DNA of 64,000 nucleotides from an uncultured Ruficoccus sp. (GTDB lineage Bacteria > Verrucomicrobiota > Verrucomicrobiia > Opitutales > Cerasicoccaceae), in the NCBI GenBank assembly GCA_965140785.1, contig OZ223491.1, positions 29,796 to 93,795 on the forward strand. The letters run 5' to 3'. Positions 1 to 64,000 of this stretch are shown here, piece after piece. Each line of letters opens with the position of its first letter. Within the stretch, counting starts at the first letter, position 1. A program made the translations under genes and the position numbers. The notes under the pieces were generated by a model. That model had not been told where the DNA came from and ran no database searches. It worked only from the letters and a program-made list of their open reading frames with translations.

Positions 1-125
1 ACCGGTCAGTCCCCGCTGCCCGGCCTCCATCCTGCGCACCCACCCCTCGGCCAAACTTTTCCTGGATACCGACGCAGCCTCGCTCATGACCATGGTCGCC
101 TCCTGAGCATCGACCCGCAACACCC

Positions 126-1118
126 ATGGATGCTTTCAGACACACCTCCGGCCTCTTTGACCTGCAAGTCAACGGATTTGCCGGTATCGATTTCCAGAGC
201 CCGTCCCTGAAACAGTCCGAGCTGGAATTCGCCTGTGAGCAACTCCGTCGGCGTCAGACCGGTGGAATCCTGCTCACCCTCATCACCGCGCCCATTCCTC
301 AACTGTGCCGCCAACTCGAGAAAATCGAAAACTGGCGTCAACAGTCCCACCTGCTTGCGGACACCATCGCCGGCTACCACCTCGAAGGGCCCTTCATCAG
401 CGACGAACCCGGCTACTGTGGCGCGCATCCTGCTCAGGCGACACTAGACCCGACACCCAAGGACGTTTCCCGGCTCGTGGACGCTGCCGGCGGCCAGCTC
501 CGGCTGATGACACTCGCTCCCGAACGCAAAGGAGCCCCCGAGGCGATCCGGGCTCTTGTCGATATGAATGTTGTTGTCAGTTTGGGGCATACGAATGCCG
601 GAAGCGCCGCCATCGATCAGGCGGTCGAAGCCGGGGCCACGCTGTGCACCCACTTGGGCAATGGCGTCCCGCTCAATCTGCCGCGCCATGATAATATCAT
701 TCAGCGGCTGCTTTCCCGCGACGAGTTGATTGCCTGCTTCATTCCCGACGGCATCCATATTCCCTTTCCCGTCTTGAAAAATTTTATCCGGGCGAAATCG
801 CCACAGCAGGTGATTTTCACCACTGACTCGATGGCCGCTGCCGGCGCCCCCCCGGGCGATTACACACTCGGCCGGATGCATGTCCAGGTCGGCCCCGACG
901 GCGTCGCGCGTCAACCCGAGGGCGGCGGACTGGCGGGCTCCTCCCTCTGCCCCGACGAGGCGGTGGAGAACTTGACCCACCACCTGGGCTACACCCGTGC
1001 CGAGGCCGAATCGGCCCTGGGCTCCCGCGTCCTGGAAGTCCTCGGCATCAGCGCTCCCGATTACCCTGACCCTTTAACTGCGAAACACCCTCAACCTGCC
1101 CACCCAGCCCAAACTTAA
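126..1118 (+). CDS. nagA: N-acetylglucosamine-6-phosphate deacetylase
   Basis: Motifs FDLQVNGFAG, HLEGPFIS, GAHP, TLAPE, GHTNA, THLGNG, PDGIH and LAGS of the NagA amidohydrolase family. Confidence 0.9.
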   Translation: MDAFRHTSGLFDLQVNGFAGIDFQSPSLKQSELEFACEQLRRRQTGGILLTLITAPIPQLCRQLEKIENWRQQSHLLADTIAGYHLEGPFISDEPGYCGAHPAQATLDPTPKDVSRLVDAAGGQLRLMTLAPERKGAPEAIRALVDMNVVVSLGHTNAGSAAIDQAVEAGATLCTHLGNGVPLNLPRHDNIIQRLLSRDELIACFIPDGIHIPFPVLKNFIRAKSPQQVIFTTDSMAAAGAPPGDYTLGRMHVQVGPDGVARQPEGGGLAGSSLCPDEAVENLTHHLGYTRAEAESALGSRVLEVLGISAPDYPDPLTAKHPQPAHPAQT

Positions 1119-1209
1119 CCGGAAAGGTAAACTGGCGATGATCAAAATGACAGGTACAAATTTGGAAGGAACAAAACGGACGATAGGCGCTTCTGTGAAT
1201 AACGCTTTC

Positions 1210-1235
1210 CGTAGCGCTACGAATCCTTGTATACT
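1210..1235 (+). promoter_or_regulatory. 12-bp palindrome CGTAGCGCTACG (possible LacI-type operator) followed by a TATACT -10 box
   Basis: Perfect palindrome at 1210-1221 with a central CG; TATACT at 1230-1235; ATG at 1246. Confidence 0.4.
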
Positions 1236-1245
1236 TTCAAGCAAG

Positions 1246-1992
1246 ATGAACCGATATGCAGCAGTATCCCACCGCCGTAAGTCCTCTGCCAAAGCGTTCA
1301 GCCTGATTGAACTTATGACGGTGATCGCGGTTATCGGCATCCTTTGCTCGATCCTGATTCCCACCATCCAGTATGTCCGCCAGTCGGCTCGCGAATCGAA
1401 GTCGATCAGCAACCTGAGGCAGATATCCGCCGCCCTGAATGTCTATGCCTCTGAGCACGGCGGACGCTTCCCGGCCGGCTACTTCTATCAGCCCGGCGAA
1501 GGCGAACGCATCTGGACGGTCGAGCTTTCGCCCTACCTGGAGCAGAAAACCGACTCCAACGAGAGCGCCCGGAATATTTTTGTCTCTCCGCTGGCTGAAA
1601 TCCCCGTCAACGAGGGGAATTTCAACCAGGGCGTCGTCCCCTCCACCTACTCTGTACACGGGCTGATCTGCTCGGATATCAGCAACGGCGACACACGCCT
1701 GCGCCAGTCCCTGATCAAGCGTCCGTCCGATGTCATTCTGGTCGGCGAAGGCACCCAGCGCAGCAACAGTACCTACGCCAATGCCAGCTTCTCCAATCCC
1801 ATCGCCTTCCGCCAGGCTGACAGTACGGAAGACCTCGACACCCCGATCCCCACGGGCTCAGACGTGGACGGCGTAGGTGGCGCGCTCCGCTACCGCGCCC
1901 GGGGTTATGTGCCGGTCGCCTTTGTCGATGGCCACGCCGAACTAATGAAAAAAGGCACTGTCACCTACGCCAACGTGATCGCCGACCGCTGA
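1246..1992 (+). CDS. Prepilin-type N-terminal cleavage/methylation protein with H-X9-DG-like C-terminus (DUF1559-like)
   Basis: KAFSLIELMTVIAVIGIL...SNLRQI N-terminus and VAFVDGHA C-terminus. Start moved from the ORF-track 1138 to ATG 1246. Confidence 0.85.
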   Translation: MNRYAAVSHRRKSSAKAFSLIELMTVIAVIGILCSILIPTIQYVRQSARESKSISNLRQISAALNVYASEHGGRFPAGYFYQPGEGERIWTVELSPYLEQKTDSNESARNIFVSPLAEIPVNEGNFNQGVVPSTYSVHGLICSDISNGDTRLRQSLIKRPSDVILVGEGTQRSNSTYANASFSNPIAFRQADSTEDLDTPIPTGSDVDGVGGALRYRARGYVPVAFVDGHAELMKKGTVTYANVIADR

Positions 1993-2012
1993 GATCCTGC
2001 GTTAATCAAACC

Positions 2013-2852
2013 TCATTGCTCACGCCTGAGTGCGGAAGGGGACTTTCCCGTTTCCCGACGCATAAAGCGGGTGAAAGCGGCCGAGGAACCAAAGCCGATC
2101 CGCTCGGCAATCTGGGTCAACGACAACCCCGGATCCCGCATCAGCGCAAGCGCCCGGTGCAGTTGGTAGTTCGCCCGGTAACAGCGGATGGAGACGCCCG
2201 CCTCCGCTTCGAAACGCGTGCGTAGTTGCCGCTCAGACAAGCCGATTCGCCGGGCCACCGTTTCCAGCGTCCAGCCCTCCAGTGTCGCCTGCAGAATCAG
2301 CTCCTGTGCCCGGGCGATCCAGGAGCTTTTCCGGCGGGTCCGCACTTTTTCCTGCTGGGCCTGACCGATCAGCCGCAGCAACAGTTGATCCAGCACCGGA
2401 AGCATTTCCTCCGCGACGTTTTCCGGCTCCTGCCAGAGGCGGACAATCCTCTTCCACAGCGCGAGCGACACCTCGTCCTGGGCAAGTGCCCGGTAGCTGA
2501 GCGGGTTCATCTGCGCGGCCCCTTGCTCCAGATCGAAGGTGACAAACAGCCACCGCAACTTGTCCCCAGCCAAGTGGATGTAATGATGGAACTGAAACGG
2601 CAAGACAAGCAGCGCCTCCCGCTCCCGCAAGGGGATTTCCACCCCGTCCACCAGCACGGAGCCGGGCGTGTCCAAGGGCAGGATCAAGACATGGCGGTGA
2701 TGCGAACGGTTGGTAAAGTGCTTCTGTTGCAGGGAGGCACGATCCGTCCGCATGAAGACGATGGCATTCTGGCTGACCGGTCGCACAGACGCTGTCACCC
2801 CGTGGAAATAATTGCGGGGTGCGGGCAACGAAGCTGGAAACTCCTGCGGCAT
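2013..2852 (-). CDS. AraC-family transcriptional regulator (cupin + HTH)
   Basis: C-terminal ARRIGLSERQL...IAERIGFGSSAAFTRFMRRETGKSPS; divergent from nagB. Start estimated. Confidence 0.88.
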   Translation of the reverse strand: MPQEFPASLPAPRNYFHGVTASVRPVSQNAIVFMRTDRASLQQKHFTNRSHHRHVLILPLDTPGSVLVDGVEIPLREREALLVLPFQFHHYIHLAGDKLRWLFVTFDLEQGAAQMNPLSYRALAQDEVSLALWKRIVRLWQEPENVAEEMLPVLDQLLLRLIGQAQQEKVRTRRKSSWIARAQELILQATLEGWTLETVARRIGLSERQLRTRFEAEAGVSIRCYRANYQLHRALALMRDPGLSLTQIAERIGFGSSAAFTRFMRRETGKSPSALRREQ

Positions 2853-2926
2853 GACTTCCGAAATAATCAAATTTTCCGCCGAAAACAGCAATCGTAAAAC
2901 CCAAAGTATCTGCTATACTAACAACC

Positions 2927-4843
2927 ATGAGCAAACCAGAGATCAGCGAGCTCTCCCAACGCGAGAAAATTCAGACCCAGATTTATTCGTCTGCCGATGA
3001 CGCGTGCACATTCGTAGCGGACGCCATTACGGAGCTGATCCAGCAGCGCAGCGCGGAGCACAAGCCCGCCGTCCTCGGCCTGGCCACCGGCTCGACCCCG
3101 GTCCGGCTCTACCGCGAGCTGATCCGTCGCCACCGCGAGGAGGGGCTGTCGTTCGCCAACGTCATCACCTTCAACCTGGACGAATACTACGGCCTCTCCG
3201 GCAACCACCCCGAGAGCTACCGCCGCTTCATGCAGGACCAGCTTTTCGACCACGTGGACCTCAAGGCAGATAACACCTATGTGCCCGACGGCCTGGCGGC
3301 GCGCGACAAGGTCTTCGCCTCCTGCCAGGCTTACGAGGCGGCCATCCGCGAGGCCGGGGGCATCGACATCCAGATTCTCGGCATCGGCCGCACCGGGCAC
3401 ATCGGCTTCAACGAGCCAGGCTCGGGCCCGGAGAGCCGCACCCGCTTGGTCACGCTCGACAGCCTCACCCGCCGCGACGCCGCCCGCGACTTTCTGGGCG
3501 AGGAGAATGTCCCGCGCCACGCCATCACCATGGGCGTCGGCACCATCCTCGACGCCCGCCAGGTCTTTCTGCTGGCCTGGGGCGAGGCCAAGGCCGGCGT
3601 CATCGCCCAATCCGTCGAGGGCGAGCCTTCGGCCACGATTCCGGCCAGCTTTCTCCAGTTGCACCGCGACTGCACCTTCTGCATCGATGAGGCCGCCGGT
3701 GGCCACTTGACCCGCCTGCGCCACCCCTGGCTCGTCGGACCGGTGGAGTGGACCCCCGCCATGATCCGCAAGTCCATGGTCTGGCTGGCTGGCATCACAC
3801 AAAAGCCCCTGCTCAAGCTGACCGACGAGGACTACACCGAGAACGGCATGGCCGACCTGCTGACCGAGAAGGGCTCCGCCTACCGGCTCAACATCGACAC
3901 CTTTAACACCACCCAGCACACCATCACCGGCTGGCCCGGCGGCAAACCCAACGCCGACGACAGCCACCGGCCCGAGCGCGCAAGCCCCTTTCCCAAGCGT
4001 GCGCTCGTCCTCAGCCCCGAGCCGACCGACGACGTCGCCTGCCTCGGCGGAACCATTCACCGGCTGGCCAATCAGGGCAGCGATGTGACCCTCGCCTACC
4101 TTACCTCGGGCAACCTCGCCGTCCCCGACACCGACGCCCGCCGCTCCATTGAGCTGATCATCGAGCTGGGCGAAACCATGCACAACGCCTCCGAGGTCAA
4201 GCACGCCCGGACGGTGGAGAAGCAGCTCGACGGCAAGGGACAGTTCGGTGAAGACACGCCGGACATCCGCCACCTCAAGGGCCTCATCCGGCGCGGCGAA
4301 GCCCGCTGCTCGGCCCGCATCCTGGAGCTGGAGCCCGAGCGCCTGCGCTTCCTTGACCTGCCCTTTTACGAGCAGGGGCGCTACCGACGGTTCAAGCCGC
4401 AGGCCGAGGACGTGGCCGCCATGGTCAAGCTCCTCGACGGGGTGCGCCCCCACCAGATATTCACCACCGGCCTGGGACACGATCCGCTCTCCGTCCCCGC
4501 GCTGTGCTTCGAGATTTTACGGGAGGCGCTGAAGGCCTGCGCCGGTGCCGACTGGCTGAGCGACTGCTGGATCTGGCTCTACCGCGGCCCCGGCGCCGAG
4601 TGGGAAATCCACGAGCTGGACATGGCGGTGCCGCTCTCGCCCGACGAGTTGACCTTTAAAATCCAGGGCATTTACCAGCACCAGACCCAGCGCAGCCAGT
4701 CACCCAGCATCAGCCGCCTGAGTGAAAACTCCTGGAATCTCGCCAGCGAGCTGAACCGCACGACCGCCCAAACCTACGACGCGCTCGGCCTGCCCGAATA
4801 CGAGGCCCTCGAGGGCTTTAAACGCTACCTTCCCGAGCTGTGA
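2927..4843 (+). CDS. nagB: Glucosamine-6-phosphate deaminase, long form with C-terminal PIG-L-like domain
   Basis: LGLATGSTP, TFNLDEY, GIGRTGHIGFNEPGS and TITGWPGGKP; 638 aa two-domain NagB typical of Bacteroidota/PVC. Confidence 0.92.
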   Translation: MSKPEISELSQREKIQTQIYSSADDACTFVADAITELIQQRSAEHKPAVLGLATGSTPVRLYRELIRRHREEGLSFANVITFNLDEYYGLSGNHPESYRRFMQDQLFDHVDLKADNTYVPDGLAARDKVFASCQAYEAAIREAGGIDIQILGIGRTGHIGFNEPGSGPESRTRLVTLDSLTRRDAARDFLGEENVPRHAITMGVGTILDARQVFLLAWGEAKAGVIAQSVEGEPSATIPASFLQLHRDCTFCIDEAAGGHLTRLRHPWLVGPVEWTPAMIRKSMVWLAGITQKPLLKLTDEDYTENGMADLLTEKGSAYRLNIDTFNTTQHTITGWPGGKPNADDSHRPERASPFPKRALVLSPEPTDDVACLGGTIHRLANQGSDVTLAYLTSGNLAVPDTDARRSIELIIELGETMHNASEVKHARTVEKQLDGKGQFGEDTPDIRHLKGLIRRGEARCSARILELEPERLRFLDLPFYEQGRYRRFKPQAEDVAAMVKLLDGVRPHQIFTTGLGHDPLSVPALCFEILREALKACAGADWLSDCWIWLYRGPGAEWEIHELDMAVPLSPDELTFKIQGIYQHQTQRSQSPSISRLSENSWNLASELNRTTAQTYDALGLPEYEALEGFKRYLPEL

Positions 4844-6231
4844 ACCCCCAGACACAACCGATGCCACACCGCCCACCACTCGACCCGGATTTCCTGCCGA
4901 CCGCGACCTGGAACCGCGACTACCGCACCCGCGCTGGTAAGATGTCCGGCTCGCGCCCGGTCACATTCACGATTACCCGGCCTGACCGCCAATCGTGGAC
5001 CTACACTACCCGTATGCTCCCCGACCTGCCGGAGCATGCCGAGTACAACTGGCGTTACGCTGAGCGGCTGGTCAAGACCTTGCTGTGGGCATGGGGCGGC
5101 AGCCGCGTCCGGGTGTACGGGGCGCACGAAATTGTCTCCAAGCTCCGGCAGACCTACCGGCCCGAGGGCCCGCGCGGATTCGATTGCGACTTTATCGGTC
5201 AGACCTGCTTCGGGGAGGCCATGAGCATCGGTGAAGGCCGCCCCCCGGCCAATCCCACCTCTCCCGCCAGCCTTTCGGTGGAGAACAACCTGAAAGGCTG
5301 CCGCATCGGCTTCGACCTCGGGGGCAGCGACCGCAAATGCGCCGCCCTCATCGACGGCGAGGTCGTCTTCTCCGAGGAGGTCAAGTGGGACCCCTACTTT
5401 CAGGCCGACCCTGCCTATCACCTCGACGGCATCCGCCACAGCCTGCAACTGGCCGCCGCGAAGCTTCCCCGCGTCGATGCCATCGGCGGCAGCGCCGCCG
5501 GTATCTATATCAATAATGAGCCCCGCGCCGGTTCGCTCTTTCGCGGCGTTTCCCCGGAAGACTTTGATCGCGGCATCCGCGGCCTGTTCCGCCAACTCCA
5601 GCAGGAGTGGGGCGGCGTGCCCTTTGCTGTGGCCAATGACGGCGACGTTACCGCGCTGGCCGGGGCCATGTCCCTGAAGACCAACGCCGTCCTCGGCATT
5701 TCCATGGGCACGAGCCAGGCCGCCGGTTACGTCGATCCCCAGGGGCAGGTCACCGGGTGGCTGAACGAGCTTGCCTTCGTCCCGGTCGATGTCCGCGAGG
5801 ACGCCCCGTGCGATGAGTGGAGCGGCGACCATGGTTGCGGCGTGCAGTATTTTTCGCAGCAGGCCGTCGGGCGGCTCATTCCCGCCGCCGGGCTCAGCGT
5901 GGATAAAAGCGCCTCGCTGCCCGAACAGCTCGAAGCCGTCCAGAGCCGCATGGCCCAGGGCGACGAACGCGCCGCCGCTATTTACCAAACGATTGGCGTG
6001 TACTTCGGGTATGCGCTGGCCCACTACGCAGACTTTTATGATTTCAACCACCTGCTCCTCCTCGGGCGCGTCAGCTCGGGCGACGGCGGGCGGATCATCC
6101 TCGATCAGGCCCGCGCCGTTCTCGGCGACGAGTTCCCGGAGCTGGCCGCGAAAATCAAACTCGACACCCCGGACGAACAGATGAAGCGTCACGGACAGGC
6201 CATCGCCGCCGCCAGCCTGCCTCGATTTTAA
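4840..6231 (+). CDS. ROK-family sugar kinase
   Basis: GFDLGGSDRK, VANDGDVTALAG, GTSQAAG and GWLNELAF; overlaps the nagB stop. Confidence 0.85.
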   Translation: MNPQTQPMPHRPPLDPDFLPTATWNRDYRTRAGKMSGSRPVTFTITRPDRQSWTYTTRMLPDLPEHAEYNWRYAERLVKTLLWAWGGSRVRVYGAHEIVSKLRQTYRPEGPRGFDCDFIGQTCFGEAMSIGEGRPPANPTSPASLSVENNLKGCRIGFDLGGSDRKCAALIDGEVVFSEEVKWDPYFQADPAYHLDGIRHSLQLAAAKLPRVDAIGGSAAGIYINNEPRAGSLFRGVSPEDFDRGIRGLFRQLQQEWGGVPFAVANDGDVTALAGAMSLKTNAVLGISMGTSQAAGYVDPQGQVTGWLNELAFVPVDVREDAPCDEWSGDHGCGVQYFSQQAVGRLIPAAGLSVDKSASLPEQLEAVQSRMAQGDERAAAIYQTIGVYFGYALAHYADFYDFNHLLLLGRVSSGDGGRIILDQARAVLGDEFPELAAKIKLDTPDEQMKRHGQAIAAASLPRF

Positions 6232-6243
6232 CCCCCGCCAACC

Positions 6244-7098
6244 ATGCACTTCACCCAAGCCCAAGCCGACCTTTTCATTCCCGACGCCCTACCCGCTCCG
6301 GAGGCCCTTGCCCGCACCACCCACCTGGGAATCGGTGCCCATCAGGACGACCTGGAGTTCATGGCCCTGCACGGCATCCTGGCGTGCTTTCAGCGCACGG
6401 ACCGGTGGTTCGGCGCGGTGACCTGCACCGACGGGGCCGGGAGCGCCCGCACAGGCGCGTACGCCAACTTCAGTGACGAGGAGATGAAAGCCGTCCGCGT
6501 GCAGGAGCAGCGCGCCGCCGCCGTCATCGGCCAATACAGCTTCGTCGCGCAGCTCGCCCACCCCAGCTCGGGCGTCAAGACCGCCGCTCCCCGCGCCCGT
6601 GTGAGCGAAGACCTGCAAGCCCTCCTCACCGCCGCGCAGCCCGAGGTTGTCTATACCCACAACCCCGCCGACAAGCACGCCACTCACATCGGGGTTTTTC
6701 TCGCCACGCTGGGCGCTATCCGCTCGCTGCCGCAGGCGCTGCGCCCGAAAAAACTCCTCGGCTGCGAAGTCTGGCGCGGCCTCGACTGGCTGCGCGACGC
6801 CGACAAGGCCGTGCTCCCGGTCGGCAACCACCCCAACCTCGCCGCCGCCCTCAACGGTGTCTTTGACTCGCAGATCACCGGCGGCAAGCGCTACGACCTC
6901 GCCGTCGAAGGCCGCCGTCTGGCCAACGCCACCTTCTTTGACGCTCACTCCGTTGATGAGCAGGATAAAGTGACCTACGCGCTCGACCTGACGCCGCTGC
7001 TTGAGGACGATTCGCTCGATCCGCTGGCGTTCGTCACCGGGCATGTCCGGCGTCTCCAGGAAGACATCGAGGCACTCTACGGCGACCTTTCCCAATAG
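6244..7098 (+). CDS. PIG-L/LmbE-family deacetylase
   Basis: AHQDDLE, TDGAGS, R..EQ and DKHATH metal-binding motifs. Confidence 0.88.
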   Translation: MHFTQAQADLFIPDALPAPEALARTTHLGIGAHQDDLEFMALHGILACFQRTDRWFGAVTCTDGAGSARTGAYANFSDEEMKAVRVQEQRAAAVIGQYSFVAQLAHPSSGVKTAAPRARVSEDLQALLTAAQPEVVYTHNPADKHATHIGVFLATLGAIRSLPQALRPKKLLGCEVWRGLDWLRDADKAVLPVGNHPNLAAALNGVFDSQITGGKRYDLAVEGRRLANATFFDAHSVDEQDKVTYALDLTPLLEDDSLDPLAFVTGHVRRLQEDIEALYGDLSQ

Positions 7099-7164
7099 GT
7101 CGCCGCCGGGCTGCATAGCGGCGGTATTATTTGCTGACTATTAGCCCCAGCAGACGACACCTGT

Positions 7165-7932
7165 TTACTCCTTTCGCGCGTTTATGTCCACCTGCTCCGG
7201 TGGCCATGTCACAGGATGCCAATACGTGCGCAGATGGTAGTTCGCCTCCGGAAATTCGGGCGTGGCGGACAGCACCGGCTCCCCCGCGCCCGGACCGGTA
7301 TCGTACCGTGCGAAAGAAAACCTGAGCTCTCGCGGGCTCCTGTCTCCGTCCATCGGCCCGCCGGGGATATCCAGGCCCAGGCTCGCGTACGGGATCAGAA
7401 GGTAAACCGTCCAGAACCCCGCTCCTGGAGCCGCCTCAGTTTCGCTCCGGGCAAAACTGCGATCGTCGATCAACGCGGACTCAAACGACACCTCGTTAGC
7501 CCGAAACGCCCGGTAGCTCTCCGGGCTCCAGCGCAGAAACAGGTTCTGGTTCTCCGGGGTGACGTGGACCTCGTAGTACCGCCCTGCTCCGGTCTCAATG
7601 AAGCATTCAAAGACATCGCCGTTTTCCCAGGTTTTTTGATTAAAACCATCCGTGCCGTTGTGGATGGACGCATCCTCCAGCACCGCCAGCACGACAAAGC
7701 CCTCGTCGGTGGCATAGAGCCGCACCCGCCCCGGCGCGAACCCGGCCTCGGGCTGTGCGCGCCAAGCCTGCCGCAAGGGAAGCACGAGCAGAGGCGTATC
7801 GAGTAAACCATGACATTGCGCAAATTTGTCCAGAATAACACTCAGTGAACCGGGCAGACCGGGATTGGCGCAGGAAACGGCCAGTGCCGACAGCCCCATT
7901 AAGATAGAAAGAAAAAGGCGGAGGCTGGACAT
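7165..7932 (-). CDS. Lipoprotein with CBM9/DOMON-like sugar-binding domain
   Basis: Lipobox LAVSC; WENGDVFECFI...YYEVHVTPEN, typical of CBM9-like proteins. Confidence 0.6.
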   Translation of the reverse strand: MSSLRLFLSILMGLSALAVSCANPGLPGSLSVILDKFAQCHGLLDTPLLVLPLRQAWRAQPEAGFAPGRVRLYATDEGFVVLAVLEDASIHNGTDGFNQKTWENGDVFECFIETGAGRYYEVHVTPENQNLFLRWSPESYRAFRANEVSFESALIDDRSFARSETEAAPGAGFWTVYLLIPYASLGLDIPGGPMDGDRSPRELRFSFARYDTGPGAGEPVLSATPEFPEANYHLRTYWHPVTWPPEQVDINARKE

Positions 7933-7935
7933 GAT

Positions 7936-9993
7936 TCAATCACGCTCTTGCAAATGTTCGTCGCCACGGACGGTGCCATCGTCGGACTCGTCGCGCTCGG
8001 GTCCCTTCAGGTGCCGCACAAAGGCGAACAGATCGCGGAATCCGCCAATCAGGAACCAGACCGTGGCGATTAACGCAATGATGATCGTGATCACGACCTT
8101 GAACCCCCACCAGCGGATCCAGCTTTCGTCAGAGATGCCGCTGGTGACCGCGAGGGCGGATCCGATGAGGAAACAGATAAACCAGAAAAACGCGAAGCAC
8201 GTCGCGAACAGATAAATAAAACGATCTCCCCGCGTAAAGTCCCGGTTGATGCCGAGTACCCGATAGATACGTTGACGCCAGCCGACCGGCGGCGGGTCCG
8301 CCGAGCGGCCCGGATTATCCGCCGCACCCTCGGGATGGTGCCCCACCACCTCGATCGCATACTCACCGCGGTGCAGAAGCTTGTCCATATTCACCGGTGG
8401 ACGTCGGGATAACAGCGAGAAAACCACATAGGCCAATCCGGCCGAGACCGCCGCGATGAGGGACATCTGCACCCCGTTGAGCGGAAAGGCGGCGGGCAGG
8501 TGCTGTAGCCAGACCACTCCCGAGTGCGCAAGCTTCCAGTCCGGTAGGAGGTGCGGCCAGACGAGGTTACGCAGCACGATGCCGCACACCGCCATGACCG
8601 AGCCGATGATCATAGCCGCCCAGGCTCCTTCCACCGAGCCACGCTTCCAGTAAAGCCCCCCGAGGATAACCGCCCCGGCCCCGCCGAGGTAAATGGCTCC
8701 GGTGATCTGGAAGTACATGTAGATGTACTCATTGAGCGGAAAGAACAGGCTGAAGAAAAAAGCAAAGACGGCTACGCCCACAATCGCTCCGCGCAGCAGC
8801 CACATGTGCGCCTTCTGGCTCAGCGGTTTATTGCGCAGGGGCATAACCACGTCCTGGATAAAGATCGAGCCCCACGAGTGCAGGTAGGTGTCGTCCGTCG
8901 AGACGGCGGCGGAGATGATCATGGCGACAAAGAGTCCCATCACCCCCATGGGGAGCAACTGCGACAATCCGGCCGGCACGCGCATCTGGCCCTGGATTTG
9001 TGGGCTGTCGATGGTGGAGAGCACTGCTTGGACCGCGTCGGCCTGAGCGGTAAACTCCGGCAGGTGCAGCATTGCGAACACGAACAGCGGGCACAGCATC
9101 GAAAGCAGAAAGAGCACCTGCGCCCGGAACATGCCCAGGATGTTCGCCATGCGCGCCTCGTGCGGGCTTTTCGGGGCGGCATTATAACCCTGCGATCCTT
9201 GCCAGGCCTTGAAGCCGTAAATGTTCAGCACCGCGATCATGACAAAAAACGCCGGGTTGAAGCCCTTCGTGTCGCCCTGCTTGAAGGGGTTGATCCGCGA
9301 GGCCTGCTCGGGCGCCATTTGCAGCCCGCTGATCAGCTCCGGCCAGCTGATGCGCGAGAGCAGCACGAAGAAGCAGATCAGGATCGTTATCTGCACCATC
9401 TGCCCCTGGAAAAAATCCGTGATCATCACGGCGATCTGCCCGCCGGACAGCGTCAGCGTCAAGGCCACCGCAAGCAGCAGAAACATGACCGGCGCGATGG
9501 TGGGAACCGCGAAGCCCATTACTTCAAAGCTCTGCGGCAACCCGCAAAAGTAAACCAGGAAGCGCGCCGTCACCGCCGGGAATATCCCGTAGTTGAGCAC
9601 CCCGGAGACAAAGGCCAGAATCCCGGAAAAAATGCGGAAGCGCCGGCTGTAGCGCATCTCGAAAAACTGCGCCATGGTCAGCGCCCGGGTTTCTCGGTAG
9701 CGGTAGATGACGAAGCCGGACAGCGCCAGGATCAAGCCCAGCGGCGCCAGAATCTGCTCCCACCACGCGCCGGAAAATCCGGACTCGTAGAACTTCTCGA
9801 AGTTGGCCGCAATAGAGATCGCTCCCAGCCCCGCCATCCCGTCGGCCATCGTCAGCAGGTAGCGCCCGGCACAGCGGTTACCGGCGAGAAAGTCAGCCAC
9901 ACTCCGGGTCAGCAAGTGCGTGCGGACCGCAATGCCGATCAAAAAAGCCAGCAAGGTGCCGACAATCAACCAGTCAATCCATTGCAGGTTCAT
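7936..9993 (-). CDS. Sodium:solute symporter (SSS) family sugar transporter
   Basis: DFLAGNR, TMAQFFEMRY, GGQIAVMITDFFQG and AAVSTDD; about 14 hydrophobic segments. Confidence 0.9.
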   Translation of the reverse strand: MNLQWIDWLIVGTLLAFLIGIAVRTHLLTRSVADFLAGNRCAGRYLLTMADGMAGLGAISIAANFEKFYESGFSGAWWEQILAPLGLILALSGFVIYRYRETRALTMAQFFEMRYSRRFRIFSGILAFVSGVLNYGIFPAVTARFLVYFCGLPQSFEVMGFAVPTIAPVMFLLLAVALTLTLSGGQIAVMITDFFQGQMVQITILICFFVLLSRISWPELISGLQMAPEQASRINPFKQGDTKGFNPAFFVMIAVLNIYGFKAWQGSQGYNAAPKSPHEARMANILGMFRAQVLFLLSMLCPLFVFAMLHLPEFTAQADAVQAVLSTIDSPQIQGQMRVPAGLSQLLPMGVMGLFVAMIISAAVSTDDTYLHSWGSIFIQDVVMPLRNKPLSQKAHMWLLRGAIVGVAVFAFFFSLFFPLNEYIYMYFQITGAIYLGGAGAVILGGLYWKRGSVEGAWAAMIIGSVMAVCGIVLRNLVWPHLLPDWKLAHSGVVWLQHLPAAFPLNGVQMSLIAAVSAGLAYVVFSLLSRRPPVNMDKLLHRGEYAIEVVGHHPEGAADNPGRSADPPPVGWRQRIYRVLGINRDFTRGDRFIYLFATCFAFFWFICFLIGSALAVTSGISDESWIRWWGFKVVITIIIALIATVWFLIGGFRDLFAFVRHLKGPERDESDDGTVRGDEHLQERD

Positions 9994-10277
9994 GAGGAAT
10001 AATGGGGTAGCTCTGCGTTATATTTCACTCAATGAAACATTTTCAAATCCCGCTACAGTGTCAACGTAAAACAGGAAAAGCCCAATAGCTATTTTAACCG
10101 GCGCAGAATAAGGCGCGAGAGGTACTGTTTCCTTTTCCTGGACAAAAGGCACACCAGTGATTCACCGTGCCAGCCGATCCTCCAGGAATGACATTATCCA
10201 CGAGTTGCCGCCCAATTAATTCATTGAATAAAGTTTTTAATTGATTTATCTCCCGTTCCAGATAAGCTGAAATTCAA

Positions 10278-10901
10278 ATGAGAAATCTCCACCCATCCGT
10301 CGCCCTCGCTCTGCTCATCGCTGTCGCTCCTCTCGCCAGCGCAGAGACCTTACTCATCGACGATTTCAGCGAGTACGCGACCACCGCCGACCTGCAAAAC
10401 AGCTGGAACTCATTCGGCAAAGCCGCCTCCTCGGGGCCGGCCACCCTCGCCCCCGGCAAAGGCACGTCGGGCACGCATGCCGCCCTCTTTCAGCTCAACT
10501 GGGATGCAGGGGACAATGCCAACATGCGCCGGATCGCGCTGCCCGAAGCCATGAAGGACCTGAGCAGTTACGGGACGGCCAAGATCACCGTGAAGCTCGC
10601 CGACGACGCGCAGGGCTACAGCCAGCCCAGCACCCCCACGGCACTGCGGATCGTGATCAAAGGCGGACCGGACGACAGCATCTGGCAGACCGACACGGAC
10701 ATCATGCCGATTATCGAGAGCGGCGATTATCACACCGTGGTCATTCCCCTCTCGGAGCAGAGCATGGTACGCGAGAGCGGCCAGAGTTCCCTCCAGCAGA
10801 CCCTGTCCCAGGTAACTGACCTGCGCCTGCGCTTTGAAAATGAACAGGCTCCCGGCGCACGCCAGGACGCCTATATCGATAGGTTGGTTCTCACTGAATG
10901 A
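10278..10901 (+). CDS. Secreted protein with probable carbohydrate-binding (CBM11/CIA30-like) fold
   Basis: Signal peptide ASA-ET, LIDDFSEY start and AYIDRLVL end. Confidence 0.5.
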   Translation: MRNLHPSVALALLIAVAPLASAETLLIDDFSEYATTADLQNSWNSFGKAASSGPATLAPGKGTSGTHAALFQLNWDAGDNANMRRIALPEAMKDLSSYGTAKITVKLADDAQGYSQPSTPTALRIVIKGGPDDSIWQTDTDIMPIIESGDYHTVVIPLSEQSMVRESGQSSLQQTLSQVTDLRLRFENEQAPGARQDAYIDRLVLTE

Positions 10902-11001
10902 GAAATTTTGCCACTGCGGGGGCCTGTTATCCAGCGGAACCTCTCGGCTCCCCTGACGGCGACAAACAAGCATCAACTCAACCGGATCGAAACCTTTACT
11001 C

Positions 11002-12948
11002 ATGCCAACTGCACTTAAGCCAGGCGCACCGCGAGCGCGGGCACGTCCATTCACCAAAAGCTGAAATTAGCCGGTTCGACAGAGGAAATTTGGCTACCGG
11101 GCTGGAGGAAATCGTAAAGGCGTTTCCCCAGCGCTTTGCTGCGGACGCGTCCGAATGTGAGGTTTATTTCTCTCCCCAATCCGCTGACAAACCGATGTTC
11201 AGCCTTGAGGTCGAGGACTCTCACTCTGTGCGTATCGCCTACTCGCAACCGGCGGGGGGCCTTCCGCGCACTGGCATACTCATGGGACAGGTCGAGTCCG
11301 GACGATCCCCTTCACCGGTGAGCCAGCAGAGCACTTTCCGCTCGATCGGGGCGATGCTCGACGTATCCCCGCAACGGAGTCCTCCGCATCGCCACTGTGC
11401 GCAAGCTCATCCGCCATTTCGCCCTCATGGGTATCAATCAACTGATGCTCTACATGGAGGACACCTACGAGATCCCCGGCGAACCGGCCTTCGGGTATTT
11501 CCGAGGGGGATACAGTCAGGAGGATTTACGGGGCATCGATCAGTACGCGGCCAGCTTCGGGATCGAGGTCGTTCCGTGTATCCAAACATTGGGACACCTG
11601 GAGCAGGTGCTTCAGTGGCCCAGCTACCATAATCTGAAGGACACCAACGGAGTTCTGCTGACCGGGGAAGAAGCCACCGACGCCTTCGTCGAGAAGATGA
11701 TCACGGCCGCATCCGCCCCCTTCCGCAGCAACCGTATTCATATCGGCATGGACGAGGCGCACGGCATCGGCTCCGGCATCTATCGCCTGAAAAACGGCCT
11801 CCGCCCGCCCTTCGAGATTCTCTGCGAACACCTTCAAAAAACCGTGGCCACCTGTGAGCGCCATGGGGTGGAGCCCATGATCTGGAGCGATATGTTTTTC
11901 CGGCTGGGCTCCAAGACCAATAACTACTACGATTACGAATCGCGGATCGACCCCGCCGTGGCCGAACAGATCCCGGAAAACGTAGAGCTGGTCTACTGGG
12001 ACTACTACCACACCGAAAGTGCATTCTATGAAGAATGGATCCGCCGCCACAAGCAGATGGGCAAGACGCCCATCTTCGCCGGTGGCATCTGGACTTGGAA
12101 CCGTTTCTGGGCGCAGCTCCCCCACTCCGCCGAGACGCTCCGCGCCGGCATGGCAGCTGCGCAGCGGGAAAAGCTGGAGGAGGCGCTCGTCACCATGTGG
12201 GGCGACGACGGCATGGAATGCGACATCTACTCCGCCTGCCGGCCATGCAGATCTTTGTGACCTGGCCTACGGGCAGACTGAAGCGTACGCCTCCTGTTCG
12301 CATGCGCTCAATTTCACCGGCAGCACGGACGGAACGTTTGACACCTGGTTTGCCGGCGGTGAATTGGATAAGGTGCCGACGGGAAGCACAGCCGACTACG
12401 AAGCCAATGCCTGCAAATGGATATTCTGGCATGACCCGCTGCTGGGGCATTTCGAGCGGCAGATCCGCCCGGAATACATCGAACATTTCAAACGCATCGC
12501 AAGTACGCTTGCGGATGCCCCACGCTCCCGGCGGGAAGACCACCGGCTGAATTTCATACACAAACTGGCGTCCACACTGGCCTTAAAGGGCGAGCTTCAC
12601 CTGACACTGCGCACGGCCTACCAGGAGCACAACCACTCGACCCTGCGCAAGATACACGGCTCAACTCTCGGGGAATTACGCGCAGCCGTCTCGCAACTGC
12701 GAACGATTCACGAAACCCGCTGGCATGAGAACTACCGGTGCTTTGGCTGGGATGTCATCGAGCGCCGCTACGCCGGACTGCTCTCACGCCTCGATACACT
12801 CCAGCGAAAGCTCGGTCTCTACCTGCAGGACTCCAGCCGCCGCATTGAGGAGTTGGAATGCCAGCCTCAGCCGCTCTGGCCCCCCGAACAAACCCAGACC
12901 CTGAGTATTTCGCACCGGCAGACCTCGACACCCACCTACCTGGCATAA
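11002..12948 (+). CDS. GH20 beta-N-acetylhexosaminidase, frameshifted in this sequence
   Basis: MLDVS(RN), LMLYMEDTY, PCIQTLGH, IHIGMDEAH, MIWSDMFF and YWDYY spread over three frames (ORFs 10898-11632, 11397-12260, 12019-12948). Start uncertain. Confidence 0.82.
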
Positions 12949-13126
12949 ACAAAAAGACAGCCCCCTGGCAGGACGGGCATCCTCGGAGCCTTGCTGACGC
13001 GAGCGGATTCCAGCGATCACGCTCAGATCCAACATCGTCTGGGACCCTGTTGAGTGGGTGCTTGCGGATACGGCTGGCGTGCCGAGATCAGGAAGGGTAT
13101 GGAACGATTAACCCAAGGCCGTAAGC

Positions 13127-13900
13127 TTAGGAGCGGCGCTTGCGCAGACGGCTCAGGAAAATCATCGCCAGGCCAGCGATACTGAGCCAGGCCATGGTGG
13201 AGGCTTCCGGATAACCGCCCCACTGTTCAGCACGACGTTGTCGATATAGATTTCTTGCGACAAGCCGCTGCTGTTGGTGGTAAAGCGGAAGGCGGTCATG
13301 TTGTCACCTGCCGCAAAGCCGGAGGGCACAGTATCGGTGTTGCCGTTGCTGGTGATGAGGAATACCGTCGATCCACATGTCGTAATGCATGCTGTTCAGA
13401 GTCGTATCCTGGTACGCCACATTGGCGGTGGAGGTATTAACCACCATCTGAAAGGTGTGCTTGGCGTTGAGGCTGTAACTACCGGGGCTACCGCTGTTCA
13501 GGGTCGCCTGGAAGAGATTACCGGCGCTGGAGGCGTTCAGCCCGAAACTGATCCGCCAGGGCGTGCCATCGACACCAGCAATTTCATAGAAATCAAAACT
13601 GAGCGTTGCCACCTGAAACTCCAGGCCACGCATGTCGGCGCGCGTGAGGTAGGTGGCGGATTCATCCAGCACCTTGAGTATCTGGTTGGAGGTGCCTTCG
13701 CCGAAGTAATCGCCGGTATCCAAGACCACTTCCACCGCCGCGTCAGACTCTGTCGGATTGGGAGTGACCGAGCCCCACGGAGCGGAGAGCGGCTGCCCGG
13801 GGGTGTAGGAGCTGAAGTCGTCGGAGAACAAGGGAGTTTGCGCGGAGAGCGTTGTCGCGCAGGCGAACAGGGAGACGAGGAATAGGCGAACTGTAGTCAT
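13127..13900 (-). CDS. PEP-CTERM-sorted surface protein, frameshifted near the 3' end
   Basis: Signal peptide; downstream frame gives EIYIDNVVL...PEASTMAWLSIAGLAMIFLSRLRKRRS-TAA (13127). Confidence 0.7.
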
Positions 13901-13978
13901 GATGCGTTATGAGTTGGGGGTTGTTTTTTAAAATAGGGATTATGCGGGCAAAGTCATGATTGACTCAACGGCCACCTG

Positions 13979-13994
13979 ACGCACATTGTTGCAC
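13979..13994. promoter_or_regulatory. Candidate operator ACGCACATTGTTGCAC, copy 1
   Basis: Exact reverse complement of 15042-15057; abuts the LacI-gene ATG at 13995. Confidence 0.55.
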
Positions 13995-15030
13995 ATGCGA
14001 GAACGCAAAGTAACGGTGCGCGATATCGCCCAGCAAGCAGGGGTGCACTATGCCACCGTTTCGCGAGCGTTGTCGGGGCACCCGAGCATCCCCGATCACA
14101 CCAAGGAGCGCATACGGACAATCGCCAAGCAGCTTGGCTACGTGCCGGATCCGATGCTCTCTGCGCTCGCGGCCTACCGGACGCGTCTGGGCCGCGGGCC
14201 TACCAGGGAAACCTGGCCTGGCTCACCAACGGTGAGACCCGGGACCAGTTGGAGCAGCATGAAATTTTTAATCTGTATCGCGAAGGCGCGAGCAGCCGGG
14301 CAGAAGAATTGGGGTACACCGTAGAAAACTTTTGGCTCAAGGAAGGAGGCATGAGCCTCGCTCGGGCCAGAAATGTACTCGCGGCCAGAAATATTCGGGC
14401 CTGCTCATCTGCCCCCAGCCGGAGGCAGGCTTGAGAATCGACCTGGACTGGTCGACATTTTCCGCCGTTACCTTTGGCTACACCCTGGGCTGGCCAAACC
14501 TGCACACCGTAGCCAGCCACACTTTTCGCACTCTGGTCTCGACCGTGGAGGAAGTCCGCGCCCGGGGATACCGGCGGCTGGGCTTTGTGTTATCGGAGGA
14601 GCGGGATATGCGCACCTTTCACATCTGGACAGGGGCTTTTCTGGCTTGCCAGCAGCAGTGGCCGCAAGCCGATCGTGTGCCCCGGCACTGCCCGAAAGTC
14701 ATCAATACAAAACCGCTGTTGCGCTGGGTGGAGCGGTATCGGCCCGAAGTTATCATCTCCTCCTTGCACGAGATCATCGACATCCTTGAGAGTAATGGCT
14801 ACCGCGTCCCCGATGACATCGGTTTCGCCTCCCCTTCTCTGATCTCGGGCCCCCGGAAGGTCAGCGGAATTGACGAGAACTCTTTCCACATGGGGGAAGC
14901 CGCCGTCGATATGCTGGTGGGCATGCTCCACCGGAATGAGCGGGGCATCCCGGCCACGCCCCACACCCTCATGATCAAGGGGACCTGGCGTCAGGGGGAC
15001 ACCCTGATTAGCAAGCCCCTGCCGCGGTAA
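13995..15030 (+). CDS. LacI-family transcriptional regulator, frameshifted in this sequence
   Basis: VTVRDIAQQAGVHYATVSRAL HTH, then a periplasmic-binding-like domain (GYRRLG, VPDDIG, AAVDML...RNERGIP) in other frames. Confidence 0.85.
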
Positions 15031-15041
15031 TCTCCCGGCGC

Positions 15042-15057
15042 GTGCAACAATGTGCGT
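15042..15057. promoter_or_regulatory. Candidate operator GTGCAACAATGTGCGT, copy 2 (inverted)
   Basis: Lies upstream of the 15135 operon; exact inverted copy of 13979-13994. Confidence 0.55.
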
Positions 15058-15134
15058 GGTGCTTCACTTGGCGGAACAGGGATCGATTACCATAGTGCTC
15101 CCAACAAACATCAACCCCTCCCGCCCCCATCCCC

Positions 15135-15661
15135 ATGCTTAAAGTATCCCGAATTATCTGCGCCCTGACCGTTATGCTGTGCGCCTGCAGCGGCGCCTCT
15201 GCCCAAAACGTAAACTACCCCGCCATGGACATTGAGTTTACCCCCGAAAACTCGCAGCCAGGGCAGGACATCCTGAAGATCAAGCAGCCCCAGAGCAGCA
15301 CGGGCGTGAGCAAGTGGAACACCGTCTCCGTACGTGTCCCCGGTCGCCTGGCCTATTCTCCGGATATCGTGGTCACGGGCAAAGCCAGCCTGGAAGCCCA
15401 GGAAGCACCGAACCACCTGGGGCTTATTCTCGTGTTGTCGGACGGCAAGCAGATGTTCGCCAAAGCTCCTCTCAAACCCGGCGCACCGACCAGTTTCTCG
15501 ATAAAACTGTCTGATTTCAAGGGATCGGACAGTCCGAAAAATCCGGAGCCTCCCACCCTCAAGATTTGATCAAGGCCATCCGCGTGTACGCCAGCTATTC
15601 ACCCCGCGAGGTGGAATCCACTTTCACCCTTGAGTCTTTTGAGCTCAAGGTCGGCAAGTAA
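15135..15661 (+). CDS. Secreted hypothetical protein, probable frameshift near 15565
   Basis: Signal peptide ASA-Q; a second frame continues IKAIRVYASY...ELKVGK-TAA. Confidence 0.5.
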
Positions 15662-15716
15662 TTCTACGGTACTGAACTCTATCGTTGCCGGAGGCGTTTT
15701 CTCCGGCTCTCTGACC

Positions 15717-18008
15717 ATGCCCACATTACTCACGAAACTGTTAATATTCACGCTGAGCGCCCTAGCCATGAACGGTCTCTTTGCCGACGACAGCCGCAAG
15801 TCACTCTTCGAGGGTGACTTCGTCCTCCACGAGGGACTGGATGGTATCCATCCCCGTCTTTATGCCGATGCCGCCGACCTTGATGAGGCCGCCCGCCGCT
15901 ATCAGCAGGACCCCGAGTGGTGCGCCGTCTACCTGCCCGATGCCAAAATGGATATGGAGCCGGCCCCGATCCCGCTGGCCCAAGGGGTAACCTCTCAGCG
16001 CAGTGCGATGATCATTGCCAAAGTGGCGGTTGCCTGGCGCATCACCGGCGAGGAGAAGTACCACCAACGTCTGCGTGAGTGGATACCGGTTCTGAATGAG
16101 TACCAGCCCCCGGTCATGCGATCGATCGGCGGCCACGAGGGCCTGACCGGCGGGCATATCCTGCTGGGCCTGTCCATCGCCTACGACATCGTCTATGATC
16201 AGGGGGACGAAGAACTGGAAAGCGCCCTGCGCGATGCGATTGTTCGCCAGGGAACGCAGACTTACAGTGACCTCGCGAAAATGCAGCACTACGCCTATGA
16301 GCAAAACCACCTTATCATTCCGGTTTGTGGCTTGGGCGTGGCGGCAATGACCCTGGTCGATGATTATCCCGAGGCCACCAAATGGGGCGTTTTTTCCAAT
16401 AACGTTATGCAACGCACGCTCGATGCCATCGCCTACGACGGCTGGTTCTTCGAGGGCTTTTCCTACTGGAACTACACCTTCCAATTCCCCGCCGCCTTTG
16501 GGGCTGCGCAAAAGCGCACCGTGGGGGGCGACGCTTTTCAGGCCAACTGCTTCCGCTATGCGCCCCTCTATCTGGCTCATATGACCCTGCCGGACCCGAA
16601 GTTTGTCTTCGACTTTGCCGACTGGGGACCGCGTACCGAGAAGGACGGAGTGGGCTTTCAATCCGGCTACGACTGGCCTTGGCACACGTTGCCGACCCGG
16701 GTCAAACTCATCGCTCCGAGCCTCTTGCTCCACGCCGACGGGGGCCCTCAGTTTCTGCGTGATTACCTCAGGCACATTACGCCCAAGTATGCGGAGATGA
16801 CGGGCATTTACACCATCGACGCTATCTTCGGCATGCTATTGCAGCTGCCCGTTCCCGAGAAGCAGGAGCCGATGAAGACCGCTTACGCGGACTACCCGCC
16901 CTACCATTTTTTCCCGGACATGGGCGTCATGCACTGGCGTCACAACTGGAGCGATCCCGACGCCACCGCCCTCGCCTTCAAGTCCGGCCCTCCTGCCGGC
17001 CACCACTTCAACGACCTGATCCTGGCCTCCCCGGAATGGCGACCGGCCCTGGGGCATGCGCATCCGGACGCCGGTTCGTTCCTGCTCTTCGCCCACGGTG
17101 TCTTTCTGGCAAACGATACCGGCTACACCGGGGCCAAGGAAAGCGCGGACCACAATACCATCCTCGTCGATGGGGTTGGGCAGCATCAGGGCGGGACGCC
17201 CTGGAGCACCTTTACTGCCAAGCCCTATGAGGAATACAACAAGATCCACATGGAGGATGTCTGGACCGGCCCGCGCGTAGCTGCCGCCACAGCGGTCTTC
17301 CCCGCCGCCTATGACGATGCCATGAAGCTGACCACGATGAACCGCCGCCTCCTCATGCTTGAGGGGCGCTTCATCGTCGTGCTCGACCAGATGGACTCGG
17401 AGCTGCCGCACACCTATGAGTGGCGGCTGCACACGGACCGCGAGCCCTCAGCCGGCGAGAACGGCCGCTATGTCATGACAAATCACCCAGGCCGCCTGAT
17501 CATTCAAAATCTTCAGCCGCAGGCAACGGCGGCCACCGCGCCGACCATCGTGGAAACGTCCGTCAGCACCCAATTCCAGCGTCCCCAGCAACGCGGTTTC
17601 CACCTCTCCCTGACGTCTCCCCGGCAAAAGCAGTTCGAGTTCCTCACCGCCCTGGGCATCCAGCGCACAAAGGAACAGCCGGGAGCATTTCAAGCGTCGA
17701 AGGGGCCGGGGTACCGGATTGATCTCAATGATGGCGAACGCTTCTGCTCGGTCTGGATGAAGACAGACCCCGGGCTCGAGGGTGACTACGCCTACAGCAT
17801 CCGCGACAAGGCGGGCAAACTCGTGGCCGTCGGGCTGTCCGGTTCGTGTTTATCCAGTGATGGGCTGACGGTTAAGCTGGATCAGCCCGGCCAGGTCACA
17901 CTGGTACGGGATGCGAACCAGCAGTGGCAGGTCGAGTCGAGCACGGGAGCGGCCACCACCGTCTCACTGCGGGACGCAGACATGCCCGCCGCTCAACTGA
18001 ACCTCTAA
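15717..18008 (+). CDS. Heparinase II/III-like polysaccharide lyase (DUF4962-type)
   Basis: Signal peptide; HPRLY, QNH, EGFSYWNY, GHAHPDAGSF, HNTILVDG and YEWRLH. Confidence 0.8.
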   Translation: MPTLLTKLLIFTLSALAMNGLFADDSRKSLFEGDFVLHEGLDGIHPRLYADAADLDEAARRYQQDPEWCAVYLPDAKMDMEPAPIPLAQGVTSQRSAMIIAKVAVAWRITGEEKYHQRLREWIPVLNEYQPPVMRSIGGHEGLTGGHILLGLSIAYDIVYDQGDEELESALRDAIVRQGTQTYSDLAKMQHYAYEQNHLIIPVCGLGVAAMTLVDDYPEATKWGVFSNNVMQRTLDAIAYDGWFFEGFSYWNYTFQFPAAFGAAQKRTVGGDAFQANCFRYAPLYLAHMTLPDPKFVFDFADWGPRTEKDGVGFQSGYDWPWHTLPTRVKLIAPSLLLHADGGPQFLRDYLRHITPKYAEMTGIYTIDAIFGMLLQLPVPEKQEPMKTAYADYPPYHFFPDMGVMHWRHNWSDPDATALAFKSGPPAGHHFNDLILASPEWRPALGHAHPDAGSFLLFAHGVFLANDTGYTGAKESADHNTILVDGVGQHQGGTPWSTFTAKPYEEYNKIHMEDVWTGPRVAAATAVFPAAYDDAMKLTTMNRRLLMLEGRFIVVLDQMDSELPHTYEWRLHTDREPSAGENGRYVMTNHPGRLIIQNLQPQATAATAPTIVETSVSTQFQRPQQRGFHLSLTSPRQKQFEFLTALGIQRTKEQPGAFQASKGPGYRIDLNDGERFCSVWMKTDPGLEGDYAYSIRDKAGKLVAVGLSGSCLSSDGLTVKLDQPGQVTLVRDANQQWQVESSTGAATTVSLRDADMPAAQLNL

Positions 18009-18027
18009 TCTCTCCGATAATCACGCG

Positions 18028-19410
18028 ATGAGCAGCCGCCCCAATGTTATTGTCGTCATGGCCGACGACATGGGTTTCGGCGACTTTGGTTGCTTTAGCC
18101 AAGGGCGTGTCCACACGCCCACGCTTGACCAACTGGCCGCCGAGGGTGTCTGCTGCGGACAGCATTATGCCGCTTCGGCTGTGTGCACCCCCTCGCGGGC
18201 GGGATTCCTGACCGGGCGCTACCCGCACCGCACCGGTGCCATCGACATGCGTGAAAGCCGGGGACTGGATCGTCTGGCCTTACGGGAGCGCACGCTGGCG
18301 GAGGCCTTCCAGGCGGCGGGTTACGTCACCGGACTGGTCGGCAAGTGGCACAACGGTGCCGTCGGGGCGGACTACCACCCTAACCGTCGCGGATTCGATG
18401 AGTTTACCGGGTTTCGCCACGGTCTCATGGACTACTACGAGTGGAATCTGGAGCGGAACGGTCAGACCCTGCGCCCCGATGGCCGTTACCTCACGGATTT
18501 GCTCACGGATGAGGCATGTGCTTTTCTCCAGCGGCATCGCCAGGAACCGTTCTTCCTCTATCTGGCTTATAATGCGCCTCATACGCCGCTGCAGGCCCCC
18601 GAGGAAGAGTTGAAGCCCTACCGCGAGTCCGGGCAATTCACGGACCAGCAAGCCCGGATTTATGCCATGATCACCCGCATGGATCGCGGGCTGGCCAGGC
18701 TGCTCGAAACCCTCCGGCAGACAGGTCTGGAGGACAACACCTTACTGGTCTTCACCAGTGACAATGGCCCCAATCTCGACCACGGCATGGAGCGTTTCAA
18801 TGCCCACCTGCGCGAGGGCAAAATGCACGTCTACGAAGGCGGAATCCGCCTGCCGCTGGTTGTGCGCTGGCCCGATGGCATGCACCGCCGGGGAGACTAC
18901 ACAGGCCTGATCCACTCCTGCGACCTGCTGCCGACGCTGCTCTCGGCCTGCGGGATCGAGGAGCGCCCGCCGCTGCCGCTGGACGGCCACGATGTCTGGA
19001 GCGCCTTGCGCGATAACACCCCTACCCGACAGCCCGCGCGCTTCTGGCAGTGGAACCGCTACGCGCCCGAGCTCACCTGCAACGCCGCCGTCCGCGACGG
19101 CGACTGGAAACTGGTACGCCCGGTAATTCCCGAAGCCATGGAGACCGATCCGCAGGAGATGGCGATCGACCGACGCCTGCTGGATGCCCCGGAAAGCTTT
19201 GACCCCTTTTGGCTGACAGCGGGATTTCCAGAGCGGACACTTTCCGCGCCAAGCCGTCCAGAACTCTATAACCTCGCCCAGGACCCCGGCGAACAGCAAA
19301 ACCTGGCCGCCACCTACCCCGATCGCCTCTCTCGCCTGCTCCGCTCGTTGGAAAACTGGTTCGACGAAGTTGAGGCGGAGCGCCGTGCCCTCCCGCGATC
19401 GTCCGCATGA
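18028..19410 (+). CDS. Formylglycine-dependent (S1) sulfatase
   Basis: PNVIVVMADDMG, CTPSRAGFLTGRY, GKWHNG and SDNG. Confidence 0.92.
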   Translation: MSSRPNVIVVMADDMGFGDFGCFSQGRVHTPTLDQLAAEGVCCGQHYAASAVCTPSRAGFLTGRYPHRTGAIDMRESRGLDRLALRERTLAEAFQAAGYVTGLVGKWHNGAVGADYHPNRRGFDEFTGFRHGLMDYYEWNLERNGQTLRPDGRYLTDLLTDEACAFLQRHRQEPFFLYLAYNAPHTPLQAPEEELKPYRESGQFTDQQARIYAMITRMDRGLARLLETLRQTGLEDNTLLVFTSDNGPNLDHGMERFNAHLREGKMHVYEGGIRLPLVVRWPDGMHRRGDYTGLIHSCDLLPTLLSACGIEERPPLPLDGHDVWSALRDNTPTRQPARFWQWNRYAPELTCNAAVRDGDWKLVRPVIPEAMETDPQEMAIDRRLLDAPESFDPFWLTAGFPERTLSAPSRPELYNLAQDPGEQQNLAATYPDRLSRLLRSLENWFDEVEAERRALPRSSA

Positions 19411-19483
19411 AACCCGACGCAACAATGTGCACCCAGCTCGCATTGCCGATCCCCAGATTGATTACTCTAATCCCAGTACTGAA

Positions 19484-20152
19484 ATGAGAACTACCCCCAA
19501 AGGTTTCAGCCTGATCGAGTTACTGATCGTCATCGCTATCATCGCGGTGTTGGCCGGGATCACCACGGCCGGCTTCCAGCGTGTGCGTATGATGAGCGAC
19601 CGAACGGCAGCCACGGCAAATCTGCGCGCCATCGGAATAGCCATGCAAAACTATGCCAACGATCACAAGGGCAGCCTGCCCGGCCCTCTGAACTACGGCC
19701 AGTCGCCGCGCTACCGACGCATCACCGATAAGCAATTGGCGAATTTCCTCTGGAGCTACCTCGATGGCGAGGAACCCATCACCAATACCTGGCTCGAACT
19801 GAAGGCTATGACCAGCCCGGCCTATCTGCGCGAAAGAGACGCGCCCGACGTTGTCATCTATCTGGCCCAGCGAAACATTCACATCGCTGGTCAGGGCGGA
19901 GTGCCGCCCTTCGGCTATGTCCCCCAGTCTGGTCCGATCTCTAAATATGAGCCTCTGACTCTCCAGCAGATTGGCCAATACGATCTTCGGGGCGAGTGGG
20001 CCTTGCAGGAGGTAGACCAACAGCATCCGGATGTGAAGAACTGGAACACGAGTACTTACCTGCCTGAGCCCATCCATGGCGACGTGCGGATGACACTCTA
20101 CTTCGACTGGAGCGTCGGAGCTGTGCCTGTAACAGTGGAGAGCAGCTCGTGA
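19484..20152 (+). CDS. Prepilin-type N-terminal cleavage/methylation protein (H-X9-DW variant)
   Basis: KGFSLIELLIVIAIIAVLAG...ANLRAIG; C-terminal HGDVRMTLYFDWSV. Confidence 0.82.
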   Translation: MRTTPKGFSLIELLIVIAIIAVLAGITTAGFQRVRMMSDRTAATANLRAIGIAMQNYANDHKGSLPGPLNYGQSPRYRRITDKQLANFLWSYLDGEEPITNTWLELKAMTSPAYLRERDAPDVVIYLAQRNIHIAGQGGVPPFGYVPQSGPISKYEPLTLQQIGQYDLRGEWALQEVDQQHPDVKNWNTSTYLPEPIHGDVRMTLYFDWSVGAVPVTVESSS

Positions 20153-21216
20153 GCATGACAAAAGGATCCCTACACGCGCTTGAGCAACAGCCGGAGTCCC
20201 CTTCGACCGCCGTCCGGAGGATCCTGGTCGCCCTCAATCAGCGAGAACGCGAGTTCTTTCTGCCTGATGGTCTGGATGCCATCCAGAGGGATAACCCGTG
20301 CCACTGGTATCGCACAGATACAAATAAGCCCGAAGAATGGGACGATCTCGTGCGTACTTACAACCCCCATGTGATCCTGTCCTGCTGGTCCACACCCGCC
20401 ATACCGCTGGACTATCTGGAGGCCCCGGATCGCTGCCTGAGCTACATCTGCAATGTAACGGGCTCGGTGCGCCTGGTAGCTCCCCGCCGTTTTCTCGAGT
20501 TGGGAGGATTAGTCAGCAACTGGGGGGACCTGGCCGGTCCGCAAGTGGCCGAGCACGCCTTGCTGCTGGCCCTGGGCGCTCTCCGGGGTATTGGGGCCTG
20601 GCGCTCATATATCGAGCAGGTTGACGGCTCGCTGCAGTACCAGGCGGCTGACCTGATGACGGAGTCTCTCTATGGCCGCAGTATCGGTCTGCACGGGTTT
20701 GGCCGTATCGCCCGCGCTTTGCTCAGGTTGCTCAAACCCTTTGATGTGCATGTGCGCGCCTACTCCGCCCGCGTCCCGGAAAGCTACATGCGCGAGTTCG
20801 GGGTTGAGCCTTGCGGCAGCCTGGAAGAGCTTTTCAGCCAAAGCCAAGTCCTCTTCGAGTGCGAGGCGCTCACCCCCGAGTCTGTACGGAGCGTGACCGG
20901 CGACGTCCTGGCCCGGCTGCCGGACGGTGCAGTCTTCGTCAATATTGGCCGGGGCGCAGTGGTGGACGAAGCCGCCCTCGTGGCCGAGGCCGGGCGTCTG
21001 CGCCTGGCCGTGGATGTGGCCACCAAAGAGCCCATAGGCGCCGATTCGCCCCTTTTCAATCAACCCAAAATCCTGCTCTCACCGCACATCGGAGGGCCGA
21101 CCTTTGACCGCTACCGGGCCTGCGGCGAATTTGCCTTGGCGAACTTACAGGCCTTTCTGGAGGGTCGTCCGCTCAAGGCCTTGCTATCGCTCAATGACTA
21201 CGATCGCTCGACCTGA
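20149..21216 (+). CDS. D-isomer-specific 2-hydroxyacid dehydrogenase family protein
   Basis: GLHGFGRIAR, FVNIGRGAVVDE, DVATKEP and SPHIGG. Confidence 0.88.
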   Translation: MSMTKGSLHALEQQPESPSTAVRRILVALNQREREFFLPDGLDAIQRDNPCHWYRTDTNKPEEWDDLVRTYNPHVILSCWSTPAIPLDYLEAPDRCLSYICNVTGSVRLVAPRRFLELGGLVSNWGDLAGPQVAEHALLLALGALRGIGAWRSYIEQVDGSLQYQAADLMTESLYGRSIGLHGFGRIARALLRLLKPFDVHVRAYSARVPESYMREFGVEPCGSLEELFSQSQVLFECEALTPESVRSVTGDVLARLPDGAVFVNIGRGAVVDEAALVAEAGRLRLAVDVATKEPIGADSPLFNQPKILLSPHIGGPTFDRYRACGEFALANLQAFLEGRPLKALLSLNDYDRST

Positions 21217-21502
21217 GCGGTTGTTGGGCGGTCTTACCCCAACGAAGGATACCCCTCCGCCTGCTATAGCCATGCCCCACCCCTTACCTTTTTATCATAT
21301 CGTCATCGGTTGTTATCTCGCCCTGATGGGGAGTGACGCTTCTGGTCGGCGGCCTGCGCCGGGTTCACTTTGGCGGGAGCGGAGGCTTTTTCATCGCCGC
21401 CCGGCAGGGCAGCCTGACCGGCTAGTTTCGCTTTATCCATTCCGACGAAGAATATGCGGCGGGCTCTGACAGTAAACAAGCTCTGCATGGAAGTTCTCCC
21501 TG

Positions 21503-22234
21503 ATGAAAAATAATAACTACGGCAAAAGGATCTGCACATGGGCTTTCCTATTCCTCCTGGGCATGCTGGTGCCCGCCTCTGCGCAAACGGATACTCTCAC
21601 CATGGACAATGACACCTATCACGTGGAGTGGCTTAAGACCGAAACGTTTGACCATGACAGTTGGAGCGACCACTGGACGGTGGAGAGCCAGGGGCCGAAA
21701 GTGTTTGCCGAGGACGGCCTGCTGAAGGTGCGCCTCGTGGATGATAACCGCAAGGAGGCGGGCGTGACGATCTGGTACAATGAAGATCTGCCTGCCGACG
21801 TCGCCATCGAGGTCAAGGCCTCCACCGATGCACAGGTCGAGAACAATGCCTGCAACCTGAACTTCTTCGTCCATGCCAGCGAGGCCAATGGCTCACCGCT
21901 GGCCTATGGCAGATCGGGCGGCTATACGGACTACCATCAGATCCCGAACTATTTGTTTACCCTCACCGGTGGCATTACGCCAGGCTGGGCGCGCGCCCGT
22001 CTGGACCCGGGGTTCCAGTTGATCAGCGAGCGGGCGGATATTCGCTCCTCCCCGGGGCAAACCTATGTGTTTCTCATCATCATTCAGGCGAACCGTATTC
22101 AGTATTATCTGAATGGGGAAAAGTTGCACGATTACACCGTCGAATCCCCCCTGCCCGGAGGACGCTTCGGCCTGAGAACCTGGTTTTCTCAGGTCAATTA
22201 CGAGCAGGTGCGTATCGGGCGAGTCTTACCGTAG
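21503..22234 (+). CDS. Secreted lectin/LamG-like beta-sandwich protein (DUF6250-like)
   Basis: Signal peptide ASA-Q; GVTIWY...NLNFFVHA...GGRFGLRTW. Confidence 0.55.
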   Translation: MKNNNYGKRICTWAFLFLLGMLVPASAQTDTLTMDNDTYHVEWLKTETFDHDSWSDHWTVESQGPKVFAEDGLLKVRLVDDNRKEAGVTIWYNEDLPADVAIEVKASTDAQVENNACNLNFFVHASEANGSPLAYGRSGGYTDYHQIPNYLFTLTGGITPGWARARLDPGFQLISERADIRSSPGQTYVFLIIIQANRIQYYLNGEKLHDYTVESPLPGGRFGLRTWFSQVNYEQVRIGRVLP

Positions 22235-22583
22235 GCCTTGCTTTTACGAAACTGTCGCTTCTCTACAGCTGACCAGCCTATGCAAACTGTACCGCGTTGA
22301 GAGTTCGCCGGAGGCGGGGGGGGGTAATGATATGATTAATGGTTAGATTCTAGCCCGAGCGTAGCCCATGCCTTGGAGTTTGGTTTCGTCGTATTCGGGA
22401 GCGGTTTCTTGTGCGGCAAACTCGAGTGGCGTGAGCAGTCCGAGGAAACATTGGGACCGGTGGGCGAAAAGTGCTTAACAGGCGGGTGTCTCCAGTGGTG
22501 GGGAGAGTTTGGTCGGCATTCACCTAGAAGCGGGCCAACGAATACCCACAGAATGAGCATCATCTAGGCAAAGGTATCTCACG

Positions 22584-24197
22584 TCATTTACGAATCATAC
22601 GAATGACATTAAAGCTTAACCCAGGGAGAGTGATATCGTTCGTATGCTCGACGGTTTTATCTATATTTGAATATGAATCCGTCTTTATCGAAAGGGGTGT
22701 TTTATCGACAGTATTACTCAGGTCAACGTCTGACCCGCCCAAGGTTTTTACATCACAAATTTCATACTCAAACCCAGACTCAAAGGAGAAACCGACGGGG
22801 GAAGCGTCTCGATTAACGACCACAATCTGGAGATCATGGTCGCCCTTAACAGCAGCTACGCCCAAATGATCGCGGATTCTCTCTTGAGAAATATCATGGC
22901 CATCCACAACCAGTCGCACAGGCAGAACATCGGAACCATCTATCTCACTAAACAGCTTAAACATCGCTGCGATACCGGTCGTGTAAAGTTCACCGGAATC
23001 ATCATCCCGATAGATCAACCCCCAAGGGCCGCTGTGAAAAGAGTGATAGGCCGCCGCAACCGTATCCGCGCGGTTGATACACAAAGTAAGGAACAACGCT
23101 GTATTCAACGTACCACCAAGGCTGTGTGTCATAAACCAGTTATTGCGCCAATTACCATCAGGCGGCATCGGTGGCCAAACCGCCTGCTCCGAATGGTAAA
23201 GCTTTATTCGATCATCACCGGTGATTGCCTTAATATCGGCGGACATGACATCCATGTATCCTTCCACCTGACTGAGCGGGATGCCATTATAATAGGGGTG
23301 AAACACGAGCAAATCAACATCATCGCCAAGAAACTCCAGCACCTCTCTGTGCCAGTTTTCCCAAGGCTGCTGCCCCGGGCGCAACGGTGCCCACGGAGAG
23401 CTTTTGGAATGAACGGCAATCACCGCATCGGGGTCCACGCTACGTATGGCATCAATCGCAGGTCCAGCGGCATCCATGTATTCGTCAACACTCCAACGCC
23501 TATCCTCATTACCAATATCCATTTCGTTTCCGATTTCCCATATCGAAACATTCACCGGCTCGGTAATGCCAAGTTCCACTCGGCGTGCTGCCCAATCGAC
23601 GCTCTGTCCACCATCTGCTTTTTCACGCGGAGTCCCACACAAGAATTCGGCAAGATCACGAATATCCTCGGGCGATTCATTTAGGTTCACCACCCAGGAG
23701 AACGTCGCATCCGGATCAATCTCCTGCACCCAGCGGATCCACTCCACAGGACCAAAGAGAACCGGCGTTCCCTTCGACCAATCCCAGAGTTTTTGCGGCG
23801 GCCTCGCGCCGGGATCACCAATGGCACCTTTCCAGCGAAAGCGTTTCGAGTCCGAACCGGCCACCCGGTTGAGAGGGAAATTAATACCAGCCAACTTGCG
23901 AGCGACTTCTGGGTCGGGCTCAGTTGAGCCGTCGGGCAACATGAGCGCCTGGGTCAAATCCCAATCATAGTTGAATCCGAAGAGATCCTTGGAAAACACC
24001 TTAATTGGATTATCCTCATCAACAACAATCGTGATCGTCGTTTTCTCCGGAAAGTCAAATTTCCGATCATCCACCGGCAGAACGACGCCATCATACTCGC
24101 TCCCTGCCCCACCGGAGTCACTCTGAGAAGGAGCTGCCCTCAGCGTACTGATCGCACAGAACAATACCCAGGCTATGCTTTTATAATAAAAGTCCAT
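22584..24197 (-). CDS. Secreted clan GH-A glycoside hydrolase (GH51/GH79-like)
   Basis: Signal peptide; FRWKGAIGD...RP, WEIGNEMD acid/base motif, FHPYY and C-terminal LPGLSFNVI beta-sandwich. Confidence 0.7.
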   Translation of the reverse strand: MDFYYKSIAWVLFCAISTLRAAPSQSDSGGAGSEYDGVVLPVDDRKFDFPEKTTITIVVDEDNPIKVFSKDLFGFNYDWDLTQALMLPDGSTEPDPEVARKLAGINFPLNRVAGSDSKRFRWKGAIGDPGARPPQKLWDWSKGTPVLFGPVEWIRWVQEIDPDATFSWVVNLNESPEDIRDLAEFLCGTPREKADGGQSVDWAARRVELGITEPVNVSIWEIGNEMDIGNEDRRWSVDEYMDAAGPAIDAIRSVDPDAVIAVHSKSSPWAPLRPGQQPWENWHREVLEFLGDDVDLLVFHPYYNGIPLSQVEGYMDVMSADIKAITGDDRIKLYHSEQAVWPPMPPDGNWRNNWFMTHSLGGTLNTALFLTLCINRADTVAAAYHSFHSGPWGLIYRDDDSGELYTTGIAAMFKLFSEIDGSDVLPVRLVVDGHDISQERIRDHLGVAAVKGDHDLQIVVVNRDASPVGFSFESGFEYEICDVKTLGGSDVDLSNTVDKTPLSIKTDSYSNIDKTVEHTNDITLPGLSFNVIRMIRK

Positions 24198-24232
24198 ACA
24201 GACCTACTGGATCAAAAACCAATGATGAATGG

Positions 24233-25588
24233 CTAAATGCCCTCCGGATCACTCGAGCGTAGCAACGGAGACAGATTCAGTCCCAGACGGGCTCCCTGCT
24301 CTTCCAGAAGGGCTCGTACGAGATCTGGATTCAGCGCGCGCGGACGCTGCTGATGCAGGACACACAAAGCCGCCGCCACCCCTGCGGCCTGCCCGAACGC
24401 AATTGCCAGAGGCTGGATACGAATTGCCGAGTGAGCCTCATGAGTAGAAGAAATCGGTCGTCCTCCGACGAGCAGATTCTCGATGCGTCGAGGGATGAGG
24501 CAACGAAACGGAATCTCGTACCACTCGCCACACGGCAAACGATGGATAACAGTCCCCTCTCCAGTCGGGCTATGAATATCTACAGGATAAGAGCCGCGCG
24601 CGATACAGTCTGAAAATTTCCGACCGGCGAGGAGATCATCCGCTGTCAGCAGATACTCGCCCATGACACGGCGCGACTCGCGTACACCAACCTGGGGGGC
24701 GGTCACCTGCAAATATGCCTTCTCGAATCCTGAAATCTCTTTTTTAAAAAAACGGACAAGCTCCTGCACCTGACGCCGCCCCTCGATCTCTGCGTCAGTC
24801 ATATCCCAAGGATTGGTAGCGTCCTTTCTGAGAATACGCGTCGAGTTAAAGTGGAGAACATCCGGCTGCGTCGTGTGAAACCACAAAACATCTTCACGTG
24901 GGCATGTAATCTCACCACGCCCCTTGGCAGCCTTAAACATTTTCCCGACCTCCTCCCGCGGAGGTACCCTGGGGATATCAACGCCCGCAACCCGAAAGCA
25001 AAGAGTCATTGGCTGGCTCAGCGCATCGCCCGATCGCCCCGATTCGATTTCCGCGCCGGCTCCCGCCGCCAAGTCCGCATCTCCGCTCGTGTCAACGAAG
25101 ATCGTTGCGGTATAATCAGTCAGTCCAGCCTTGTTCGCGATAGTTATGCTTTTGATAATCCTCGTATCGGAGTCCGAGAGCGTGACCCCAGCCAATAAAC
25201 TATGATAAAGCAAGTGAACTCCAGCTGACTGGCACAGTGTCTCTGCTACAACCTTAAGGCTTTCCGGGTCAAATGCCGAACGCTCCTTCGGGTGGCCATA
25301 GCCATCGAGAGCCTCCATGCCCTCAATTAACTCCTGAAGCACGCCAAAGATGACTTGCACCTGATGGCCATCATCGCCGTCAGCCCAGTAAGACATCCAA
25401 GGGTTGACCATCATCGCCGTCCCAGCCCCACCTAAAAAACCATAGCGTTCAACCAGAAGCGTACGGGAACCGGCCCGGGCAGACGCAACGGCTGCAGCAA
25501 TTCCGGCAGGACCTCCACCGACCACGATCACATCGTAATGCGTCTTAGAAGTATGATTTGTTTTAGATTCTTTATGATCTGTACTCAT
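24233..25588 (-). CDS. FAD-dependent oxidoreductase (PF12831-type)
   Basis: YDVIVVGGGPAG, LLVERYGFLGG, VDTSGDAD, GVRESRR and YPVDIH. Confidence 0.88.
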   Translation of the reverse strand: MSTDHKESKTNHTSKTHYDVIVVGGGPAGIAAAVASARAGSRTLLVERYGFLGGAGTAMMVNPWMSYWADGDDGHQVQVIFGVLQELIEGMEALDGYGHPKERSAFDPESLKVVAETLCQSAGVHLLYHSLLAGVTLSDSDTRIIKSITIANKAGLTDYTATIFVDTSGDADLAAGAGAEIESGRSGDALSQPMTLCFRVAGVDIPRVPPREEVGKMFKAAKGRGEITCPREDVLWFHTTQPDVLHFNSTRILRKDATNPWDMTDAEIEGRRQVQELVRFFKKEISGFEKAYLQVTAPQVGVRESRRVMGEYLLTADDLLAGRKFSDCIARGSYPVDIHSPTGEGTVIHRLPCGEWYEIPFRCLIPRRIENLLVGGRPISSTHEAHSAIRIQPLAIAFGQAAGVAAALCVLHQQRPRALNPDLVRALLEEQGARLGLNLSPLLRSSDPEGI

Positions 25589-25627
25589 AACACTATCACA
25601 GGTGGAAGCCTCGGGATGACGCCTCTC

Positions 25628-26368
25628 TCAGCGACGCTTTCGACGCAGGCACGCGGCAAGCACAGCACCAAGGGCTGCGACACCCAATGCTAAACTGCTC
25701 ATGGACAACTCGGGAATGGCCGTTGTCAGGATAAGTTTGGGTGCAAATTCGGAGTTATTGATCCCGGCAATAGAATAACGGTGACTCTTGCCGTCATCGA
25801 TAAACACCAGGTCATTGATCTGTAAGCGAAAACTGCTGATAAGATCTTCAGGAGGGTCGAGACGATAATCATCCGCAACCCATCCGGTCACGCTGATTGA
25901 CACCCAGGAGTTGATAGGCGTGCTTGAGCTTATAGGTTCCAAACCAGTATCCACGTAGCTCGTATTCTCATAAAGCGAAACAGGAACCGTCGTACTATTC
26001 CACGGCTGCGAGTGGTAGATCGATACATCATCCAAGAGTCCACTCTCATTGACAACGTTGCTGACGTAAAGCATCAGGGTCGCAGATTGCAAGATCTCGC
26101 CCTGGGGAAGCTCTGGCAGCTCAAACTGCACGACGCCCCGGGCAAGCCGTTTAATACTGCCCACATCCATCTCTCCCACAATCATGGTGTTGCCGTAGTC
26201 ACGATCATTTCCGGTTCCGTCAAACGGGGGAACATCCCAAATATAAGCATTCTGCGTGGCCGTTATCGTCGGCAGATCCGTCGCATTGGCAGCGGCACCC
26301 GCAAAGACCAAGGTCAATGTTACGGCAACCGCCATAAGGCTCGGTATTATCGAATTTGTTTTTCTCAT
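25628..26368 (-). CDS. PEP-CTERM surface protein with DNRLRE-like domain
   Basis: Signal peptide; ARGVVQFELP...SATLMLY; APKLIL then IPELS + TM + RRKRR. Confidence 0.75.
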   Translation of the reverse strand: MRKTNSIIPSLMAVAVTLTLVFAGAAANATDLPTITATQNAYIWDVPPFDGTGNDRDYGNTMIVGEMDVGSIKRLARGVVQFELPELPQGEILQSATLMLYVSNVVNESGLLDDVSIYHSQPWNSTTVPVSLYENTSYVDTGLEPISSSTPINSWVSISVTGWVADDYRLDPPEDLISSFRLQINDLVFIDDGKSHRYSIAGINNSEFAPKLILTTAIPELSMSSLALGVAALGAVLAACLRRKRR

Positions 26369-26465
26369 GATAGGTTATATTTCTGTTTTTTTAATTTTCT
26401 ATTTATATACTTAAACAAGCTAAAACCACGCATGGAACACATAGCTATTAATAATACTTCAATAA

Positions 26466-27170
26466 CTAATACCCCCGCCAAAAAACTTGGGCAGATCCGC
26501 CAGCCGGAACATCCGCTTCACCCATCAGTTCAACATGACCATCATAGTAAGCTACGTTCAATGACCCGGAGTGAGGAACGAGCCCATACTCGCGGCGATA
26601 AGTATAATAGGTGGCGACCGGGAATCTGGATTCGAGTATCATGGCCGTCTCACCCGGGCTCTGTAAGTGTGCCAGCTTCACCGGGGTGCGTATCGACAAG
26701 CCCAGATTGCCCTCCCCGTTAGGGTCGCAATTCAAGCCATATGAATAAAAGCTGCTAAATGACGACGAGACTCCTGGAAACGTGATCGGATCGCTCTGGG
26801 TCGCAGGGCATTGAAAAATATTGTGATCATCATCATCCACCGTGCTGGATAGATCATTACCCGGCTCTCTAAATGTATCATTTTGATAGCCCACATAGCT
26901 CCAAATCGCATACCCCCATGTGTCTTTTTGACTAGTCGGTGGCCAACTCCTCGACACAGGAGGGAAGTCCCCACCGTTATCACCCGCATAGATCAACAAA
27001 CCCGATGCCAATTGGCGCATATTGCTGGCGCAAGAGGTCATATTCACGCGATTCCTCATACTCCCCCATAGTGGAATGAGCAGCGACGCAAGCACTCCGA
27101 TGATAGCGACGGCCACGAGGAGTTCAGTGATGGAAAAGCCACCTTTATGATTCTGACGTCGTGTTATCAT
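26466..27170 (-). CDS. Prepilin-type N-terminal cleavage/methylation protein with H-X9-DG motif
   Basis: GFSITELLVAVAIIGVL...CASNMRQL; PHSGSLNVAYYDGHV. Confidence 0.85.
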   Translation of the reverse strand: MITRRQNHKGGFSITELLVAVAIIGVLASLLIPLWGSMRNRVNMTSCASNMRQLASGLLIYAGDNGGDFPPVSRSWPPTSQKDTWGYAIWSYVGYQNDTFREPGNDLSSTVDDDDHNIFQCPATQSDPITFPGVSSSFSSFYSYGLNCDPNGEGNLGLSIRTPVKLAHLQSPGETAMILESRFPVATYYTYRREYGLVPHSGSLNVAYYDGHVELMGEADVPAGGSAQVFWRGY

Positions 27171-27202
27171 CGCAGGAGAAGGAAGTCTCAATGAATGTCC
27201 GA

Positions 27203-28444
27203 TCAGACGAGCTCGCAATCGGCTGTGGGTACATCAGTCTTTGCTGTTCGTTCAGGAAACAACGGTCCAAATTCGCTTTCGAGGGAGTTCCATTCGCTTC
27301 TTAAATCCACGACTTTCCCCTCCTCCATCGCACGATCAATCGCGTTGGCGAGCACAAGAGAGCGAATGCCTTCTGCAAAACCGGCCTTGGGAGCACAGCG
27401 ACCGCAGAGCACTTCCAGTAATTCTTTTGCCATAAGCTCATCGCCTCCGGCATGAGAACTGCCCTCAGTAACCGTATAAATGATACTGGGCTCGCTCCAG
27501 CCGACCTGGCGCAGCTCCAGACACCCGGTCATCGCATCAAAGCGCAAGGTTCCTTCCGTCCCAATCAGGTAAAATCTGCGCTCAGGAAGCCCGGCATTGC
27601 AGTTCGTATGGAACGTGGCACGCACATCATCCGCAAACTCCAATACCGCTACCTGATTATCGACGATGTCCTTGTCATCGTTAAAGGGATCAATCCCGGT
27701 CGGGTCATCCCAAGCCCGATAGGCAGGCCGCCCATTTTCCGGGGAATTGCCAATCTTCTGGGCGATAACAGAGTTCTCCGGCTTGAAGAACGAGCAGTTC
27801 CCAAAACTCGCAACCCGTATGGGTTGTCCATTCGTGAGCCAGAGCGCCAGGTCCAGGTCATGGCAGCATTTTTCCAGTAAATGCGTCCCGGCATTCTCAC
27901 GCTTGCGCCGCCAGTTTCCATGGATATAACCCCCATGGTTAAAACTGAGCGTCTCGTTAAATTCAAACGAGACAAGATCGCCGATCGCATTATCCTCAAG
28001 CAGTTGCTTGGCTTTTCTATAAAGCGGTGAATACCGCAAAACAAGCCCCAGGGCGAATATACGCTTACTCGCCTTCCATGCCCTGTCCATCGCCCTGGCT
28101 TCATTCACGGACAAAGCCAGTGGCTTCTCACAGAAAACATGCTTACCTGCGGCAAATGCCTTGCAGACCTGATCGGCGTGAAAGCTGTTCCATGAGCCGA
28201 TGAATACCCAATCAACATCAGAACGTGTACACAGACTTTCCGGTGTATCGCAAACAACGGCATCGGGAGCCAAGCTTGCACGCAATGCTGCGACAGACTG
28301 CGCATCAGGATCATAAACCGCGGTAATATTCAGGGATGCGCCTGGCACCAAAGTCAGCTTTTCAAGCACATTTCGCAGTCGGGAACCTGCACCGATTACT
28401 CCGATACGAACAAATCGCGCATTCGCTTCTGCGTCATTCAACAT
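27203..28444 (-). CDS. Gfo/Idh/MocA-family oxidoreductase
   Basis: RIGVIGAG, HVFCEKPLA, EKCCHDLD and HAGGD. Confidence 0.88.
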   Translation of the reverse strand: MLNDAEANARFVRIGVIGAGSRLRNVLEKLTLVPGASLNITAVYDPDAQSVAALRASLAPDAVVCDTPESLCTRSDVDWVFIGSWNSFHADQVCKAFAAGKHVFCEKPLALSVNEARAMDRAWKASKRIFALGLVLRYSPLYRKAKQLLEDNAIGDLVSFEFNETLSFNHGGYIHGNWRRKRENAGTHLLEKCCHDLDLALWLTNGQPIRVASFGNCSFFKPENSVIAQKIGNSPENGRPAYRAWDDPTGIDPFNDDKDIVDNQVAVLEFADDVRATFHTNCNAGLPERRFYLIGTEGTLRFDAMTGCLELRQVGWSEPSIIYTVTEGSSHAGGDELMAKELLEVLCGRCAPKAGFAEGIRSLVLANAIDRAMEEGKVVDLRSEWNSLESEFGPLFPERTAKTDVPTADCELV

Positions 28445-28512
28445 GCCCGCAATGATAGCAATAAATGTATTTTCTTGCCATGTCCAGCCCGATGAATCAT
28501 TTGGCATTTCCG

Positions 28513-29454
28513 ATGAAAAAACATAATCTATTTTGTAAGAACCTGATCAGCAAAATCAACAGCATCTCCCCGTTTCTAGACAATTATTATAGTGGCGTCC
28601 GGCGCTGGGGAGGGCAACTGCCTGACAATATTTTAATATTCTCACGTCTGCGTCGTAAAAAACTAAGCGCAGAACACTTATCCACTTATTTTCATCACCG
28701 CTGGGTTTTGCTAATAGCCATGGAAGGAAGCACAAAAGTACGCGTGAATAGTCGGGTAAAAAAAATACTTCCAGGGACAGCATTACTGATCCCACCCTTA
28801 CATTTCCATCATTACTACGAAATTAATGACGGTGACATATGCTGGCTATACATTACGTTTGACTGGCCAGGACAACACTCGTTACCAGACAGTGAGCAAG
28901 GCCCCAATGCCCTGTCCCAGGAAGCATTGGAGCATACGTTGAAATTCATAGACCTATGGCATGATGGGCGCTTAGCAATGACAACACTGCTGTGCGCGGA
29001 ACTGCTCACTCTGCTTTTCCTGAGCTTCCCCGATATTATAAAACATGGGCCTTCTACAACCGAAACCAGTGGAGAGAGCCAGTTGGTCGCCACCATAAGG
29101 CAAATAGTATCCGAAGAACCCGACCACCCCTTCTCTATCGATGAATTAGCGGTTAAAGTTGGCATGAGTGCCAGCCATTTACGTGCTGAATTTCGGGCGG
29201 ATACAGGAATTAGCTTAGGGCGTTATTTGCGTGAATGGCGCTTAAGGGAAGCCGCATTATTGCTTACTTCGGAAAATCTGTCGGTAAAAGAAACAGCAGA
29301 ACGGCTAGGATACCGCGATATATACGCGTTTAGTCGGGCCTTTAGCCGAGCCATGGGCATCTCACCATCGAGCTTACACCAGCCGCAACGGGCCTCCAGT
29401 AATCGATACGACAAGACAGGCAGCAGGCATAAACATGAGGCCCCGTCGGATTAG
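28513..29454 (+). CDS. AraC-family transcriptional regulator (same subfamily as 2013-2852)
   Basis: HHRWVLL cupin; LAVKVGMSASHLR...LGYRDIYAFSRAF. Start estimated. Confidence 0.87.
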   Translation: MKKHNLFCKNLISKINSISPFLDNYYSGVRRWGGQLPDNILIFSRLRRKKLSAEHLSTYFHHRWVLLIAMEGSTKVRVNSRVKKILPGTALLIPPLHFHHYYEINDGDICWLYITFDWPGQHSLPDSEQGPNALSQEALEHTLKFIDLWHDGRLAMTTLLCAELLTLLFLSFPDIIKHGPSTTETSGESQLVATIRQIVSEEPDHPFSIDELAVKVGMSASHLRAEFRADTGISLGRYLREWRLREAALLLTSENLSVKETAERLGYRDIYAFSRAFSRAMGISPSSLHQPQRASSNRYDKTGSRHKHEAPSD

Positions 29455-29877
29455 TCTATAATGAACGAACCGTTGGCTAACTACGCAGGCGTTCGTCCGC
29501 TCGCAGCGACGTCAGGCTCCGGATGCGAGTGACGCGGGCGCAGGAGAGGGAATTGGATTCAGATACGCTTTTTCGCGGGTAGTTGTTATACCTGCCTAAA
29601 TCCAGACACGAGGAGGAATAGAGTTATTCTGATAACAGTAAATTGCTGCTCGTCGTGTAGAACTAAAGCTTTGACGAGTCCGTATTCAATGCGGGTCCAC
29701 GGCTAACCTCGCCCGAGTTGTTGAACTGATTGGTGAAGCTCGTCCCGGCCCCGCTGCCGACGAGATTATCCTTCCCGTCAAACACCTGCCCGATCAGGGT
29801 CCCCCCATTCCCATCGCTGTCCGTAGCCTCGCCGGTCAGGCGTCAGGCATTGCGCCCGAAAGCGCAGTGGACGATCC

Positions 29878-29916
29878 AAGAAAAAGCGCGAGCCACCCGT
29901 CGGGTGGCTCGCGCTT
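29878..29916 (-). terminator. Rho-independent terminator
   Basis: GCGCGAGCCACCC / GGGTGGCTCGCGC stem followed by a T-run on the minus strand, just after the stop at 29921. Confidence 0.75.
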
Positions 29917-29920
29917 CCCT

Positions 29921-30082
29921 TCAGCATACCGGGGCCAATGGCATACAGTCGATGAAGTTGTCCTCGAAGCTCGCGATCTGGTTGAGCTCGACCACGCGGC
30001 ACTCTTGGAGCAGCGGAACAAGAGTCTCGTTCGCGGCCTGCAGCAGCATCACAGAGGCACCGCCGAGTGAGGCGTTGCCAAT
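29921..30082 (-). CDS. 3' fragment of a bacterial ASKHA/RACo-like (DUF4445) gene, truncated at the junction
   Basis: IGNASLGGA...VELNQIASFEDNFIDCM resembles the RACo C-terminus; the 5' part is absent. Confidence 0.6.
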   Translation of the reverse strand: MGNASLGGASVMLLQAANETLVPLLQECRVVELNQIASFEDNFIDCMPLAPVC

Positions 30083-30090
30083 ATAATTTG
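30078..30090. other. Bacterial/eukaryotic sequence junction
   Basis: Abrupt switch from GC-rich to AT-rich DNA; the genes on both sides are truncated here. Confidence 0.92.
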
Positions 30091-32219
30091 AACTATCAAA
30101 CCTCAAATTAGCAGGATAATGCCTTGACATGAATTGTTCATTATGCCTTACAAGTTCGTGTCTATATTTTGGATAAAGTTTATTGAATTTTGTTTCACTA
30201 ATACTAGAAATATTTCAAATTGTACGTGTTAGATAATCTTCAAAATTAAATTTTATTCCAAAGAGGGAAATTATTGTTTATAATGAGTTGCTTTGCTCTA
30301 AGGTTAAGTCAATTTTAAAAAGATAAATTTACTTGATTTTTTTTTTGTAGATAAAATTTTTTAAGGAATTTAATCATTAGCAAGTTTGTTTGAGTTTTAG
30401 TTAGCCAAAAAGGTAGTAGGCTAATTGTTTTAAAATGTAAATACAGAGCAGTGCATTCCGAATAATTTTAAAGCTGAATTATTTTCTCCAAATTTTTTCT
30501 CTTCCTCCATGCTTTAATAATTTTCATCATTTTTTTCATTTTCTTCAGAGTTTACTAAATTAAAATAAATTATCATTAAATTTAATATCATATTTTAACT
30601 TTCAAATTCATCAATATCTTTATCAATAGAAGATCAATTATCACCATTCTCATCCTCCACTATCTCCCGACCAGAAAATAATAATTCAGCTGCTGCATTC
30701 ACACTTCCTGAGCCTTTAAGAATAATTTTATACTTCAGCTATTCTGGACCTGGAAACCCTTTTTTATTTTTATAATCCTTTGGCAATTAATATATCTTCT
30801 CTTTAAATATTTCTTTACAAATCTCAGCCATTCTTTATTACTATGGTATTGAGCAATGTATTTCAAGTGAAAGAATTATGGGATAAGGATTTTGCTTAAA
30901 CCCTTCATCATTAATTGTTTGGATTACATCTTGGAATAATATTTTTGAAGTCATTGTATGTCCGTGATAGATTATTGGTTCACCGTCAGGTCCGTCCCAA
31001 CAATCCAATTCCACACAACGACAGCCTTTATGGAAAGCCTAATTTATTAGTATTATAATTTTAATTATTTGTTAATTTTAACAAGAGTATATGCTTTTAA
31101 TGAGGATTCGCCAATAAGTTAATCACCGAGTAAGTATGTATTATGAGAACTGTTGATATAATAGTGTGATAATGGTCGATTCATTTTCTTTAATAATATT
31201 ATTAATTACTAAACAATATTAAACTTAATAAATTATTTTTTTTTGTGGGTCAAAAATGCTAGACTAAGTGTCATCAAAAATCCAACTACAGAACATATGA
31301 AAAGTGATATTATTATGATTTTATCGAGATTTCTCTTAATATTCATCGATTCACTTTACAATAGCTTCAAGAGTTACTTCTTAATCTTTTTACTCTGTTT
31401 ACAGAAATATAAGAAATTCCTCAGGAGTCATGAATGGAGCTTCAGCTTTCTTTTCTAAATCTTCATTTTCTGCACTTTTGCAGTATTATTAATAAAGAGG
31501 GGCTAATTCCTTTTTGAATAACAATGATGAAAGAATCTATTAAAATTCATCAAATTCTATGCTATTATTGTTATTTTAATCGAATTCCTTGAAGAGCTTA
31601 CTGACGTATTTTTTGTTTGCTTTTATGTGCATTGATCGAAGCAAACTTAAAGTTTCTTTGAAATCTAGGGAATTTGAATGATCTTTATCTGCTATTGTGA
31701 ATAATTTTTTCATTAAATAATTATTAACAAGCATTTGCCCTCTTACAAATAGAATTAATTTAACAAAAAATACTTGCTTTCTATAGACCCTGTAATAAAA
31801 TGCTAAATTCCTTATCAATATAAATCTCTTGCTTCTTGGTTTTCAAAGTAAAATGTTACTTCTTTATTTGAATTTAGTTTAATATTTAAGGTTTAGTCTT
31901 AAGAAAATTCCTTTTTCATTTTATACATAGGGTGATCATTTAATTCTTTTATTTGGTCTAAGGTAATTCTTGAAACTCCAAATGGCTTGCACTAAGAAAA
32001 TCATTATAAGATCATTATATTTTATGATAAAAGGAAAAGTTAAATTGCATGTTTCTTCTAAAAAAAGTATTTTTTGGATTTTAAAAAAACTTTTCCAGCC
32101 TTACAAAATTTTTCAATTTTTTAATGGTTTTTATTTCCATATTTGATCAAATTTATAGCTGATTCAAGATAGCAACTAGGAAACCCTTTCATTCCTAATA
32201 AATCAGATTTTTATTACAT
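30083..32219 (-). CDS. Phosphoinositide-specific phospholipase C (PH-EF-X-Y), intron-containing, 3'-truncated at the junction
   Basis: With TAR=Q and TGA=W: PH domain (DLYWQGIQ), EF hands, [50 protein letters not shown] and [15 protein letters not shown]. Confidence 0.92.
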
Positions 32220-32332
32220 ATTCAGATAATTTAATATGCAAATATAATTATAAGTTAAATTTGCTTTTAAAAAAAAAAACTCATATAATTTATTTTTATT
32301 TTAATTATTTTATTTTTATTAACAAATTTTAA

Positions 32333-33556
32333 TCAAAGTTTGCAAACTCCAATAGGTAAATCTAATCCATAATCATCTGTCTTAGAATTAATGTATTCTA
32401 CTTTTAATTAGGCTGCTTTCACATTTGTCTCAAATTTGCCTTTTATCATATCATTAACTACTTATTGTGAGAATTTTCCTCCTTCTTTAAGAATCTTCTT
32501 TAAATTTTCATAAAATTCTTAAGTAAAGATGCATTTTTCTGCATTCTATGGATATAATAAATTGATTTAAAAATGTTTTTTACATTCCAATTTCCTTGGT
32601 TAGAATTGACGGTATCTATAATGATGGCATCAAACTTTTCTCCTTTTTCTGCTTAGTCTTTAGCATATTTAGCTCCATTTTCATAGACCAATTCAAGTTT
32701 TTATTCTTTAATTGCCTATAAATATAATAAAAAATAAAAAAATAAACTTTTTCAATTTCAGCAGCATTTGCAAAGAATTTGACAACAACATCAATAATTT
32801 CTGAATCAATATCACAAATAACAATTTTTTTAATCTTCGAAAACTGGCGAAGAAGATAAGTAGCAATAGAAGTATTAGCCCCTCCAATAATCAGAACTCT
32901 TTCCAACTCCTTCTGTTCATCAATAATTTCCCTTGTCATATCCTTATTATAATCATTATCAATCTTTCCTATCAATTTAATCTAATCATCAATTGTTAGG
33001 ATCCTCCCAAGGAATTCATTATCAAAAACACGAATTTCATGTTCTTTTGATTTTTAACGATGCACAATCTTCATATTCTTATAAATAGCTGATGTAAATT
33101 CATTTGAATTTAATAAAAATTTGTTATCGCCTCCCTTTTACTAATAAAAAGATGTTTTGCATTACAAATTGCCAAAAAATTTAGCAAAATGGGTGTAAGC
33201 TGAATCAAGCACTTCTTATTTGCTTTACTCAAAAATATTCAAATCAAAAGAAACAAAATTGTTTTGCTTTGGGAAGCACTAACAGTTCAAATACCCATCT
33301 ATAAAAACAAATTAGCAATAAAATCTTAAAAATAATAAGAACCAGCTAAAGCAAATGTAAGGGTATACTCTGTATTGGCATCACCAAGCTCTATGACCTC
33401 AGCCACTTCGGTATTATTAGTTTTAAAGAAGTCTGCTATTTCTTTTTTGATGAGCTCTTTATTTTTGAGATCGATGATAGTGACATTCTCGTATTCCAGG
33501 AGGAGTTGAAATCCTTCTAAAGGGATTTTGTTTAATTTTACAGCTTAGGTTTCCAT
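32333..33556 (-). CDS. AdoMetDC-like/spermidine-synthase-like fusion with degenerate motifs, intron-containing
   Basis: N-terminal AdoMetDC-like fold, then KSKEHEIRVFDNEFLGRILTIDD, RVLIIGGA, CDIDSEIID and FDAIIID; ends ...GVCKL-TGA. Confidence 0.75.
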
Positions 33557-33838
33557 ATTTTTTTGATTTTTAAGTTTAAGAGAAAATTTTCCAATAATTT
33601 TTATGCAAAAACAAAATTATGCAAAAAAGATATTAATAAATCTTAATAAAAATTTATTTTAAGAATTTTCATTTTTATAAAATAATTGGTCATCAATGCT
33701 ATTATAATATAATTGCTTTAAATTTGTTATTAAGAACAATTTAAATAATACTATTTTTTATTACAGAATTAATACATAAAATTGATATTAATTCTTTTTC
33801 TTAAATACGATAAAAAAATATAATTGTTTAAACATTTA

Positions 33839-36800
33839 TCATATGTCTGCTCCACAAAACATTGTTAATAAAGCTTATTCTTAGTTGCCCTTAAAATAAT
33901 TAAATTCTTCAATAATAAAAACATTAATTATTGTTTCCTTTATTTAATCCATAGGAATTTCTTCATCTTAGTCTTTTTCCATTACAGAAAAAATTAATCT
34001 TGTAAAATAATGGCATAATTCATCAAGAAAATCATCGCCTTCGTATTGAATTTTTATGTATTTGGATAAACAAATTTTAGATCTTAAAAACAAAAAATAG
34101 TTAGAATATATGTTTTACAAAGTAAAAATTTCAAAATAAGATAAATTTCCATTTTTATCTTCATCTGCAATCTATTAAAAAATATGATTATTAATTTATT
34201 GGCCTTTATGAATAAATTTATTTTATCTTTTAAAGTTTTCGCTTGAATACTGCTCATTAATTGTAAAAATTATGCCCAATTTAAAAATTCTGTATAGAAA
34301 AAAATAGATTATAAAAACTATTATTGTCTAACCAAAATTTTAGGTCTCTACACTTTTAAAAATTTTTTCTTATAATTCTTCACTTTATAAAAATATATGA
34401 TAAATTCCATTTCTAAATGTATCGTAATCAACTCCTGTATTTGTTTCTTTAGTTAAAAATTAACATTATATTTATTTACCATAATTTTTATGTCTTTAAG
34501 ATGTAACTTCATGTAAGCTTTTATAAAGAGTATAAATTTGATGTAAATCTCTTCGTTCAAAATGAGTAATATTTAGGATTTTAGGAATATTATGAAGGAA
34601 AATTTCTTTATTATTTTTACGAATTTCTTGAATAATCTTTTTTTTTGATTAAATTTTTCTTTTTAATATATAGATATTAGCTGAAAAATTTACTGGCGAT
34701 TTAATTTGACAAAATCAAGTTTTTCTTTAATTTCTGATTCGTTTCATTTAATTTATGCATCTTCAAAATGATATTTTTCATCTTTTTCATCTTATTTTTA
34801 CTGAACTTTTTTATTTTCAATTCCATAATTATTATAATTCTTAATAATTTTTATCTTATTTGCTTTATAATCAAATTATTAATTCTTTTTTACTATTGAT
34901 TATTTTCACTTTTCAATTAAATATTCTAATCTTTCGGTCATTTAATCAATTTCTAAGATCAAATATATTTAAAATTATATTTAACCTTCATCTGTTAATC
35001 CAGCTCTTGAAGCTATGTATTATAATTCAGGATCATTACTTTCAGCATCGCTTTCCATTGATATTTCATATTTTTATAGCATTGCATTATCATTTGAATA
35101 ATATTTTTCAGCTGCTTTATAAATATGCTAAAATTTTGATTCAACCAAAGGCTAATCTAAATTTTGTTCATTTAAGTAATCCTCTTCATTTGTGAAAAGT
35201 AATTTTTTATTTTATATTATTTTTTTAGGAATATTTTTTAATTGCATTACCTTTGAAATTTAAAAATGTTTATCTGTTAGATTATCTTTTATTATTTAAT
35301 TCATTTCCTCTAATTATTCGCTTGATAATTCATCATTTTTTTAGAGTAATTATAATATTTCATTAATTAATTAAGAATTTTCATTTTCAAAACTTTCCTA
35401 AGCCAATTCATTATTTTAAATTCTTTAGCTTAAATACCTAACTGGCGCTTCTAATTATTTTAAAATATTTTAAATTCGAAGATTATGAAGCTTTGTTATT
35501 CCAAGATGATTCACTCCAATAAATAAAGGAGAATTGCTCACAATAATAGTTTGATCATTTGGAGTTAATTCAGAAAGATAATTGATTATTTAACCATTTT
35601 TTTTGAATATGTAAATTTGTTTTTTTATTAAATTTAAGGATTATTTAATTTATTCTACAAATTTTAGAAATTCTTAAGTTTATTAATCTAAACTTTTCTG
35701 AAAATATTCTTTTTACTTTTTGAATTTATGAATTTAAATAAATTTTACCAGTGGAATTGTTAAGTAGTTATATTTTAAATTATATTTTGTAACAAAATCA
35801 TTGAGATTATGATTTTAAATAACAAGGATAAGTTTTCTTTTTTGAGTTTTAATATTTTTAGCTAAAGTATTGTATGAACCCTAATTTGGATTTATAAGTT
35901 TTTTTTCTATTTTTCTTCGATCTGAACTCTGCAAATTATTTTTATGCTAATTAATTAATAAGTTTTTTATAGTAAAAAATTATTTCGTTTTTTTCTTATA
36001 AAAAAATTTAAAAAAATACAAAAAAACTTGCAGTTTATTTTTCTTTTTTTGCATCAGCATTTATTTCATTTTACTTAATTATAATTTATTTTTTAAATTC
36101 TGCGGTGCTTGCCTTTGTCTATTTAAATTAAAATAACTAATTTCTCTCTTATGAAAGAGTTATTTTTGTATTTTATGATTATTCTGATCTTGGCGTTGGA
36201 AATACAAAATCTTTATGTTTTTCAATATCCGGTAATGTAAATTATTTATTATTTACAAAAAAGTTTTATTATGATTAAACTTTCTTCTAAAAAATATTTT
36301 GCTAAGAATTTTAAAAATACATTTTATGAAAGTTTCCTTTAATAAAAATTTTAAATGGATCCCTTAAAATTAAGTTTTAAATTAGATGATTACATAGCTT
36401 TAGTTTAAATTAATTAATAATGCTTATTCTAAATTTTTATATTACTTCCATTTGATTGAATTGCTTATTAAAAAGCAGATCCCATTGAATTTTATTTATG
36501 AGAATGAGTTGAAGTATTTGATCTGCACGTTAAGAATTAAAATTTCTACTTATTATTTCCTAAATGGTTTCCTTCCATTTCTTAAAGTTAATTTTCAAAA
36601 ATGAAGGACTTTTCATTTTATTTATAATAAACTATATTTTTTAATTATTTAGACTTGCAAAAGGACTGCTACTAGTATTTGATACTGCTCGGTGAGTTGC
36701 AGCTTTCGAGGGGCTTTTTGAAAACAATAGTATATTTGAAATTGTATTATGGTTGGCTTGGAAAGGAGAAGAAGAAAATCATTAGTTTGTTTTGTTTTAT

Positions 36801-36901
36801 TTTCAATGCTAAGGAGCTAGTGTTGGACTTGTTTTATACATTTAGGTTCTTTAAATATCTTCTTTTGTTTCTATTTCGCTTTTATTGATAATTCGCATCA
36901 T
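33839..36901 (-). CDS. Large low-complexity protein with C-terminal NCS/calcineurin-B-like EF-hand domain (5' end uncertain)
   Basis: GVDYDTFRNGI...FLNWAQFL...KINLFIKIADEDKNGNLS...MFCGADI-TGA; several short introns. Confidence 0.65.
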
Positions 36902-37066
36902 AAAAAGAAATTTTATCAAGTTATAAAAATAATATTTTTTTTTTTTTTTCAAGAGTTTTTCAATAATTTAATGAAAATGGGACAATAGTTATTATTAATT
37001 TTTAAGCCACTTTAATTGTAATTAAATGAAATTTTATTTAATATAAAATTTAAAATAATTTTAAAA

Positions 37067-38215
37067 ATGAAAATGAAAATAAATGAATCAGAGTTAAGTA
37101 GTGAAGAGCGCATATAACTAGCCTTAACTCTAAAAGAAAAAGGAAATTAAAAAATGAAAGCTTCTCAAATAGAAGAAGCTGGTAAACTTTATTTTGAAGC
37201 CTTATCTTATCTTTCTACTGAATGTGGATAAAAGAATGTTGAAATGAAAAAATCTTTATTACTTAATTTATCTTTGGTTTGCCTCAAAGAAAAAGACTAT
37301 GATTCTTGTATATAACATGCGTCAGCAGTTTTAGTTTTAGAGCCTAAAAGTATTAAAGCAAGATTTCGAAAGGGCTGTGCTTTAATGGAAATTGGTGAAC
37401 TTTAGCAAGCCAAGGAAGAATTAGAATTTGCTTAAAAATTAGAGCCAAAATCAACTGAAATTGCAACATCCTTATAAAAACTAGCTATTCGAGAAAAGGA
37501 ATCAAAAATTAAGGAAAAGAAACTTTGGTGGGGAGTATTTGCAGAGGAAGTAAAAGAATAAGAAAAGGAAATCAAAGAATATAATTAATAAAAATAGTCG
37601 CTAAAGTAAATCTTTTTTCAAATAAAATTATAAGTTTAGATTGTAAAAATGATCCCTAACCTCAAACTATTATTTCAGAAAATTGCTAATAAAATAATTA
37701 GGAAAATATTACTGTATTTTTGGATATTTCCATTGAAGGGAAGGATTCTTAAAGAATTGAAATATAATTATTCAATAAAGAAGTGCCTAAGACTTGTGAA
37801 AATTTTCTAAGTTTATGTGCTGGTGAAAATTAGCTTTCTACCTATAAAAATCTATCATTTCATAGATTAGTAAAAAATTTTATGATTTAAGGAGGTAAAA
37901 TGGAAAATAGTTACGAATTTGAGGATGAAAATTTCTCAATAAAGCATTCGGAAAGAGGAATGGTTGCAATGGCAAATAATGGACCCAATACTAATGGGAC
38001 TTAATTTTATATTATTTTCAGAAAAACAGGTTTTTATTTTAATTAATTTTATTGTTATAGCTTGGCTTGATGGGAAACATGTTGTCTTTGGAAAAGTAAT
38101 TTCTGGTCTAGATTTCTTAACAATTTTGGAAAATATAGAAGTGTTGGAAAATGATGTACCAAGCAAAGAAATAAAAATAGTTAATTGTGGTTAAATAAAA
38201 AAATAAGAAGATTGA
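37067..38215 (+). CDS. TPR-domain + cyclophilin-type PPIase (introns 37606-37634 and 38030-38060)
   Basis: Three TPRs (LKEKGN...KARFRKG), then [43 protein letters not shown] and [12 protein letters not shown]; ends TGA. Confidence 0.92.
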
Positions 38216-38290
38216 ATAAATTTATATTATTTAGTAGTCATAGCAAGAATAATAAATTATTTATTTTTATTCAAATTTTTTTATTAAAAA

Positions 38291-41200
38291 TCAAAGAAGA
38301 TTATAATTGATATTTTCTTTCCATAAATGCTTTTAAATTAAAACCATTTAAGATGGTGATAATTCTTATAATTTCTTAGAAGAATCCTTGATAATCAATA
38401 ATTTTCCATCAGTTTCCAATTCTAAAGGATTTTCCATTAAGTTTTTATTATTAGCGTTGAGTTCCGACCATTTTGCTTCAAATAAAAGAAATCTATTCAA
38501 AAATAATTTTATAAATTGTTTAACCTAGTAAAATTATTTAATTTAGGAATTATTGTTCCACTAATTTCAAACTTCAAATCAAGAAGCTTTTAAATTTATT
38601 AAGCTAATTGCTCATACGTAATTAAATTTGATACAATTAATTCATAAAACTCTCCTAAAAATTAAGTCTCTGGATCATAAAGTGAAAATTGTATTAAATG
38701 TTCTGAATAAGTCATTTATTTATAAAAAGATATTTCATTTATAGACTGCTAGGTATATTCAAAGGCAAGAGCCTTTCGATCATGAACTTGTTATGCTTTC
38801 AAGGGAACATCCTTATAAACTCTTTACAATTTATTTCCTATTTTTTCACGAAGTCTTATGTTATTTATTGAGAATTCAGTTGATTTGATCAAAGAAGAAA
38901 GTTAAGGAAAATATTATTGTATGATTTCCTTTGGCGTGAAATTATTGCTGATAATTTCTGAACCCAGAAAGGTGAAATTATTTAAGAATTTATCATATTC
39001 AAGTATTTCTTCAAAATTATCTCCTGTGTAATTTAAAAAATCCTTACGTGATGAATAATAAAAATGAATATAAATTTCATCTTTTTATTATTTTTATATT
39101 GAGCCAAAATCCAAATAAACACTTATTTAATTATCAACAGGCTATTGAGATTCCAATCTAATATAAAAAAAATTAATAAAAAATTCATAGAATACTTTAA
39201 ATTATTATTAGAAATTTTTACTCCAGCTTTTCCATTCATAATAAAGCCAAACGATGTAGATTCTAATTCTTCATCAAAATTTGTTTATATGTATTATTAA
39301 AGTTCTAGAAATGTTTTTGTTTTAGAAAACAATATTGTAATTGATTCAGGAGCAGAGTATTCATCAATTTACATTGTTAGATTTAGAATTTAAACTTTAA
39401 AGAGATTATTTAATTCATTAAAGTATTTTATCCATTAAAGATTTTCATTTTACTTTTCTATAAAAAACTCTTTAGAGGGTAAATATTCTATTTATTTTGA
39501 TAAATTTTCTTCTGTTGGTAATAATTATCTGCCAACCCAATTGGATGACACTTCTTCCTGCTATTTAATTATAATTGCTAAAGAGTTATTATTAATTCCT
39601 GTTTATGCACATATTAAATCTCTTAAATCTGAATAAGATTTCAATTTATTGATTTTAATTTTTTCTGAATTTATATCAAAAGAATTTAAAGTAATTTTAT
39701 ATCTAAAAATTTTGATTTCAGTTTCTTCAATATTATAACTTTCAAAGTCTTTTTAAATATTTTTTATTTCTAAATATAATTTCGTAAACCATCCAAGTTA
39801 CAACTCCCCTAAAGTTTTATCTTAATTTTAATCCTCTAAGACATAATGTTTTTTCTCATTATATCTCAAATTATAGAACCTCAACCTACAATTTTCAATT
39901 GACTCTTTAATATCAAATTCTAAAATAGTTTGTTTCAGCAATGAAGAATAGCTTTAGCTTTTAGTTGCACTAATAATTTTCATTTAATCATTATAAAAAA
40001 TTTATAATTAAATTTAAGAAAGTTCTAATTATTTCTTAACTTATTCAGCAAACTCTTCTTCCTAAATAGTTGCCAGCAGATTCTCAGGAATGGCAAAAAG
40101 TTTATCCAATGAAATTTAAGTTTTAATAAATTATTCATACTAATTTACTTATTTTATTGCCAATTTTGTATAAAATAATAATTACGCATTACAACTTTTT
40201 CTATTCCCACCAAACGATTTCTCTTTAATTTCATTTATATCAACCAATTCTACTTTTTTATCAAAAAACTTATACCATCTATGATTTTCTAAACTTTATA
40301 TATAGGCAAAATAATGGCCACTATTAATCCCTCCTGCATGGATTATAATAGATGTTAATTCATATAATTCAGCTTCAGGGTCCTCAGTAATAAGAGATTG
40401 GAACCTATTGATTTATTCTTATTAGAATTAAGAGTAATTTTCTTCAAGTAATTTTATTTTTTAATCTTAATTTAAGGCCTTGAGTTATTAGTTAGCGAAT
40501 GTTTATTCAAGAGAATTAAGTTTATTTTACTCCTCTTCTTCTTATTTTTATTTTTCAATGATTTTCGTTTTTTCTAAAGGATTAATAGATTTAAATGCAT
40601 TGAGATTTATTAAAAAAGGAAAACTCACGTAATCATTTAATTTTTATTTTTTCATTGTTTAAAAATTTAGAATAAATCTGTTAAAGCAAAAAGTGCAAAA
40701 CTCAGGAAATCTATGAATTAAAATGCCTTTTTTTGCTTCTTATTTACCTTGGCATTGACTGCAAAAATATTTATTTGAATCCTTTAGTTCTTCAATCTCA
40801 GTCTATTCTATTAAGCATTTTTCAAGATTATTATTGCAAATTTTACGATATATATCCTTTACTGTAAGAAATTGTGAAGTGAAATTTTCAATATTTTTTG
40901 ATTTGTATTAGCAATTTTCACAAATTATATAATTTTCTGAGACACCTTGAAATAAATCAGACATCAATAGATTTAAATCAGTTGATTTTAATTCTTATTC
41001 TAAACTATTCACTATACCACAAAAAAATTCACCAGCATCCTATTACTCTAATATTTCATAATCATATTTCTCTAAACTTAAAATATATTAAAAATTTAAC
41101 ATTTATATATACCTTGCCGCAAACTCATTGGTTGAAATAACTCCTCCCTTTGATTTCAATATCATTTTGGCAAACAATTTTTAAAGGGAATAAAGCAAAA

Positions 41201-41484
41201 ATTAGTTTGAATTGTCAATTTGTAGATGTAAAATATTATTTGTAAATTATAAATTCATGAATAGAGTTTAAAGAATACAATTCATATAACAATTATTTTT
41301 TTTGTTTGTTAGGCCTATTGTTATTACATTACTATAGTTATAAAAAAATGTTGCCTGTGTATGGGTTATTTTCAAAGGTTTCTGAAATCTAGTTATAAAT
41401 CATTTCTGATTATTTTAGGTCTTTTTGAAATTCAAGCAATAGATTTTTTGGAGGCAGTGGTGGTGGTGGGGGTGGATTTGACAT
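38291..41484 (-). CDS. Ubiquitin-specific protease (USP47/USP7-like), intron-containing, one apparent +1 indel near 41345
   Basis: Cys box GLTNKKNNCYMNCILQ, QQDAGEF, and His box HAGGINSGHYFAYI...WYKFFD...NAYYLFY; ends TGA. Confidence 0.88.
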
Positions 41485-41603
41485 TTATTATTTTATTTTA
41501 TTATATTATTATGTTGTATAATTTTTAAAAATTAAATATTTATTTTCAAAGAATTTTTTATAATTTTTAAAATCAAAATTTTAATAATAATCATAAAATA
41601 ATA

Positions 41604-42147
41604 ATGAAAAAAATAGAAGAGAAAAAAAAAAATGATAGTTCAAATGGTAAAAGTTTCTCTTTAACATTTTTACTAGGTTGGCTATACGGGCTATTTGGAG
41701 TTGCTTTAGGTTTCAACAATAAAAACTTATTTTATAAATTAAGGTGCTGCTGGAGCTTATGTTGCTTCAAAAATTTTAAATGATAAAGAGTTTTATAAAT
41801 TATTTTGAATTATTACTTTTTGTTGAAGCACTGAAAATACTGTAACTTAAAAAACTCCTGCAACATTTTCAGTTGAAAACGAGAATTTGCTTTGTCCAAT
41901 CTCGTAATGTAATAAAATTTAAAATATAATTCTTAAAAAACATTTTTATTCAGGTCTGATGACTGACCCGATGACAATAAAGCAATGCGGACATACATTT
42001 GACAGGAATTCAATACTATAATGGCTGGATAAATAGCAGTTTTGTCCTCAATGTAGAACACATGCTACAATTGAGGACCTTGTTTAAAATTTTACAGTAA
42101 AAAGCTTAGTTTAGGATGCAATAAATTCTAAGGAAATTAAAAATTGA
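41604..42147 (+). CDS. Small U-box E3 ligase with N-terminal membrane anchor (3 introns)
   Basis: LLCPISQCLMTDPM...CGHTFDRNSILQWL...CPQCR...LVQNFTVKSLV; ends TGA. Confidence 0.82.
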
Positions 42148-42774
42148 AAATTAATAAATTTTGTTTCAATATATAAATTTGATTTTTTTGGGAATTAAAT
42201 TATTCTAAAAATTCATACAATAATGTATGAGAATTTAAAAAATAAAAAAAAATAAAAATATTAAAAAATTAGTTTAACAGATATGTATAGGATGTATCAA
42301 TGGTTGAACTGGGTCTATAATATTGCTTCAATTAATTTTTAAGTTATTAATTATTTTCCTAAAACAACAAAAATATTTTATTTATTAAAATTATATATTA
42401 TCTCTCTATATATTTTTTAAATATAAATAAATATATTTTAATTATATTATGTGTAACTCAAAAAAATGTTTTAAATACAATCATACAAGAATATTAATTT
42501 TGATTAGGATTAATTTGTTTCTTTCCCTTTGTTAAGAATTTGAAAATACTTTGAAATTGGTTAAAAGTTTTTATCGTATGAATATTTGAATGACTGATTT
42601 GTTCATTGTTTATAGATAGTTTATCAGGAAATTTAATATATTTTATAGAAGTATTTAATTGTTTTATTAAAAAATTAAAATTTAATAAAATTGAATTTTT
42701 TTTCTTATTTAATTTTAAAATCAAAATTTAAAAAATTCTTTAAATAATCATAAAATATATTTAATATTAAAATG

Positions 42775-42940
42775 GTTTGAGTCATCAATGCTTTACCGTT
42801 GAGGACTTGGCTTAAAATTTAAGCTTAGTTGAAATTGCAATAAAATATAAGATAAATTAAAAATACAAAAATTTAAAGTTTTTTCAATAATATAAATGTT
42901 TATATTGTTTGGAGATATTTTTATTGTAAAAACTTCCTGA
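42775..42940 (+). pseudogene. Degenerate partial duplicate of the U-box gene 3' end
   Basis: TTGAGGACTTGGCTTAAAATTT...AAGCTTAGTT...GCAATAAA aligns by eye to 42070-42230, with indels. Confidence 0.6.
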
Positions 42941-42973
42941 ATTATTCTGAAAATAAATTCAAAATAATATTAA

Positions 42974-45900
42974 ATGAAAATATCCATTCTAATTTTTCTT
43001 TTTCTTTTCACAACACTTAAAAGTGAAAAAGTAAATAACATTTCTGTTGGAGATTATTTGGAATTGAGCATTGATCCCTCGAACAAAGAAGGAGCATTGT
43101 ATTATCAACTAATCTTACAAGAATCAGATCTTAATGATGAAGCAGAAATAGGAGTATTCGTTCGTCCTTTAGATTATCGAAGTGACCCTGATATTTATAT
43201 TTCAACAAAGGAGCAATATCCTACAAGAGATATTAATGAAATCAAGTTTATTTAATTAAAAATTTTTAAATTAATAAATAAAGATGTGAAGTCTATGGTT
43301 TTGATGTTTGCTATTTGCCTAAAGATTAACTTATAGTGAATTAAACTTTTTATATTGCAGTCAACTGTGAAACTACTTGTAAATTTTCCCTGCAAATTGA
43401 TTAAAACAAACCCGATCTCATCCCATTCAACTCCACAAAACTCCTAAAACTAGAAAAAAATAGCGAACACCTCTGCCATTTAAATATCCCTCCTCTCGAA
43501 AATCTAACTACTTTCAAAGTACTTTTCAAATTCTTAGGCCTTAGCTCCCATGAGCCAACAGTCTGAATCTCCCAGGGAAATAAGCCAATTAACACAAACT
43601 GGAATTAAGATTCATTACCAGTGCTTTATGCGCCATTTGGGAATATTTTCCTAGCAAGTAAGGAACAATTTCGTGAAGGGTTTTGCACTGATTGTAATTA
43701 TACGATTTCTATAGAAGTTGAGGATGAAACATTGGTGAAAATAATTAGTGTTCCTGGAGAGTTAGTATAAAATATTAGTCTTTGGGAAAATATTGATGAT
43801 GGTGTTATTATTAATTAAACTTAGTATTATTAGCTAAGTACAACAAAATCTGTATATGATGAATAATACAAAATAACCTGGAACGATGAATAAAAAATAG
43901 AAGATACCTTAGTGTTTGAACTTAAAGTCTACTAAGGAAATCCTAATCTTTATATCACTTGTGATGAGATTCCTCCAAACTTACATGCTTCTACCTGGCA
44001 AGCAACTTCCAATGTAAGTGAGGCTATTATTCTGGGAAAGGATGATTTTGCTTAATTAGCCCCAGGGTCTTGTAAGAATATAATTATAGCAATTAATGGG
44101 GATGAATGGAGTGCGTATAGGTTTTAAGTTAAGAAAGTGGGAAAAACTATGGTTAATACTATTAGGACTGGCGAATTAGAAGTTGGAATGCTTGAAAATG
44201 GACATATTTAAAATTTTATTTTAACAGTTAATAAATAAGAACTTTAGAGAACTACAGATGTGATAATTGATTTGATAGCTCTAAGAGGAAATCCTGATTT
44301 ATATATTAAAGGGTGCAAACAGATTCATAATTGTACAATTACAGAAACTGATATTGAATAAGCCGATAAATTAGCTCATGAGGAATTATAATTTTTTGTA
44401 TTTTCTAGAAATATTGATAGTAAAAAACTATAATTTGTTTTTATTTTATGGTTATATTAAAAGGCGAACATTACGAATTTATGCTCAAAAGAGAAAATTG
44501 CCTTTCCGATGATATTGTCCCAATGTGCTTTTATGTGATTGGAGTATTTGCTAATAATTTGAATTCATTATCCCCAGATACAAAATTTAATTTAATGGTT
44601 TCTTTTAACAACGAACTACTCTGGCTCTAAGAAAACATACCTATGAAAATTACAATGCAAACTAATAGTTCAAAATACTTTAGATTTCAAGTAATGGATG
44701 ATAAGGAAATAAGCGAAATTAGTTTTCAAATGACTTTTCTTTATGGAGAAGCTGAAATTGTTGCGAGTAGATCAATCGAAAGACCTAATTTAAATATGTT
44801 TGATAAAATTGGAATATTTTCTGTGAATTTGGTTAATTTTAAGAAGGAACATGAGGGAAATTTAAAGGGGAATTATTATATTGGAGTTTATTCAATTGCG
44901 GAATGTGCGTTTACAATGAATACATTTTTGATAAAAAATAAATCTAATAGGATGAATCCTTTTATTAATTTAGAAAATGGAATACCTTAAAGAATAACAG
45001 GAAATATGAATGCACCATTCACTTTCTTTATATTTTCAGTCCCTGATTTAGTTAAGCCAATAGAATTAAAATTAACAGTTGAAAAAGGTAGAAATATTAA
45101 ATTTTATTTAAATTAAATAGGAAAGAATCTTTTTAATATTTATGCTTTAAATCTAAAATCAACTGAGGATGATGTCATTGTACCAACAAAAGTATTTTTT
45201 TAAAAGTATTAATTAATCTTCAGATATTTAACTCTTATGAATCCTAATTAAATGCATTGATTATTGAACCAACTCAATACTCTGAAAAATACTTCACAAT
45301 TTCTGTAGTATATGAAGGTAACTCAGATTATTAATTTGCCATCGAATACCACACCTTTGATAAAGTTATTTCCTTACAAAAAATAATAAATTATTTTTAA
45401 AGTTGCTTACCTTATTCCCAAATGTAATTTAGCAGAACACTATAATCCCTTCCCATCCATTAATCTACAAATTTACCCTCACCAAAGAAGATATTTTTGC
45501 ATATATTAGTTTGTCCTCAGAGCTCTCAGGCGCATAACTTTAGTTTTCCTAGGATATAGACTTTAAGGATTCCTCTGCAATTGAACATAAGGAAGGTCAT
45601 CATTCTTCCTCCAAGATTATTATGTTGGGTGGAAATGCTATTTCTTAATATTGTAACTTTTCTTCATCGGATTAATGCTAACTTTATGCCTCTGTTTCGA
45701 CCTAAAACATATTCAATACTGAAGTTGTTCTTTTATTAGAGAAGTTTTAAGAGATTTAAAGTATTGAAGAAATGAAATATCCAGCTGTTGGATTAATTGA
45801 AGGAATGATGCTTGAATTAGCTTTAGAAGAAAGCTAAGTAAGGCATTTTTATTTGTTAGCCAAAAACAGCGAAATCAATTATATAATTCAGGTTGTCACC

Positions 45901-48891
45901 ACTGAAGGAATCGTTGATTTGAATTACTCAATCATTAATTAAGCTAAGAAAAATTAGGGGTAGCCTCTTGATTAGCTGTATCCAAGAATTGAAGATAAAA
46001 CTGTTATTATTAAATAATTCTAAATTTAAATTTTTCTAGTATAAATCTGATATCCCTGGACATAAGCACACTTGCATTCGCTAAATTTAAATCACAGACC
46101 AAGATTTTTCCGAAGCTGAATGCAATAATAGCGACTGCATAATCTTAATAACTCTAAAATTGCAATCCCTGTCCTCTTAAAGTACTGAATCCTCTGGGAT
46201 TAAAACCTTCACAATTTAAGTAATAACAGGCACATAGAAAATTCATAATAATTAGCAAATCTCTGGAATAATTGAGAAAGGAGAATCTAATATTTATTAC
46301 TTTGAAAATAAGATATGTCCATCCTTATTAACAGTCACCTTAAACGTTGAATCCATCAATTCTGATGTAGATCTGTTTGTAAGGAAAGGTCTTTACAAAA
46401 AGGAAGTTGAATCAGAATAATAGAAATGAAATTCAACAAATGAAGGGCTATCTGCAGATCAGGTATCTATCAATAATAGTGATTGCGGGTACTATACAAT
46501 TGAAGTCATAGGAATAAACGAGATAGAAAATCATTATTAACTCTAAATATCTTCATATAAGAATACAAGATTATTCAAATTAGAGAATGGAAAACGAGTA
46601 TCAATTAGTTTAGAGAAAGGAGAAAATGTTAATTTTTATTATGAGAAAACTACAAAGGATATTAAATCTGTTAGCTTTAATTTTGATAAATAGTATGGTT
46701 CTGGCACATTGGAGATAATCAGAGGGGAGCTTGGAACTAAAGTAGAGGAGTCATTAAATTTTGATAAAATATGTAAGAAGAATAAATTATAATGTGTATA
46801 AATACCACTGCCATCCCGAATCCCATCCTACCACGTTGACCTATCCGAATTCCCTAACGTATGAACCCAGAACCCCTGCTTAATTCTAATCCGATACAAA
46901 CCCTCAGAACCCAGCAATATTTCCTTACAAATAATAGGAGTTCTTAACACAGGGTGGATCAAGGAAGGAGTCTCCCAATTTATCTATTTCAATGGCAAGG
47001 AACAATTATAAGAGAAGGCCTTTGAGTACAGGATTTATGACTACAGTAAGGATATTGAAGTTTAAGTGCATGTTATGAGTGGTGAGTAGTTTTTGTAGGA
47101 AATTATTGTTATGGGCGAACCTATTTTGGAGGAAGAAAATTAGGATGATTATGTTTTCTATAGTGGGAAGGTTAAGGATGGGATGGGTTTTACTATTTCT
47201 AAGGAAAAATTTGTTTAGAAACAAGCTTTGCTTTTAATAATTAGGACTAATATCAGAGATAATGATGAAAAAAAGAATATTGTTGCTAATATTATGATTA
47301 ATAAAAAGAAGGATAAAAAGGAAGCACAAAAGATAGCTTTATTTCAAGGAGCTAAAGTGAATTTAAACTTTGAAAAAACTGGTGAAATAATATAATTATT
47401 TTTTATTGATAAATATCGAGATACTCCCTAAAATTACTATTTCACAATATTAACAAAGTCCCTTCAGTTTTCTACTCTGAATGATTTTATTAAGCATGTG
47501 AGGGTCAATATAACTTGTTAGTGTGTGAAATGTGATAAACAATTAATTGATAAGGAATTTAATATAGTTTTGGATGCAAATTCTGTAAGATATCAAAATG
47601 CTGATATTCATGGAAGTGAAAATATGTTTTATCTTTGGTTTTAAAGCGACATGAAAGGAATTTTCTAATATTCAATTTAGATTACTTATTTGAAATCAAT
47701 ATAAACTTCTAAGGCTTTTGCTTTGTAAATTATTTATAATTTTGAAAGAATTATGGTATTACCTTAAAATTATCTTTATACAGGAGAATTGTTTGTTACT
47801 ACAGAAGACGTGAAATAAATATTTATGATCTACATAGAACAAAAAGGAACCCTTGTAATACAATTTGATAAATGTTATGGTCTATACGAAATCAAAGGAT
47901 CAACATCCCTTGATAATTTTGAATAAAAGTTTAATGTTAATAAACTTGAAAGCCATCATTATAGTTCTAATAACGGAAAATAAATGATAAAAACAAATGT
48001 CAACCCTGGAATTTACTACATTGAAGTTACCGCTTTAGCTGGCCCAGGGAAATACGATCCAGCTTATCTAAAAGTTATAGGAAGATATTTTATCTATAGG
48101 ATTTAAGCTTAAGTCATGAGCTCGGATGTAATTCCGTAGTTTGTGGTAATGGCAGGAAATGAAGGGAATTTAGCCCATAAATTAATTCATAGTGGGAAAA
48201 CTTTGTAAGTTGATGTAGACAAATTAGAAATTAAGGATTTAGATTAGTATAAAAATGCTAAAAATTTATTTTCTAATTATTAATTTGTGTCATTTTTGTA
48301 CGTAACTTTAACAAGAAATGAAAACCAACTTTTGCAAACGTTATAATTTTTTTAATTTTTTTAAAAAGTTTTAAAAAAAATAGCTGCAAATTTACAACTA
48401 AGTCATTTCTATAGTATTAATGGTTTAATCATGCAATCTATACTAGTATAATAAATAAAGTCGACAATAATAAAAATATTGACAATATTGAGAAAGTTAC
48501 TTTTGAAATCCCACTTTAGAGATTAGCTTCTGACCTATATATTGAAGAAAATGAATTAAATTAAATTTTTATCTCAGCAACAATACTTGCCGTATTTAAA
48601 GAAGCAGATATTGATGATGTAATTAAAAATATTTGGAATTTAGAACTTAATGGCAATGCAATAGAAATCGATTATAATTAGAAATTAATAAATCTCAATC
48701 AATAAAAAAGTGTTATTTGGAAATATTTGAGTTTTTTGTTTTTTATTTATTTATGGTCAATAGAATACTTTTTTTTTATTGGAGTCATTGGCCTTGTTAT
48801 CTTTGGATTAATTCTTTTTAGAAGATATAAAATTATTAAATCTTAAGTAAGATTTCAAATGAATGAAGAAATTGAAAAAGCGACATTATGA
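42974..48891 (+). CDS. Very large type-I membrane protein with repeated PPC-like beta domains (many introns)
   Basis: Signal peptide; repeated SDPDIYIS / GNPNLYI / GNPDLYIK / SDVDLFV motifs; C-terminal TM, RRYK tail, ...EKATL-TGA. Confidence 0.75.
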
Positions 48892-48950
48892 GAATTTTTA
48901 AATTAATTTGAAAAAATTGATTTTATTTCAAATTAATAAGTTTTAGTGAA

Positions 48951-49809
48951 TCAAATTTTTTCAGTATTAGTATACTTTTTATATTTTAGTTAAAGTCATA
49001 GGAGCTTTTTCATATTTGTTTGTTTTATTTTTATTTTCACTAAGGCTTCTATCCTCTTCTTACAAGTATTTTAGTTTTACTGAATTTTATTCGATTTTAC
49101 TAAGTAATATTTAAAAAGGAGTGTTAATTTAATGTTTGATTTTGAAAGGGGAAGATTTCTTTTAAATTAAAATAAGGTTAAAAAAAATTTTACATAATTT
49201 GTAGAATGATTTTAATCTAATTAATCAAGTGAATGTACTTTTTTTATTTCTTATTGTTTTAATACAATAAATTTTGAGAAGCTCTCCTATTGTTTTTCAG
49301 ATTTTTATTCATTTAATCCTTTATCATATGATGGAGATTTTTAAATCTTCAAAAATTATTAAAATATATTTTTTTGAATAAACCATCTTATTGCTATCAG
49401 CTAATATTTCAACTACATCATTACTTAACTAAGAAGAATAATGGCGCTAAGATAGTTTAGCATAATGCAAAGAAAGTCTTCTTGGTTCTACAAACCGATT
49501 TTTAATATGGAAATTGTTTTCAGCAAAACTATTTTAAGTAATTTCTTATCCTAATTATTTATATAGAGAATTGCTTTAATTTTTTTATTATTCATTAATA
49601 CTTTTTAATGAACTTTACTTCATTTCATTCACAGTAAAATATTAAGCAATTTTTTCATCATTTGTTGGAGACTAATCAAGAATAGCTTTTAAAAACTCTC
49701 ATTCTATTTGGATTTTATTTTTAATAATAGTATCAAAAGACATCTTTAATATGACTTAGTTAATGAATTTATCGCAAGCGGATAGTATTTTTGTATTAAA
49801 TTGGGACAT
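48951..49809 (-). CDS. Hypothetical protein (intron-containing)
   Basis: ATG at 49809; coding-like frame with TAR=Q and TGA=W; no recognisable domain; 3' frame is a best guess. Confidence 0.4.
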
Positions 49810-49898
49810 TATTATTTAAAGAAAACTGAAATATATATTAATTATTTTATAATATTGTTTTAATAACGTTATTTAAATTTTATATATTACGAAAAGTC

Positions 49899-52800
49899 TC
49901 AATTCTTGGATTCATTAAAATTAATTGAACCATAATGTTCTTTTAAGTCAAATAAAATAAAAATATATTATAACTTAATTATTCCGTCATTTTTTTTTCA
50001 ATCACACGTTCTTATAATAAAATCAAATAATTATATAATTACCTAATTTTTTAGCAATTTCTGTTTCCATGGATGCCCCAATCTTTTATGAATCACCATA
50101 TAAGCCAGTTTAGCCTAATTCATTTTTTGATAACAATTATTTTAATCTAAAAATTTAATAAATTACAATTTTATTTACGATTCTTTGATGATGAATATAT
50201 CTTGATCTAATAATAATAATAATATAATATACAATATACTCTAAATTTTAAGTTTTTTATTTAATGAATCCAACTTTCCTTTTAATAATTCTCCTTCTGG
50301 ACTAAGTTCAGTTAATTAATTTTACAAGATTCTGAAGATAAAAAGATATTTATTTCCATATTTCTTTTCAAATTAGTTAAAAACTTTTGAAGGCAAATCT
50401 GAATCAATAGATGCTATAAGTCTAATTCTTTCATATAGAAATGCTATATCTTTTTTCTAAGTCTATTGCACATACGAGTCATTCACAAAAGCAATTAATA
50501 AATTTAACATAATTATCATAAGCAACAAAGTACAAATAAAGAAAATTAGCCAAATAAAAAAATTGGAATCAGTAATTTCTTCATTTGTAGCTTCTTCAAA
50601 TTAATCAAAATCTCCTAGTAAAACTTTGTAAAGTATTTTCGTCATTGTAAATAAAGAAGTAGTTTCAATTTCAGGCTTCCATCGATTTTACATTTAATTA
50701 ACTAAAAAAAGAGTTAAATGAAATTAAAAAAAAATTAACAAGTCAAAGTAAAAGCAAATACCATCCATAATAAAGTGATAAAAAAGTATTTCATATCATC
50801 AAAAACAAATATTAGCATCCTTGTAATGAATGACATCTGCTAAATTGCTCTAAAATAAGTAAGAATTTTGACAGAGCAAAGTAAAACTGATAATGAAGAA
50901 AACAATCTTAAAGTAAAACTATTTTCTGCTTATTAAACGAGATCATAAATTAAATAAACAACTGTAATTAGAATAAATGCACAATCAAACCAATTCCATC
51001 TTTCTCTTAAATAATATCTGATTTAACCTTTCATTTATCCAAGTTCTTTCCAAAGAAAATTAATTAAAAAAATCAGTAAAATGCTATCAAGTATGTTAAG
51101 TAAAACTAATTTCGTCCCCTCAATTTTATCTCCGTAATGAAAAACAAAAATTTAAACCATCAGTCCTGCAATAAAAAGTCCAAGCCTAATAAATTCTGAC
51201 CAATACTGTGAGCTTGCATAATTATCCCATTTTAATTTAGCAACTTCCCAAACAACTTTACTCTCAAAAATCTTATTATTAACATCTAAATTTGCCAATT
51301 GCCTGAAAAAATTGCCTTATGGCCCTATCAGCCCTGGTATAGTTACAACATTCCATTAACCTATTTATTTATCCCCTTCAATATACTGAAATGACTATTC
51401 TTTAAAATCTTCATAGAGAGAATCTGAAAGCTTGGACATTGGTATTCCTGATGTTTCAGTTATTAGCATTGGAGCTCTTACTTCTAAAGTTTCAAAGAAT
51501 TGTATTGCATTTGCTGAGAGGTTATTTCCTGATAAAGTAAAAAAATTCTGTAATTATGTAGTTGAATTTATTCCAGTAAACGGTTAAGAAAGATTTTTTT
51601 GGTTTGCCATGCAAAATTTAAATAGCTATTCTTTACAAGAGCTAAATTTACCGTAATGAGAAATATCAAAAATTGAAAATCCAAATTAATCAACTTCAAA
51701 GGATAGCTTTATTGGTGGATTAATAACTTAAATTAAATGTAAATAGGCTATAAGCAATTGTTCATCATCTAAATATAACAGAAAATGCAATATTGGGACT
51801 TTTTTATTATATCCAATATAATATTAATAAAATCCAGTCGCAATTTTTTTAATTCATTAATAAAATTATTATTTGTTTGGATCATTTCTTAATTTTTCAA
51901 AAAAACTTTATTTTTTTGTTTTTAATTTTTCTTATTCTTAATTATCAATTTATTTTGATTGTTTCTATTTTTATTCCCAAGCCATAGATCTTTAAAGTTC
52001 TTTTAAAATTTCGATAAATTATGATCCATATTTTGGAAGTGCATTAATATTTGGTATATTAAATAATTCATTGAATCTATTTAAAATTATAAATACAAAA
52101 ATAAAATAACAATTTTAAATTTTTCTTTTTTTATTCATTAGCGAGTAATTTTCATTTAAATTCAATTAAACTATTTGCAGTCACTGTTTGAAATTAATCC
52201 TCTTCATATTTTTATGATTTATAAAAACTATTTTCCTATACAAATTCCCAAATTTTATCCATTTTCCTAATTTCAATAATAATTTTAAAATTTACCTGTT
52301 TCCAGTATTTTTGACCCCATAAATAATATCCTTATTAGCAAATCCAATTTTCATTGAGCCATAATCTAATGGTTCATTTATTATAGGTAATAAAGTATAT
52401 TTTGGCTTATTTCATTACTCCTTGCCAGTACGAAAGATTTATTGCCTAAAAATAGGATAAAATAAAATTAGTGAAAACTTATCAAGAAAAATAGCTACAA
52501 GAAATTCAGCAGTTTAAGATAAGTAAATTTCTTTAATTTTCAGAGAGGATTAGTCAATTTGCAATAATTATTAATGATTTTCTACTCTCCACAACTTAAT
52601 AATTTATGAAGTTTGAGTATTAGCTAAACTACCAAGAAAATTGTCGTCTATAGAAAAGACTAAGAATTAAATGAAATGTTAATAATCAGCAAATAGCTTA
52701 AAATCTTAATTTTTAAAATTATAAATTCTTATTTATTAATCTTATCCTCCACTGGCTAGTAATTAATTATTATTTGAAAAGCATAAAGCATCAATTCGAT

Positions 52801-54899
52801 TTATATGTTATTAAAGAGTTTCTTTCATTGCTTTTTCTTAAACATTTCAAATTTAAATAGTATTCCAAACTGTGAGAGCAAGTAGATTTTTATTAGGAGA
52901 AACAGCAATTTAATTAATAAGATTGGTATTCCCTTTAAAAATTGATTTTTCTATCACAGTTTCTAAATGCCAATCATAAATAGAACTAGAAAATCCTATT
53001 GCAAGTATATCTCCACTATTAGGCTAAAATTAAATTTATCTAGGGTAATCATTTTCCACAGTGCTTTCATAGATTGCTATTTATTATTTTGTTTCTAAGC
53101 TCCAGAGCAATATGGTTCCTTAAGAAAGTAAGCATGCTAAGAGTTTATCATCATTAGAAACACAAATTTAAATGGAAATTTCATTAATTGAAAAATTTTA
53201 TATTAGAACTTTTTTTGTTAGATCCCAAATTTTTAGTGTCTAGTCTTGAGAAGTGCTGCAAAGAGTTTTGCAGTTTTTACAAAAAGTAATAGACATAATT
53301 TTCTATGAATTGACATGTCCATATAAAACACAAAATTATGAATAAGTTTCTAAATTTCAGATTATTATAGAGCCGTCATTTAAACCCGCTGCTATAAATT
53401 TATTATCAATTGAAATATCAAGACACTTTGCCGAGTCCTTAAGATCTTCTAATACAAATTAATCTGATTTTATGTCATTTGCTCGCCAAAGAAGAATTTT
53501 CTAGTCCTCTGCCGAACTGGCCATAATATTTCCATTAGTTGAAAAAACAATAGCATTAATATCATCTTCTAAATGATGGTCTAGCGTTTTAACTTTATCT
53601 CCTTACTCTGACCATACTTCTATAAGTCGGCTTTACTATGACCAAGCAATTAACCCTAATGCTTCATTATAAGCTAAAACATTTATAAAATAAGGTTCTT
53701 CATCTTCACTCACTTCTTGCCAACCAATTTTTTTTACACTTTTTGTTGAGTTATTTTCATAAGTTGTTCCATAATTTTAAGCTTCAATGAATCCTTAATT
53801 TGTTTCAAGCCACATTCCATTAAAAGGCCGTTTATATTGGACTTCATCGTCTAGATCAAATTTTCAGATTTTTAATTAAATATCCGGATCTTCACTTAGA
53901 ACTATTGCATGCTTTTTAGTCATGGCCACTCCTCTGATTTAGAACCCATCTTTTGGACCAAGTATGGCCAGTTCAATTTTAGTTTCTGCTTAATATACTC
54001 TTACAACCTTTTCAGAGCCTACAATTATATTTTTCATGTCTGTTGAAAAGCCAAGTGTGTTAATTGGGTTCTAGATTTTGAATTAAAAATATTCTGATTT
54101 GGTTTCAAGATTCCAAAACCTAATTGTTTAATCTTCAGATCCTGAAATTAGAAACTTTGCATTTTACTCTTCATTGCAGAAATCTAGTGCGCTGATTCTT
54201 TCTTCATGGCCTAACAATTAGTGCCATTCCCGTTTAGGCCAAAAGCACAACCTCAGAATATTTTCTTCTGATATACAGAGCCAATTACTTTCTCCAACTT
54301 TTTCATGCGAAAATGCTACTTATTAATCTAATTTTAATTCATCATCCTCGTTTTTAAATTCTTCAAGAGTTGTCTTTGTTGAAATATCCCAGATTTTTGT
54401 TGTTAAATCATCAGATCTTGAGGCAAGAAGTGAAGATGTTGAATTGAAGCTGAGACTAGTTACGTAATTGTCATGCCCAGTTAATTTTTACACGAATCCA
54501 AATCGGCCTTCTGTTTTTTAATATAAACTTATAGTAAAATCCTAAGAGCCACAAGCTAAATATTACCCATTTTCAGAAAATTTTATACAAGTAATTCATT
54601 CTTCATGATGGGTTTCAGTTTGCAGTTCAATAATATCTTTTTGACTTAGCCAATCATAAATAATTATGGATCTAAAAATATTGTTATCATTAAATAAAAT
54701 ATTACCCAGATTCGTAGCCAACAGCTAAATAGTTTTCATAAACTGTTAAACAAAGTGGATTTACATTTTCAATTGCCTTCAATCTTGTCATTTATTTTTT
54801 TTTCTCTGTATGAAAGCTTATTGAGTTATCATAGTTGTGATCAAATTCAAACTAAACAGAATTCTTGATGTTTTCGATAATCTTTTAATTTTAAAACAT
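49899..54899 (-). CDS. Multi-WD40-repeat protein fused to a TRP-like 6-TM cation channel domain
   Basis: Many GH...WD repeats (e.g. LCSTSQDQTLKIWD), then KLKWDNY, WNWFD, pore LLGDF and S6 IIMLNLLIAFVNDSY. Confidence 0.82.
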
Positions 54900-55053
54900 T
54901 TTTATTTTTAGTTTAAAATTATTAATTTCAAGTAAGTTCTGGTATTTATTTAAATCTTATTATATATAAAATTATTATTGTTAATTTGAAAAAAAAAACC
55001 AATATTTATAATAATTTAAGTTATATAAATATTTAAGTTTTATATTTTGAAAA

Positions 55054-55282
55054 AAATTGTCTTCAAATTGTCTTCAAATTGTCTTCAAATTGTCTTCAAA
55101 TTGTCTTCAAATTGTCTTCAAATTGTCTTCAAATTGTCTTTAAATTGTCTTCAAATTGTCTTCAAATTGTCTTCAAATTGTCTTCAAATTGTCTTCAAAT
55201 TGTCTTCAAATTGTATTCAAATTGTATTCAAATAATATTCAAATTGTATTAAATTGTATTCAAATTGCATTCAAATTGTATT
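55054..55282 (+). repeat. 11-bp tandem minisatellite (AAATTGTCTTC)n
   Basis: 14 near-perfect units to ~55207, then ~6-7 AAATTGTATTC-type decayed units. Confidence 0.95.
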
Positions 55283-55396
55283 TTTCTAAATTGAAATTGA
55301 TCATTATATTTAGAACAATCAATTATTAAGAAAAATTTCATAAAATTAATTTATATAATTAAATTAATTTGTTAATTACTCGTAAATTTTTTAAAA

Positions 55397-57353
55397 ATGC
55401 TCTTTTATACAAACTAAAAAAAGCCTAATTAATTAAACAGAAGTGATTAAAGCTATAATAGACATTATTAACAAGATGAAATCGATTTAGAATTTCATTA
55501 AAAAACAAAATATGAAAAAAATTAAGTTTACAAAAATATAATATTATTTTTTAAATTTTTAACTGATTAGTGGTCAGCACGATATGAGTCTTCTTTACGT
55601 ATAAAAATTGAATCATTACTTAAATCAAAAAATGATTTAGAAATAGAAATTAGCAATTTACAAACAATTATTAAAGAGGCAATTTTATTTATTGAGTTGT
55701 AATTTATTGTTTTAGCAAAAAAGTAAAATTCTTCGATTAGCAAATAGTCTTAAAAAATAAACATTTGAAGTTGAAAATAAAGATAAAGATATTAAATCTC
55801 TCACTTTCAAATTGTACAAGTAATTTATTTTAACAAATTAGATAAATTTAAATATTTCTAGTTTAAAATAAAATAAAAATACAAAAGAATTTTTAGAATA
55901 AGATACGTAAGAAGTTCAGCAGGATGGTGATAAAGTATTACAATAATAATAATAAATTGCAATGCTTTAAGAATAATTAATTATCTTAGAAAAAACTATT
56001 TATTCATTACAAAATTAAAGAGTAATTAAAAATATTTGTAATTTATTCTCTAAAAGGATAGTTAAGCAAACTTTGAAATTCCGAATTAATTTTATGCTTA
56101 AACATTGTAAAATTATGATTAAGAAATTAATGAGCTGAAAGAAAATAAATTTGAATCTGATTAACTGATAACAAAATTAAAATTAGAAGTAATATCATAT
56201 AATTCTGTTAATATTTAAATAGTTGCAAAACTCATAATTTGTAAATAATTAATAAAACAAAGTGAAAAATTCATTATAAGAGTAATTGCAGTAAAATTAT
56301 GAAATTATTGAGAATATGATTAGTTAGAATTTGCATCTTCAAAATGTTAAATTATTAAATAATATAATTTTCTTAAGGTTTTTAATCAATTGAATTTAGA
56401 AAAATAAGAATTTTCAGAAATTATAGAAGTATAAAATAATTTTATTGATAATTTAGTAAAAATGTTATTTAATTTATTTTTTTTAAGACTCAATTAAAAT
56501 AATAAAATCAATAATTTTAAGAATAATTTTGATCAAATAAAAAAGTTTTAAAATTAATTAATTATTATTTTTAAAAAAGAAATTAGAAATAATTGAATAA
56601 AGAACACTTAGTCCTATACATAATTATTAAATTTATTAGAAGGATTCTTTTCCTGAAGTATAAAAATAGCTTTCTTTTTAGTTTTATTTTTCTTAAAAAA
56701 ATTATTATTAAAAAAGAAATAATTAATAATGTTTGCAAAATAAATTTTGTATGATGTGTAATCAATATAAATCTGATTATTTTAAAGCTTTATAAGAGAA
56801 AGATAATTTTAAACGAATGTATGAATAACTAAAAAAAAGTTAAATTATATCAACAAAATAAATAACAGAAAAGTCTCCTAAAAACAGTTATGAAAATTAA
56901 GAACTAATTTTGGAAAAATAATAATTAAAAGTTATATTTTATACTGTGAAATAGTTAATAAACTTAGAAAACAATTAAATAGTTATTAAAGAAAAATGAG
57001 TTAGCGGAATATGAAAAATAATAAATTTAATTATAAATATCAAAAAAATAAGAATAAATTGAAAAATTAATAGAATAGAAAAGATTACTAGAAGCAACAT
57101 TAGGAAATCAAATTATTACACTTCAGTTTAAATATTTTTTCTTAACTGAAATATATTTATCTATAGATCAGCAAATAATTGTTACAAAGGAGAAGCAAAA
57201 GAGCTAATATAGAAAACAGAGTTAATCTAAGAGGAAAATGAAAGCTTAAAAAATATAATTAAAAGACTTGAATTTAAAATTGATAAATTTGAATAATTTT
57301 CACCAAGAATTTCAGAAATATAATCAAAAAAAACAATGCATATTAAAAAATGA
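55397..57353 (+). CDS. Coiled-coil protein (many introns)
   Basis: Q/E/K/L-rich heptad-like exons; ends ...HIKK-TGA-TGA. Confidence 0.6.
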
Positions 57354-57391
57354 TGATTAGATTATATATTTTAAATTAAAATTTGAATTTT

Positions 57392-59680
57392 TCAAACAAA
57401 TTTTAGCATACTTTCTAAAAATTATTTCAATTTTAATTTAATTAAAGTTATTATTCCCATTATAAGTGCATCTAAATTCATTAATTAATGATAATGAAGA
57501 ATAGTTTTGCATTTTTCTATGGCTTTTGTTAAATTTTATTCAGTTCCAAGACCATATTCATGCATATAACTTTCTGCTAGAAGTTATTCTGGGATAATAT
57601 ATTCTACTATCATTCCTTTCTTATAAAAGCTTGTTAACTGATAAAACATATAGGCTTATGTATAATTTGAAGGTAACTATTTACTCCCATAAAAAAGTAA
57701 ATTTCCAAGTTAATAACCCCCTATTTAATTATTGTGAAGTAATTCTTTATATGAGTATAATATCTATAATATTAATAGTAAAAATTTTTAAAATAACTTC
57801 ACAAATTTTTGTATCATTATTAAAACATGATTAATTTAATTCTAATTTGGTTTGTATTAAAAATTAAATATTTTCATAGCCTTAGCTTAGTCCAATAAAT
57901 GCTGCCATTTAATTATATAGATAGCTTCCGAAGAAATCCTCGTTTTAATAAGCTTTGAGTCCTTTTTCTAAAAAACCAAAAGAATTTGCTTTTTCCATTA
58001 TTAATTTTCAATAATTTTCTGCCTAGTATTCTAAAGCAATAAATTAAAAGTAATTAAGATTTACAATCAATCAATTCTTCAGAATCTTCGCTGTTCACAG
58101 TAAATTACATAAGGTTATACATTGAGGATAATTCGTTTTTATTAGCAGCTAATTTCATATAATATATTCCTAAATCTTGGGATTAAGGAATAATATCTTT
58201 ATAGCCATCATAATATAATGCTCCAAGATTAGCCATTGCCTCAACATTTCCAAATTTTACAGATTATTAAAAATAATAAAGAACTTTACTAGGATCTTCT
58301 TTTTAAAGTTCTAAATTATATAAATATAAATAAGCTAATGCATTATATCCAGCAGCTGCAAAAGATGAATTAGAATTAATTGTTTTATTAAGAAGATCAA
58401 TTGCTTTAGTATAATTTTTTTTCATTCCTATTCCTTATAAATTCATAATGCCTAAAGCATGCTAAGCATATGGCTCATTTTATTAAGCTGCCTAATTAAA
58501 ATAATTTATTGCTTCGTTATAATTTTATTCAATGCCTTATGCAGGATCTCTATTAGAAAAAACGATTAAATTAAATTCATAAAAAATTATAATAATATTT
58601 ACCCTTTGAAATACAGTTCCCCTAAGTCTAGTTAAGATTAGGCATTACCATTTTCAGCACTGTGCTTTAATATTTAAACAGAATCTTTATCGATTTTTTT
58701 TTCCTTTTATTAAATTGGATTCTTATCATACTTTTTAAGAGGAGGTAAAGGGGTATTTTAAATTCCTTAACTTTCCAAATTATTAATTGAATTTCTAGCT
58801 GCAACTTAAAATTTCAATGAAAAAAACAAAAATTACTTAAGCCAATTTGAAGTGCTTGTTTTCATTCATGGCAATCTTTATAAAAAAATGGAGTTTGCAA
58901 AAAATTTTCAATTTATAATTAATTCATAGAAATATTATTAAAATCATTAAGAAATAAAGACATTCATTAGTGCAATTCTAATAACTAACTTTCTGAATTG
59001 CATAAAATATTTGAAGCAAAATAAATAGCAGATGCTAAAGCACTCTCTCTATTAAGACCAACACTTAAAATATTGAACCAAATGTCTTATGGAACATTAA
59101 AGATTATTTAATCTTAGATTTTTTAAATTAGCAAGGACTAATAATAAAAAAAGAATAAATAGGCAGGTGCATCTTTATGACCTAATTTATGGGCTTCTAT
59201 TAAATAATAATAAGCTTTAACAAAATTTCTTCCATTTTAATCAATTTTGTAGGTTTCATCAAGAGTTTAGAGTTTTTCCCACTTTTTTAATTATTTCTCA
59301 TTCATTTCAAATTCTAAATCATCACAATTACTTATTATTTAATTTGTGTATTCCTAATAATTTAATTCAGCAGTCGAAACGCTTGGATTTGGCATTTCTT
59401 TATCAATATAAGTTAAAGTTCCAAATAAATAATGATTTGCTAATTTCATTGCCGCATGAGAGTTTTACTCTAGTACATAAGATCTTTATAAACAATACTA
59501 AAAATCGGTAAAATTTCTTATTTCTGAATGTTCTAGAAATTTAATATAATTTCATAACATGCTTCTTGGCTCAAATTAATGTATTTAGTTTTCATATAAT
59601 AGTAGCTAAGGAATTTTGAATGAATAAGATGCTTTTATAAAAAGAAGCAATGAAATCATAAAGTGATATTAAATTGGCAT
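57392..59680 (-). CDS. SEL1-repeat protein, SEL1L/Hrd3-like
   Basis: Signal peptide; AQHALGIMNLQGIGMKKNYTKA, AMANLGALYYDG and YMHEYGLGTEQNLTKA; ends ...LKFV-TGA. Confidence 0.8.
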
Positions 59681-59844
59681 TTGACGTGTAAATTTTTTAA
59701 ATAATTTGAACTTAAAAAATATAAAAATCTTATTATATCACAACAAGTTGAACTTTTTTTTTTAATAAACAATAAATAAAAGAATTTTCACTTATTAAGC
59801 AAATTATATAATGAACAATTAGACTGGAAAAGTCATCTAAATTT

Positions 59845-61379
59845 TCAACAGCAGCTAAAAAATTAAAAGCATTTCATCCAAAAAGAAATCTTGCAAGAAT
59901 ATTATCTTTGCAAACATTCAGAAATATTCTTTTGAATTTCTTAATTGCTTGTCTAAAAATAAATTAAAATTTAATAAATAAAAAAATTTTCTTACACTAT
60001 AATAGCATTTTATTAAATATTTTTTTGGAAGCTCAGTTTTTAATAAAATATATTTAATTATTTCTTAATATTATCATCTAAAACAACAGTTTATTATTAA
60101 ATTAAAACCTAATAGCAGCTTCAATTGGTATCTCTTCAAAAGCTTTATTATTAATCTATTTCAAAACTAAAATTAAATAAAATTTACCAAAGAGACTTAT
60201 AATGGGTTAGCCTTGAAGTCAATTAAAAATTTAACTACCTAATTTATTTGAATAAAACAATTAAATTGCAACCTCAATATTCCCATATTTGCAAGCTTCG
60301 TATAGAGGAGTAACGCCAAACATATTTCTTTAATTAACTAAATGATCAGGATCAGATGGATCATGCAAATTGTGAGAGATATCTAAGCGTAGGAGCTATT
60401 TCATGAAAGATATATCCTTTGGGGATCCTCTTCCGGCAAGTTAGACGAGATTGTTAATTTTTAATTAACTTGAAAATTCATTATTATTATTTGCTATTAT
60501 TTATGAAGTTTATGAATCTGGTTGATAAATATTGCAGGATTTAATTTCTGTTTCGATATTGTTCTAAGTTTTTAATAAAATTTAATTAATATTTACTAAA
60601 TCAAGAGATTTCACTTAATTTGTTCTCAATAGCCAAACTGATGTAAATATATGACTCAGTTTATTTCATTTAGATTTTCCAACATTTGGCTTTCTTAACA
60701 AAAATAATTAAGAACATTTAATAATACTTTGAGTTAATTTTATTAGATCCTTTTATTTTATTCTAAAGCAAGAATCTTTATTTAACATTTTTTTCTTTTT
60801 TTAAACATTCAGAATTTCATTCTATTGCATTACTATTCCTTAATTTGCAAGCGCTTTAAAAACTCTCTTATTCTTATTTTTAAAGAGGAGATAATATATA
60901 TGAATCATCAATTTAAATATTCTCATAAAAGATCATTGGCTTAACAGTACTATTATTATTACTTTCTAATGGTGATTTTATTTCTAAATCTTAATTGATA
61001 ATTTTTGGGAGTTTAATTTGAGTAAATGAATTAGATTTATTGTTGGCTGGTAAAATTTATTTTTCTATATTTTTAGAAAATGTTAGTTCATTTTATTATT
61101 CTAAATTATTTTAAGAATGAGAATTATTTCTTAAAATCTTAAAGAGTTTAGAATTATTAAAAATTTATTATTCATGAATCTTAGGTTATTTTTATCTTCA
61201 GTCATTTAGATCATCCTCTAAATCATCAGGAGTATCAACTTATTAAGTTCGAAATTATTTATTTATATCTAAATAATTTTATTTAATACTCTTAAGGAAC
61301 TTTAAAAAATTTTATCTTATGGAGTTTTTGGGTCGTTTTCTGTTGTTGAAACCAAATTAAAATTTACTGGATCTGACAT
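59845..61379 (-). CDS. Ankyrin-repeat protein with C-terminal -CC motif
   Basis: GVTPLYEACKYGNIEVVKFLIDFKANP and EIPIEAAIR(TGA=W)QYQEII; ends FFSCC-TGA. Confidence 0.72.
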
Positions 61380-61685
61380 TATAAATTAATATATTATTTT
61401 TTTTTTAATTGAATTTAAGTAAAAATTACCAAAAAAAAGCATAATTATTGTGATAATTTTAATATTTATTATTATTTTTTAATTTTTTAAAAAAAAACCC
61501 AAAATTATACTAATTGTTTTTAAATTATTCAATCAAAATTAAAATTTTGAAATTTCATATTTCATTCCTTTGAGTTCAAATTCATTAAATAAAATCTCTA
61601 ATAGTTTTTAAAATTTGGATTTTATTTGTTATTGGTTTTTTAAAGTTTAACTGAAGAATAATAAAATTTCAAATTATTAGAAAAA

Positions 61686-63458
61686 ATGAAAAAAAATTGG
61701 AGTACAATTAATAAAAAGCAAAATATAACCAATCTTTCTGAAATAATGAAATCAACACAAACTTAAACGAGAAAAAAATTACTTAATGATATTTTTTCTG
61801 TGAAGAGAAAGCTCTTTTTTGATTAATAATAATCAACGACAGGAAATTTTTAAATGGAAGAAGAAGAAAAGGAATTAACTAATTAAAGCTTTATTGTATA
61901 GCCTTTATACACAGAAACAATTTATAATAATAATTATCAACCAATATCAAAAAATTATTTATAACTTGAAAGTATTGATAATACAAGCCCCATGTTTAGT
62001 AATTTTAATTTTTTGTAATTATGTTAAATTTAAATTTTAGTTTAAAATAATTAGCCTGATTATAAAGAATTTAAAACATTTAATGTTCCGAATGTTGAAA
62101 AAACTTTACCAAAACAACGAAAATTACAGGATCCTAATTTATTATATAGGTAAGATCGAAATACTGATTAACAATAATCTAAAAATTAAATACAATAATA
62201 ATAATATGAAGCTTTACCTTTAAATTATCATTAACTCCATGATAATCTTCGCAAGATTGGCAATTATATCTACGATAAAAGTAAATTACTAGGAAAGGGT
62301 TCCTTTAGCAAAGTTTATAAAGGATATTCTATTTAATTTCCTCGTTTTCCTTTAGCAATTAAATGCACATCACGTGATAATTATAATCTTCAAGAAATAT
62401 AAGTTTTGAAGATAGTTTCATCAAAAAATGTTATAATGTTGAAGGATGCAGTATAACATGGAACTAAGAATTATATGATGATGGATTATTGCGATGGTGG
62501 TGACTTAGGATAAAAGAAATTCTAGAATCTTGCAATTGTCTAAGTTTACAATATTTTCAGATAAGTATTAAACGGAATGAAAGAACTGTAAGGACATGGA
62601 ATCATTCATCGAGATTTAAAGCTTGAAAACCTTTTATTAAAAGAAAATTGTGTAAAAATCTCAGATTTTGGATTCGCTAAACAATTAAAGTTGCTAATAA
62701 TATCTATAAAGGATCATATTTATTTTTTATAAAGATCACTTGCAGCTGAAAGTGTAAAATGCGGGACTCCAGCAACAATGGCCCCAGAAATACTCTTTAA
62801 TCATAACCATAAAGCTATCTACACAACAAAATGCGATATTTGGTCATTAGGGATTATTTTGCATTAGCTTGCTTATGGGTGTCATCCATTTGATTATAAT
62901 TCTTAAAGAATCCTGTAAAATATAAGAATTAAGTTATTTTTTGTTATAAATATTTTAAATATGAAAATGTGTAGAATTCCAAATAATAAGTAAGATAAAT
63001 ATATTGAAGATTTTTTGGGTAAGTCGTTGGCTTTTAACCCTAAATAACGAGTAATATAAGCAATATTATAATTTTTTTTTTTTTTTTAGATGAATTGAAA
63101 TGAAGTATTTTCTCACTAGATTAACTATTTGCCTCCAGAAAATTAACATTCTCATAATAAAACCAGAAAGTTTATGAATTAATAATATTAAAAAGTAAAT
63201 ACAATTGTTGAAGAGAGTCATATAAGATCAAGAATGGAATAATAACCATTTAATAAATAATAAATAATTTCAGAAAAACCTTAAAAATGTGTGCCAATTT
63301 AATTATACTAATCAATTAATTAAGTAGTTAATGAGAAATAAGATAAAAATTAAATGTAATAAATAGCTTTGTGTTAAATTGGTAAGTATGAAAGAATAAT
63401 TTTTTTTATAATTATTCTTATTATCATTTTATTAATAACTAAAGCCAATTTAAAATGA
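61686..63458 (+). CDS. Ser/Thr protein kinase (ULK/CAMK-like) with hydrophobic C-terminal tail
   Basis: [34 protein letters not shown] and DIWSLG; ends [23 protein letters not shown]. Confidence 0.88.
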
Positions 63459-63538
63459 AAATAACTTTATTATTTTTTATTTATATTTATTTATATTTTA
63501 TATTTAAAAAATTTAAAATTTTTATTTAAACTAAAAAT

Positions 63539-64000
63539 ATGTTTACATAATTAAAAGCAATTCTTGTGAAAAATTTTCTAAATTTGATTCGAAATAAAGG
63601 CGATCTACTTCGAGAAATTTTTGTTCCCTTCATAGTAGTAATTTCCAGAATCTTTGCCTTAAAATGTTTAAATACAAAAACAAACTTTAACTAAAATTTT
63701 AGATAATTTATGGAGTGTAGTCGTAATGCTTCCATTGATATTGCCTTAAATTGTGAATGGATTAGTTCGTAAACTCATTGTTGATTTTGTCTATGAAAAA
63801 AGCTAAAAATTCAAAGAAACTCAAAAAGTATTATTATTTGAACTACTAATAACGCCTTTAAAAAGATAATGGGACTTTCCCAATCAATTTATGTTCTAGG
63901 CTGAATATTATATGCTTATATTAAATCAATAGTAATAATAGCAATTTTTATTCTGATGGTGGTTATTGCCTAGGCTTAGATAGTAGATTTATAATAAATT
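63539..64000 (+). CDS. ABC transporter subfamily A, 5' part (runs off the window)
   Basis: MFTQLKAILVKNFLNLIRNKGDLLREIFVPFIV, the typical ABCA N-terminus, followed by TM segments. Confidence 0.7.

Follow-up and report, generated by a model that had tools for sequence, protein, structure and literature searches.

The AT-rich half of a 64,000-nt window, taken from a contig of an uncultured Ruficoccus sp., raises the question of which genetic code its genes use and what kind of organism carries them. A first-pass annotation had proposed a nuclear code with no dedicated stop codon, in which TAA and TAG are read as Gln, and TGA is read as Trp inside genes and as stop at their ends. Positions given below are those of the whole window.

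Ciliate-type DNA joined to a bacterial contig

Examination of the window revealed a switch in composition at 30082/30083, visible in the sequence itself, with GC at 0.51-0.66 in positions 1-30000 and at 0.18-0.29 in positions 30083-64000. Pfam was run on six-frame translations in which X was written at every stop, and eukaryotic domains emerged only when the stops were read through. The genes found in this manner encode a PI-PLC with X and Y domains and EF-hands, a spermine synthase-like protein, a TPR protein with a cyclophilin domain, a UCH/USP deubiquitinase, a U-box protein, a two-propeller WD40 protein, a Sel1 protein, and a protein kinase. Inspection by eye added genes for a large membrane protein, a TRP-like channel, and a coiled-coil protein (Table 1). 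The earlier estimate of some 14 genes with introns agrees with the total of about 14 counted here and with putative GT..AG introns of 16, 29, 31, and 44 nt. Stop reassignment, tiny GT..AG introns, dense AT-rich genes, and best hits to ciliates are all ciliate traits found in this DNA.

The match to the PI-PLC Y domain (P0010 3748-3806, Pfam) extends to the final residue at the junction, and the phospholipase C gene is cut by the join. The AT-rich DNA was absent from all 40 of the relatives of the bacterial genome examined. The AT-rich block is ciliate-type nuclear DNA misjoined to a bacterial contig, that is, an assembly chimera. A second contig, the sister contig C39, is also affected, and the ciliate DNA amounts to at least 64 kb across C20 and C39. 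The two ciliate-like contigs, of 34 and 30 kb, hold many genes each; no telomere repeats were seen on either, because both end within genes.

Table 1. Features of the AT-rich block and its junction (window coordinates)
Feature	Position	Strand	Details
Chimeric junction, bacterial/ciliate-like DNA	30082..30083		Composition switch; PI-PLC Y match reaching the junction
AT-rich eukaryotic (ciliate-like) nuclear DNA	30083..64000		About 14 genes; GC contrast; Pfam domains on read-through only
PI-PLC gene (PH-like, EF-hand, X, truncated Y)	30083..32111	-	In-frame TGAs 32003, 31817, 31353, 30217; putative introns 31224-31209 (16 nt), 31082-31039 (44 nt)
Spermine/spermidine synthase-like gene	32333..33250	-	No internal TGA; stop TGA 32335-32333
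TGA taken as end of an unnamed gene	33839..33841	-	GC 0.24 upstream, 0.12 downstream
TPR-cyclophilin gene	37064..38215	+	No internal TGA; stop TGA 38213-38215; putative introns 37606-37634 (29 nt), 38030-38060 (31 nt)
USP47-like deubiquitinase	38291..41327	-	Candidate end TGAs 38499, 38397, 38291; first exon 39291-41327
U-box gene end	41950..42147	+	Stop TGA 42145-42147; TAA and TAG within the U-box domain
Large multi-exon membrane protein	43001..48891	+	Three in-frame TGAs; stop TGA 48889-48891; gene model by eye
TRP-like cation channel gene	49899..51868	-	Candidate ends 50000 or 49899; core exon 50711-51868 with no or one TGA
WD40 two-propeller gene	52181..54739	-	One frame, 852 codons; in-frame TGAs 54598-54596, 53866-53864, 53359-53357, 52849-52847, 52414-52412; closing TGA 52183-52181
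Tandem TGA TGA ending the coiled-coil gene	57351..57356	+	
Sel1-repeat membrane protein gene	57392..58700	-	Stop TGA 57394-57392, 38 nt from the convergent coiled-coil gene stop at 57353
Protein kinase gene	62271..63458	+	In-frame TGAs 63096-63098, then 63456-63458 (candidate ends); kinase domain 62271-63053 without TGA

Meaning of TAA, TAG, and TGA within genes

The columns of the PLC alignment were scored against 120 homologues and those of the USP alignment against 150 representatives. The proposal that TAA and TAG sit at invariant Gln positions was borne out, with Gln in 119 of 119 homologues at PLC TAA 31121, in 140 of 142 at USP TAA 41270, and in 102 of 120 at PLC TAG 30843. Gln also occupied the columns at PLC TAA 30840 (109/120), 31392 (88/112), and 31227 (75/111), and at USP TAA 41045 (118/154) and 41183 (99/143). 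Four USP sites fell off Gln columns, these being TAA 40184 on Tyr (114/128), TAA 40298 on Lys (120/152), TAA 41249 on Glu (105/142), and TAG 40805 on Phe (108/160).

A codon-by-column log-odds test returned the right residue for 51 of 52 sense codons and read TAA as Gln (+14.3, next Lys at -17.0; 101 columns), TAG as Gln (+3.7, Asn at -2.3; 16 columns), and TGA as Trp (+6.2, followed by Tyr at -1.7 and Leu at -5.1; six columns, four of them from one repeat protein). The alignments thus favored Trp at internal TGA, as the first-pass annotation would have it. The score per column was low for TAA, at +14.3 over 101 columns versus +19.0 over 20 columns for CAA. Five clean exons contained 178 TAA and TAG codons versus 45 CAA and CAG, and in these exons UGA supplied eight of the 41 Trp codons, with 33 UGG. 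Neither TAA (log ratio -0.08) nor TAG (-0.22) was depleted relative to background; in-frame TGA was about 6-fold rarer than background (log ratio -1.83). Judged from the alignments, TAA and TAG are ordinary Gln codons, the support for TAG being weaker than that for TAA.

For the WD40 gene, comparison with 120 homologues gave 687 alignments. The share of Trp among aligned cells was 63% both at TGA (1371 cells) and at TGG (5462 cells). Four TGAs of this gene had at least 100 aligned cells and were deemed testable, with Trp in 400/452, 276/345, 116/270, and 72/302 cells. Trp was the top residue at 28 of the 715 positions, and all four testable TGAs fell on these (hypergeometric P 1.9e-6). In the PLC gene, Trp was the top residue at TGA 30217 (8/18) and at TGA 32003 (21/79). 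TGA 31353 lay in a Leu column (60/112), and TGA 31817 lay one codon past an invariant PH-domain Trp column, which itself falls on Tyr. The placement of internal TGA at conserved Trp positions therefore stands for the four WD40 sites and two of the PLC sites, and fails at 31353 and, by a single codon, at 31817.

We regard it as exceedingly improbable that internal TGA instead specifies Cys (the Euplotes code, NCBI table 10), selenocysteine, or Arg, an assignment that has been claimed for some spirotrichs. Arg was the second most common residue at WD40 TGA 54598 (38/302 cells versus 72 for Trp), and passages of PMC10089648 describe TGA as Arg in several spirotrichs and as Cys in another ciliate. 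Both residues nonetheless lay outside the top three for TGA in the log-odds test, and Arg made up 4% of the cells at WD40 TGAs, compared to the 63% for Trp. Multi-gene contigs of this length, with no telomere repeats seen, are also unlike spirotrich nanochromosomes.

Under the code common to many ciliates (NCBI table 6), TAA and TAG would still be Gln but TGA solely a stop, and each in-frame TGA would have to come from a nonsense mutation in a decaying gene, from an assembly error, or from an intron that went unrecognised. In keeping with this, sense TGA is not needed in the 679-codon first exon of the USP gene (54 TAA or TAG, zero TGA), or in the TPR-cyclophilin, spermine synthase-like, Sel1, and channel core sequences; the earlier assertion that the genes read through only if all three codons are sense holds for the set of genes, but not gene by gene. 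Moreover, TGG to TGA is a single G-to-A change favored in AT-rich DNA, and such changes would also strike Trp columns. The WD40 gene, however, carries its five TGAs in a single 852-codon frame with no frameshift and with intact repeat motifs flanking each TGA, so that introns and general decay are both excluded as their source. At least five genes carry in-frame TGAs, and homology of the USP gene to one homologue carries on past TGA 38499. GC also remained at coding level in the 40 nt following eight internal TGAs, at 24.1%, versus 9.6% following seven terminal TGAs. We consider the table 6 reading very improbable, and take TGA to be a Trp codon within genes.

TGA at gene ends

All 12 gene ends traced in the first-pass annotation are TGA codons in the orientation assigned to them. 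Seven are convincing as ends (32333, 33839, 38215, 42147, 48891, 57353, and 57392), and the remaining five (38291, 48951, 49899, 59845, and 63458) are putative. In the ribosomal P2 gene on sister contig C39, the match to the Ribosomal_60s profile is complete (88/88) five codons before the TGA, and in the cyclophilin gene the homology to solved structures stops seven codons short of the TGA. A further trait of table 27 is a depletion of in-frame UGA over roughly the last 20 codons ahead of the stop. For each of the seven convincing ends, the final 50 codons held no TGA, where in total about one was expected at 0.28% usage, numbers too few to discriminate.

These ends bear on a code of the Condylostoma type (NCBI table 28), in which all three codons act as both sense and stop, and in which the true stop of some genes would be a TAA or TAG a little upstream of the TGA called here. 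Of the eight ends inspected, six do have a TAA or TAG among their final 20 codons, and the cyclophilin could terminate at a TAA placed directly after a conserved Cys-Gly, the end point of solved homologues. UAA may perhaps serve as stop in 1-10% of karyorelict transcripts as well, according to a portion of bioRxiv 10.1101/2022.04.12.488043. The U-box match (P0015 residues 250-308), however, spans a TAA (X295) and a TAG (X304) lying 20 and 11 codons upstream of the stop TGA (X315), and both the ribosomal P2 and the spermine synthase-like genes end at TGA with neither TAA nor TAG close by. The terminal codons tabulated for Condylostoma in part of PMC10089648 (TAA 12, TAG 107, TGA 30) make TGA the minority stop there, whereas here TGA stood at 12 of 12 traced ends. 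A Condylostoma-type code is therefore improbable for this DNA, and we continue with TGA as the terminal codon.

Convergent stops are separated by 38, 59, and 75 nt, distances that are upper bounds on the 3' UTRs, although two of the three pairs include a putative end. This spacing fits the median karyorelict 3' UTR lengths of 31-43 nt given in a section of bioRxiv 10.1101/2022.04.12.488043.

Within this DNA, then, UGA serves both as a minor Trp codon inside coding sequence and as the terminal codon of genes, and UAR specifies Gln; the log-odds test and the evidence from gene ends uphold all three assignments made initially. How the two roles of UGA are told apart would, by analogy, depend on proximity to the poly(A) tail. 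Under the model from Condylostoma, Parduczia, and Loxodes, tRNA-Trp would outcompete eRF1 at internal UGAs, and eRF1 would win at the final UGA with help from the poly(A) tail and its binding protein, which lie a few tens of bases away. ARAGORN found no tRNA in the AT-rich DNA, and eRF1 was not found in the assembly.

The carrier and known codes

The above considerations strongly indicate that the DNA misjoined to the bacterial contig derives from a ciliate-type organism whose ambiguous code is of the karyorelict type and matches NCBI table 27 exactly, one of the codes named at the outset. This code was reportedly published for Parduczia in 2016, and the same code is said to have been reported in 2022 for all sampled karyorelicts. 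The kind of code is thus already known, and only its carrier may be new.

The best protein matches were 25-39% identical, with none above 39% in the databases searched, and the named neighbors were Stentor coeruleus, Ichthyophthirius, and Pseudocohnilembus. A metagenome scan and a genome scan, one of each, yielded no relative. These low identities and scans, together with introns and exon GC that differ from those of Loxodes magnus, leave room for a carrier from an unsampled, non-karyorelict ciliate lineage with UGA as Trp and stop and UAR as Gln, a possibility we hold only tentatively and think unlikely. Were it so, stop-less codes would have arisen once more among ciliates, or would be spread far more widely among them, and the organism would provide an independent case for how often ambiguous codes arise. 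Sequencing runs containing this DNA would then make the questions of tRNA-Trp and eRF1 directly testable.

Genome sequence is scarce for organisms lacking a dedicated stop codon; in the portions of the literature drawn on here, the genomes discussed are those of Loxodes magnus and Condylostoma magnum, other karyorelicts being represented by transcriptomes. The 64 kb yield exon-intron structures, stop contexts, and tight tail-to-tail spacing, rare genome-level data on introns, intergenic spacers, and convergent gene ends that bear on the model of termination by poly(A) proximity. There is also a matter of database quality, in that a species-representative bacterial genome holds this ciliate DNA in two contigs. 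Standard-code gene callers shred such regions, which could pass for odd bacterial islands.

Among known codes, that of Blastocrithidia nonstop (table 31) likewise has no dedicated stop codon and reads UGA as Trp, but Blastocrithidia is a trypanosomatid with UAR as Glu and UAA as stop, whereas here UAR is Gln and UGA the stop. Table 6, used by Tetrahymena, Paramecium, and many ciliates, is alike in TAA and TAG as Gln, TGA as stop, AT-rich genomes, and small introns, but has no sense TGA, in contrast to the Trp codons and Trp columns occupied by TGA here. Condylostoma magnum (table 28) is alike in that all 64 codons can be sense, with UAR as Gln and UGA as Trp. Its termination is set by position near the transcript end, as a passage of PMC4967479 states. 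It differs in that UAA and UAG also terminate, with TGA in the minority, whereas here TGA stands at every traced end and TAA and TAG are read through 11-20 codons before an end. The closest likeness is to table 27, known from Parduczia sp., Loxodes magnus, and all sampled karyorelict families, in TAA and TAG as Gln, in TGA as Trp internally and as stop at gene ends, in an apparently very short AT-rich space for 3' UTRs, and in sense UGA being much rarer than UAR. The putative introns here are longer than the 17-nt mode of Loxodes magnus, 93% of whose introns are 25 nt or less, and exon GC, at 27%, is lower than the 33.5% of Loxodes coding sequence, the Loxodes values being from parts of bioRxiv 10.1101/2023.11.09.566212.

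Foreign AT-rich DNA on bacterial contigs

The first 30,000 nt of the window, which spans 29796-93795 of contig C20, had a GC content of 51-66% and carried long bacterial ORFs of the ordinary kind, while from window position 30083 to its end the GC content was 18-29%. The join at 30082/30083 cuts the Y domain of a phospholipase C (PI-PLC) gene. A second AT-rich tail lies at the end of sister contig C39, whose join near 276,000 cuts a calcineurin-like phosphatase gene. Two contigs of the bacterial assembly are chimeric, with ciliate-like tails of 30-34 kb each. Among 40 genomes related to the bacterial one, none contained the AT-rich DNA, and three gave just 34-77 nt matches (E 1.8e-4 to 8.4e-4). 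We conclude that it is foreign eukaryotic DNA that was fused onto bacterial contigs in assembly.

Several other compositional features of the assembly were observed. In the bacterial part of the window, GC declines along the final 8 kb ahead of the junction (22000-30000), starting near 60% and reaching about 51%, and a comparable dip, to 33-48%, lies immediately ahead of the C39 junction. Sister contigs C9, C41, and C44 have a GC content of 38-40%, versus 58-63% for the bulk of the assembly. Contig C28 (13,084 bases, 28% GC) was considered as the same ciliate DNA and rejected, as its long bacterial ORFs, encoding regulators, transporters, and a dehydrogenase, follow the standard code. C28 looks like another contaminant, unrelated to the ciliate DNA.

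Genes were sought in the AT-rich block by eye and by a Pfam scan of six-frame translations in which TAA, TAG, and TGA were written as X; they amounted to roughly 14 in 34 kb. Removal of putative GT..AG introns of 16, 29, 31, and 44 nt restored conserved motifs. Protein matches were at best 25-39% identical, those named including the ciliates Ichthyophthirius, Pseudocohnilembus, and Stentor; the clusters of the 20 top matches bore only the names of Stentor coeruleus, a beetle, a jellyfish, a dinoflagellate, and Gefionella. No telomere repeats were found.

Features of the AT-rich DNA and associated contigs. Positions are window coordinates unless a contig is named. PLC columns for TAA and TAG are from the best 120 of the 648 homologues that passed; USP columns (minus strand) are from the best 150 of 8,913 representatives.
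Feature	Position	Observation
PI-PLC X and Y domains with EF-hands; spermine synthase-like domain	AT-rich block	Pfam
TPR and cyclophilin; UCH/USP domain; U-box	AT-rich block	Pfam
Two WD40 propellers; Sel1 repeats; protein kinase	AT-rich block	Pfam
Membrane protein, about 1,900 codons	AT-rich block	By eye
TRP-like channel; coiled-coil gene	AT-rich block	By eye
Ribosomal protein P2; calcineurin-like phosphatase; mitochondrial-carrier-like gene; HSP70-family gene	C39 tail, ~276,000 to contig end 305,856	
Tandem array, 11-nt unit	55054-55279	20.6 copies, 94% matches; spacer upstream of WD40 gene
tRNA-SeC(tca), outside the AT-rich DNA	C15, 7882-7979	ARAGORN; contig GC 49%
PLC TAA	31121	Gln 119/119
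PLC TAA	30840	Gln 109/120
PLC TAG	30843	Gln 102/120
PLC TAA	31392	Gln 88/112
PLC TAA	31227	Gln 75/111
USP TAA	41270	Gln 140/142
USP TAA	41045	Gln 118/154
USP TAA	41183	Gln 99/143
USP TAA	40184	Tyr 114/128
USP TAA	40298	Lys 120/152
USP TAA	41249	Glu 105/142
USP TAG	40805	Phe 108/160
WD40 TGA	53359	Trp 400/452 cells
WD40 TGA	52849	Trp 276/345 cells
WD40 TGA	53866	Trp 116/270 cells, remainder mostly gaps
WD40 TGA	54598	Trp 72/302 cells
WD40 TGA	52414	2 cells only
PLC TGA	30217	Trp top residue, 8/18
PLC TGA	32003	Trp top residue, 21/79
PLC TGA	31353	Leu column, 60/112
Cyclophilin terminal TGA	38213-38215	Homology ends at C-termini of solved structures, 7 codons before
U-box terminal TGA	42145-42147	Match spans TAA and TAG, 20 and 11 codons ahead
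Coiled-coil gene end	57351-57356	Tandem TGA TGA; TGA of convergent Sel1 gene 38 nt away
USP end candidates	38499, 38397, 38291	Alignment of one homologue extends beyond 38499
Uncertain ends	38291, 48951, 49899, 59845, 63458	

Glutamine and tryptophan at canonical stop codons

A first-pass annotation had proposed that the AT-rich DNA uses a code in which TAA and TAG specify glutamine and TGA is read as tryptophan within genes and as stop at their ends. The placement of TAA and TAG at invariant glutamine positions held up on alignment of the PLC region and of a 679-codon USP exon having 54 TAA or TAG codons and no TGA, most clearly at PLC TAA 31121 and USP TAA 41270, although four USP columns were contrary. 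The USP protein is 22-28% identical to its homologues, which is too distant for an informative tree. Tyrosine, lysine, and glutamate codons are each one base from TAA, and we infer that TAA 40184, 40298, and 41249 are substitutions in a divergent protein. The TAA codons at these conserved columns may reflect free drift of neighboring codons into a sense TAA.

An all-codon test, in which the log-odds of each amino acid were summed for each codon over the homologue columns of the PLC, USP, and WD40 genes, recovered the standard meaning of 51 of the 52 sense codons having at least five columns, the sole miss being GTT, for which isoleucine fell narrowly ahead of valine. The same test assigned glutamine to TAA (+14.3, runner-up lysine at -17.0, 101 columns) and to TAG (+3.7, runner-up asparagine at -2.3, 16 columns), and tryptophan to TGA (+6.2, runner-up tyrosine at -1.7, just 6 columns). 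The per-column score of TAA was low compared with that of CAA (+19.0 over 20 columns).

Tryptophan at internal TGA codons was most evident in the WD40 gene, in which a single open frame runs for 852 codons and includes five TGAs. The gene was compared with 120 homologues (the best 120 of 229), which yielded 687 local alignments. Tryptophan made up 63% of the 1,371 cells at TGA and 63% of the 5,462 cells at TGG. It was the top residue at 28 of the 715 positions covered by 100 or more cells, and these 28 include all four testable TGAs (hypergeometric P 1.9e-6), TGA 52414 falling outside the testable set for its paucity of cells; nine of the 15 TGGs also stood at such positions. The earlier placement of internal TGAs at conserved tryptophans was upheld for these four. 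The PLC sites were mixed, the top residue being tryptophan at TGA 30217 and 32003 and leucine at TGA 31353. PLC TGA 31817 was considered as the invariant PH-domain tryptophan and set aside as ambiguous, since in a 79-homologue profile (E 1.8e-7) the TGA came one column past that tryptophan, which the profile set on a tyrosine.

Codon counts were taken from five single-frame exons set by coordinates and totaling 2,878 codons. These held 148 TAA, 30 TAG, 36 CAA, 9 CAG, 8 TGA, and 33 TGG codons; in-frame TGA was approximately sixfold rarer than background, and TAA and TAG were undepleted. The total from a six-frame codon-usage segmentation (69 TGAs in 10,736 codons) was rejected, as its segments scored low, spanned introns, and included wrong frames.

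TGA at gene ends

All 12 gene ends listed in the first-pass annotation proved to be TGA codons in the correct orientation; as gene ends, seven were convincing and five uncertain. For the ribosomal P2 gene of C39, the Ribosomal_60s profile was complete (88/88) and ended five codons before a TGA. The U-box match covers both a TAA and a TAG close to its terminal TGA, indicating that these codons are still read near the end of the gene. At the seven convincing ends, GC content was 24.2% across the 150 nt preceding the TGA and dropped to 9.6% across the 40 nt following it; after eight internal TGAs, it stayed at 24.1%.

Three pairs of convergent stops lay 38, 59, and 75 nt apart, two of the pairs including an uncertain end. 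The spacing of the coiled-coil and Sel1 stops implies that their 3' UTRs are tiny or overlapping.

Decoding and comparison with known codes

The AT-rich DNA yielded no tRNA genes, and no eRF1 domain was found in the assembly. A sequencing-run search for the AT-rich DNA listed six runs from three studies, none recorded as RNA. Relatives in which to look for TGA/TGG or TAA/CAA swaps were sought, giving 90 pattern matches in metagenome_contigs and 46 in genome_contigs, of which none was confirmed in either set.

Taken together, the reading of UAR as glutamine and of UGA as tryptophan or stop is real and was correctly interpreted, and the codon assignment is the same as that of NCBI table 27. In the portion of PMC4967479 available, Condylostoma magnum and Parduczia sp. 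are described as translating all 64 codons, with mass spectrometry and ribosome profiling demonstrating that UGA is read as tryptophan. It is there proposed that termination depends on proximity to the poly(A) tail, and 'stop' codons are depleted immediately ahead of true stops. Sense and stop UGA might be discriminated in the AT-rich genes by such a mechanism, which is borrowed from that literature.

For all available karyorelicts, the accessible part of one preprint (bioRxiv 10.1101/2022.04.12.488043) gives UAR as glutamine and UGA as tryptophan or stop, with UAA possibly serving as stop in 1-10% of transcripts; median 3' UTR lengths by family are 31-43 nt. As excerpted from another (bioRxiv 10.1101/2023.11.09.566212), Loxodes magnus introns have a mode of 17 nt, with 93% at or below 25 nt, and GC is 33.5% in CDS and 18.6% in 3' UTRs. 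In contrast to these excerpted values, the AT-rich DNA has four putative introns of 16-44 nt and an exon GC of 27%; given these differences, the source organism is probably not L. magnus. The sections seen of PMC10089648 report terminal-codon counts for Condylostoma and claim TGA as arginine or cysteine for some spirotrichs, whereas the homologue columns of the AT-rich genes favor tryptophan over both.

If the organism lies outside the Karyorelictea, the code would have a further origin or a broader distribution; if inside, the case is one already known. The AT-rich DNA is a further instance of an already published code, present as ciliate contamination in a bacterial genome record.

Follow-up and report, generated by a model that had tools for sequence, protein, structure and literature searches.

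A probable intramacronucleate ciliate with UAA and UAG read as glutamine and UGA as both tryptophan and stop, in a chimeric Verrucomicrobia-type contig

The window analysed here, a stretch of 64,000 nucleotides from a contig (OZ223491.1) assigned to an uncultured Ruficoccus sp., is made up of two unlike parts: a bacterial part, putatively of Verrucomicrobia/Opitutaceae type (1-30082, unstranded; GC 0.4-0.65 by composition) and an AT-rich half (30083-64000; GC ~0.22), which is ciliate nuclear DNA. The change in GC at 30082/30083 is sharp, and the joint cuts the Y domain of a phospholipase C (PLC) gene after ...RFDSSNY. None of the contigs compared from four public runs bridges the joint. A 13.7-kb contig of X1 (depth 3.9) spans 28000-30082 and then diverges into different sequence; the ciliate contigs of X2, X3 and X5 begin to match at 30083, their upstream letters being identical in all three and not those of the bacterial part, and the depth of X2 is zero on the bacterial side. 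Apart from scattered single-base differences, 28000-33000 matches independent runs of three studies. The assembler has falsely joined window 30083-64000, DNA that came with the sequenced sample, to a Verrucomicrobia-type contig. The other two ciliate pieces of the assembly (C39 from ~276051 and C42:1-1300) are likewise cut mid-gene. Three chimeric contigs of a species-representative bacterial genome thereby harbour ciliate DNA, ~65 kb in all. A further candidate piece, C28 (GC 0.28), was rejected as a low-GC bacterium.

The AT-rich half carries genes in both orientations. Next to the joint lies the PLC fragment (30083-31698, minus strand), comprising the EF-hand region, X domain, linker and start of the Y domain by PDB matches to PLC-delta1 and PLC-gamma. 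It is followed by a spermidine/spermine-synthase-like gene (32345-33559, minus; Pfam PF01564 and PF17284), with an in-frame TGA three codons past the end of its coding potential, a TPR-cyclophilin gene (37082-38215, plus; Pfam and PDB alignments), a USP47-like ubiquitin hydrolase (38312-41399, minus; PF00443, 3.3e-42) whose long exon, of 836 codons, is free of TGA, and a U-box/RING protein exon (41830-42147, plus; PF04564), in which an in-frame TGA again stands three codons past the coding end. A large gene running through several frames, with predicted introns of 29-44 nt (43010-48891, plus), is defined by the gene model only, and no Pfam family was found in it. Beyond it are a WD40-repeat and ion-transport protein (50038-54655, minus; WD40 at 2e-52, Ion_trans), an intergenic tandem repeat with an 11-nt unit in 20.6 copies (55054-55279, unstranded, from repeat analysis), a Sel1-repeat protein (57446-58805, minus; PF08238, 6.5e-20) and a Ser/Thr protein kinase (61650-62894, plus; PF00069, 4.8e-41). 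These Pfam scans were made on chosen frames. The ABCA gene named in the original prediction is not confirmed, as none of the plus-strand frames of the final 300 bases of the window matched a Pfam family. Genes for PP2B and the ribosomal protein RPLP2 were also analysed; an RPLP2 exon has a weak Pfam match below the cut-off (E 0.0099), and comparison of two RPLP2 exons with the PDB gave nothing usable.

Within genes, UAA and UAG are read as Gln and UGA as Trp, i.e. the pattern of NCBI table 27. In cyclophilin, TAA encodes the invariant Gln of both FMIQGG and NGTQF (codon marks and PDB alignments); it also aligns with the invariant Gln of the PP2B motif HECRQ, while TAG in PP2B RAHEA-Q-IDGYKM aligns with Gln in all three homologues. 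In the gene model TAA is the main Gln codon, with 761 occurrences vs 197 for CAA and CAG together, and there are 159 in-frame TAGs. TGA can be assigned in the WD40/ion-transport gene, the frame of which is open over >1300 codons apart from TGA, and where TGA occupies three of nine WD-repeat Trp positions (53864-53866, 53357-53359 and 52847-52849, minus strand, by frame reading); the repeats concerned read LKI#KFD, III#NLE and IQI#NVQ, # marking TGA, and their TGG-coded neighbours KIWD, RFWN, LLWR, KIWD, LLWS and KLWR. The gene model predicts 13,852 codons, among which are 25 TGA and 110 TGG, a TGA share of Trp codons of ~16-18%, or about one in six. By contrast with this overall share, Trp is always TGG, and never TGA, in PP2B, RPLP2, the PLC X domain and the cyclophilin domain, the four of highest conservation among the genes seen.

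At gene ends UGA has a second role, that of stop. The spliced RPLP2 product (115 aa) closes at its conserved acidic tail, ...DDDF-TGA, and the TPR-cyclophilin gene has TGA (38213-38215) straight after its last residues, ...NCGQIKKQED. More generally, 17 of the 33 coding ends predicted are followed within nine codons by an in-frame TGA, vs three of 33 in each shifted frame, a count built on our own gene model, which penalises TGA, and in which some of the 33 ends belong to internal fragments. Neither TAA (16, 21 and 19 of 33 across the frames) nor TAG (4, 3 and 3 of 33) is enriched near these ends. Work on Loxodes, Condylostoma and Blastocrithidia suggests that termination in such a code would depend on context, so that a UGA near the 3' end of the message may be recognised by eRF1 and upstream UGAs decoded by tRNA-Trp. 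Further marks of a code of this type would be few sense UGAs shortly before stops, short 3' UTRs, a tRNA-Trp with a 4-bp anticodon stem and a suppressor tRNA-Gln.

The introns of this ciliate are of ordinary size and numerous. The 18 well-supported examples measure 29-45 nt (median 35), none being of 15-25 nt, which upholds and extends the original prediction that introns are ~29-44 nt long rather than 15-25. Nine are in PP2B (38, 39, 35, 34, 34, 35, 39, 32 and 36 nt), where spliced alignment to three homologues gave the same placement with each, and where the shortest found was 32 nt with introns down to 14 nt allowed. The X5 contigs, which we read as cDNA-like from their GT..AG-bounded skips, lack 30298-30332 (35 nt) and 30555-30599 (45 nt) in the PLC gene, and 32546-32583 (38 nt) and 32716-32748 (33 nt; 32 nt, to 32747, in the gene model) in the spermidine/spermine-synthase-like gene, all GT..AG on the gene strand (minus). 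The sequencing runs on record include none listed as RNA. RPLP2 has introns of 42, 31 and 29 nt. The frame-tracking gene model, which permits introns of 14-60 nt and is blind to most of those with a length that is a multiple of three, gives 56 introns with a median of 36 nt, just four of them measuring 26 nt or less. Two other parameter sets for this model were dropped, one having split genes and the other having run across intergenic DNA by way of false introns 60-117 nt long. Overall there is at least 1.35 intron per kb of coding sequence, and PP2B has nine in ~1.05 kb.

The individual introns put forward previously fared unequally. That at 38030-38060 (31 nt) in the TPR-cyclophilin gene stands, its exons corresponding to residues 3-119 and 121-164 of cyclophilin A (1ak4_A) with residue 120 as the split codon. 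The PLC intron given as ~31040-31083 is real, 44 nt long with GT..AG ends on the minus strand, but lies one base away, at 31039-31082; the adjoining exons map without gaps to residues 164-197 and 198-306 of PLC-delta1 (1qas_A). A 29-nt intron at 37606-37634 is plausible in that it has GT..AG ends and restores the TPR/cyclophilin frame, but 37597-37634 (38 nt) fits equally, and no homologue covering this linker was found. The remaining two are not confirmed: that at 34172-34203 (32 nt) starts with GC on the gene strand and its excision would break a frame that runs through, and that at 55679-55715, as written, has a GC start too, whereas 55696-55723 (28 nt) offers GT..AG ends with an identical change of frame.

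As to lineage, the protein phylogeny proposed as a check was run on PP2B, and it places the query inside the ciliates and apart from the labelled heterotrichs. In a maximum-likelihood tree of 55 rows, this single gene falls in a 19-row clade (UFBoot 97/SH-aLRT 93) that includes Nassula, Pseudomicrothorax, Tetrahymena, Paramecium, Ichthyophthirius and Pseudocohnilembus and excludes Protocruzia, spirotrichs and heterotrichs; the clade is nested in one of 24 rows with Protocruzia and the spirotrichs (100/98), and all eight labelled heterotrich rows (Stentor, Blepharisma, Climacostomum) are outside the latter. An AU test rejects placement of the query outside the group (p=0.0142), the group having been chosen post hoc from the tree already seen. 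The branch leading to the query is long (0.70), and its position within the 19-row clade is weak (72/66); the rows include unlabelled metagenome sequences, and labelled karyorelicts and plagiopyleans are absent from them. In pairwise comparison, oligohymenophoreans and Pseudomicrothorax are 65-68% identical to the query and most heterotrichs 58-63%, with one partial Stentor match at 68% over 279 residues. The best named matches of both the PP2B and the USP47 queries are ciliates, and the only named ciliates in a search with an RTEL1 exon were Moneuplotes and Paramecium; none of these three queries brought up a labelled plagiopylean protein. The USP47-like protein has no relative above ~36% identity in the full HMMER search (the best at ~30%), a word search yielded no ciliate, and the single named one among the ten top clusters looked up is Stentor (USP47); it is of no use for placement. 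The 65 kb of ciliate DNA yielded no rRNA, tRNA, eRF1 or telomere: Rfam at gathering thresholds detected neither rRNA nor any further eukaryotic RNA across the window, the C39 tail, C28, C15, C44, C3, C24, C41 and C9 (the sole matches were a tRNA-Sec of bacterial type and one group II intron), ARAGORN no tRNA in the 65 kb, and the contig ends lack telomere repeats.

Intron length, intron density and the PP2B tree, the last being one gene, support the original prediction of an intramacronucleate ciliate that is neither karyorelict nor heterotrich. On this evidence the DNA probably comes from a member of the Intramacronucleata, on the Oligohymenophorea/Nassophorea (CONThreeP) side, with a table 27-type code, chimerically joined to bacterial sequence.

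A karyorelict, or a Condylostoma-like heterotrich, with longer introns than Loxodes or Stentor and with the known postciliodesmatophoran code would be an alternative source, with no separate origin of the code; in its favour, UAR=Gln with UGA=Trp/stop matches exactly all karyorelicts examined (10.1101/2022.04.12.488043); those with table 27, e.g. Parduczia and Loxodes magnus, likewise read UAA/UAG as Gln and UGA as Trp, or as stop at ends, and are AT-rich. The karyorelict expectation for introns is set by one genome, that of Loxodes (mean 19.3 nt, mode 17 nt, 93% of 25 nt or less, as given in PMC11441545), and the PP2B tree contains no labelled karyorelict. Against this, all 18 supported introns are of 29-45 nt, with none below 32 nt in PP2B despite the 14-nt floor, whereas heterotrich introns are reported as 15-16 nt; intron density here far exceeds the heterotrich value of <0.10 per kb stated in PMC13685798; and PP2B groups with Oligohymenophorea and Nassophorea rather than with the heterotrichs, the sister class of the karyorelicts (AU p=0.014). 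Condylostoma magnum (table 28), a heterotrich, likewise has 64 sense codons and context-dependent termination, but there UAA and UAG also terminate, whereas here the in-frame enrichment past coding ends is confined to TGA. A postciliodesmatophoran source is thus improbable.

It is still harder to reconcile the data with an ordinary code (table 6, TGA the only stop), in which the in-frame TGAs would be errors, products of pseudogenes or missed introns, or selenocysteine codons. The exclusive use of TGG in the four most conserved genes is what such a code would give, and some of the 25 modelled TGAs do fall in mis-modelled stretches, but three TGAs exactly at WD-repeat Trp positions, in a frame that is otherwise open for >1300 codons, speak strongly against it, and selenocysteine misfits those positions. 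Sequencing error is opposed by the agreement of 28000-33000 with runs of three studies, a compared stretch outside which the TGA codons lie. A non-ciliate alveolate with a stopless code, in the manner of the syndinean Amoebophrya sp. ex Karlodinium veneficum, for which all three stop codons are reported as sense (PMC6394959), is the least credible source, as PP2B lies within a clade of labelled ciliates, the best named PP2B and USP47 matches are ciliates, and the strong AT bias, TAA as chief Gln codon and short GT..AG introns are ciliate-like.

For an intramacronucleate ciliate, the question becomes whether the code has an origin of its own. The statement in the original prediction that a similar code had been reported in plagiopyleans is correct: Plagiopyla frontata has UAR=Gln and UGA=Trp/stop (McGowan et al. 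2023, PMC10553269; restated in 10.1101/2023.10.09.561518, PMC11687900). It shares the codon meanings found here, is itself intramacronucleate (CONThreeP), and its code has an origin separate from that of karyorelicts and Condylostoma, so an origin outside the Postciliodesmatophora is already published, and an independent origin here would be new only if our ciliate is not a plagiopylean. The two differ in usage, internal UGA being described as rare in P. frontata (PMC10553269 gives it for three of 240 conserved proteins, on the basis of a transcriptome), as compared with ~16-18% of Trp codons here. It may well be that the DNA derives from a plagiopylean or a close relative sharing the P. frontata code origin, to which we would give slightly less than an even chance. 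Another intramacronucleate lineage, and hence a further origin of the code, is a weaker possibility; in its most specific form, a CONThreeP lineage other than Plagiopylea in which the stopless code evolved on its own, as a fourth origin within ciliates, it seems rather unlikely. If the latter were true, it would be a lineage with UGA as a common Trp codon, unusually intron-rich genes and introns of ~35 nt.

In the literature we found this code in ciliates for karyorelicts, Condylostoma and Plagiopyla, and no further report, nor any intron data for Plagiopylea; PMC10089648 describes low-level UGA=Trp for Zosterodasys and UGA=Cys for Peritromus. An independent origin would be a natural replicate with which to ask what permits such a code, e.g. 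eRF1 changes, short 3' UTRs or a shortened anticodon stem in tRNA-Trp. For intramacronucleates the genomic evidence of the code is thin, the support for Plagiopyla as presented in PMC10553269 being a small number of internal UGAs from a transcriptome. In the genomic DNA described here UGA is both a frequent Trp codon and the terminator, alongside ordinary-sized ciliate introns, and the combination of a stopless code with introns of 29-45 nt decouples the code from the tiny introns that karyorelict and heterotrich genomes have. In their size (~35-38 nt), GT..AG ends and AT richness the introns resemble those of Chilodontopsis depressa (36 bp) and Oxytricha trifallax (38 bp), as listed in PMC6920121, both of which, unlike the ciliate in the window, retain at least one dedicated stop codon (mostly TAA in Chilodontopsis; table 6 in Oxytricha).

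The assembly containing the window (GCA_965140785.1) is filed as a prokaryote and comprises 4.36 Mb in 50 contigs, with a GC content of ~0.6. GC content is 0.4-0.65 over window 1-30082 and ~0.22 from 30083 to the end, the shift being abrupt and falling inside a phospholipase C (PLC) gene on the minus strand, the Y domain of which is cut after ...RFDSSNY. When contigs of four public sequencing runs (X1, X2, X3 and X5), from three studies, were aligned over window 28000-33000, none crossed 30082/30083. A bacterial contig in X1 (depth 3.9) stops at 30082; the ciliate contigs begin at 30083, at depths of ~16, ~1350, ~99 and ~16, and those of X2, X3 and X5 share one upstream sequence, unlike the bacterial side of the window. 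In X2 the depth on the bacterial side is zero, the ciliate DNA being present at ~1300-fold word depth without trace of the bacterium. Given the lack of any crossing contig, the common, different upstream sequence, and the nil bacterial depth in X2, the joint between the bacterial and ciliate parts is an assembly artefact.

The bacterial assembly is contaminated with DNA of a ciliate whose genetic code is of the table 27 type. The ciliate part of the window corresponds to positions 59878-93795 of its contig; further AT-rich ciliate pieces run from ~276051 to the end of contig C39 (~276051-305856), where a PP2B gene is cut after ...FTWS, and over positions 1-1300 of contig C42, which hold an RTEL1 fragment cut mid-gene. 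The ciliate DNA totals ~65 kb on three chimeric contigs, every joint lying within a ciliate gene (PLC, PP2B, RTEL1), and the affected genome serves as a bacterial species representative. Over window 28000-33000, the ciliate DNA recurs nearly unchanged in runs that belong to three studies and carry three organism labels; at position 30519 all four runs share one letter, differing from the window. Contig C28 (GC 0.28) was considered as ciliate and rejected, being from a different low-GC bacterium with long standard-code frames. Together with C9, C41, C44 and C15 it is of odd composition (GC 0.28-0.49), and all five look bacterial, not ciliate; C15 has a tRNA-Sec and C44 a group II intron.

The evidence on the code comes from conserved residues and from codon use. 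TAA occupies the invariant Gln position in the cyclophilin motifs FMIQGG and NGTQF and also occurs in the PP2B motif HECRQ, and TAG occurs in the PP2B motif RAHEAQ, where it faces Gln in all three homologues. A frame-tracking gene model, which allows introns of 14-60 nt and is mostly blind to those of 3n length, contains 761 TAA and 159 TAG codons, compared with 197 for CAA and CAG combined. TAA and TAG are glutamine codons. TGA inside genes is tryptophan: a minus-strand frame from 54655 to ~50038, open for >1300 codons except for TGA, encodes a WD40 and ion-transport protein (Pfam WD40, 2e-52), in which three of nine WD-type Trp positions are TGA (53864-53866, 53357-53359, 52847-52849) and six are TGG. 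The gene model has 25 TGA and 110 TGG in 13,852 codons, a few of these TGAs falling in regions that the model gets wrong. The terminator, too, is TGA. The spliced RPLP2 product (115 residues) ends in the conserved acidic tail ...GGLFGDDDF, directly followed by TGA, and the first in-frame TGA lies ≤9 codons past 17 of 33 predicted coding ends, versus 3 of 33 in each shifted frame, where the ends are from a model that penalises TGA and some are fragments. There is no such enrichment for TAA (16, 21 and 19 of 33) or TAG (4, 3 and 3 of 33). The overall code is the NCBI table 27 pattern, i.e. UAR=Gln and UGA=Trp or stop.

The original prediction of five introns was right as to size class, but wrong in two coordinates, and is in this sense partly confirmed. 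The 31-nt intron at 38030-38060 holds, its flanking exons matching cyclophilin A residues 3-119 and 121-164; the PLC intron proposed at ~31040-31083 is real and 44 nt long, but is shifted by one base (31039-31082), lying between exons that match PLC-delta1 residues 164-197 and 198-306. An intron at 37606-37634 is plausible, whereas those proposed at 34172-34203 and 55679-55715 begin with GC on their strands, and removal of the former would break a continuous frame. The PP2B gene (C39:276052-277381, minus strand) has nine GT..AG introns, of 38, 39, 35, 34, 34, 35, 39, 32 and 36 nt, placed identically by spliced alignment of three homologues (Protocruzia, Stentor and one unlabelled; minimum allowed intron 14 nt); those of RPLP2 are 42, 31 and 29 nt. 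The contigs of X5 omit 30298-30332 (35 nt), 30555-30599 (45), 32546-32583 (38) and 32716-32748 (33), each GT..AG-bounded on the gene strand and retained in contigs of the other three runs; the X5 contigs are thus putatively cDNA-like, the kind of run not being on record. The 18 supported introns (window and C39) range from 29 to 45 nt (median 35); the gene model has 56 (median 36), only four of them ≤26 nt. PP2B has nine introns per ~1.05 kb of coding sequence, versus a highest genome-wide ciliate density of 2.87/kb given in PMC13685798; the ciliate genes seem unusually intron-rich, though introns are few in others, for example USP47. Among the 18 supported introns, five or six are of 3n length (39, 39, 36, 42, 45, possibly 33), so that depletion of such introns is not visible in a sample too small to judge; with a code lacking dedicated stops, a retained 3n intron would not create a premature stop.

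The original placement of the ciliate outside karyorelicts and heterotrichs is supported by one gene, PP2B, and by intron features. In a maximum-likelihood tree (LG+C20+F+G4; 55 rows; spliced query of 349 residues), the query falls in a 19-row clade (UFBoot 97/SH-aLRT 93) with Nassula, Pseudomicrothorax, Tetrahymena, Ichthyophthirius, Pseudocohnilembus, Paramecium and unlabelled metagenome rows, itself nested in a 24-row clade (100/98) that also takes in Protocruzia and Stylonychia/Oxytricha. Each of the eight labelled heterotrichs (five Stentor, two Blepharisma, one Climacostomum) falls outside the latter; a tree constrained to keep the query out of this group, chosen post hoc from the tree, is worse by 14.65 log-likelihood units (AU p=0.0142). 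The query branches off basally in the group of Nassophorea and Oligohymenophorea, at a weak node (72/66). PP2B identity is 65-68% with oligohymenophoreans and Pseudomicrothorax, versus mostly 58-63% with heterotrichs, one partial Stentor match reaching 68% over 279 residues. The lengths and density of the introns agree with the tree: published values are a mean of 19.3 and mode of 17 nt for Loxodes (PMC11441545) and 15-16 nt, at <0.10 per kb coding sequence, for heterotrichs (PMC13685798), by contrast with 29-45 nt here, whereas introns of similar size occur in Chilodontopsis (36 bp) and Oxytricha (38 bp; PMC6920121). No rRNA was found in the scanned pieces of the assembly.

Stopless, context-dependent codes are described, in the parts of the literature available, for three ciliate groups, i.e. 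Karyorelictea (10.1101/2022.04.12.488043), Condylostoma (PMC4967479) and Plagiopyla frontata. The similar code suggested for a plagiopylean, one original candidate, does exist: for P. frontata, UAA/UAG was inferred to be Gln and UGA to be Trp, the latter seldom used within genes, on the evidence of 3 conserved proteins out of 240 (PMC10553269), and the assignment appears again as UAR=Q, UGA=W/* in later work (10.1101/2023.10.09.561518; PMC11687900). A table 27-type origin beyond karyorelicts and heterotrichs has therefore already been published; the ciliate here may represent a further independent one, though this is less likely than not. The labelled matches of the homologue searches include no plagiopylean sequence.

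An ABCA gene had also been proposed at the window end; no Pfam family was found in the three plus-strand frames of window 63700-64000, where one frame, which includes a TGA codon, resembles a membrane segment. A tandem array of 20.6 copies of an 11-nt unit (94% matches) lies at 55054-55279, flanked by two ciliate genes.

What the first reader, a model, noticed from the sequence alone, without database searches (positions are those of the whole stretch)
52847..63098. Independent TGA=Trp evidence in WD40, ankyrin and kinase motifs
TGA occupies the WD-dipeptide Trp at 53357-53359 (DGSIII*NL), 52847-52849 (TIQI*NV) and 53864-53866 (LKI*KF), while neighbouring repeats use TGG (KIWD). It also occurs at 54596-54598 (HEE*ITCIKFS), in the ankyrin gene at 60074-60076 (AAIR*QY) and after kinase subdomain XI at 63096-63098 (PKQRMN*NEVFSH). 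TGA and TGG therefore look synonymous in several unrelated genes.
Basis: partly seen in the sequence, partly recalled or inferred. Interest (0 to 1): 0.8.

Follow-up and report, generated by a model that had tools for sequence, protein, structure and literature searches.

The report
Ciliate DNA reading TGA as tryptophan
The second half of this window is nuclear DNA of a ciliate, wrongly joined to a bacterial contig, in which TGA means tryptophan inside genes yet also ends them, a kind of genetic code already known from a few ciliates.

Summary
All six TGA triplets exist at the stated coordinates. Four sit on tryptophan columns. Three of the four TGAs in the WD40 gene occupy the WD-repeat Trp column, where other repeats have TGG x8 and TAT x3 (chance 2e-5). 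The kinase TGA lies on a column that holds W in 43 of 53 homologues. The fifth site (HEE*ITC) is at a variable position. The sixth, "ankyrin", is misquoted and lies in a frame with no domain match.

The reading TGA=Trp holds, but it is only part of the picture.
- Window 30078-64000 is 22-24% GC eukaryotic DNA with 31-45-nt GT..AG introns.
- In-frame TAA and TAG are best read as Gln.
- TGA also acts as the stop codon at four gene ends.
- The kinase uses TGA as Trp and, 120 codons later, as its stop.
- This DNA is fused abruptly to 60% GC bacterial DNA, cutting genes on both sides, so the contig is a chimera.

The code matches the known ambiguous ciliate code (NCBI table 27 type; Karyorelictea, and predicted in Plagiopyla). 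Intron length and the best named hits argue against a karyorelict or heterotrich, and the ciliate's class is unresolved. The scan's earlier notes on this genome did not cover this DNA.

The parts
1..30077 (.). Bacterial part of the contig (50-65% GC) with ordinary long ORFs under table 11. The last ORF, on the minus strand, is cut at its 5' end by the junction.
30078..64000 (.). Ciliate-like nuclear DNA (about 22-29% GC per 4-kb window) that runs to the contig end. It has no telomere repeat, tRNA gene or rRNA gene.
30472..31761 (-). Phospholipase C fragment: EF-hands, the X-box and a 44-nt intron. The Y-box and C2 part are missing because the junction cuts the gene.
37067..38215 (+). TPR plus cyclophilin gene. 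TAA sits at FMI-Q-GG and NGT-Q-F, there is a 31-nt intron, and the gene ends ...VNCG(TAA)IKK(TAA)ED followed by TGA at 38213-38215.
39210..41330 (-). USP47-like ubiquitin hydrolase, one long exon with many in-frame TAA and TAG codons.
52412..54700 (-). WD40 repeat gene with 14 repeats. The next in-frame TGA, at 52412-52414, is a possible stop. The 5' end was not mapped.
53864..53866 (-). TGA at the WD Trp column (LKI*KF).
53357..53359 (-). TGA at the WD Trp column (SIII*NL).
52847..52849 (-). TGA at the WD Trp column (TI(TAA)I*NV).
54596..54598 (-). In-frame TGA at a variable WD40 position (GHEE*ITC). It is sense but does not show which residue is encoded.
60074..60076 (-). TGA in a frame without any domain support.
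62271..63458 (+). ULK-like, tail-anchored protein kinase. The part mapped here includes introns of 45 nt and 39 nt (63051-63089).
63096..63098 (+). TGA at a conserved Trp column after kinase subdomain XI (W in 43 of 53 homologues).
63456..63458 (+). TGA used as the stop codon of the same kinase, six codons after the C-terminal membrane helix, where the homologues also end.

Best explanation
Window 30078-64000, and likewise the tail of contig C39, is macronuclear-type nuclear DNA of a ciliate. An assembly artefact joined it to contigs of a 60% GC bacterium.

The ciliate reads UAA and UAG as glutamine. It reads UGA in two ways: as tryptophan inside coding sequence and as the stop codon at gene ends. 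This is an ambiguous, context-dependent code of the NCBI table 27 type.

Shown here:
- TGA lies on Trp columns in two unrelated genes.
- TAA and TAG lie on Gln columns.
- TGA sits at the expected C-termini of four genes.

Inferred from published work on Condylostoma, Loxodes and Blepharisma, and not tested here:
- UGA is decoded by a near-cognate tRNA-Trp(CCA) with a shortened, 4-bp anticodon stem.
- UAA and UAG are decoded by cognate suppressor tRNA-Gln.
- Termination wins only where UGA lies close to the poly(A) tail, through eRF1 helped by poly(A)-binding protein and a very short 3'UTR.
For: Composition and junction:
- GC falls from 0.58 to 0.32 between adjacent 400-base windows at about 30 kb.
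- The sequence switches within a few bases at 30077/30078.
- A bacterial ORF is cut at its 5' end and the ciliate PLC gene lacks its 3' half.
- The same kind of join at C39, about position 276030, truncates a calcineurin (PP2B) gene.
- The low-GC DNA matched G000 only among 41 genomes searched, so none of the 40 relatives (4 of the same genus) holds it.

Eukaryotic and ciliate nature:
- The genes include ULK-like kinase, USP47, PLC, calcineurin, cyclophilin, ribosomal protein P2 and TTC5.
- Ten GT..AG introns of 31-45 nt were inferred.
- The best named homologues are Paramecium, Pseudocohnilembus, Ichthyophthirius and Stentor.

TGA = Trp:
- The WD column holds TGG x8, TGA x3 and TAT x3, with P = 2e-5.
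- Pfam scores are best with W.
- An HMM built only from the TGG-bearing repeats ranks W first of 21 readings: 389.5, against Y 386.4 and X 383.1.
- The kinase TGA column holds W in 43 of 53 homologues.
- In-frame TGA makes up 19 of 5557 codons (0.34%), against 1.58% and 6.56% in the other two frames.

TAA/TAG = Gln:
- Q scores best in three Pfam families: UCH 146.9 (E 142.0, X 130.2, Y 121.6); Pkinase 159.6 (157.1, 146.7, 147.3); cyclophilin 94.9 (91.6, 85.5, 82.0).
- TAA lies on a kinase column that holds Q in 47 of 53 homologues.
- TAA follows GDIHG in calcineurin once a 35-nt intron is removed.

TGA = stop:
- Ribosomal protein P2 ends ...GGLFGDDDF followed by TGA.
- Cyclophilin ends at a TGA 8 codons after NCG.
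- TTC5 ends at a TGA where the OB-domain profile runs out.
- The kinase ends at a TGA six codons after its tail anchor, as in homologues P0180, P0181, P0183 and P0206.
Against: - Only about 64 kb of this organism is available.
- No tRNA, eRF1 or rRNA gene is present, so the decoding mechanism and the taxon are not shown.
- No RNA or poly(A) data could be used, so the stops are inferred from homology of C-termini in only 4 genes.
- Whether TAA or TAG ever terminate is open. The cyclophilin TAA right after NCG could in principle be a stop.
- In the Pfam scores Q beats E by only 2.5-4.9 bits per family.
- Of 19 in-frame TGAs in my crude coding segments, only 4 could be placed on Trp columns. Most of the others lie in regions with no domain match, and some are stops.
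- The chimera was inferred from sequence alone.
Confidence: 0.88

Rival explanations
1. The code is of the Condylostoma type (NCBI table 28): all three codons are ambiguous, and UAA/UAG also serve as stops near mRNA ends.
For: All three codons are sense here, as in Condylostoma. The cyclophilin TAA directly after NCG could be a stop. Only 4 gene ends were examined.
Against: All 4 gene ends that homology could place end at TGA. The kinase reads through 19 TAA/TAG codons (16 TAA, 3 TAG) in the aligned stretch, including a TAG right after the kinase domain where homologues continue HQINI / HPINFL. Introns are 31-45 nt, whereas heterotrich introns are 15-16 nt (PMC11441545, passages read).
Confidence: 0.1
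2. The low-GC DNA is bacterial or organellar and uses table 4 (UGA=Trp, as in Mycoplasmatales, some reduced symbionts and ciliate mitochondria).
For: Low GC and TGA=Trp fit table 4. A Verrucomicrobiota lineage with UGA=Trp is mentioned in an abstract (PMC13462651, listing only).
Against: TAA and TAG are frequent in frame: 295 and 70 of 5557 codons. Spliceosomal-type GT..AG introns interrupt conserved motifs. The genes are eukaryotic cytosolic types whose best hits are ciliates. TGA also terminates genes.
Confidence: 0.01
3. The join is real: eukaryotic DNA is integrated in the bacterial chromosome, as a very large horizontal transfer.
For: Both low-GC blocks lie inside contigs that also carry bacterial DNA.
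Against: Genes on both sides of both joins are truncated. The composition is not ameliorated at all, and introns and a non-bacterial code are retained. Both blocks run to contig ends. The DNA was found in none of the 40 relatives searched. It is held at 0.85-0.88 of sampled words by runs of a second study under another organism code.
Confidence: 0.02
4. The in-frame TGAs are lesions, errors, selenocysteine codons or rare readthrough in an organism with the ordinary ciliate code (table 6: UAR=Gln, UGA=stop only).
For: TGA is rare in frame (0.34%). Conserved Trp sites checked in the cyclophilin, calcineurin and USP genes (AWLDGK, LIWSDP, HRWYKF) read W under table 11, so they are TGG. The best kinase hits are Oligohymenophorea, which use table 6 (their code per PMC11687900, passages).
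Against: Four TGAs lie exactly on Trp columns in two genes. Random lesions would not do that, and both genes are otherwise intact over hundreds of codons. By my count TGA makes up 19 of 62 TGA+TGG codons in frame.
Confidence: 0.03

Closest known systems
Karyorelict ambiguous code (NCBI table 27; Parduczia, Loxodes and other Karyorelictea)
   Same: UAA/UAG = Gln, UGA = Trp inside genes, and UGA is the stop codon. UGA is rarer than UAA/UAG in coding sequence (10.1101/2022.04.12.488043 and PMC11441545, passages read). All three assignments were seen here.
   Different: Loxodes introns have a mode of 17 nt, and 93% are 25 nt or shorter (PMC11441545). The ten introns inferred here are 31-45 nt. The best named homologues here are Oligohymenophorea plus one Stentor cluster; no karyorelict was among the named hits.
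Plagiopyla frontata (Plagiopylea): predicted UAR=Gln, with UGA as stop and rarely Trp
   Same: The same three assignments. UGA sits on highly conserved Trp residues in a few proteins (3 of 240 query proteins; PMC10553269, passages read). It is an intramacronucleate ciliate, which fits the best hits here.
   Different: No Plagiopyla sequence was compared here, so identity or kinship is untested. The share of UGA among Trp codons appears higher here (19 TGA to 43 TGG in my coding segments, which is an overestimate because some are stops).
Condylostoma magnum code (NCBI table 28)
   Same: All three stop codons are read as sense (Gln, Gln, Trp), with context-dependent termination (PMC10089648 and PMC10553269, passages read).
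   Different: In Condylostoma, UAA and UAG also terminate. Here, all 4 placed gene ends use TGA. Heterotrich introns are 15-16 nt (PMC11441545), against 31-45 nt here.
Blepharisma code (UGA=Trp, UAA/UAG stops) and the standard ciliate code (table 6: UAR=Gln, UGA stop)
   Same: Each shares one half of the assignments seen here.
   Different: Here both halves occur together, and UGA keeps its stop function.

Membership tests
NCBI table 27-type ambiguous code (UAR=Gln; UGA=Trp or stop) | UGA encodes Trp inside coding sequence | tested here: met
   Three of 4 TGAs in the WD40 gene lie on the Trp column (P=2e-5). Pfam scores are best with W. The kinase TGA column holds W in 43 of 53 homologues.
NCBI table 27-type ambiguous code (UAR=Gln; UGA=Trp or stop) | UAA and UAG encode Gln | tested here: met
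   Q is the best reading in 3 of 3 Pfam families tested against E, Y and X. TAA lies on a column that holds Q in 47 of 53 homologues. For TAG taken alone the evidence is thin: one informative column holds E in 43 and Q in 6 of 53.
NCBI table 27-type ambiguous code (UAR=Gln; UGA=Trp or stop) | UGA is the (main) stop codon | tested here: met
   Four of 4 gene ends placed by homology end at TGA: ribosomal protein P2, cyclophilin, TTC5 and the ULK-like kinase. The sample is small.
NCBI table 27-type ambiguous code (UAR=Gln; UGA=Trp or stop) | Sense or stop is decided by closeness to the poly(A) tail, with short 3'UTRs and depletion of in-frame UGA before the stop | not testable with these tools
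There are too few genes to measure depletion.
Class Karyorelictea (the taxon that carries table 27) | Very short introns (Loxodes: mode 17 nt, 93% at or below 25 nt) | tested here: not met
   The ten inferred introns are 31-45 nt. The published values come from PMC11441545 (passages). No rRNA gene is available for a direct test.
NCBI table 28 (Condylostoma) | UAA and UAG also act as stops | tested here: inconclusive
   None of the 4 placed gene ends needs a TAA or TAG stop, but the cyclophilin TAA after NCG cannot be excluded.
NCBI table 4 (bacterial or mitochondrial UGA=Trp) | UAA and UAG are the stops, and genes are uninterrupted ORFs | tested here: not met
   In-frame TAA makes up 295 and TAG 70 of 5557 codons. 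Introns interrupt conserved motifs.
WD40 repeat family (Pfam PF00400) | Reaches the curated cut-off of the profile | tested here: met
   162.8 bits with all stops read as X, against a cut-off of 27.
Ankyrin repeat family (Pfam PF00023, PF12796) | Reaches the curated cut-off in the frame that holds TGA 60074 | tested here: not met
   That frame has no match with TGA read as X, W or G. The other frame scores 14.7-17.9 bits, below cut-offs of 21.1-27.3.
ULK/ATG1-like protein kinases | Kinase domain most similar to ULK | tested here: met
   Pkinase scores 146.7 bits with X at the stops. The best solved relatives are ULK1, ULK2 and ULK3, with E from 1e-23 to 2e-20.

The most novel reading that the evidence does not exclude
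The DNA comes from an intramacronucleate ciliate lineage that is neither karyorelict nor heterotrich and may be near Oligohymenophorea or Plagiopylea. In this lineage UGA would have become a dual Trp/stop codon on top of UAR=Gln. That would be a further, independent origin, or the first genomic DNA evidence outside Karyorelictea and Condylostoma, of an ambiguous code with no dedicated sense-free codon.
Probability: 0.35. Interest if true: 0.55.

Novelty: new member of a known kind. Interest (0 to 1): 0.35.

Why it matters
For genetics, it adds a case of UGA serving as both Trp and stop within a single gene. The ciliate's intron size and nearest homologues do not fit the two classes where this code is established. 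If the lineage is new, it bears on how often ambiguous codes arise.

For data quality, a species-representative bacterial genome carries about 64 kb of ciliate DNA in two chimeric contigs. Read naively, this would suggest eukaryote-like WD40, kinase and repeat "effectors", a huge horizontal transfer, or a UGA=Trp code in a Verrucomicrobiota bacterium. None of these is real.

Tried and rejected
I used my own codon-usage segmenter instead; it is crude and covers only part of the coding sequence.
- Sequencing runs: no RNA holder was listed.
I had planned to compare strain differences (TGA against TGG, TAA against CAA) and to look for reads over the junction. Neither could be done.
- Related DNA elsewhere: the search for related loci in metagenome contigs gave 80 pattern matches, none confirmed. 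An exact 33-mer was not found in genome contigs or metagenome contigs.
- Taxon: a USP47 tree of 28 rows put the query on a 3.5-substitution branch beside a cnidarian, which is a long-branch artefact and useless. No telomere repeats were found at contig ends. No tRNA or rRNA gene lies in the low-GC DNA.
- Other in-frame TGAs (window 30634, 31351, 34744, 34906, 46427; C39 294748, 302748): most lie outside any Pfam match; 46427 lies inside a sub-threshold PPC match and 31351 inside a sub-threshold EF-hand_like match. They neither support nor oppose Trp.
- Contig C28 (28% GC) looked like more ciliate DNA but has long ordinary ORFs. It is a different low-GC bacterium and was left out of all counts.
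- Readings of TGA as Cys (Euplotes) or Gly (table 25) were rejected on Pfam scores.

Full report
**What the window is.** The window is G000:C20:29796-93795. Its first 30 kb has 50-65% GC. From about 30.08 kb to the end it has about 22-29% GC in 4-kb windows, and about 24% over the whole block. The change occurs between two adjacent 400-base windows (0.58 to 0.32) and, in the sequence itself, within a few bases at 30077/30078.

The whole assembly is 4.36 Mb in 50 contigs of about 60% GC. A second block of the same kind lies at C39:275751-305856. Contig C28 (28% GC) has long ordinary ORFs and is a different bacterium, so I left it out of all counts. Earlier notes of this scan call the main genome Verrucomicrobiota. 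I did not test that, and those notes do not cover this DNA.

**The join is an artefact.**
- On the bacterial side, a minus-strand ORF runs into the junction and lacks its 5' part. Ordinary ORFs of 250-434 aa lie just upstream.
- On the low-GC side, a phospholipase C gene has EF-hands and an X-box but no room for its Y-box and C2 domain.
- At the C39 join, a calcineurin gene breaks off after ...SAPNYCDVYNNKGAI.
- Both blocks run to contig ends, inside genes and without telomere repeats.
- A 2-kb piece of the low-GC DNA matched G000 only among 41 genomes searched. None of the 40 relatives, 4 of them of the same genus, holds it.
- Besides the run that may be the source, runs of a second study under another organism code hold 0.85-0.88 of its sampled words.
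- I could not look at reads across the junction.

**The DNA is ciliate nuclear DNA.** Read with X at every stop codon, the low-GC DNA still gives strong Pfam matches: WD40 162.8 bits, UCH 130.2, Pkinase 146.7 and cyclophilin 85.5. TTC5_OB and EF-hand matches came from a Q-coded reading with TGA as X. The solved relatives of the kinase are ULK1, ULK2 and ULK3, with E from 1e-23 to 2e-20.

Conserved motifs are interrupted by short GT..AG introns. I inferred ten, of 31, 32, 34, 35, 35, 39, 39, 39, 44 and 45 nt. Each restores a conserved motif, for example GDIHG|Q, GLLC|DLIWSDP and [15 protein letters not shown].

The best named homologues are ciliates:
- three Paramecium species for the USP47-like protein (32-33% identity);
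- a cluster that includes Stentor coeruleus USP47 (36%);
- Paramecium sonneborni, Pseudocohnilembus persalinus and Ichthyophthirius multifiliis for the kinase (38-46%).

Nothing closer than about 36-47% identity exists in the libraries searched. A USP tree was useless because of the query's long branch. The class of the ciliate remains open, and no rRNA or tRNA gene lies in the 64 kb.

**The six sites.** Five of the six quoted peptides are right. AAIR*QY is not: the frame with TGA 60074 reads CCFR*QYQEIIKYILLK. That frame matches no Pfam family whether TGA is read as X, W or G. The neighbouring frame has only sub-threshold ankyrin matches. This site is therefore no evidence.

**WD40 gene.** I count 14 repeats. 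The codon at the Trp position of the WD dipeptide is TGG in 8, TGA in 3 (53864, 53357, 52847) and TAT in 3. With 4 TGAs among 763 codons of this frame and 14 such positions, the chance of three or more hits is 2.0e-5.

- **Own HMM.** I built an HMM only from the eight TGG repeats. It finds 13 repeat matches. In two of the three TGA repeats the local alignment stops a few residues before the TGA (one lines up with the W state ungapped, the other needs a one-residue gap). The LKI*KF repeat is missed. Among 21 readings of TGA, W scores highest: 389.5, against Y 386.4, F 385.4, X 383.1 and C 381.7.
- **Pfam.** PF00400 gives X 162.8, W 170.9, C 161.9, G 163.9 and Y 167.5. PF25173 gives 195.5, 207.8, 196.6, 193.7 and 202.5. 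PF25174 gives 190.4, 203.0, 191.3, 189.3 and 195.4. Only with W or Y does the CDC20/Fizzy propeller match extend to residue 279, which is the LKI*K site.

The fourth TGA (HEE*ITC) aligns with Ser in the best solved WD40 protein, so it lies at a variable position. It shows that TGA is read through there but not which residue it encodes.

**Kinase gene.** After removal of the 39-nt intron 63051-63089, the text reads NPK(TAA)R MN(TGA)NEVFSH. I aligned the gene with all 53 homologues found at E<=1e-20. The TGA column holds W in 43, I in 4, M in 2, F in 1, L in 1 and a gap in 2. A strict motif search (P..R........H) matched 18 of the 53, and 16 of those have W at that place. Only 3 of 300 aligned query positions are W-majority columns. 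At those three the query has TGG, TGA and Ile. This is a second, unrelated gene with TGA on a Trp column.

**TGA is also the stop codon.**
- The same kinase continues for 120 codons, through many TAA and TAG codons. It ends at TGA 63456-63458, six codons after a hydrophobic C-terminal helix. Four homologues end with the same kind of tail anchor.
- Ribosomal protein P2 on C39 ends ...GGLFGDDDF followed by TGA. That the acidic GLF tail is the invariant C-terminus of P proteins is my recollection, not a tool result.
- Cyclophilin ends ...VNCG(TAA)IKK(TAA)ED followed by TGA at 38213-38215.
- TTC5 ends at a TGA where its OB-domain profile runs out.

All 4 gene ends that I could place use TGA. Whether TAA or TAG ever terminate remains open.

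**TAA and TAG.** In my coding segments (36 segments, 5557 codons), the in-frame counts are TAA 295, TAG 70, CAA 49, CAG 9, TGG 43 and TGA 19. TGA is 0.34% in frame, against 1.58% and 6.56% in the other two frames. The segments come from a crude self-trained codon model, so these numbers are rough and include some stops.

Read as Q, TAA/TAG give the best Pfam scores in 3 of 3 families tested against E, Y and X. The margin over E is only 2.5-4.9 bits. At the kinase column YNIFR(TAA)VLNG, 47 of 53 homologues have Q. One TAG column has E in 43 and Q in 6. TAA also sits at FMI-Q-GG and NGT-Q-F of cyclophilin and at GDIHG-Q of calcineurin. The conservation of those Gln residues is recalled, not tested here.

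**Comparison with what is known.** Codes in which all three stop codons are sense are described for Karyorelictea, Condylostoma magnum and Plagiopyla:
- Karyorelictea: UAR=Gln, UGA=Trp or stop, table 27 (10.1101/2022.04.12.488043 and PMC11441545, passages read).
- Condylostoma magnum: all three codons are ambiguous (PMC10089648 and PMC10553269, passages read; PMC4967479, abstract only).
- Plagiopyla frontata: Codetta and PhyloFisher predict UAR=Gln, with UGA on conserved Trp in 3 of 240 proteins (PMC10553269 and PMC11687900, passages read).

The assignments here match table 27. Loxodes introns have a mode of 17 nt with 93% at 25 nt or shorter, and heterotrich introns are 15-16 nt (PMC11441545). 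Here they are 31-45 nt. The named best hits are mostly Oligohymenophorea. I therefore file the code under the known kind and not under Karyorelictea. Whether the organism is Plagiopyla-like or something new cannot be told from 64 kb.

My literature searches turned up no report of UGA=Trp in Oligohymenophorea. They cover only the held library.

**Mechanism.** The mechanism is inferred, not shown. It follows the critique by Swart and colleagues (10.1101/2023.10.09.561518, first part of the text read). UGA would be decoded by a near-cognate tRNA-Trp(CCA) with a 4-bp anticodon stem, and UAR by cognate suppressor tRNAs. Termination would occur where eRF1 is favoured near the poly(A) tail. None of these components is in the DNA at hand.

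**Verdict.** The thing itself is a known type of ciliate code on contaminating DNA that is chimerically joined to a bacterial contig. Interest is moderate to low, unless the ciliate proves to be a new lineage with this code.

Noticed in passing
window 30077/30078; G000 contig C39 at about 276030 (L001 at about 2030): Two contigs of this species-representative bacterial genome are chimeras of bacterial and ciliate DNA, holding about 34 kb and about 30 kb of ciliate DNA. Genes are truncated on both sides of each join.
   Followed up: partly
window 62271-63458 (+): The ULK-like kinase carries a C-terminal membrane helix (tail anchor). Its ciliate homologues P0180, P0181, P0183 and P0206 do as well, so this looks like a conserved tail-anchored ULK-type kinase family in ciliates.
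   Followed up: partly
window 48100-52400 (-): A cation-channel-like gene (polycystin/TRP-like membrane helices) lies directly downstream of the WD40 gene and in the same frame. Because TGA is ambiguous, I could not tell whether they form one protein or two.
   Followed up: no
window 43010-48260 (+): A very large secreted-type repeat protein with repeated ...GNPDLYI... modules and a sub-threshold match to the pre-peptidase C-terminal (PPC) domain.
   Followed up: no
window 37067-38215 (+): TPR repeats lie upstream of the cyclophilin domain, the reverse of the usual Cyp40 order. It is not settled whether this is one gene or two.
   Followed up: no
   Followed up: no
G000 contig C28 (L003), whole contig: A 13-kb contig of 28% GC with long standard-code ORFs. 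It comes from a third organism, a low-GC bacterium, in the same assembly.
   Followed up: partly
L008 7882-7979 (-); L007 3033-3107 (-): A tRNA-Sec gene on contig C15 and a group II intron domain on contig C44, both in the bacterial part of the assembly.
   Followed up: no
window 63051-63089 and C39 PP2B introns: Four of the ten inferred introns (39, 39, 39 and 45 nt) have lengths that are multiples of three and carry in-frame TAA or TAG. In an organism that reads those codons as sense, retained introns of this kind would not be caught by premature stops unless they contain TGA.
   Followed up: no
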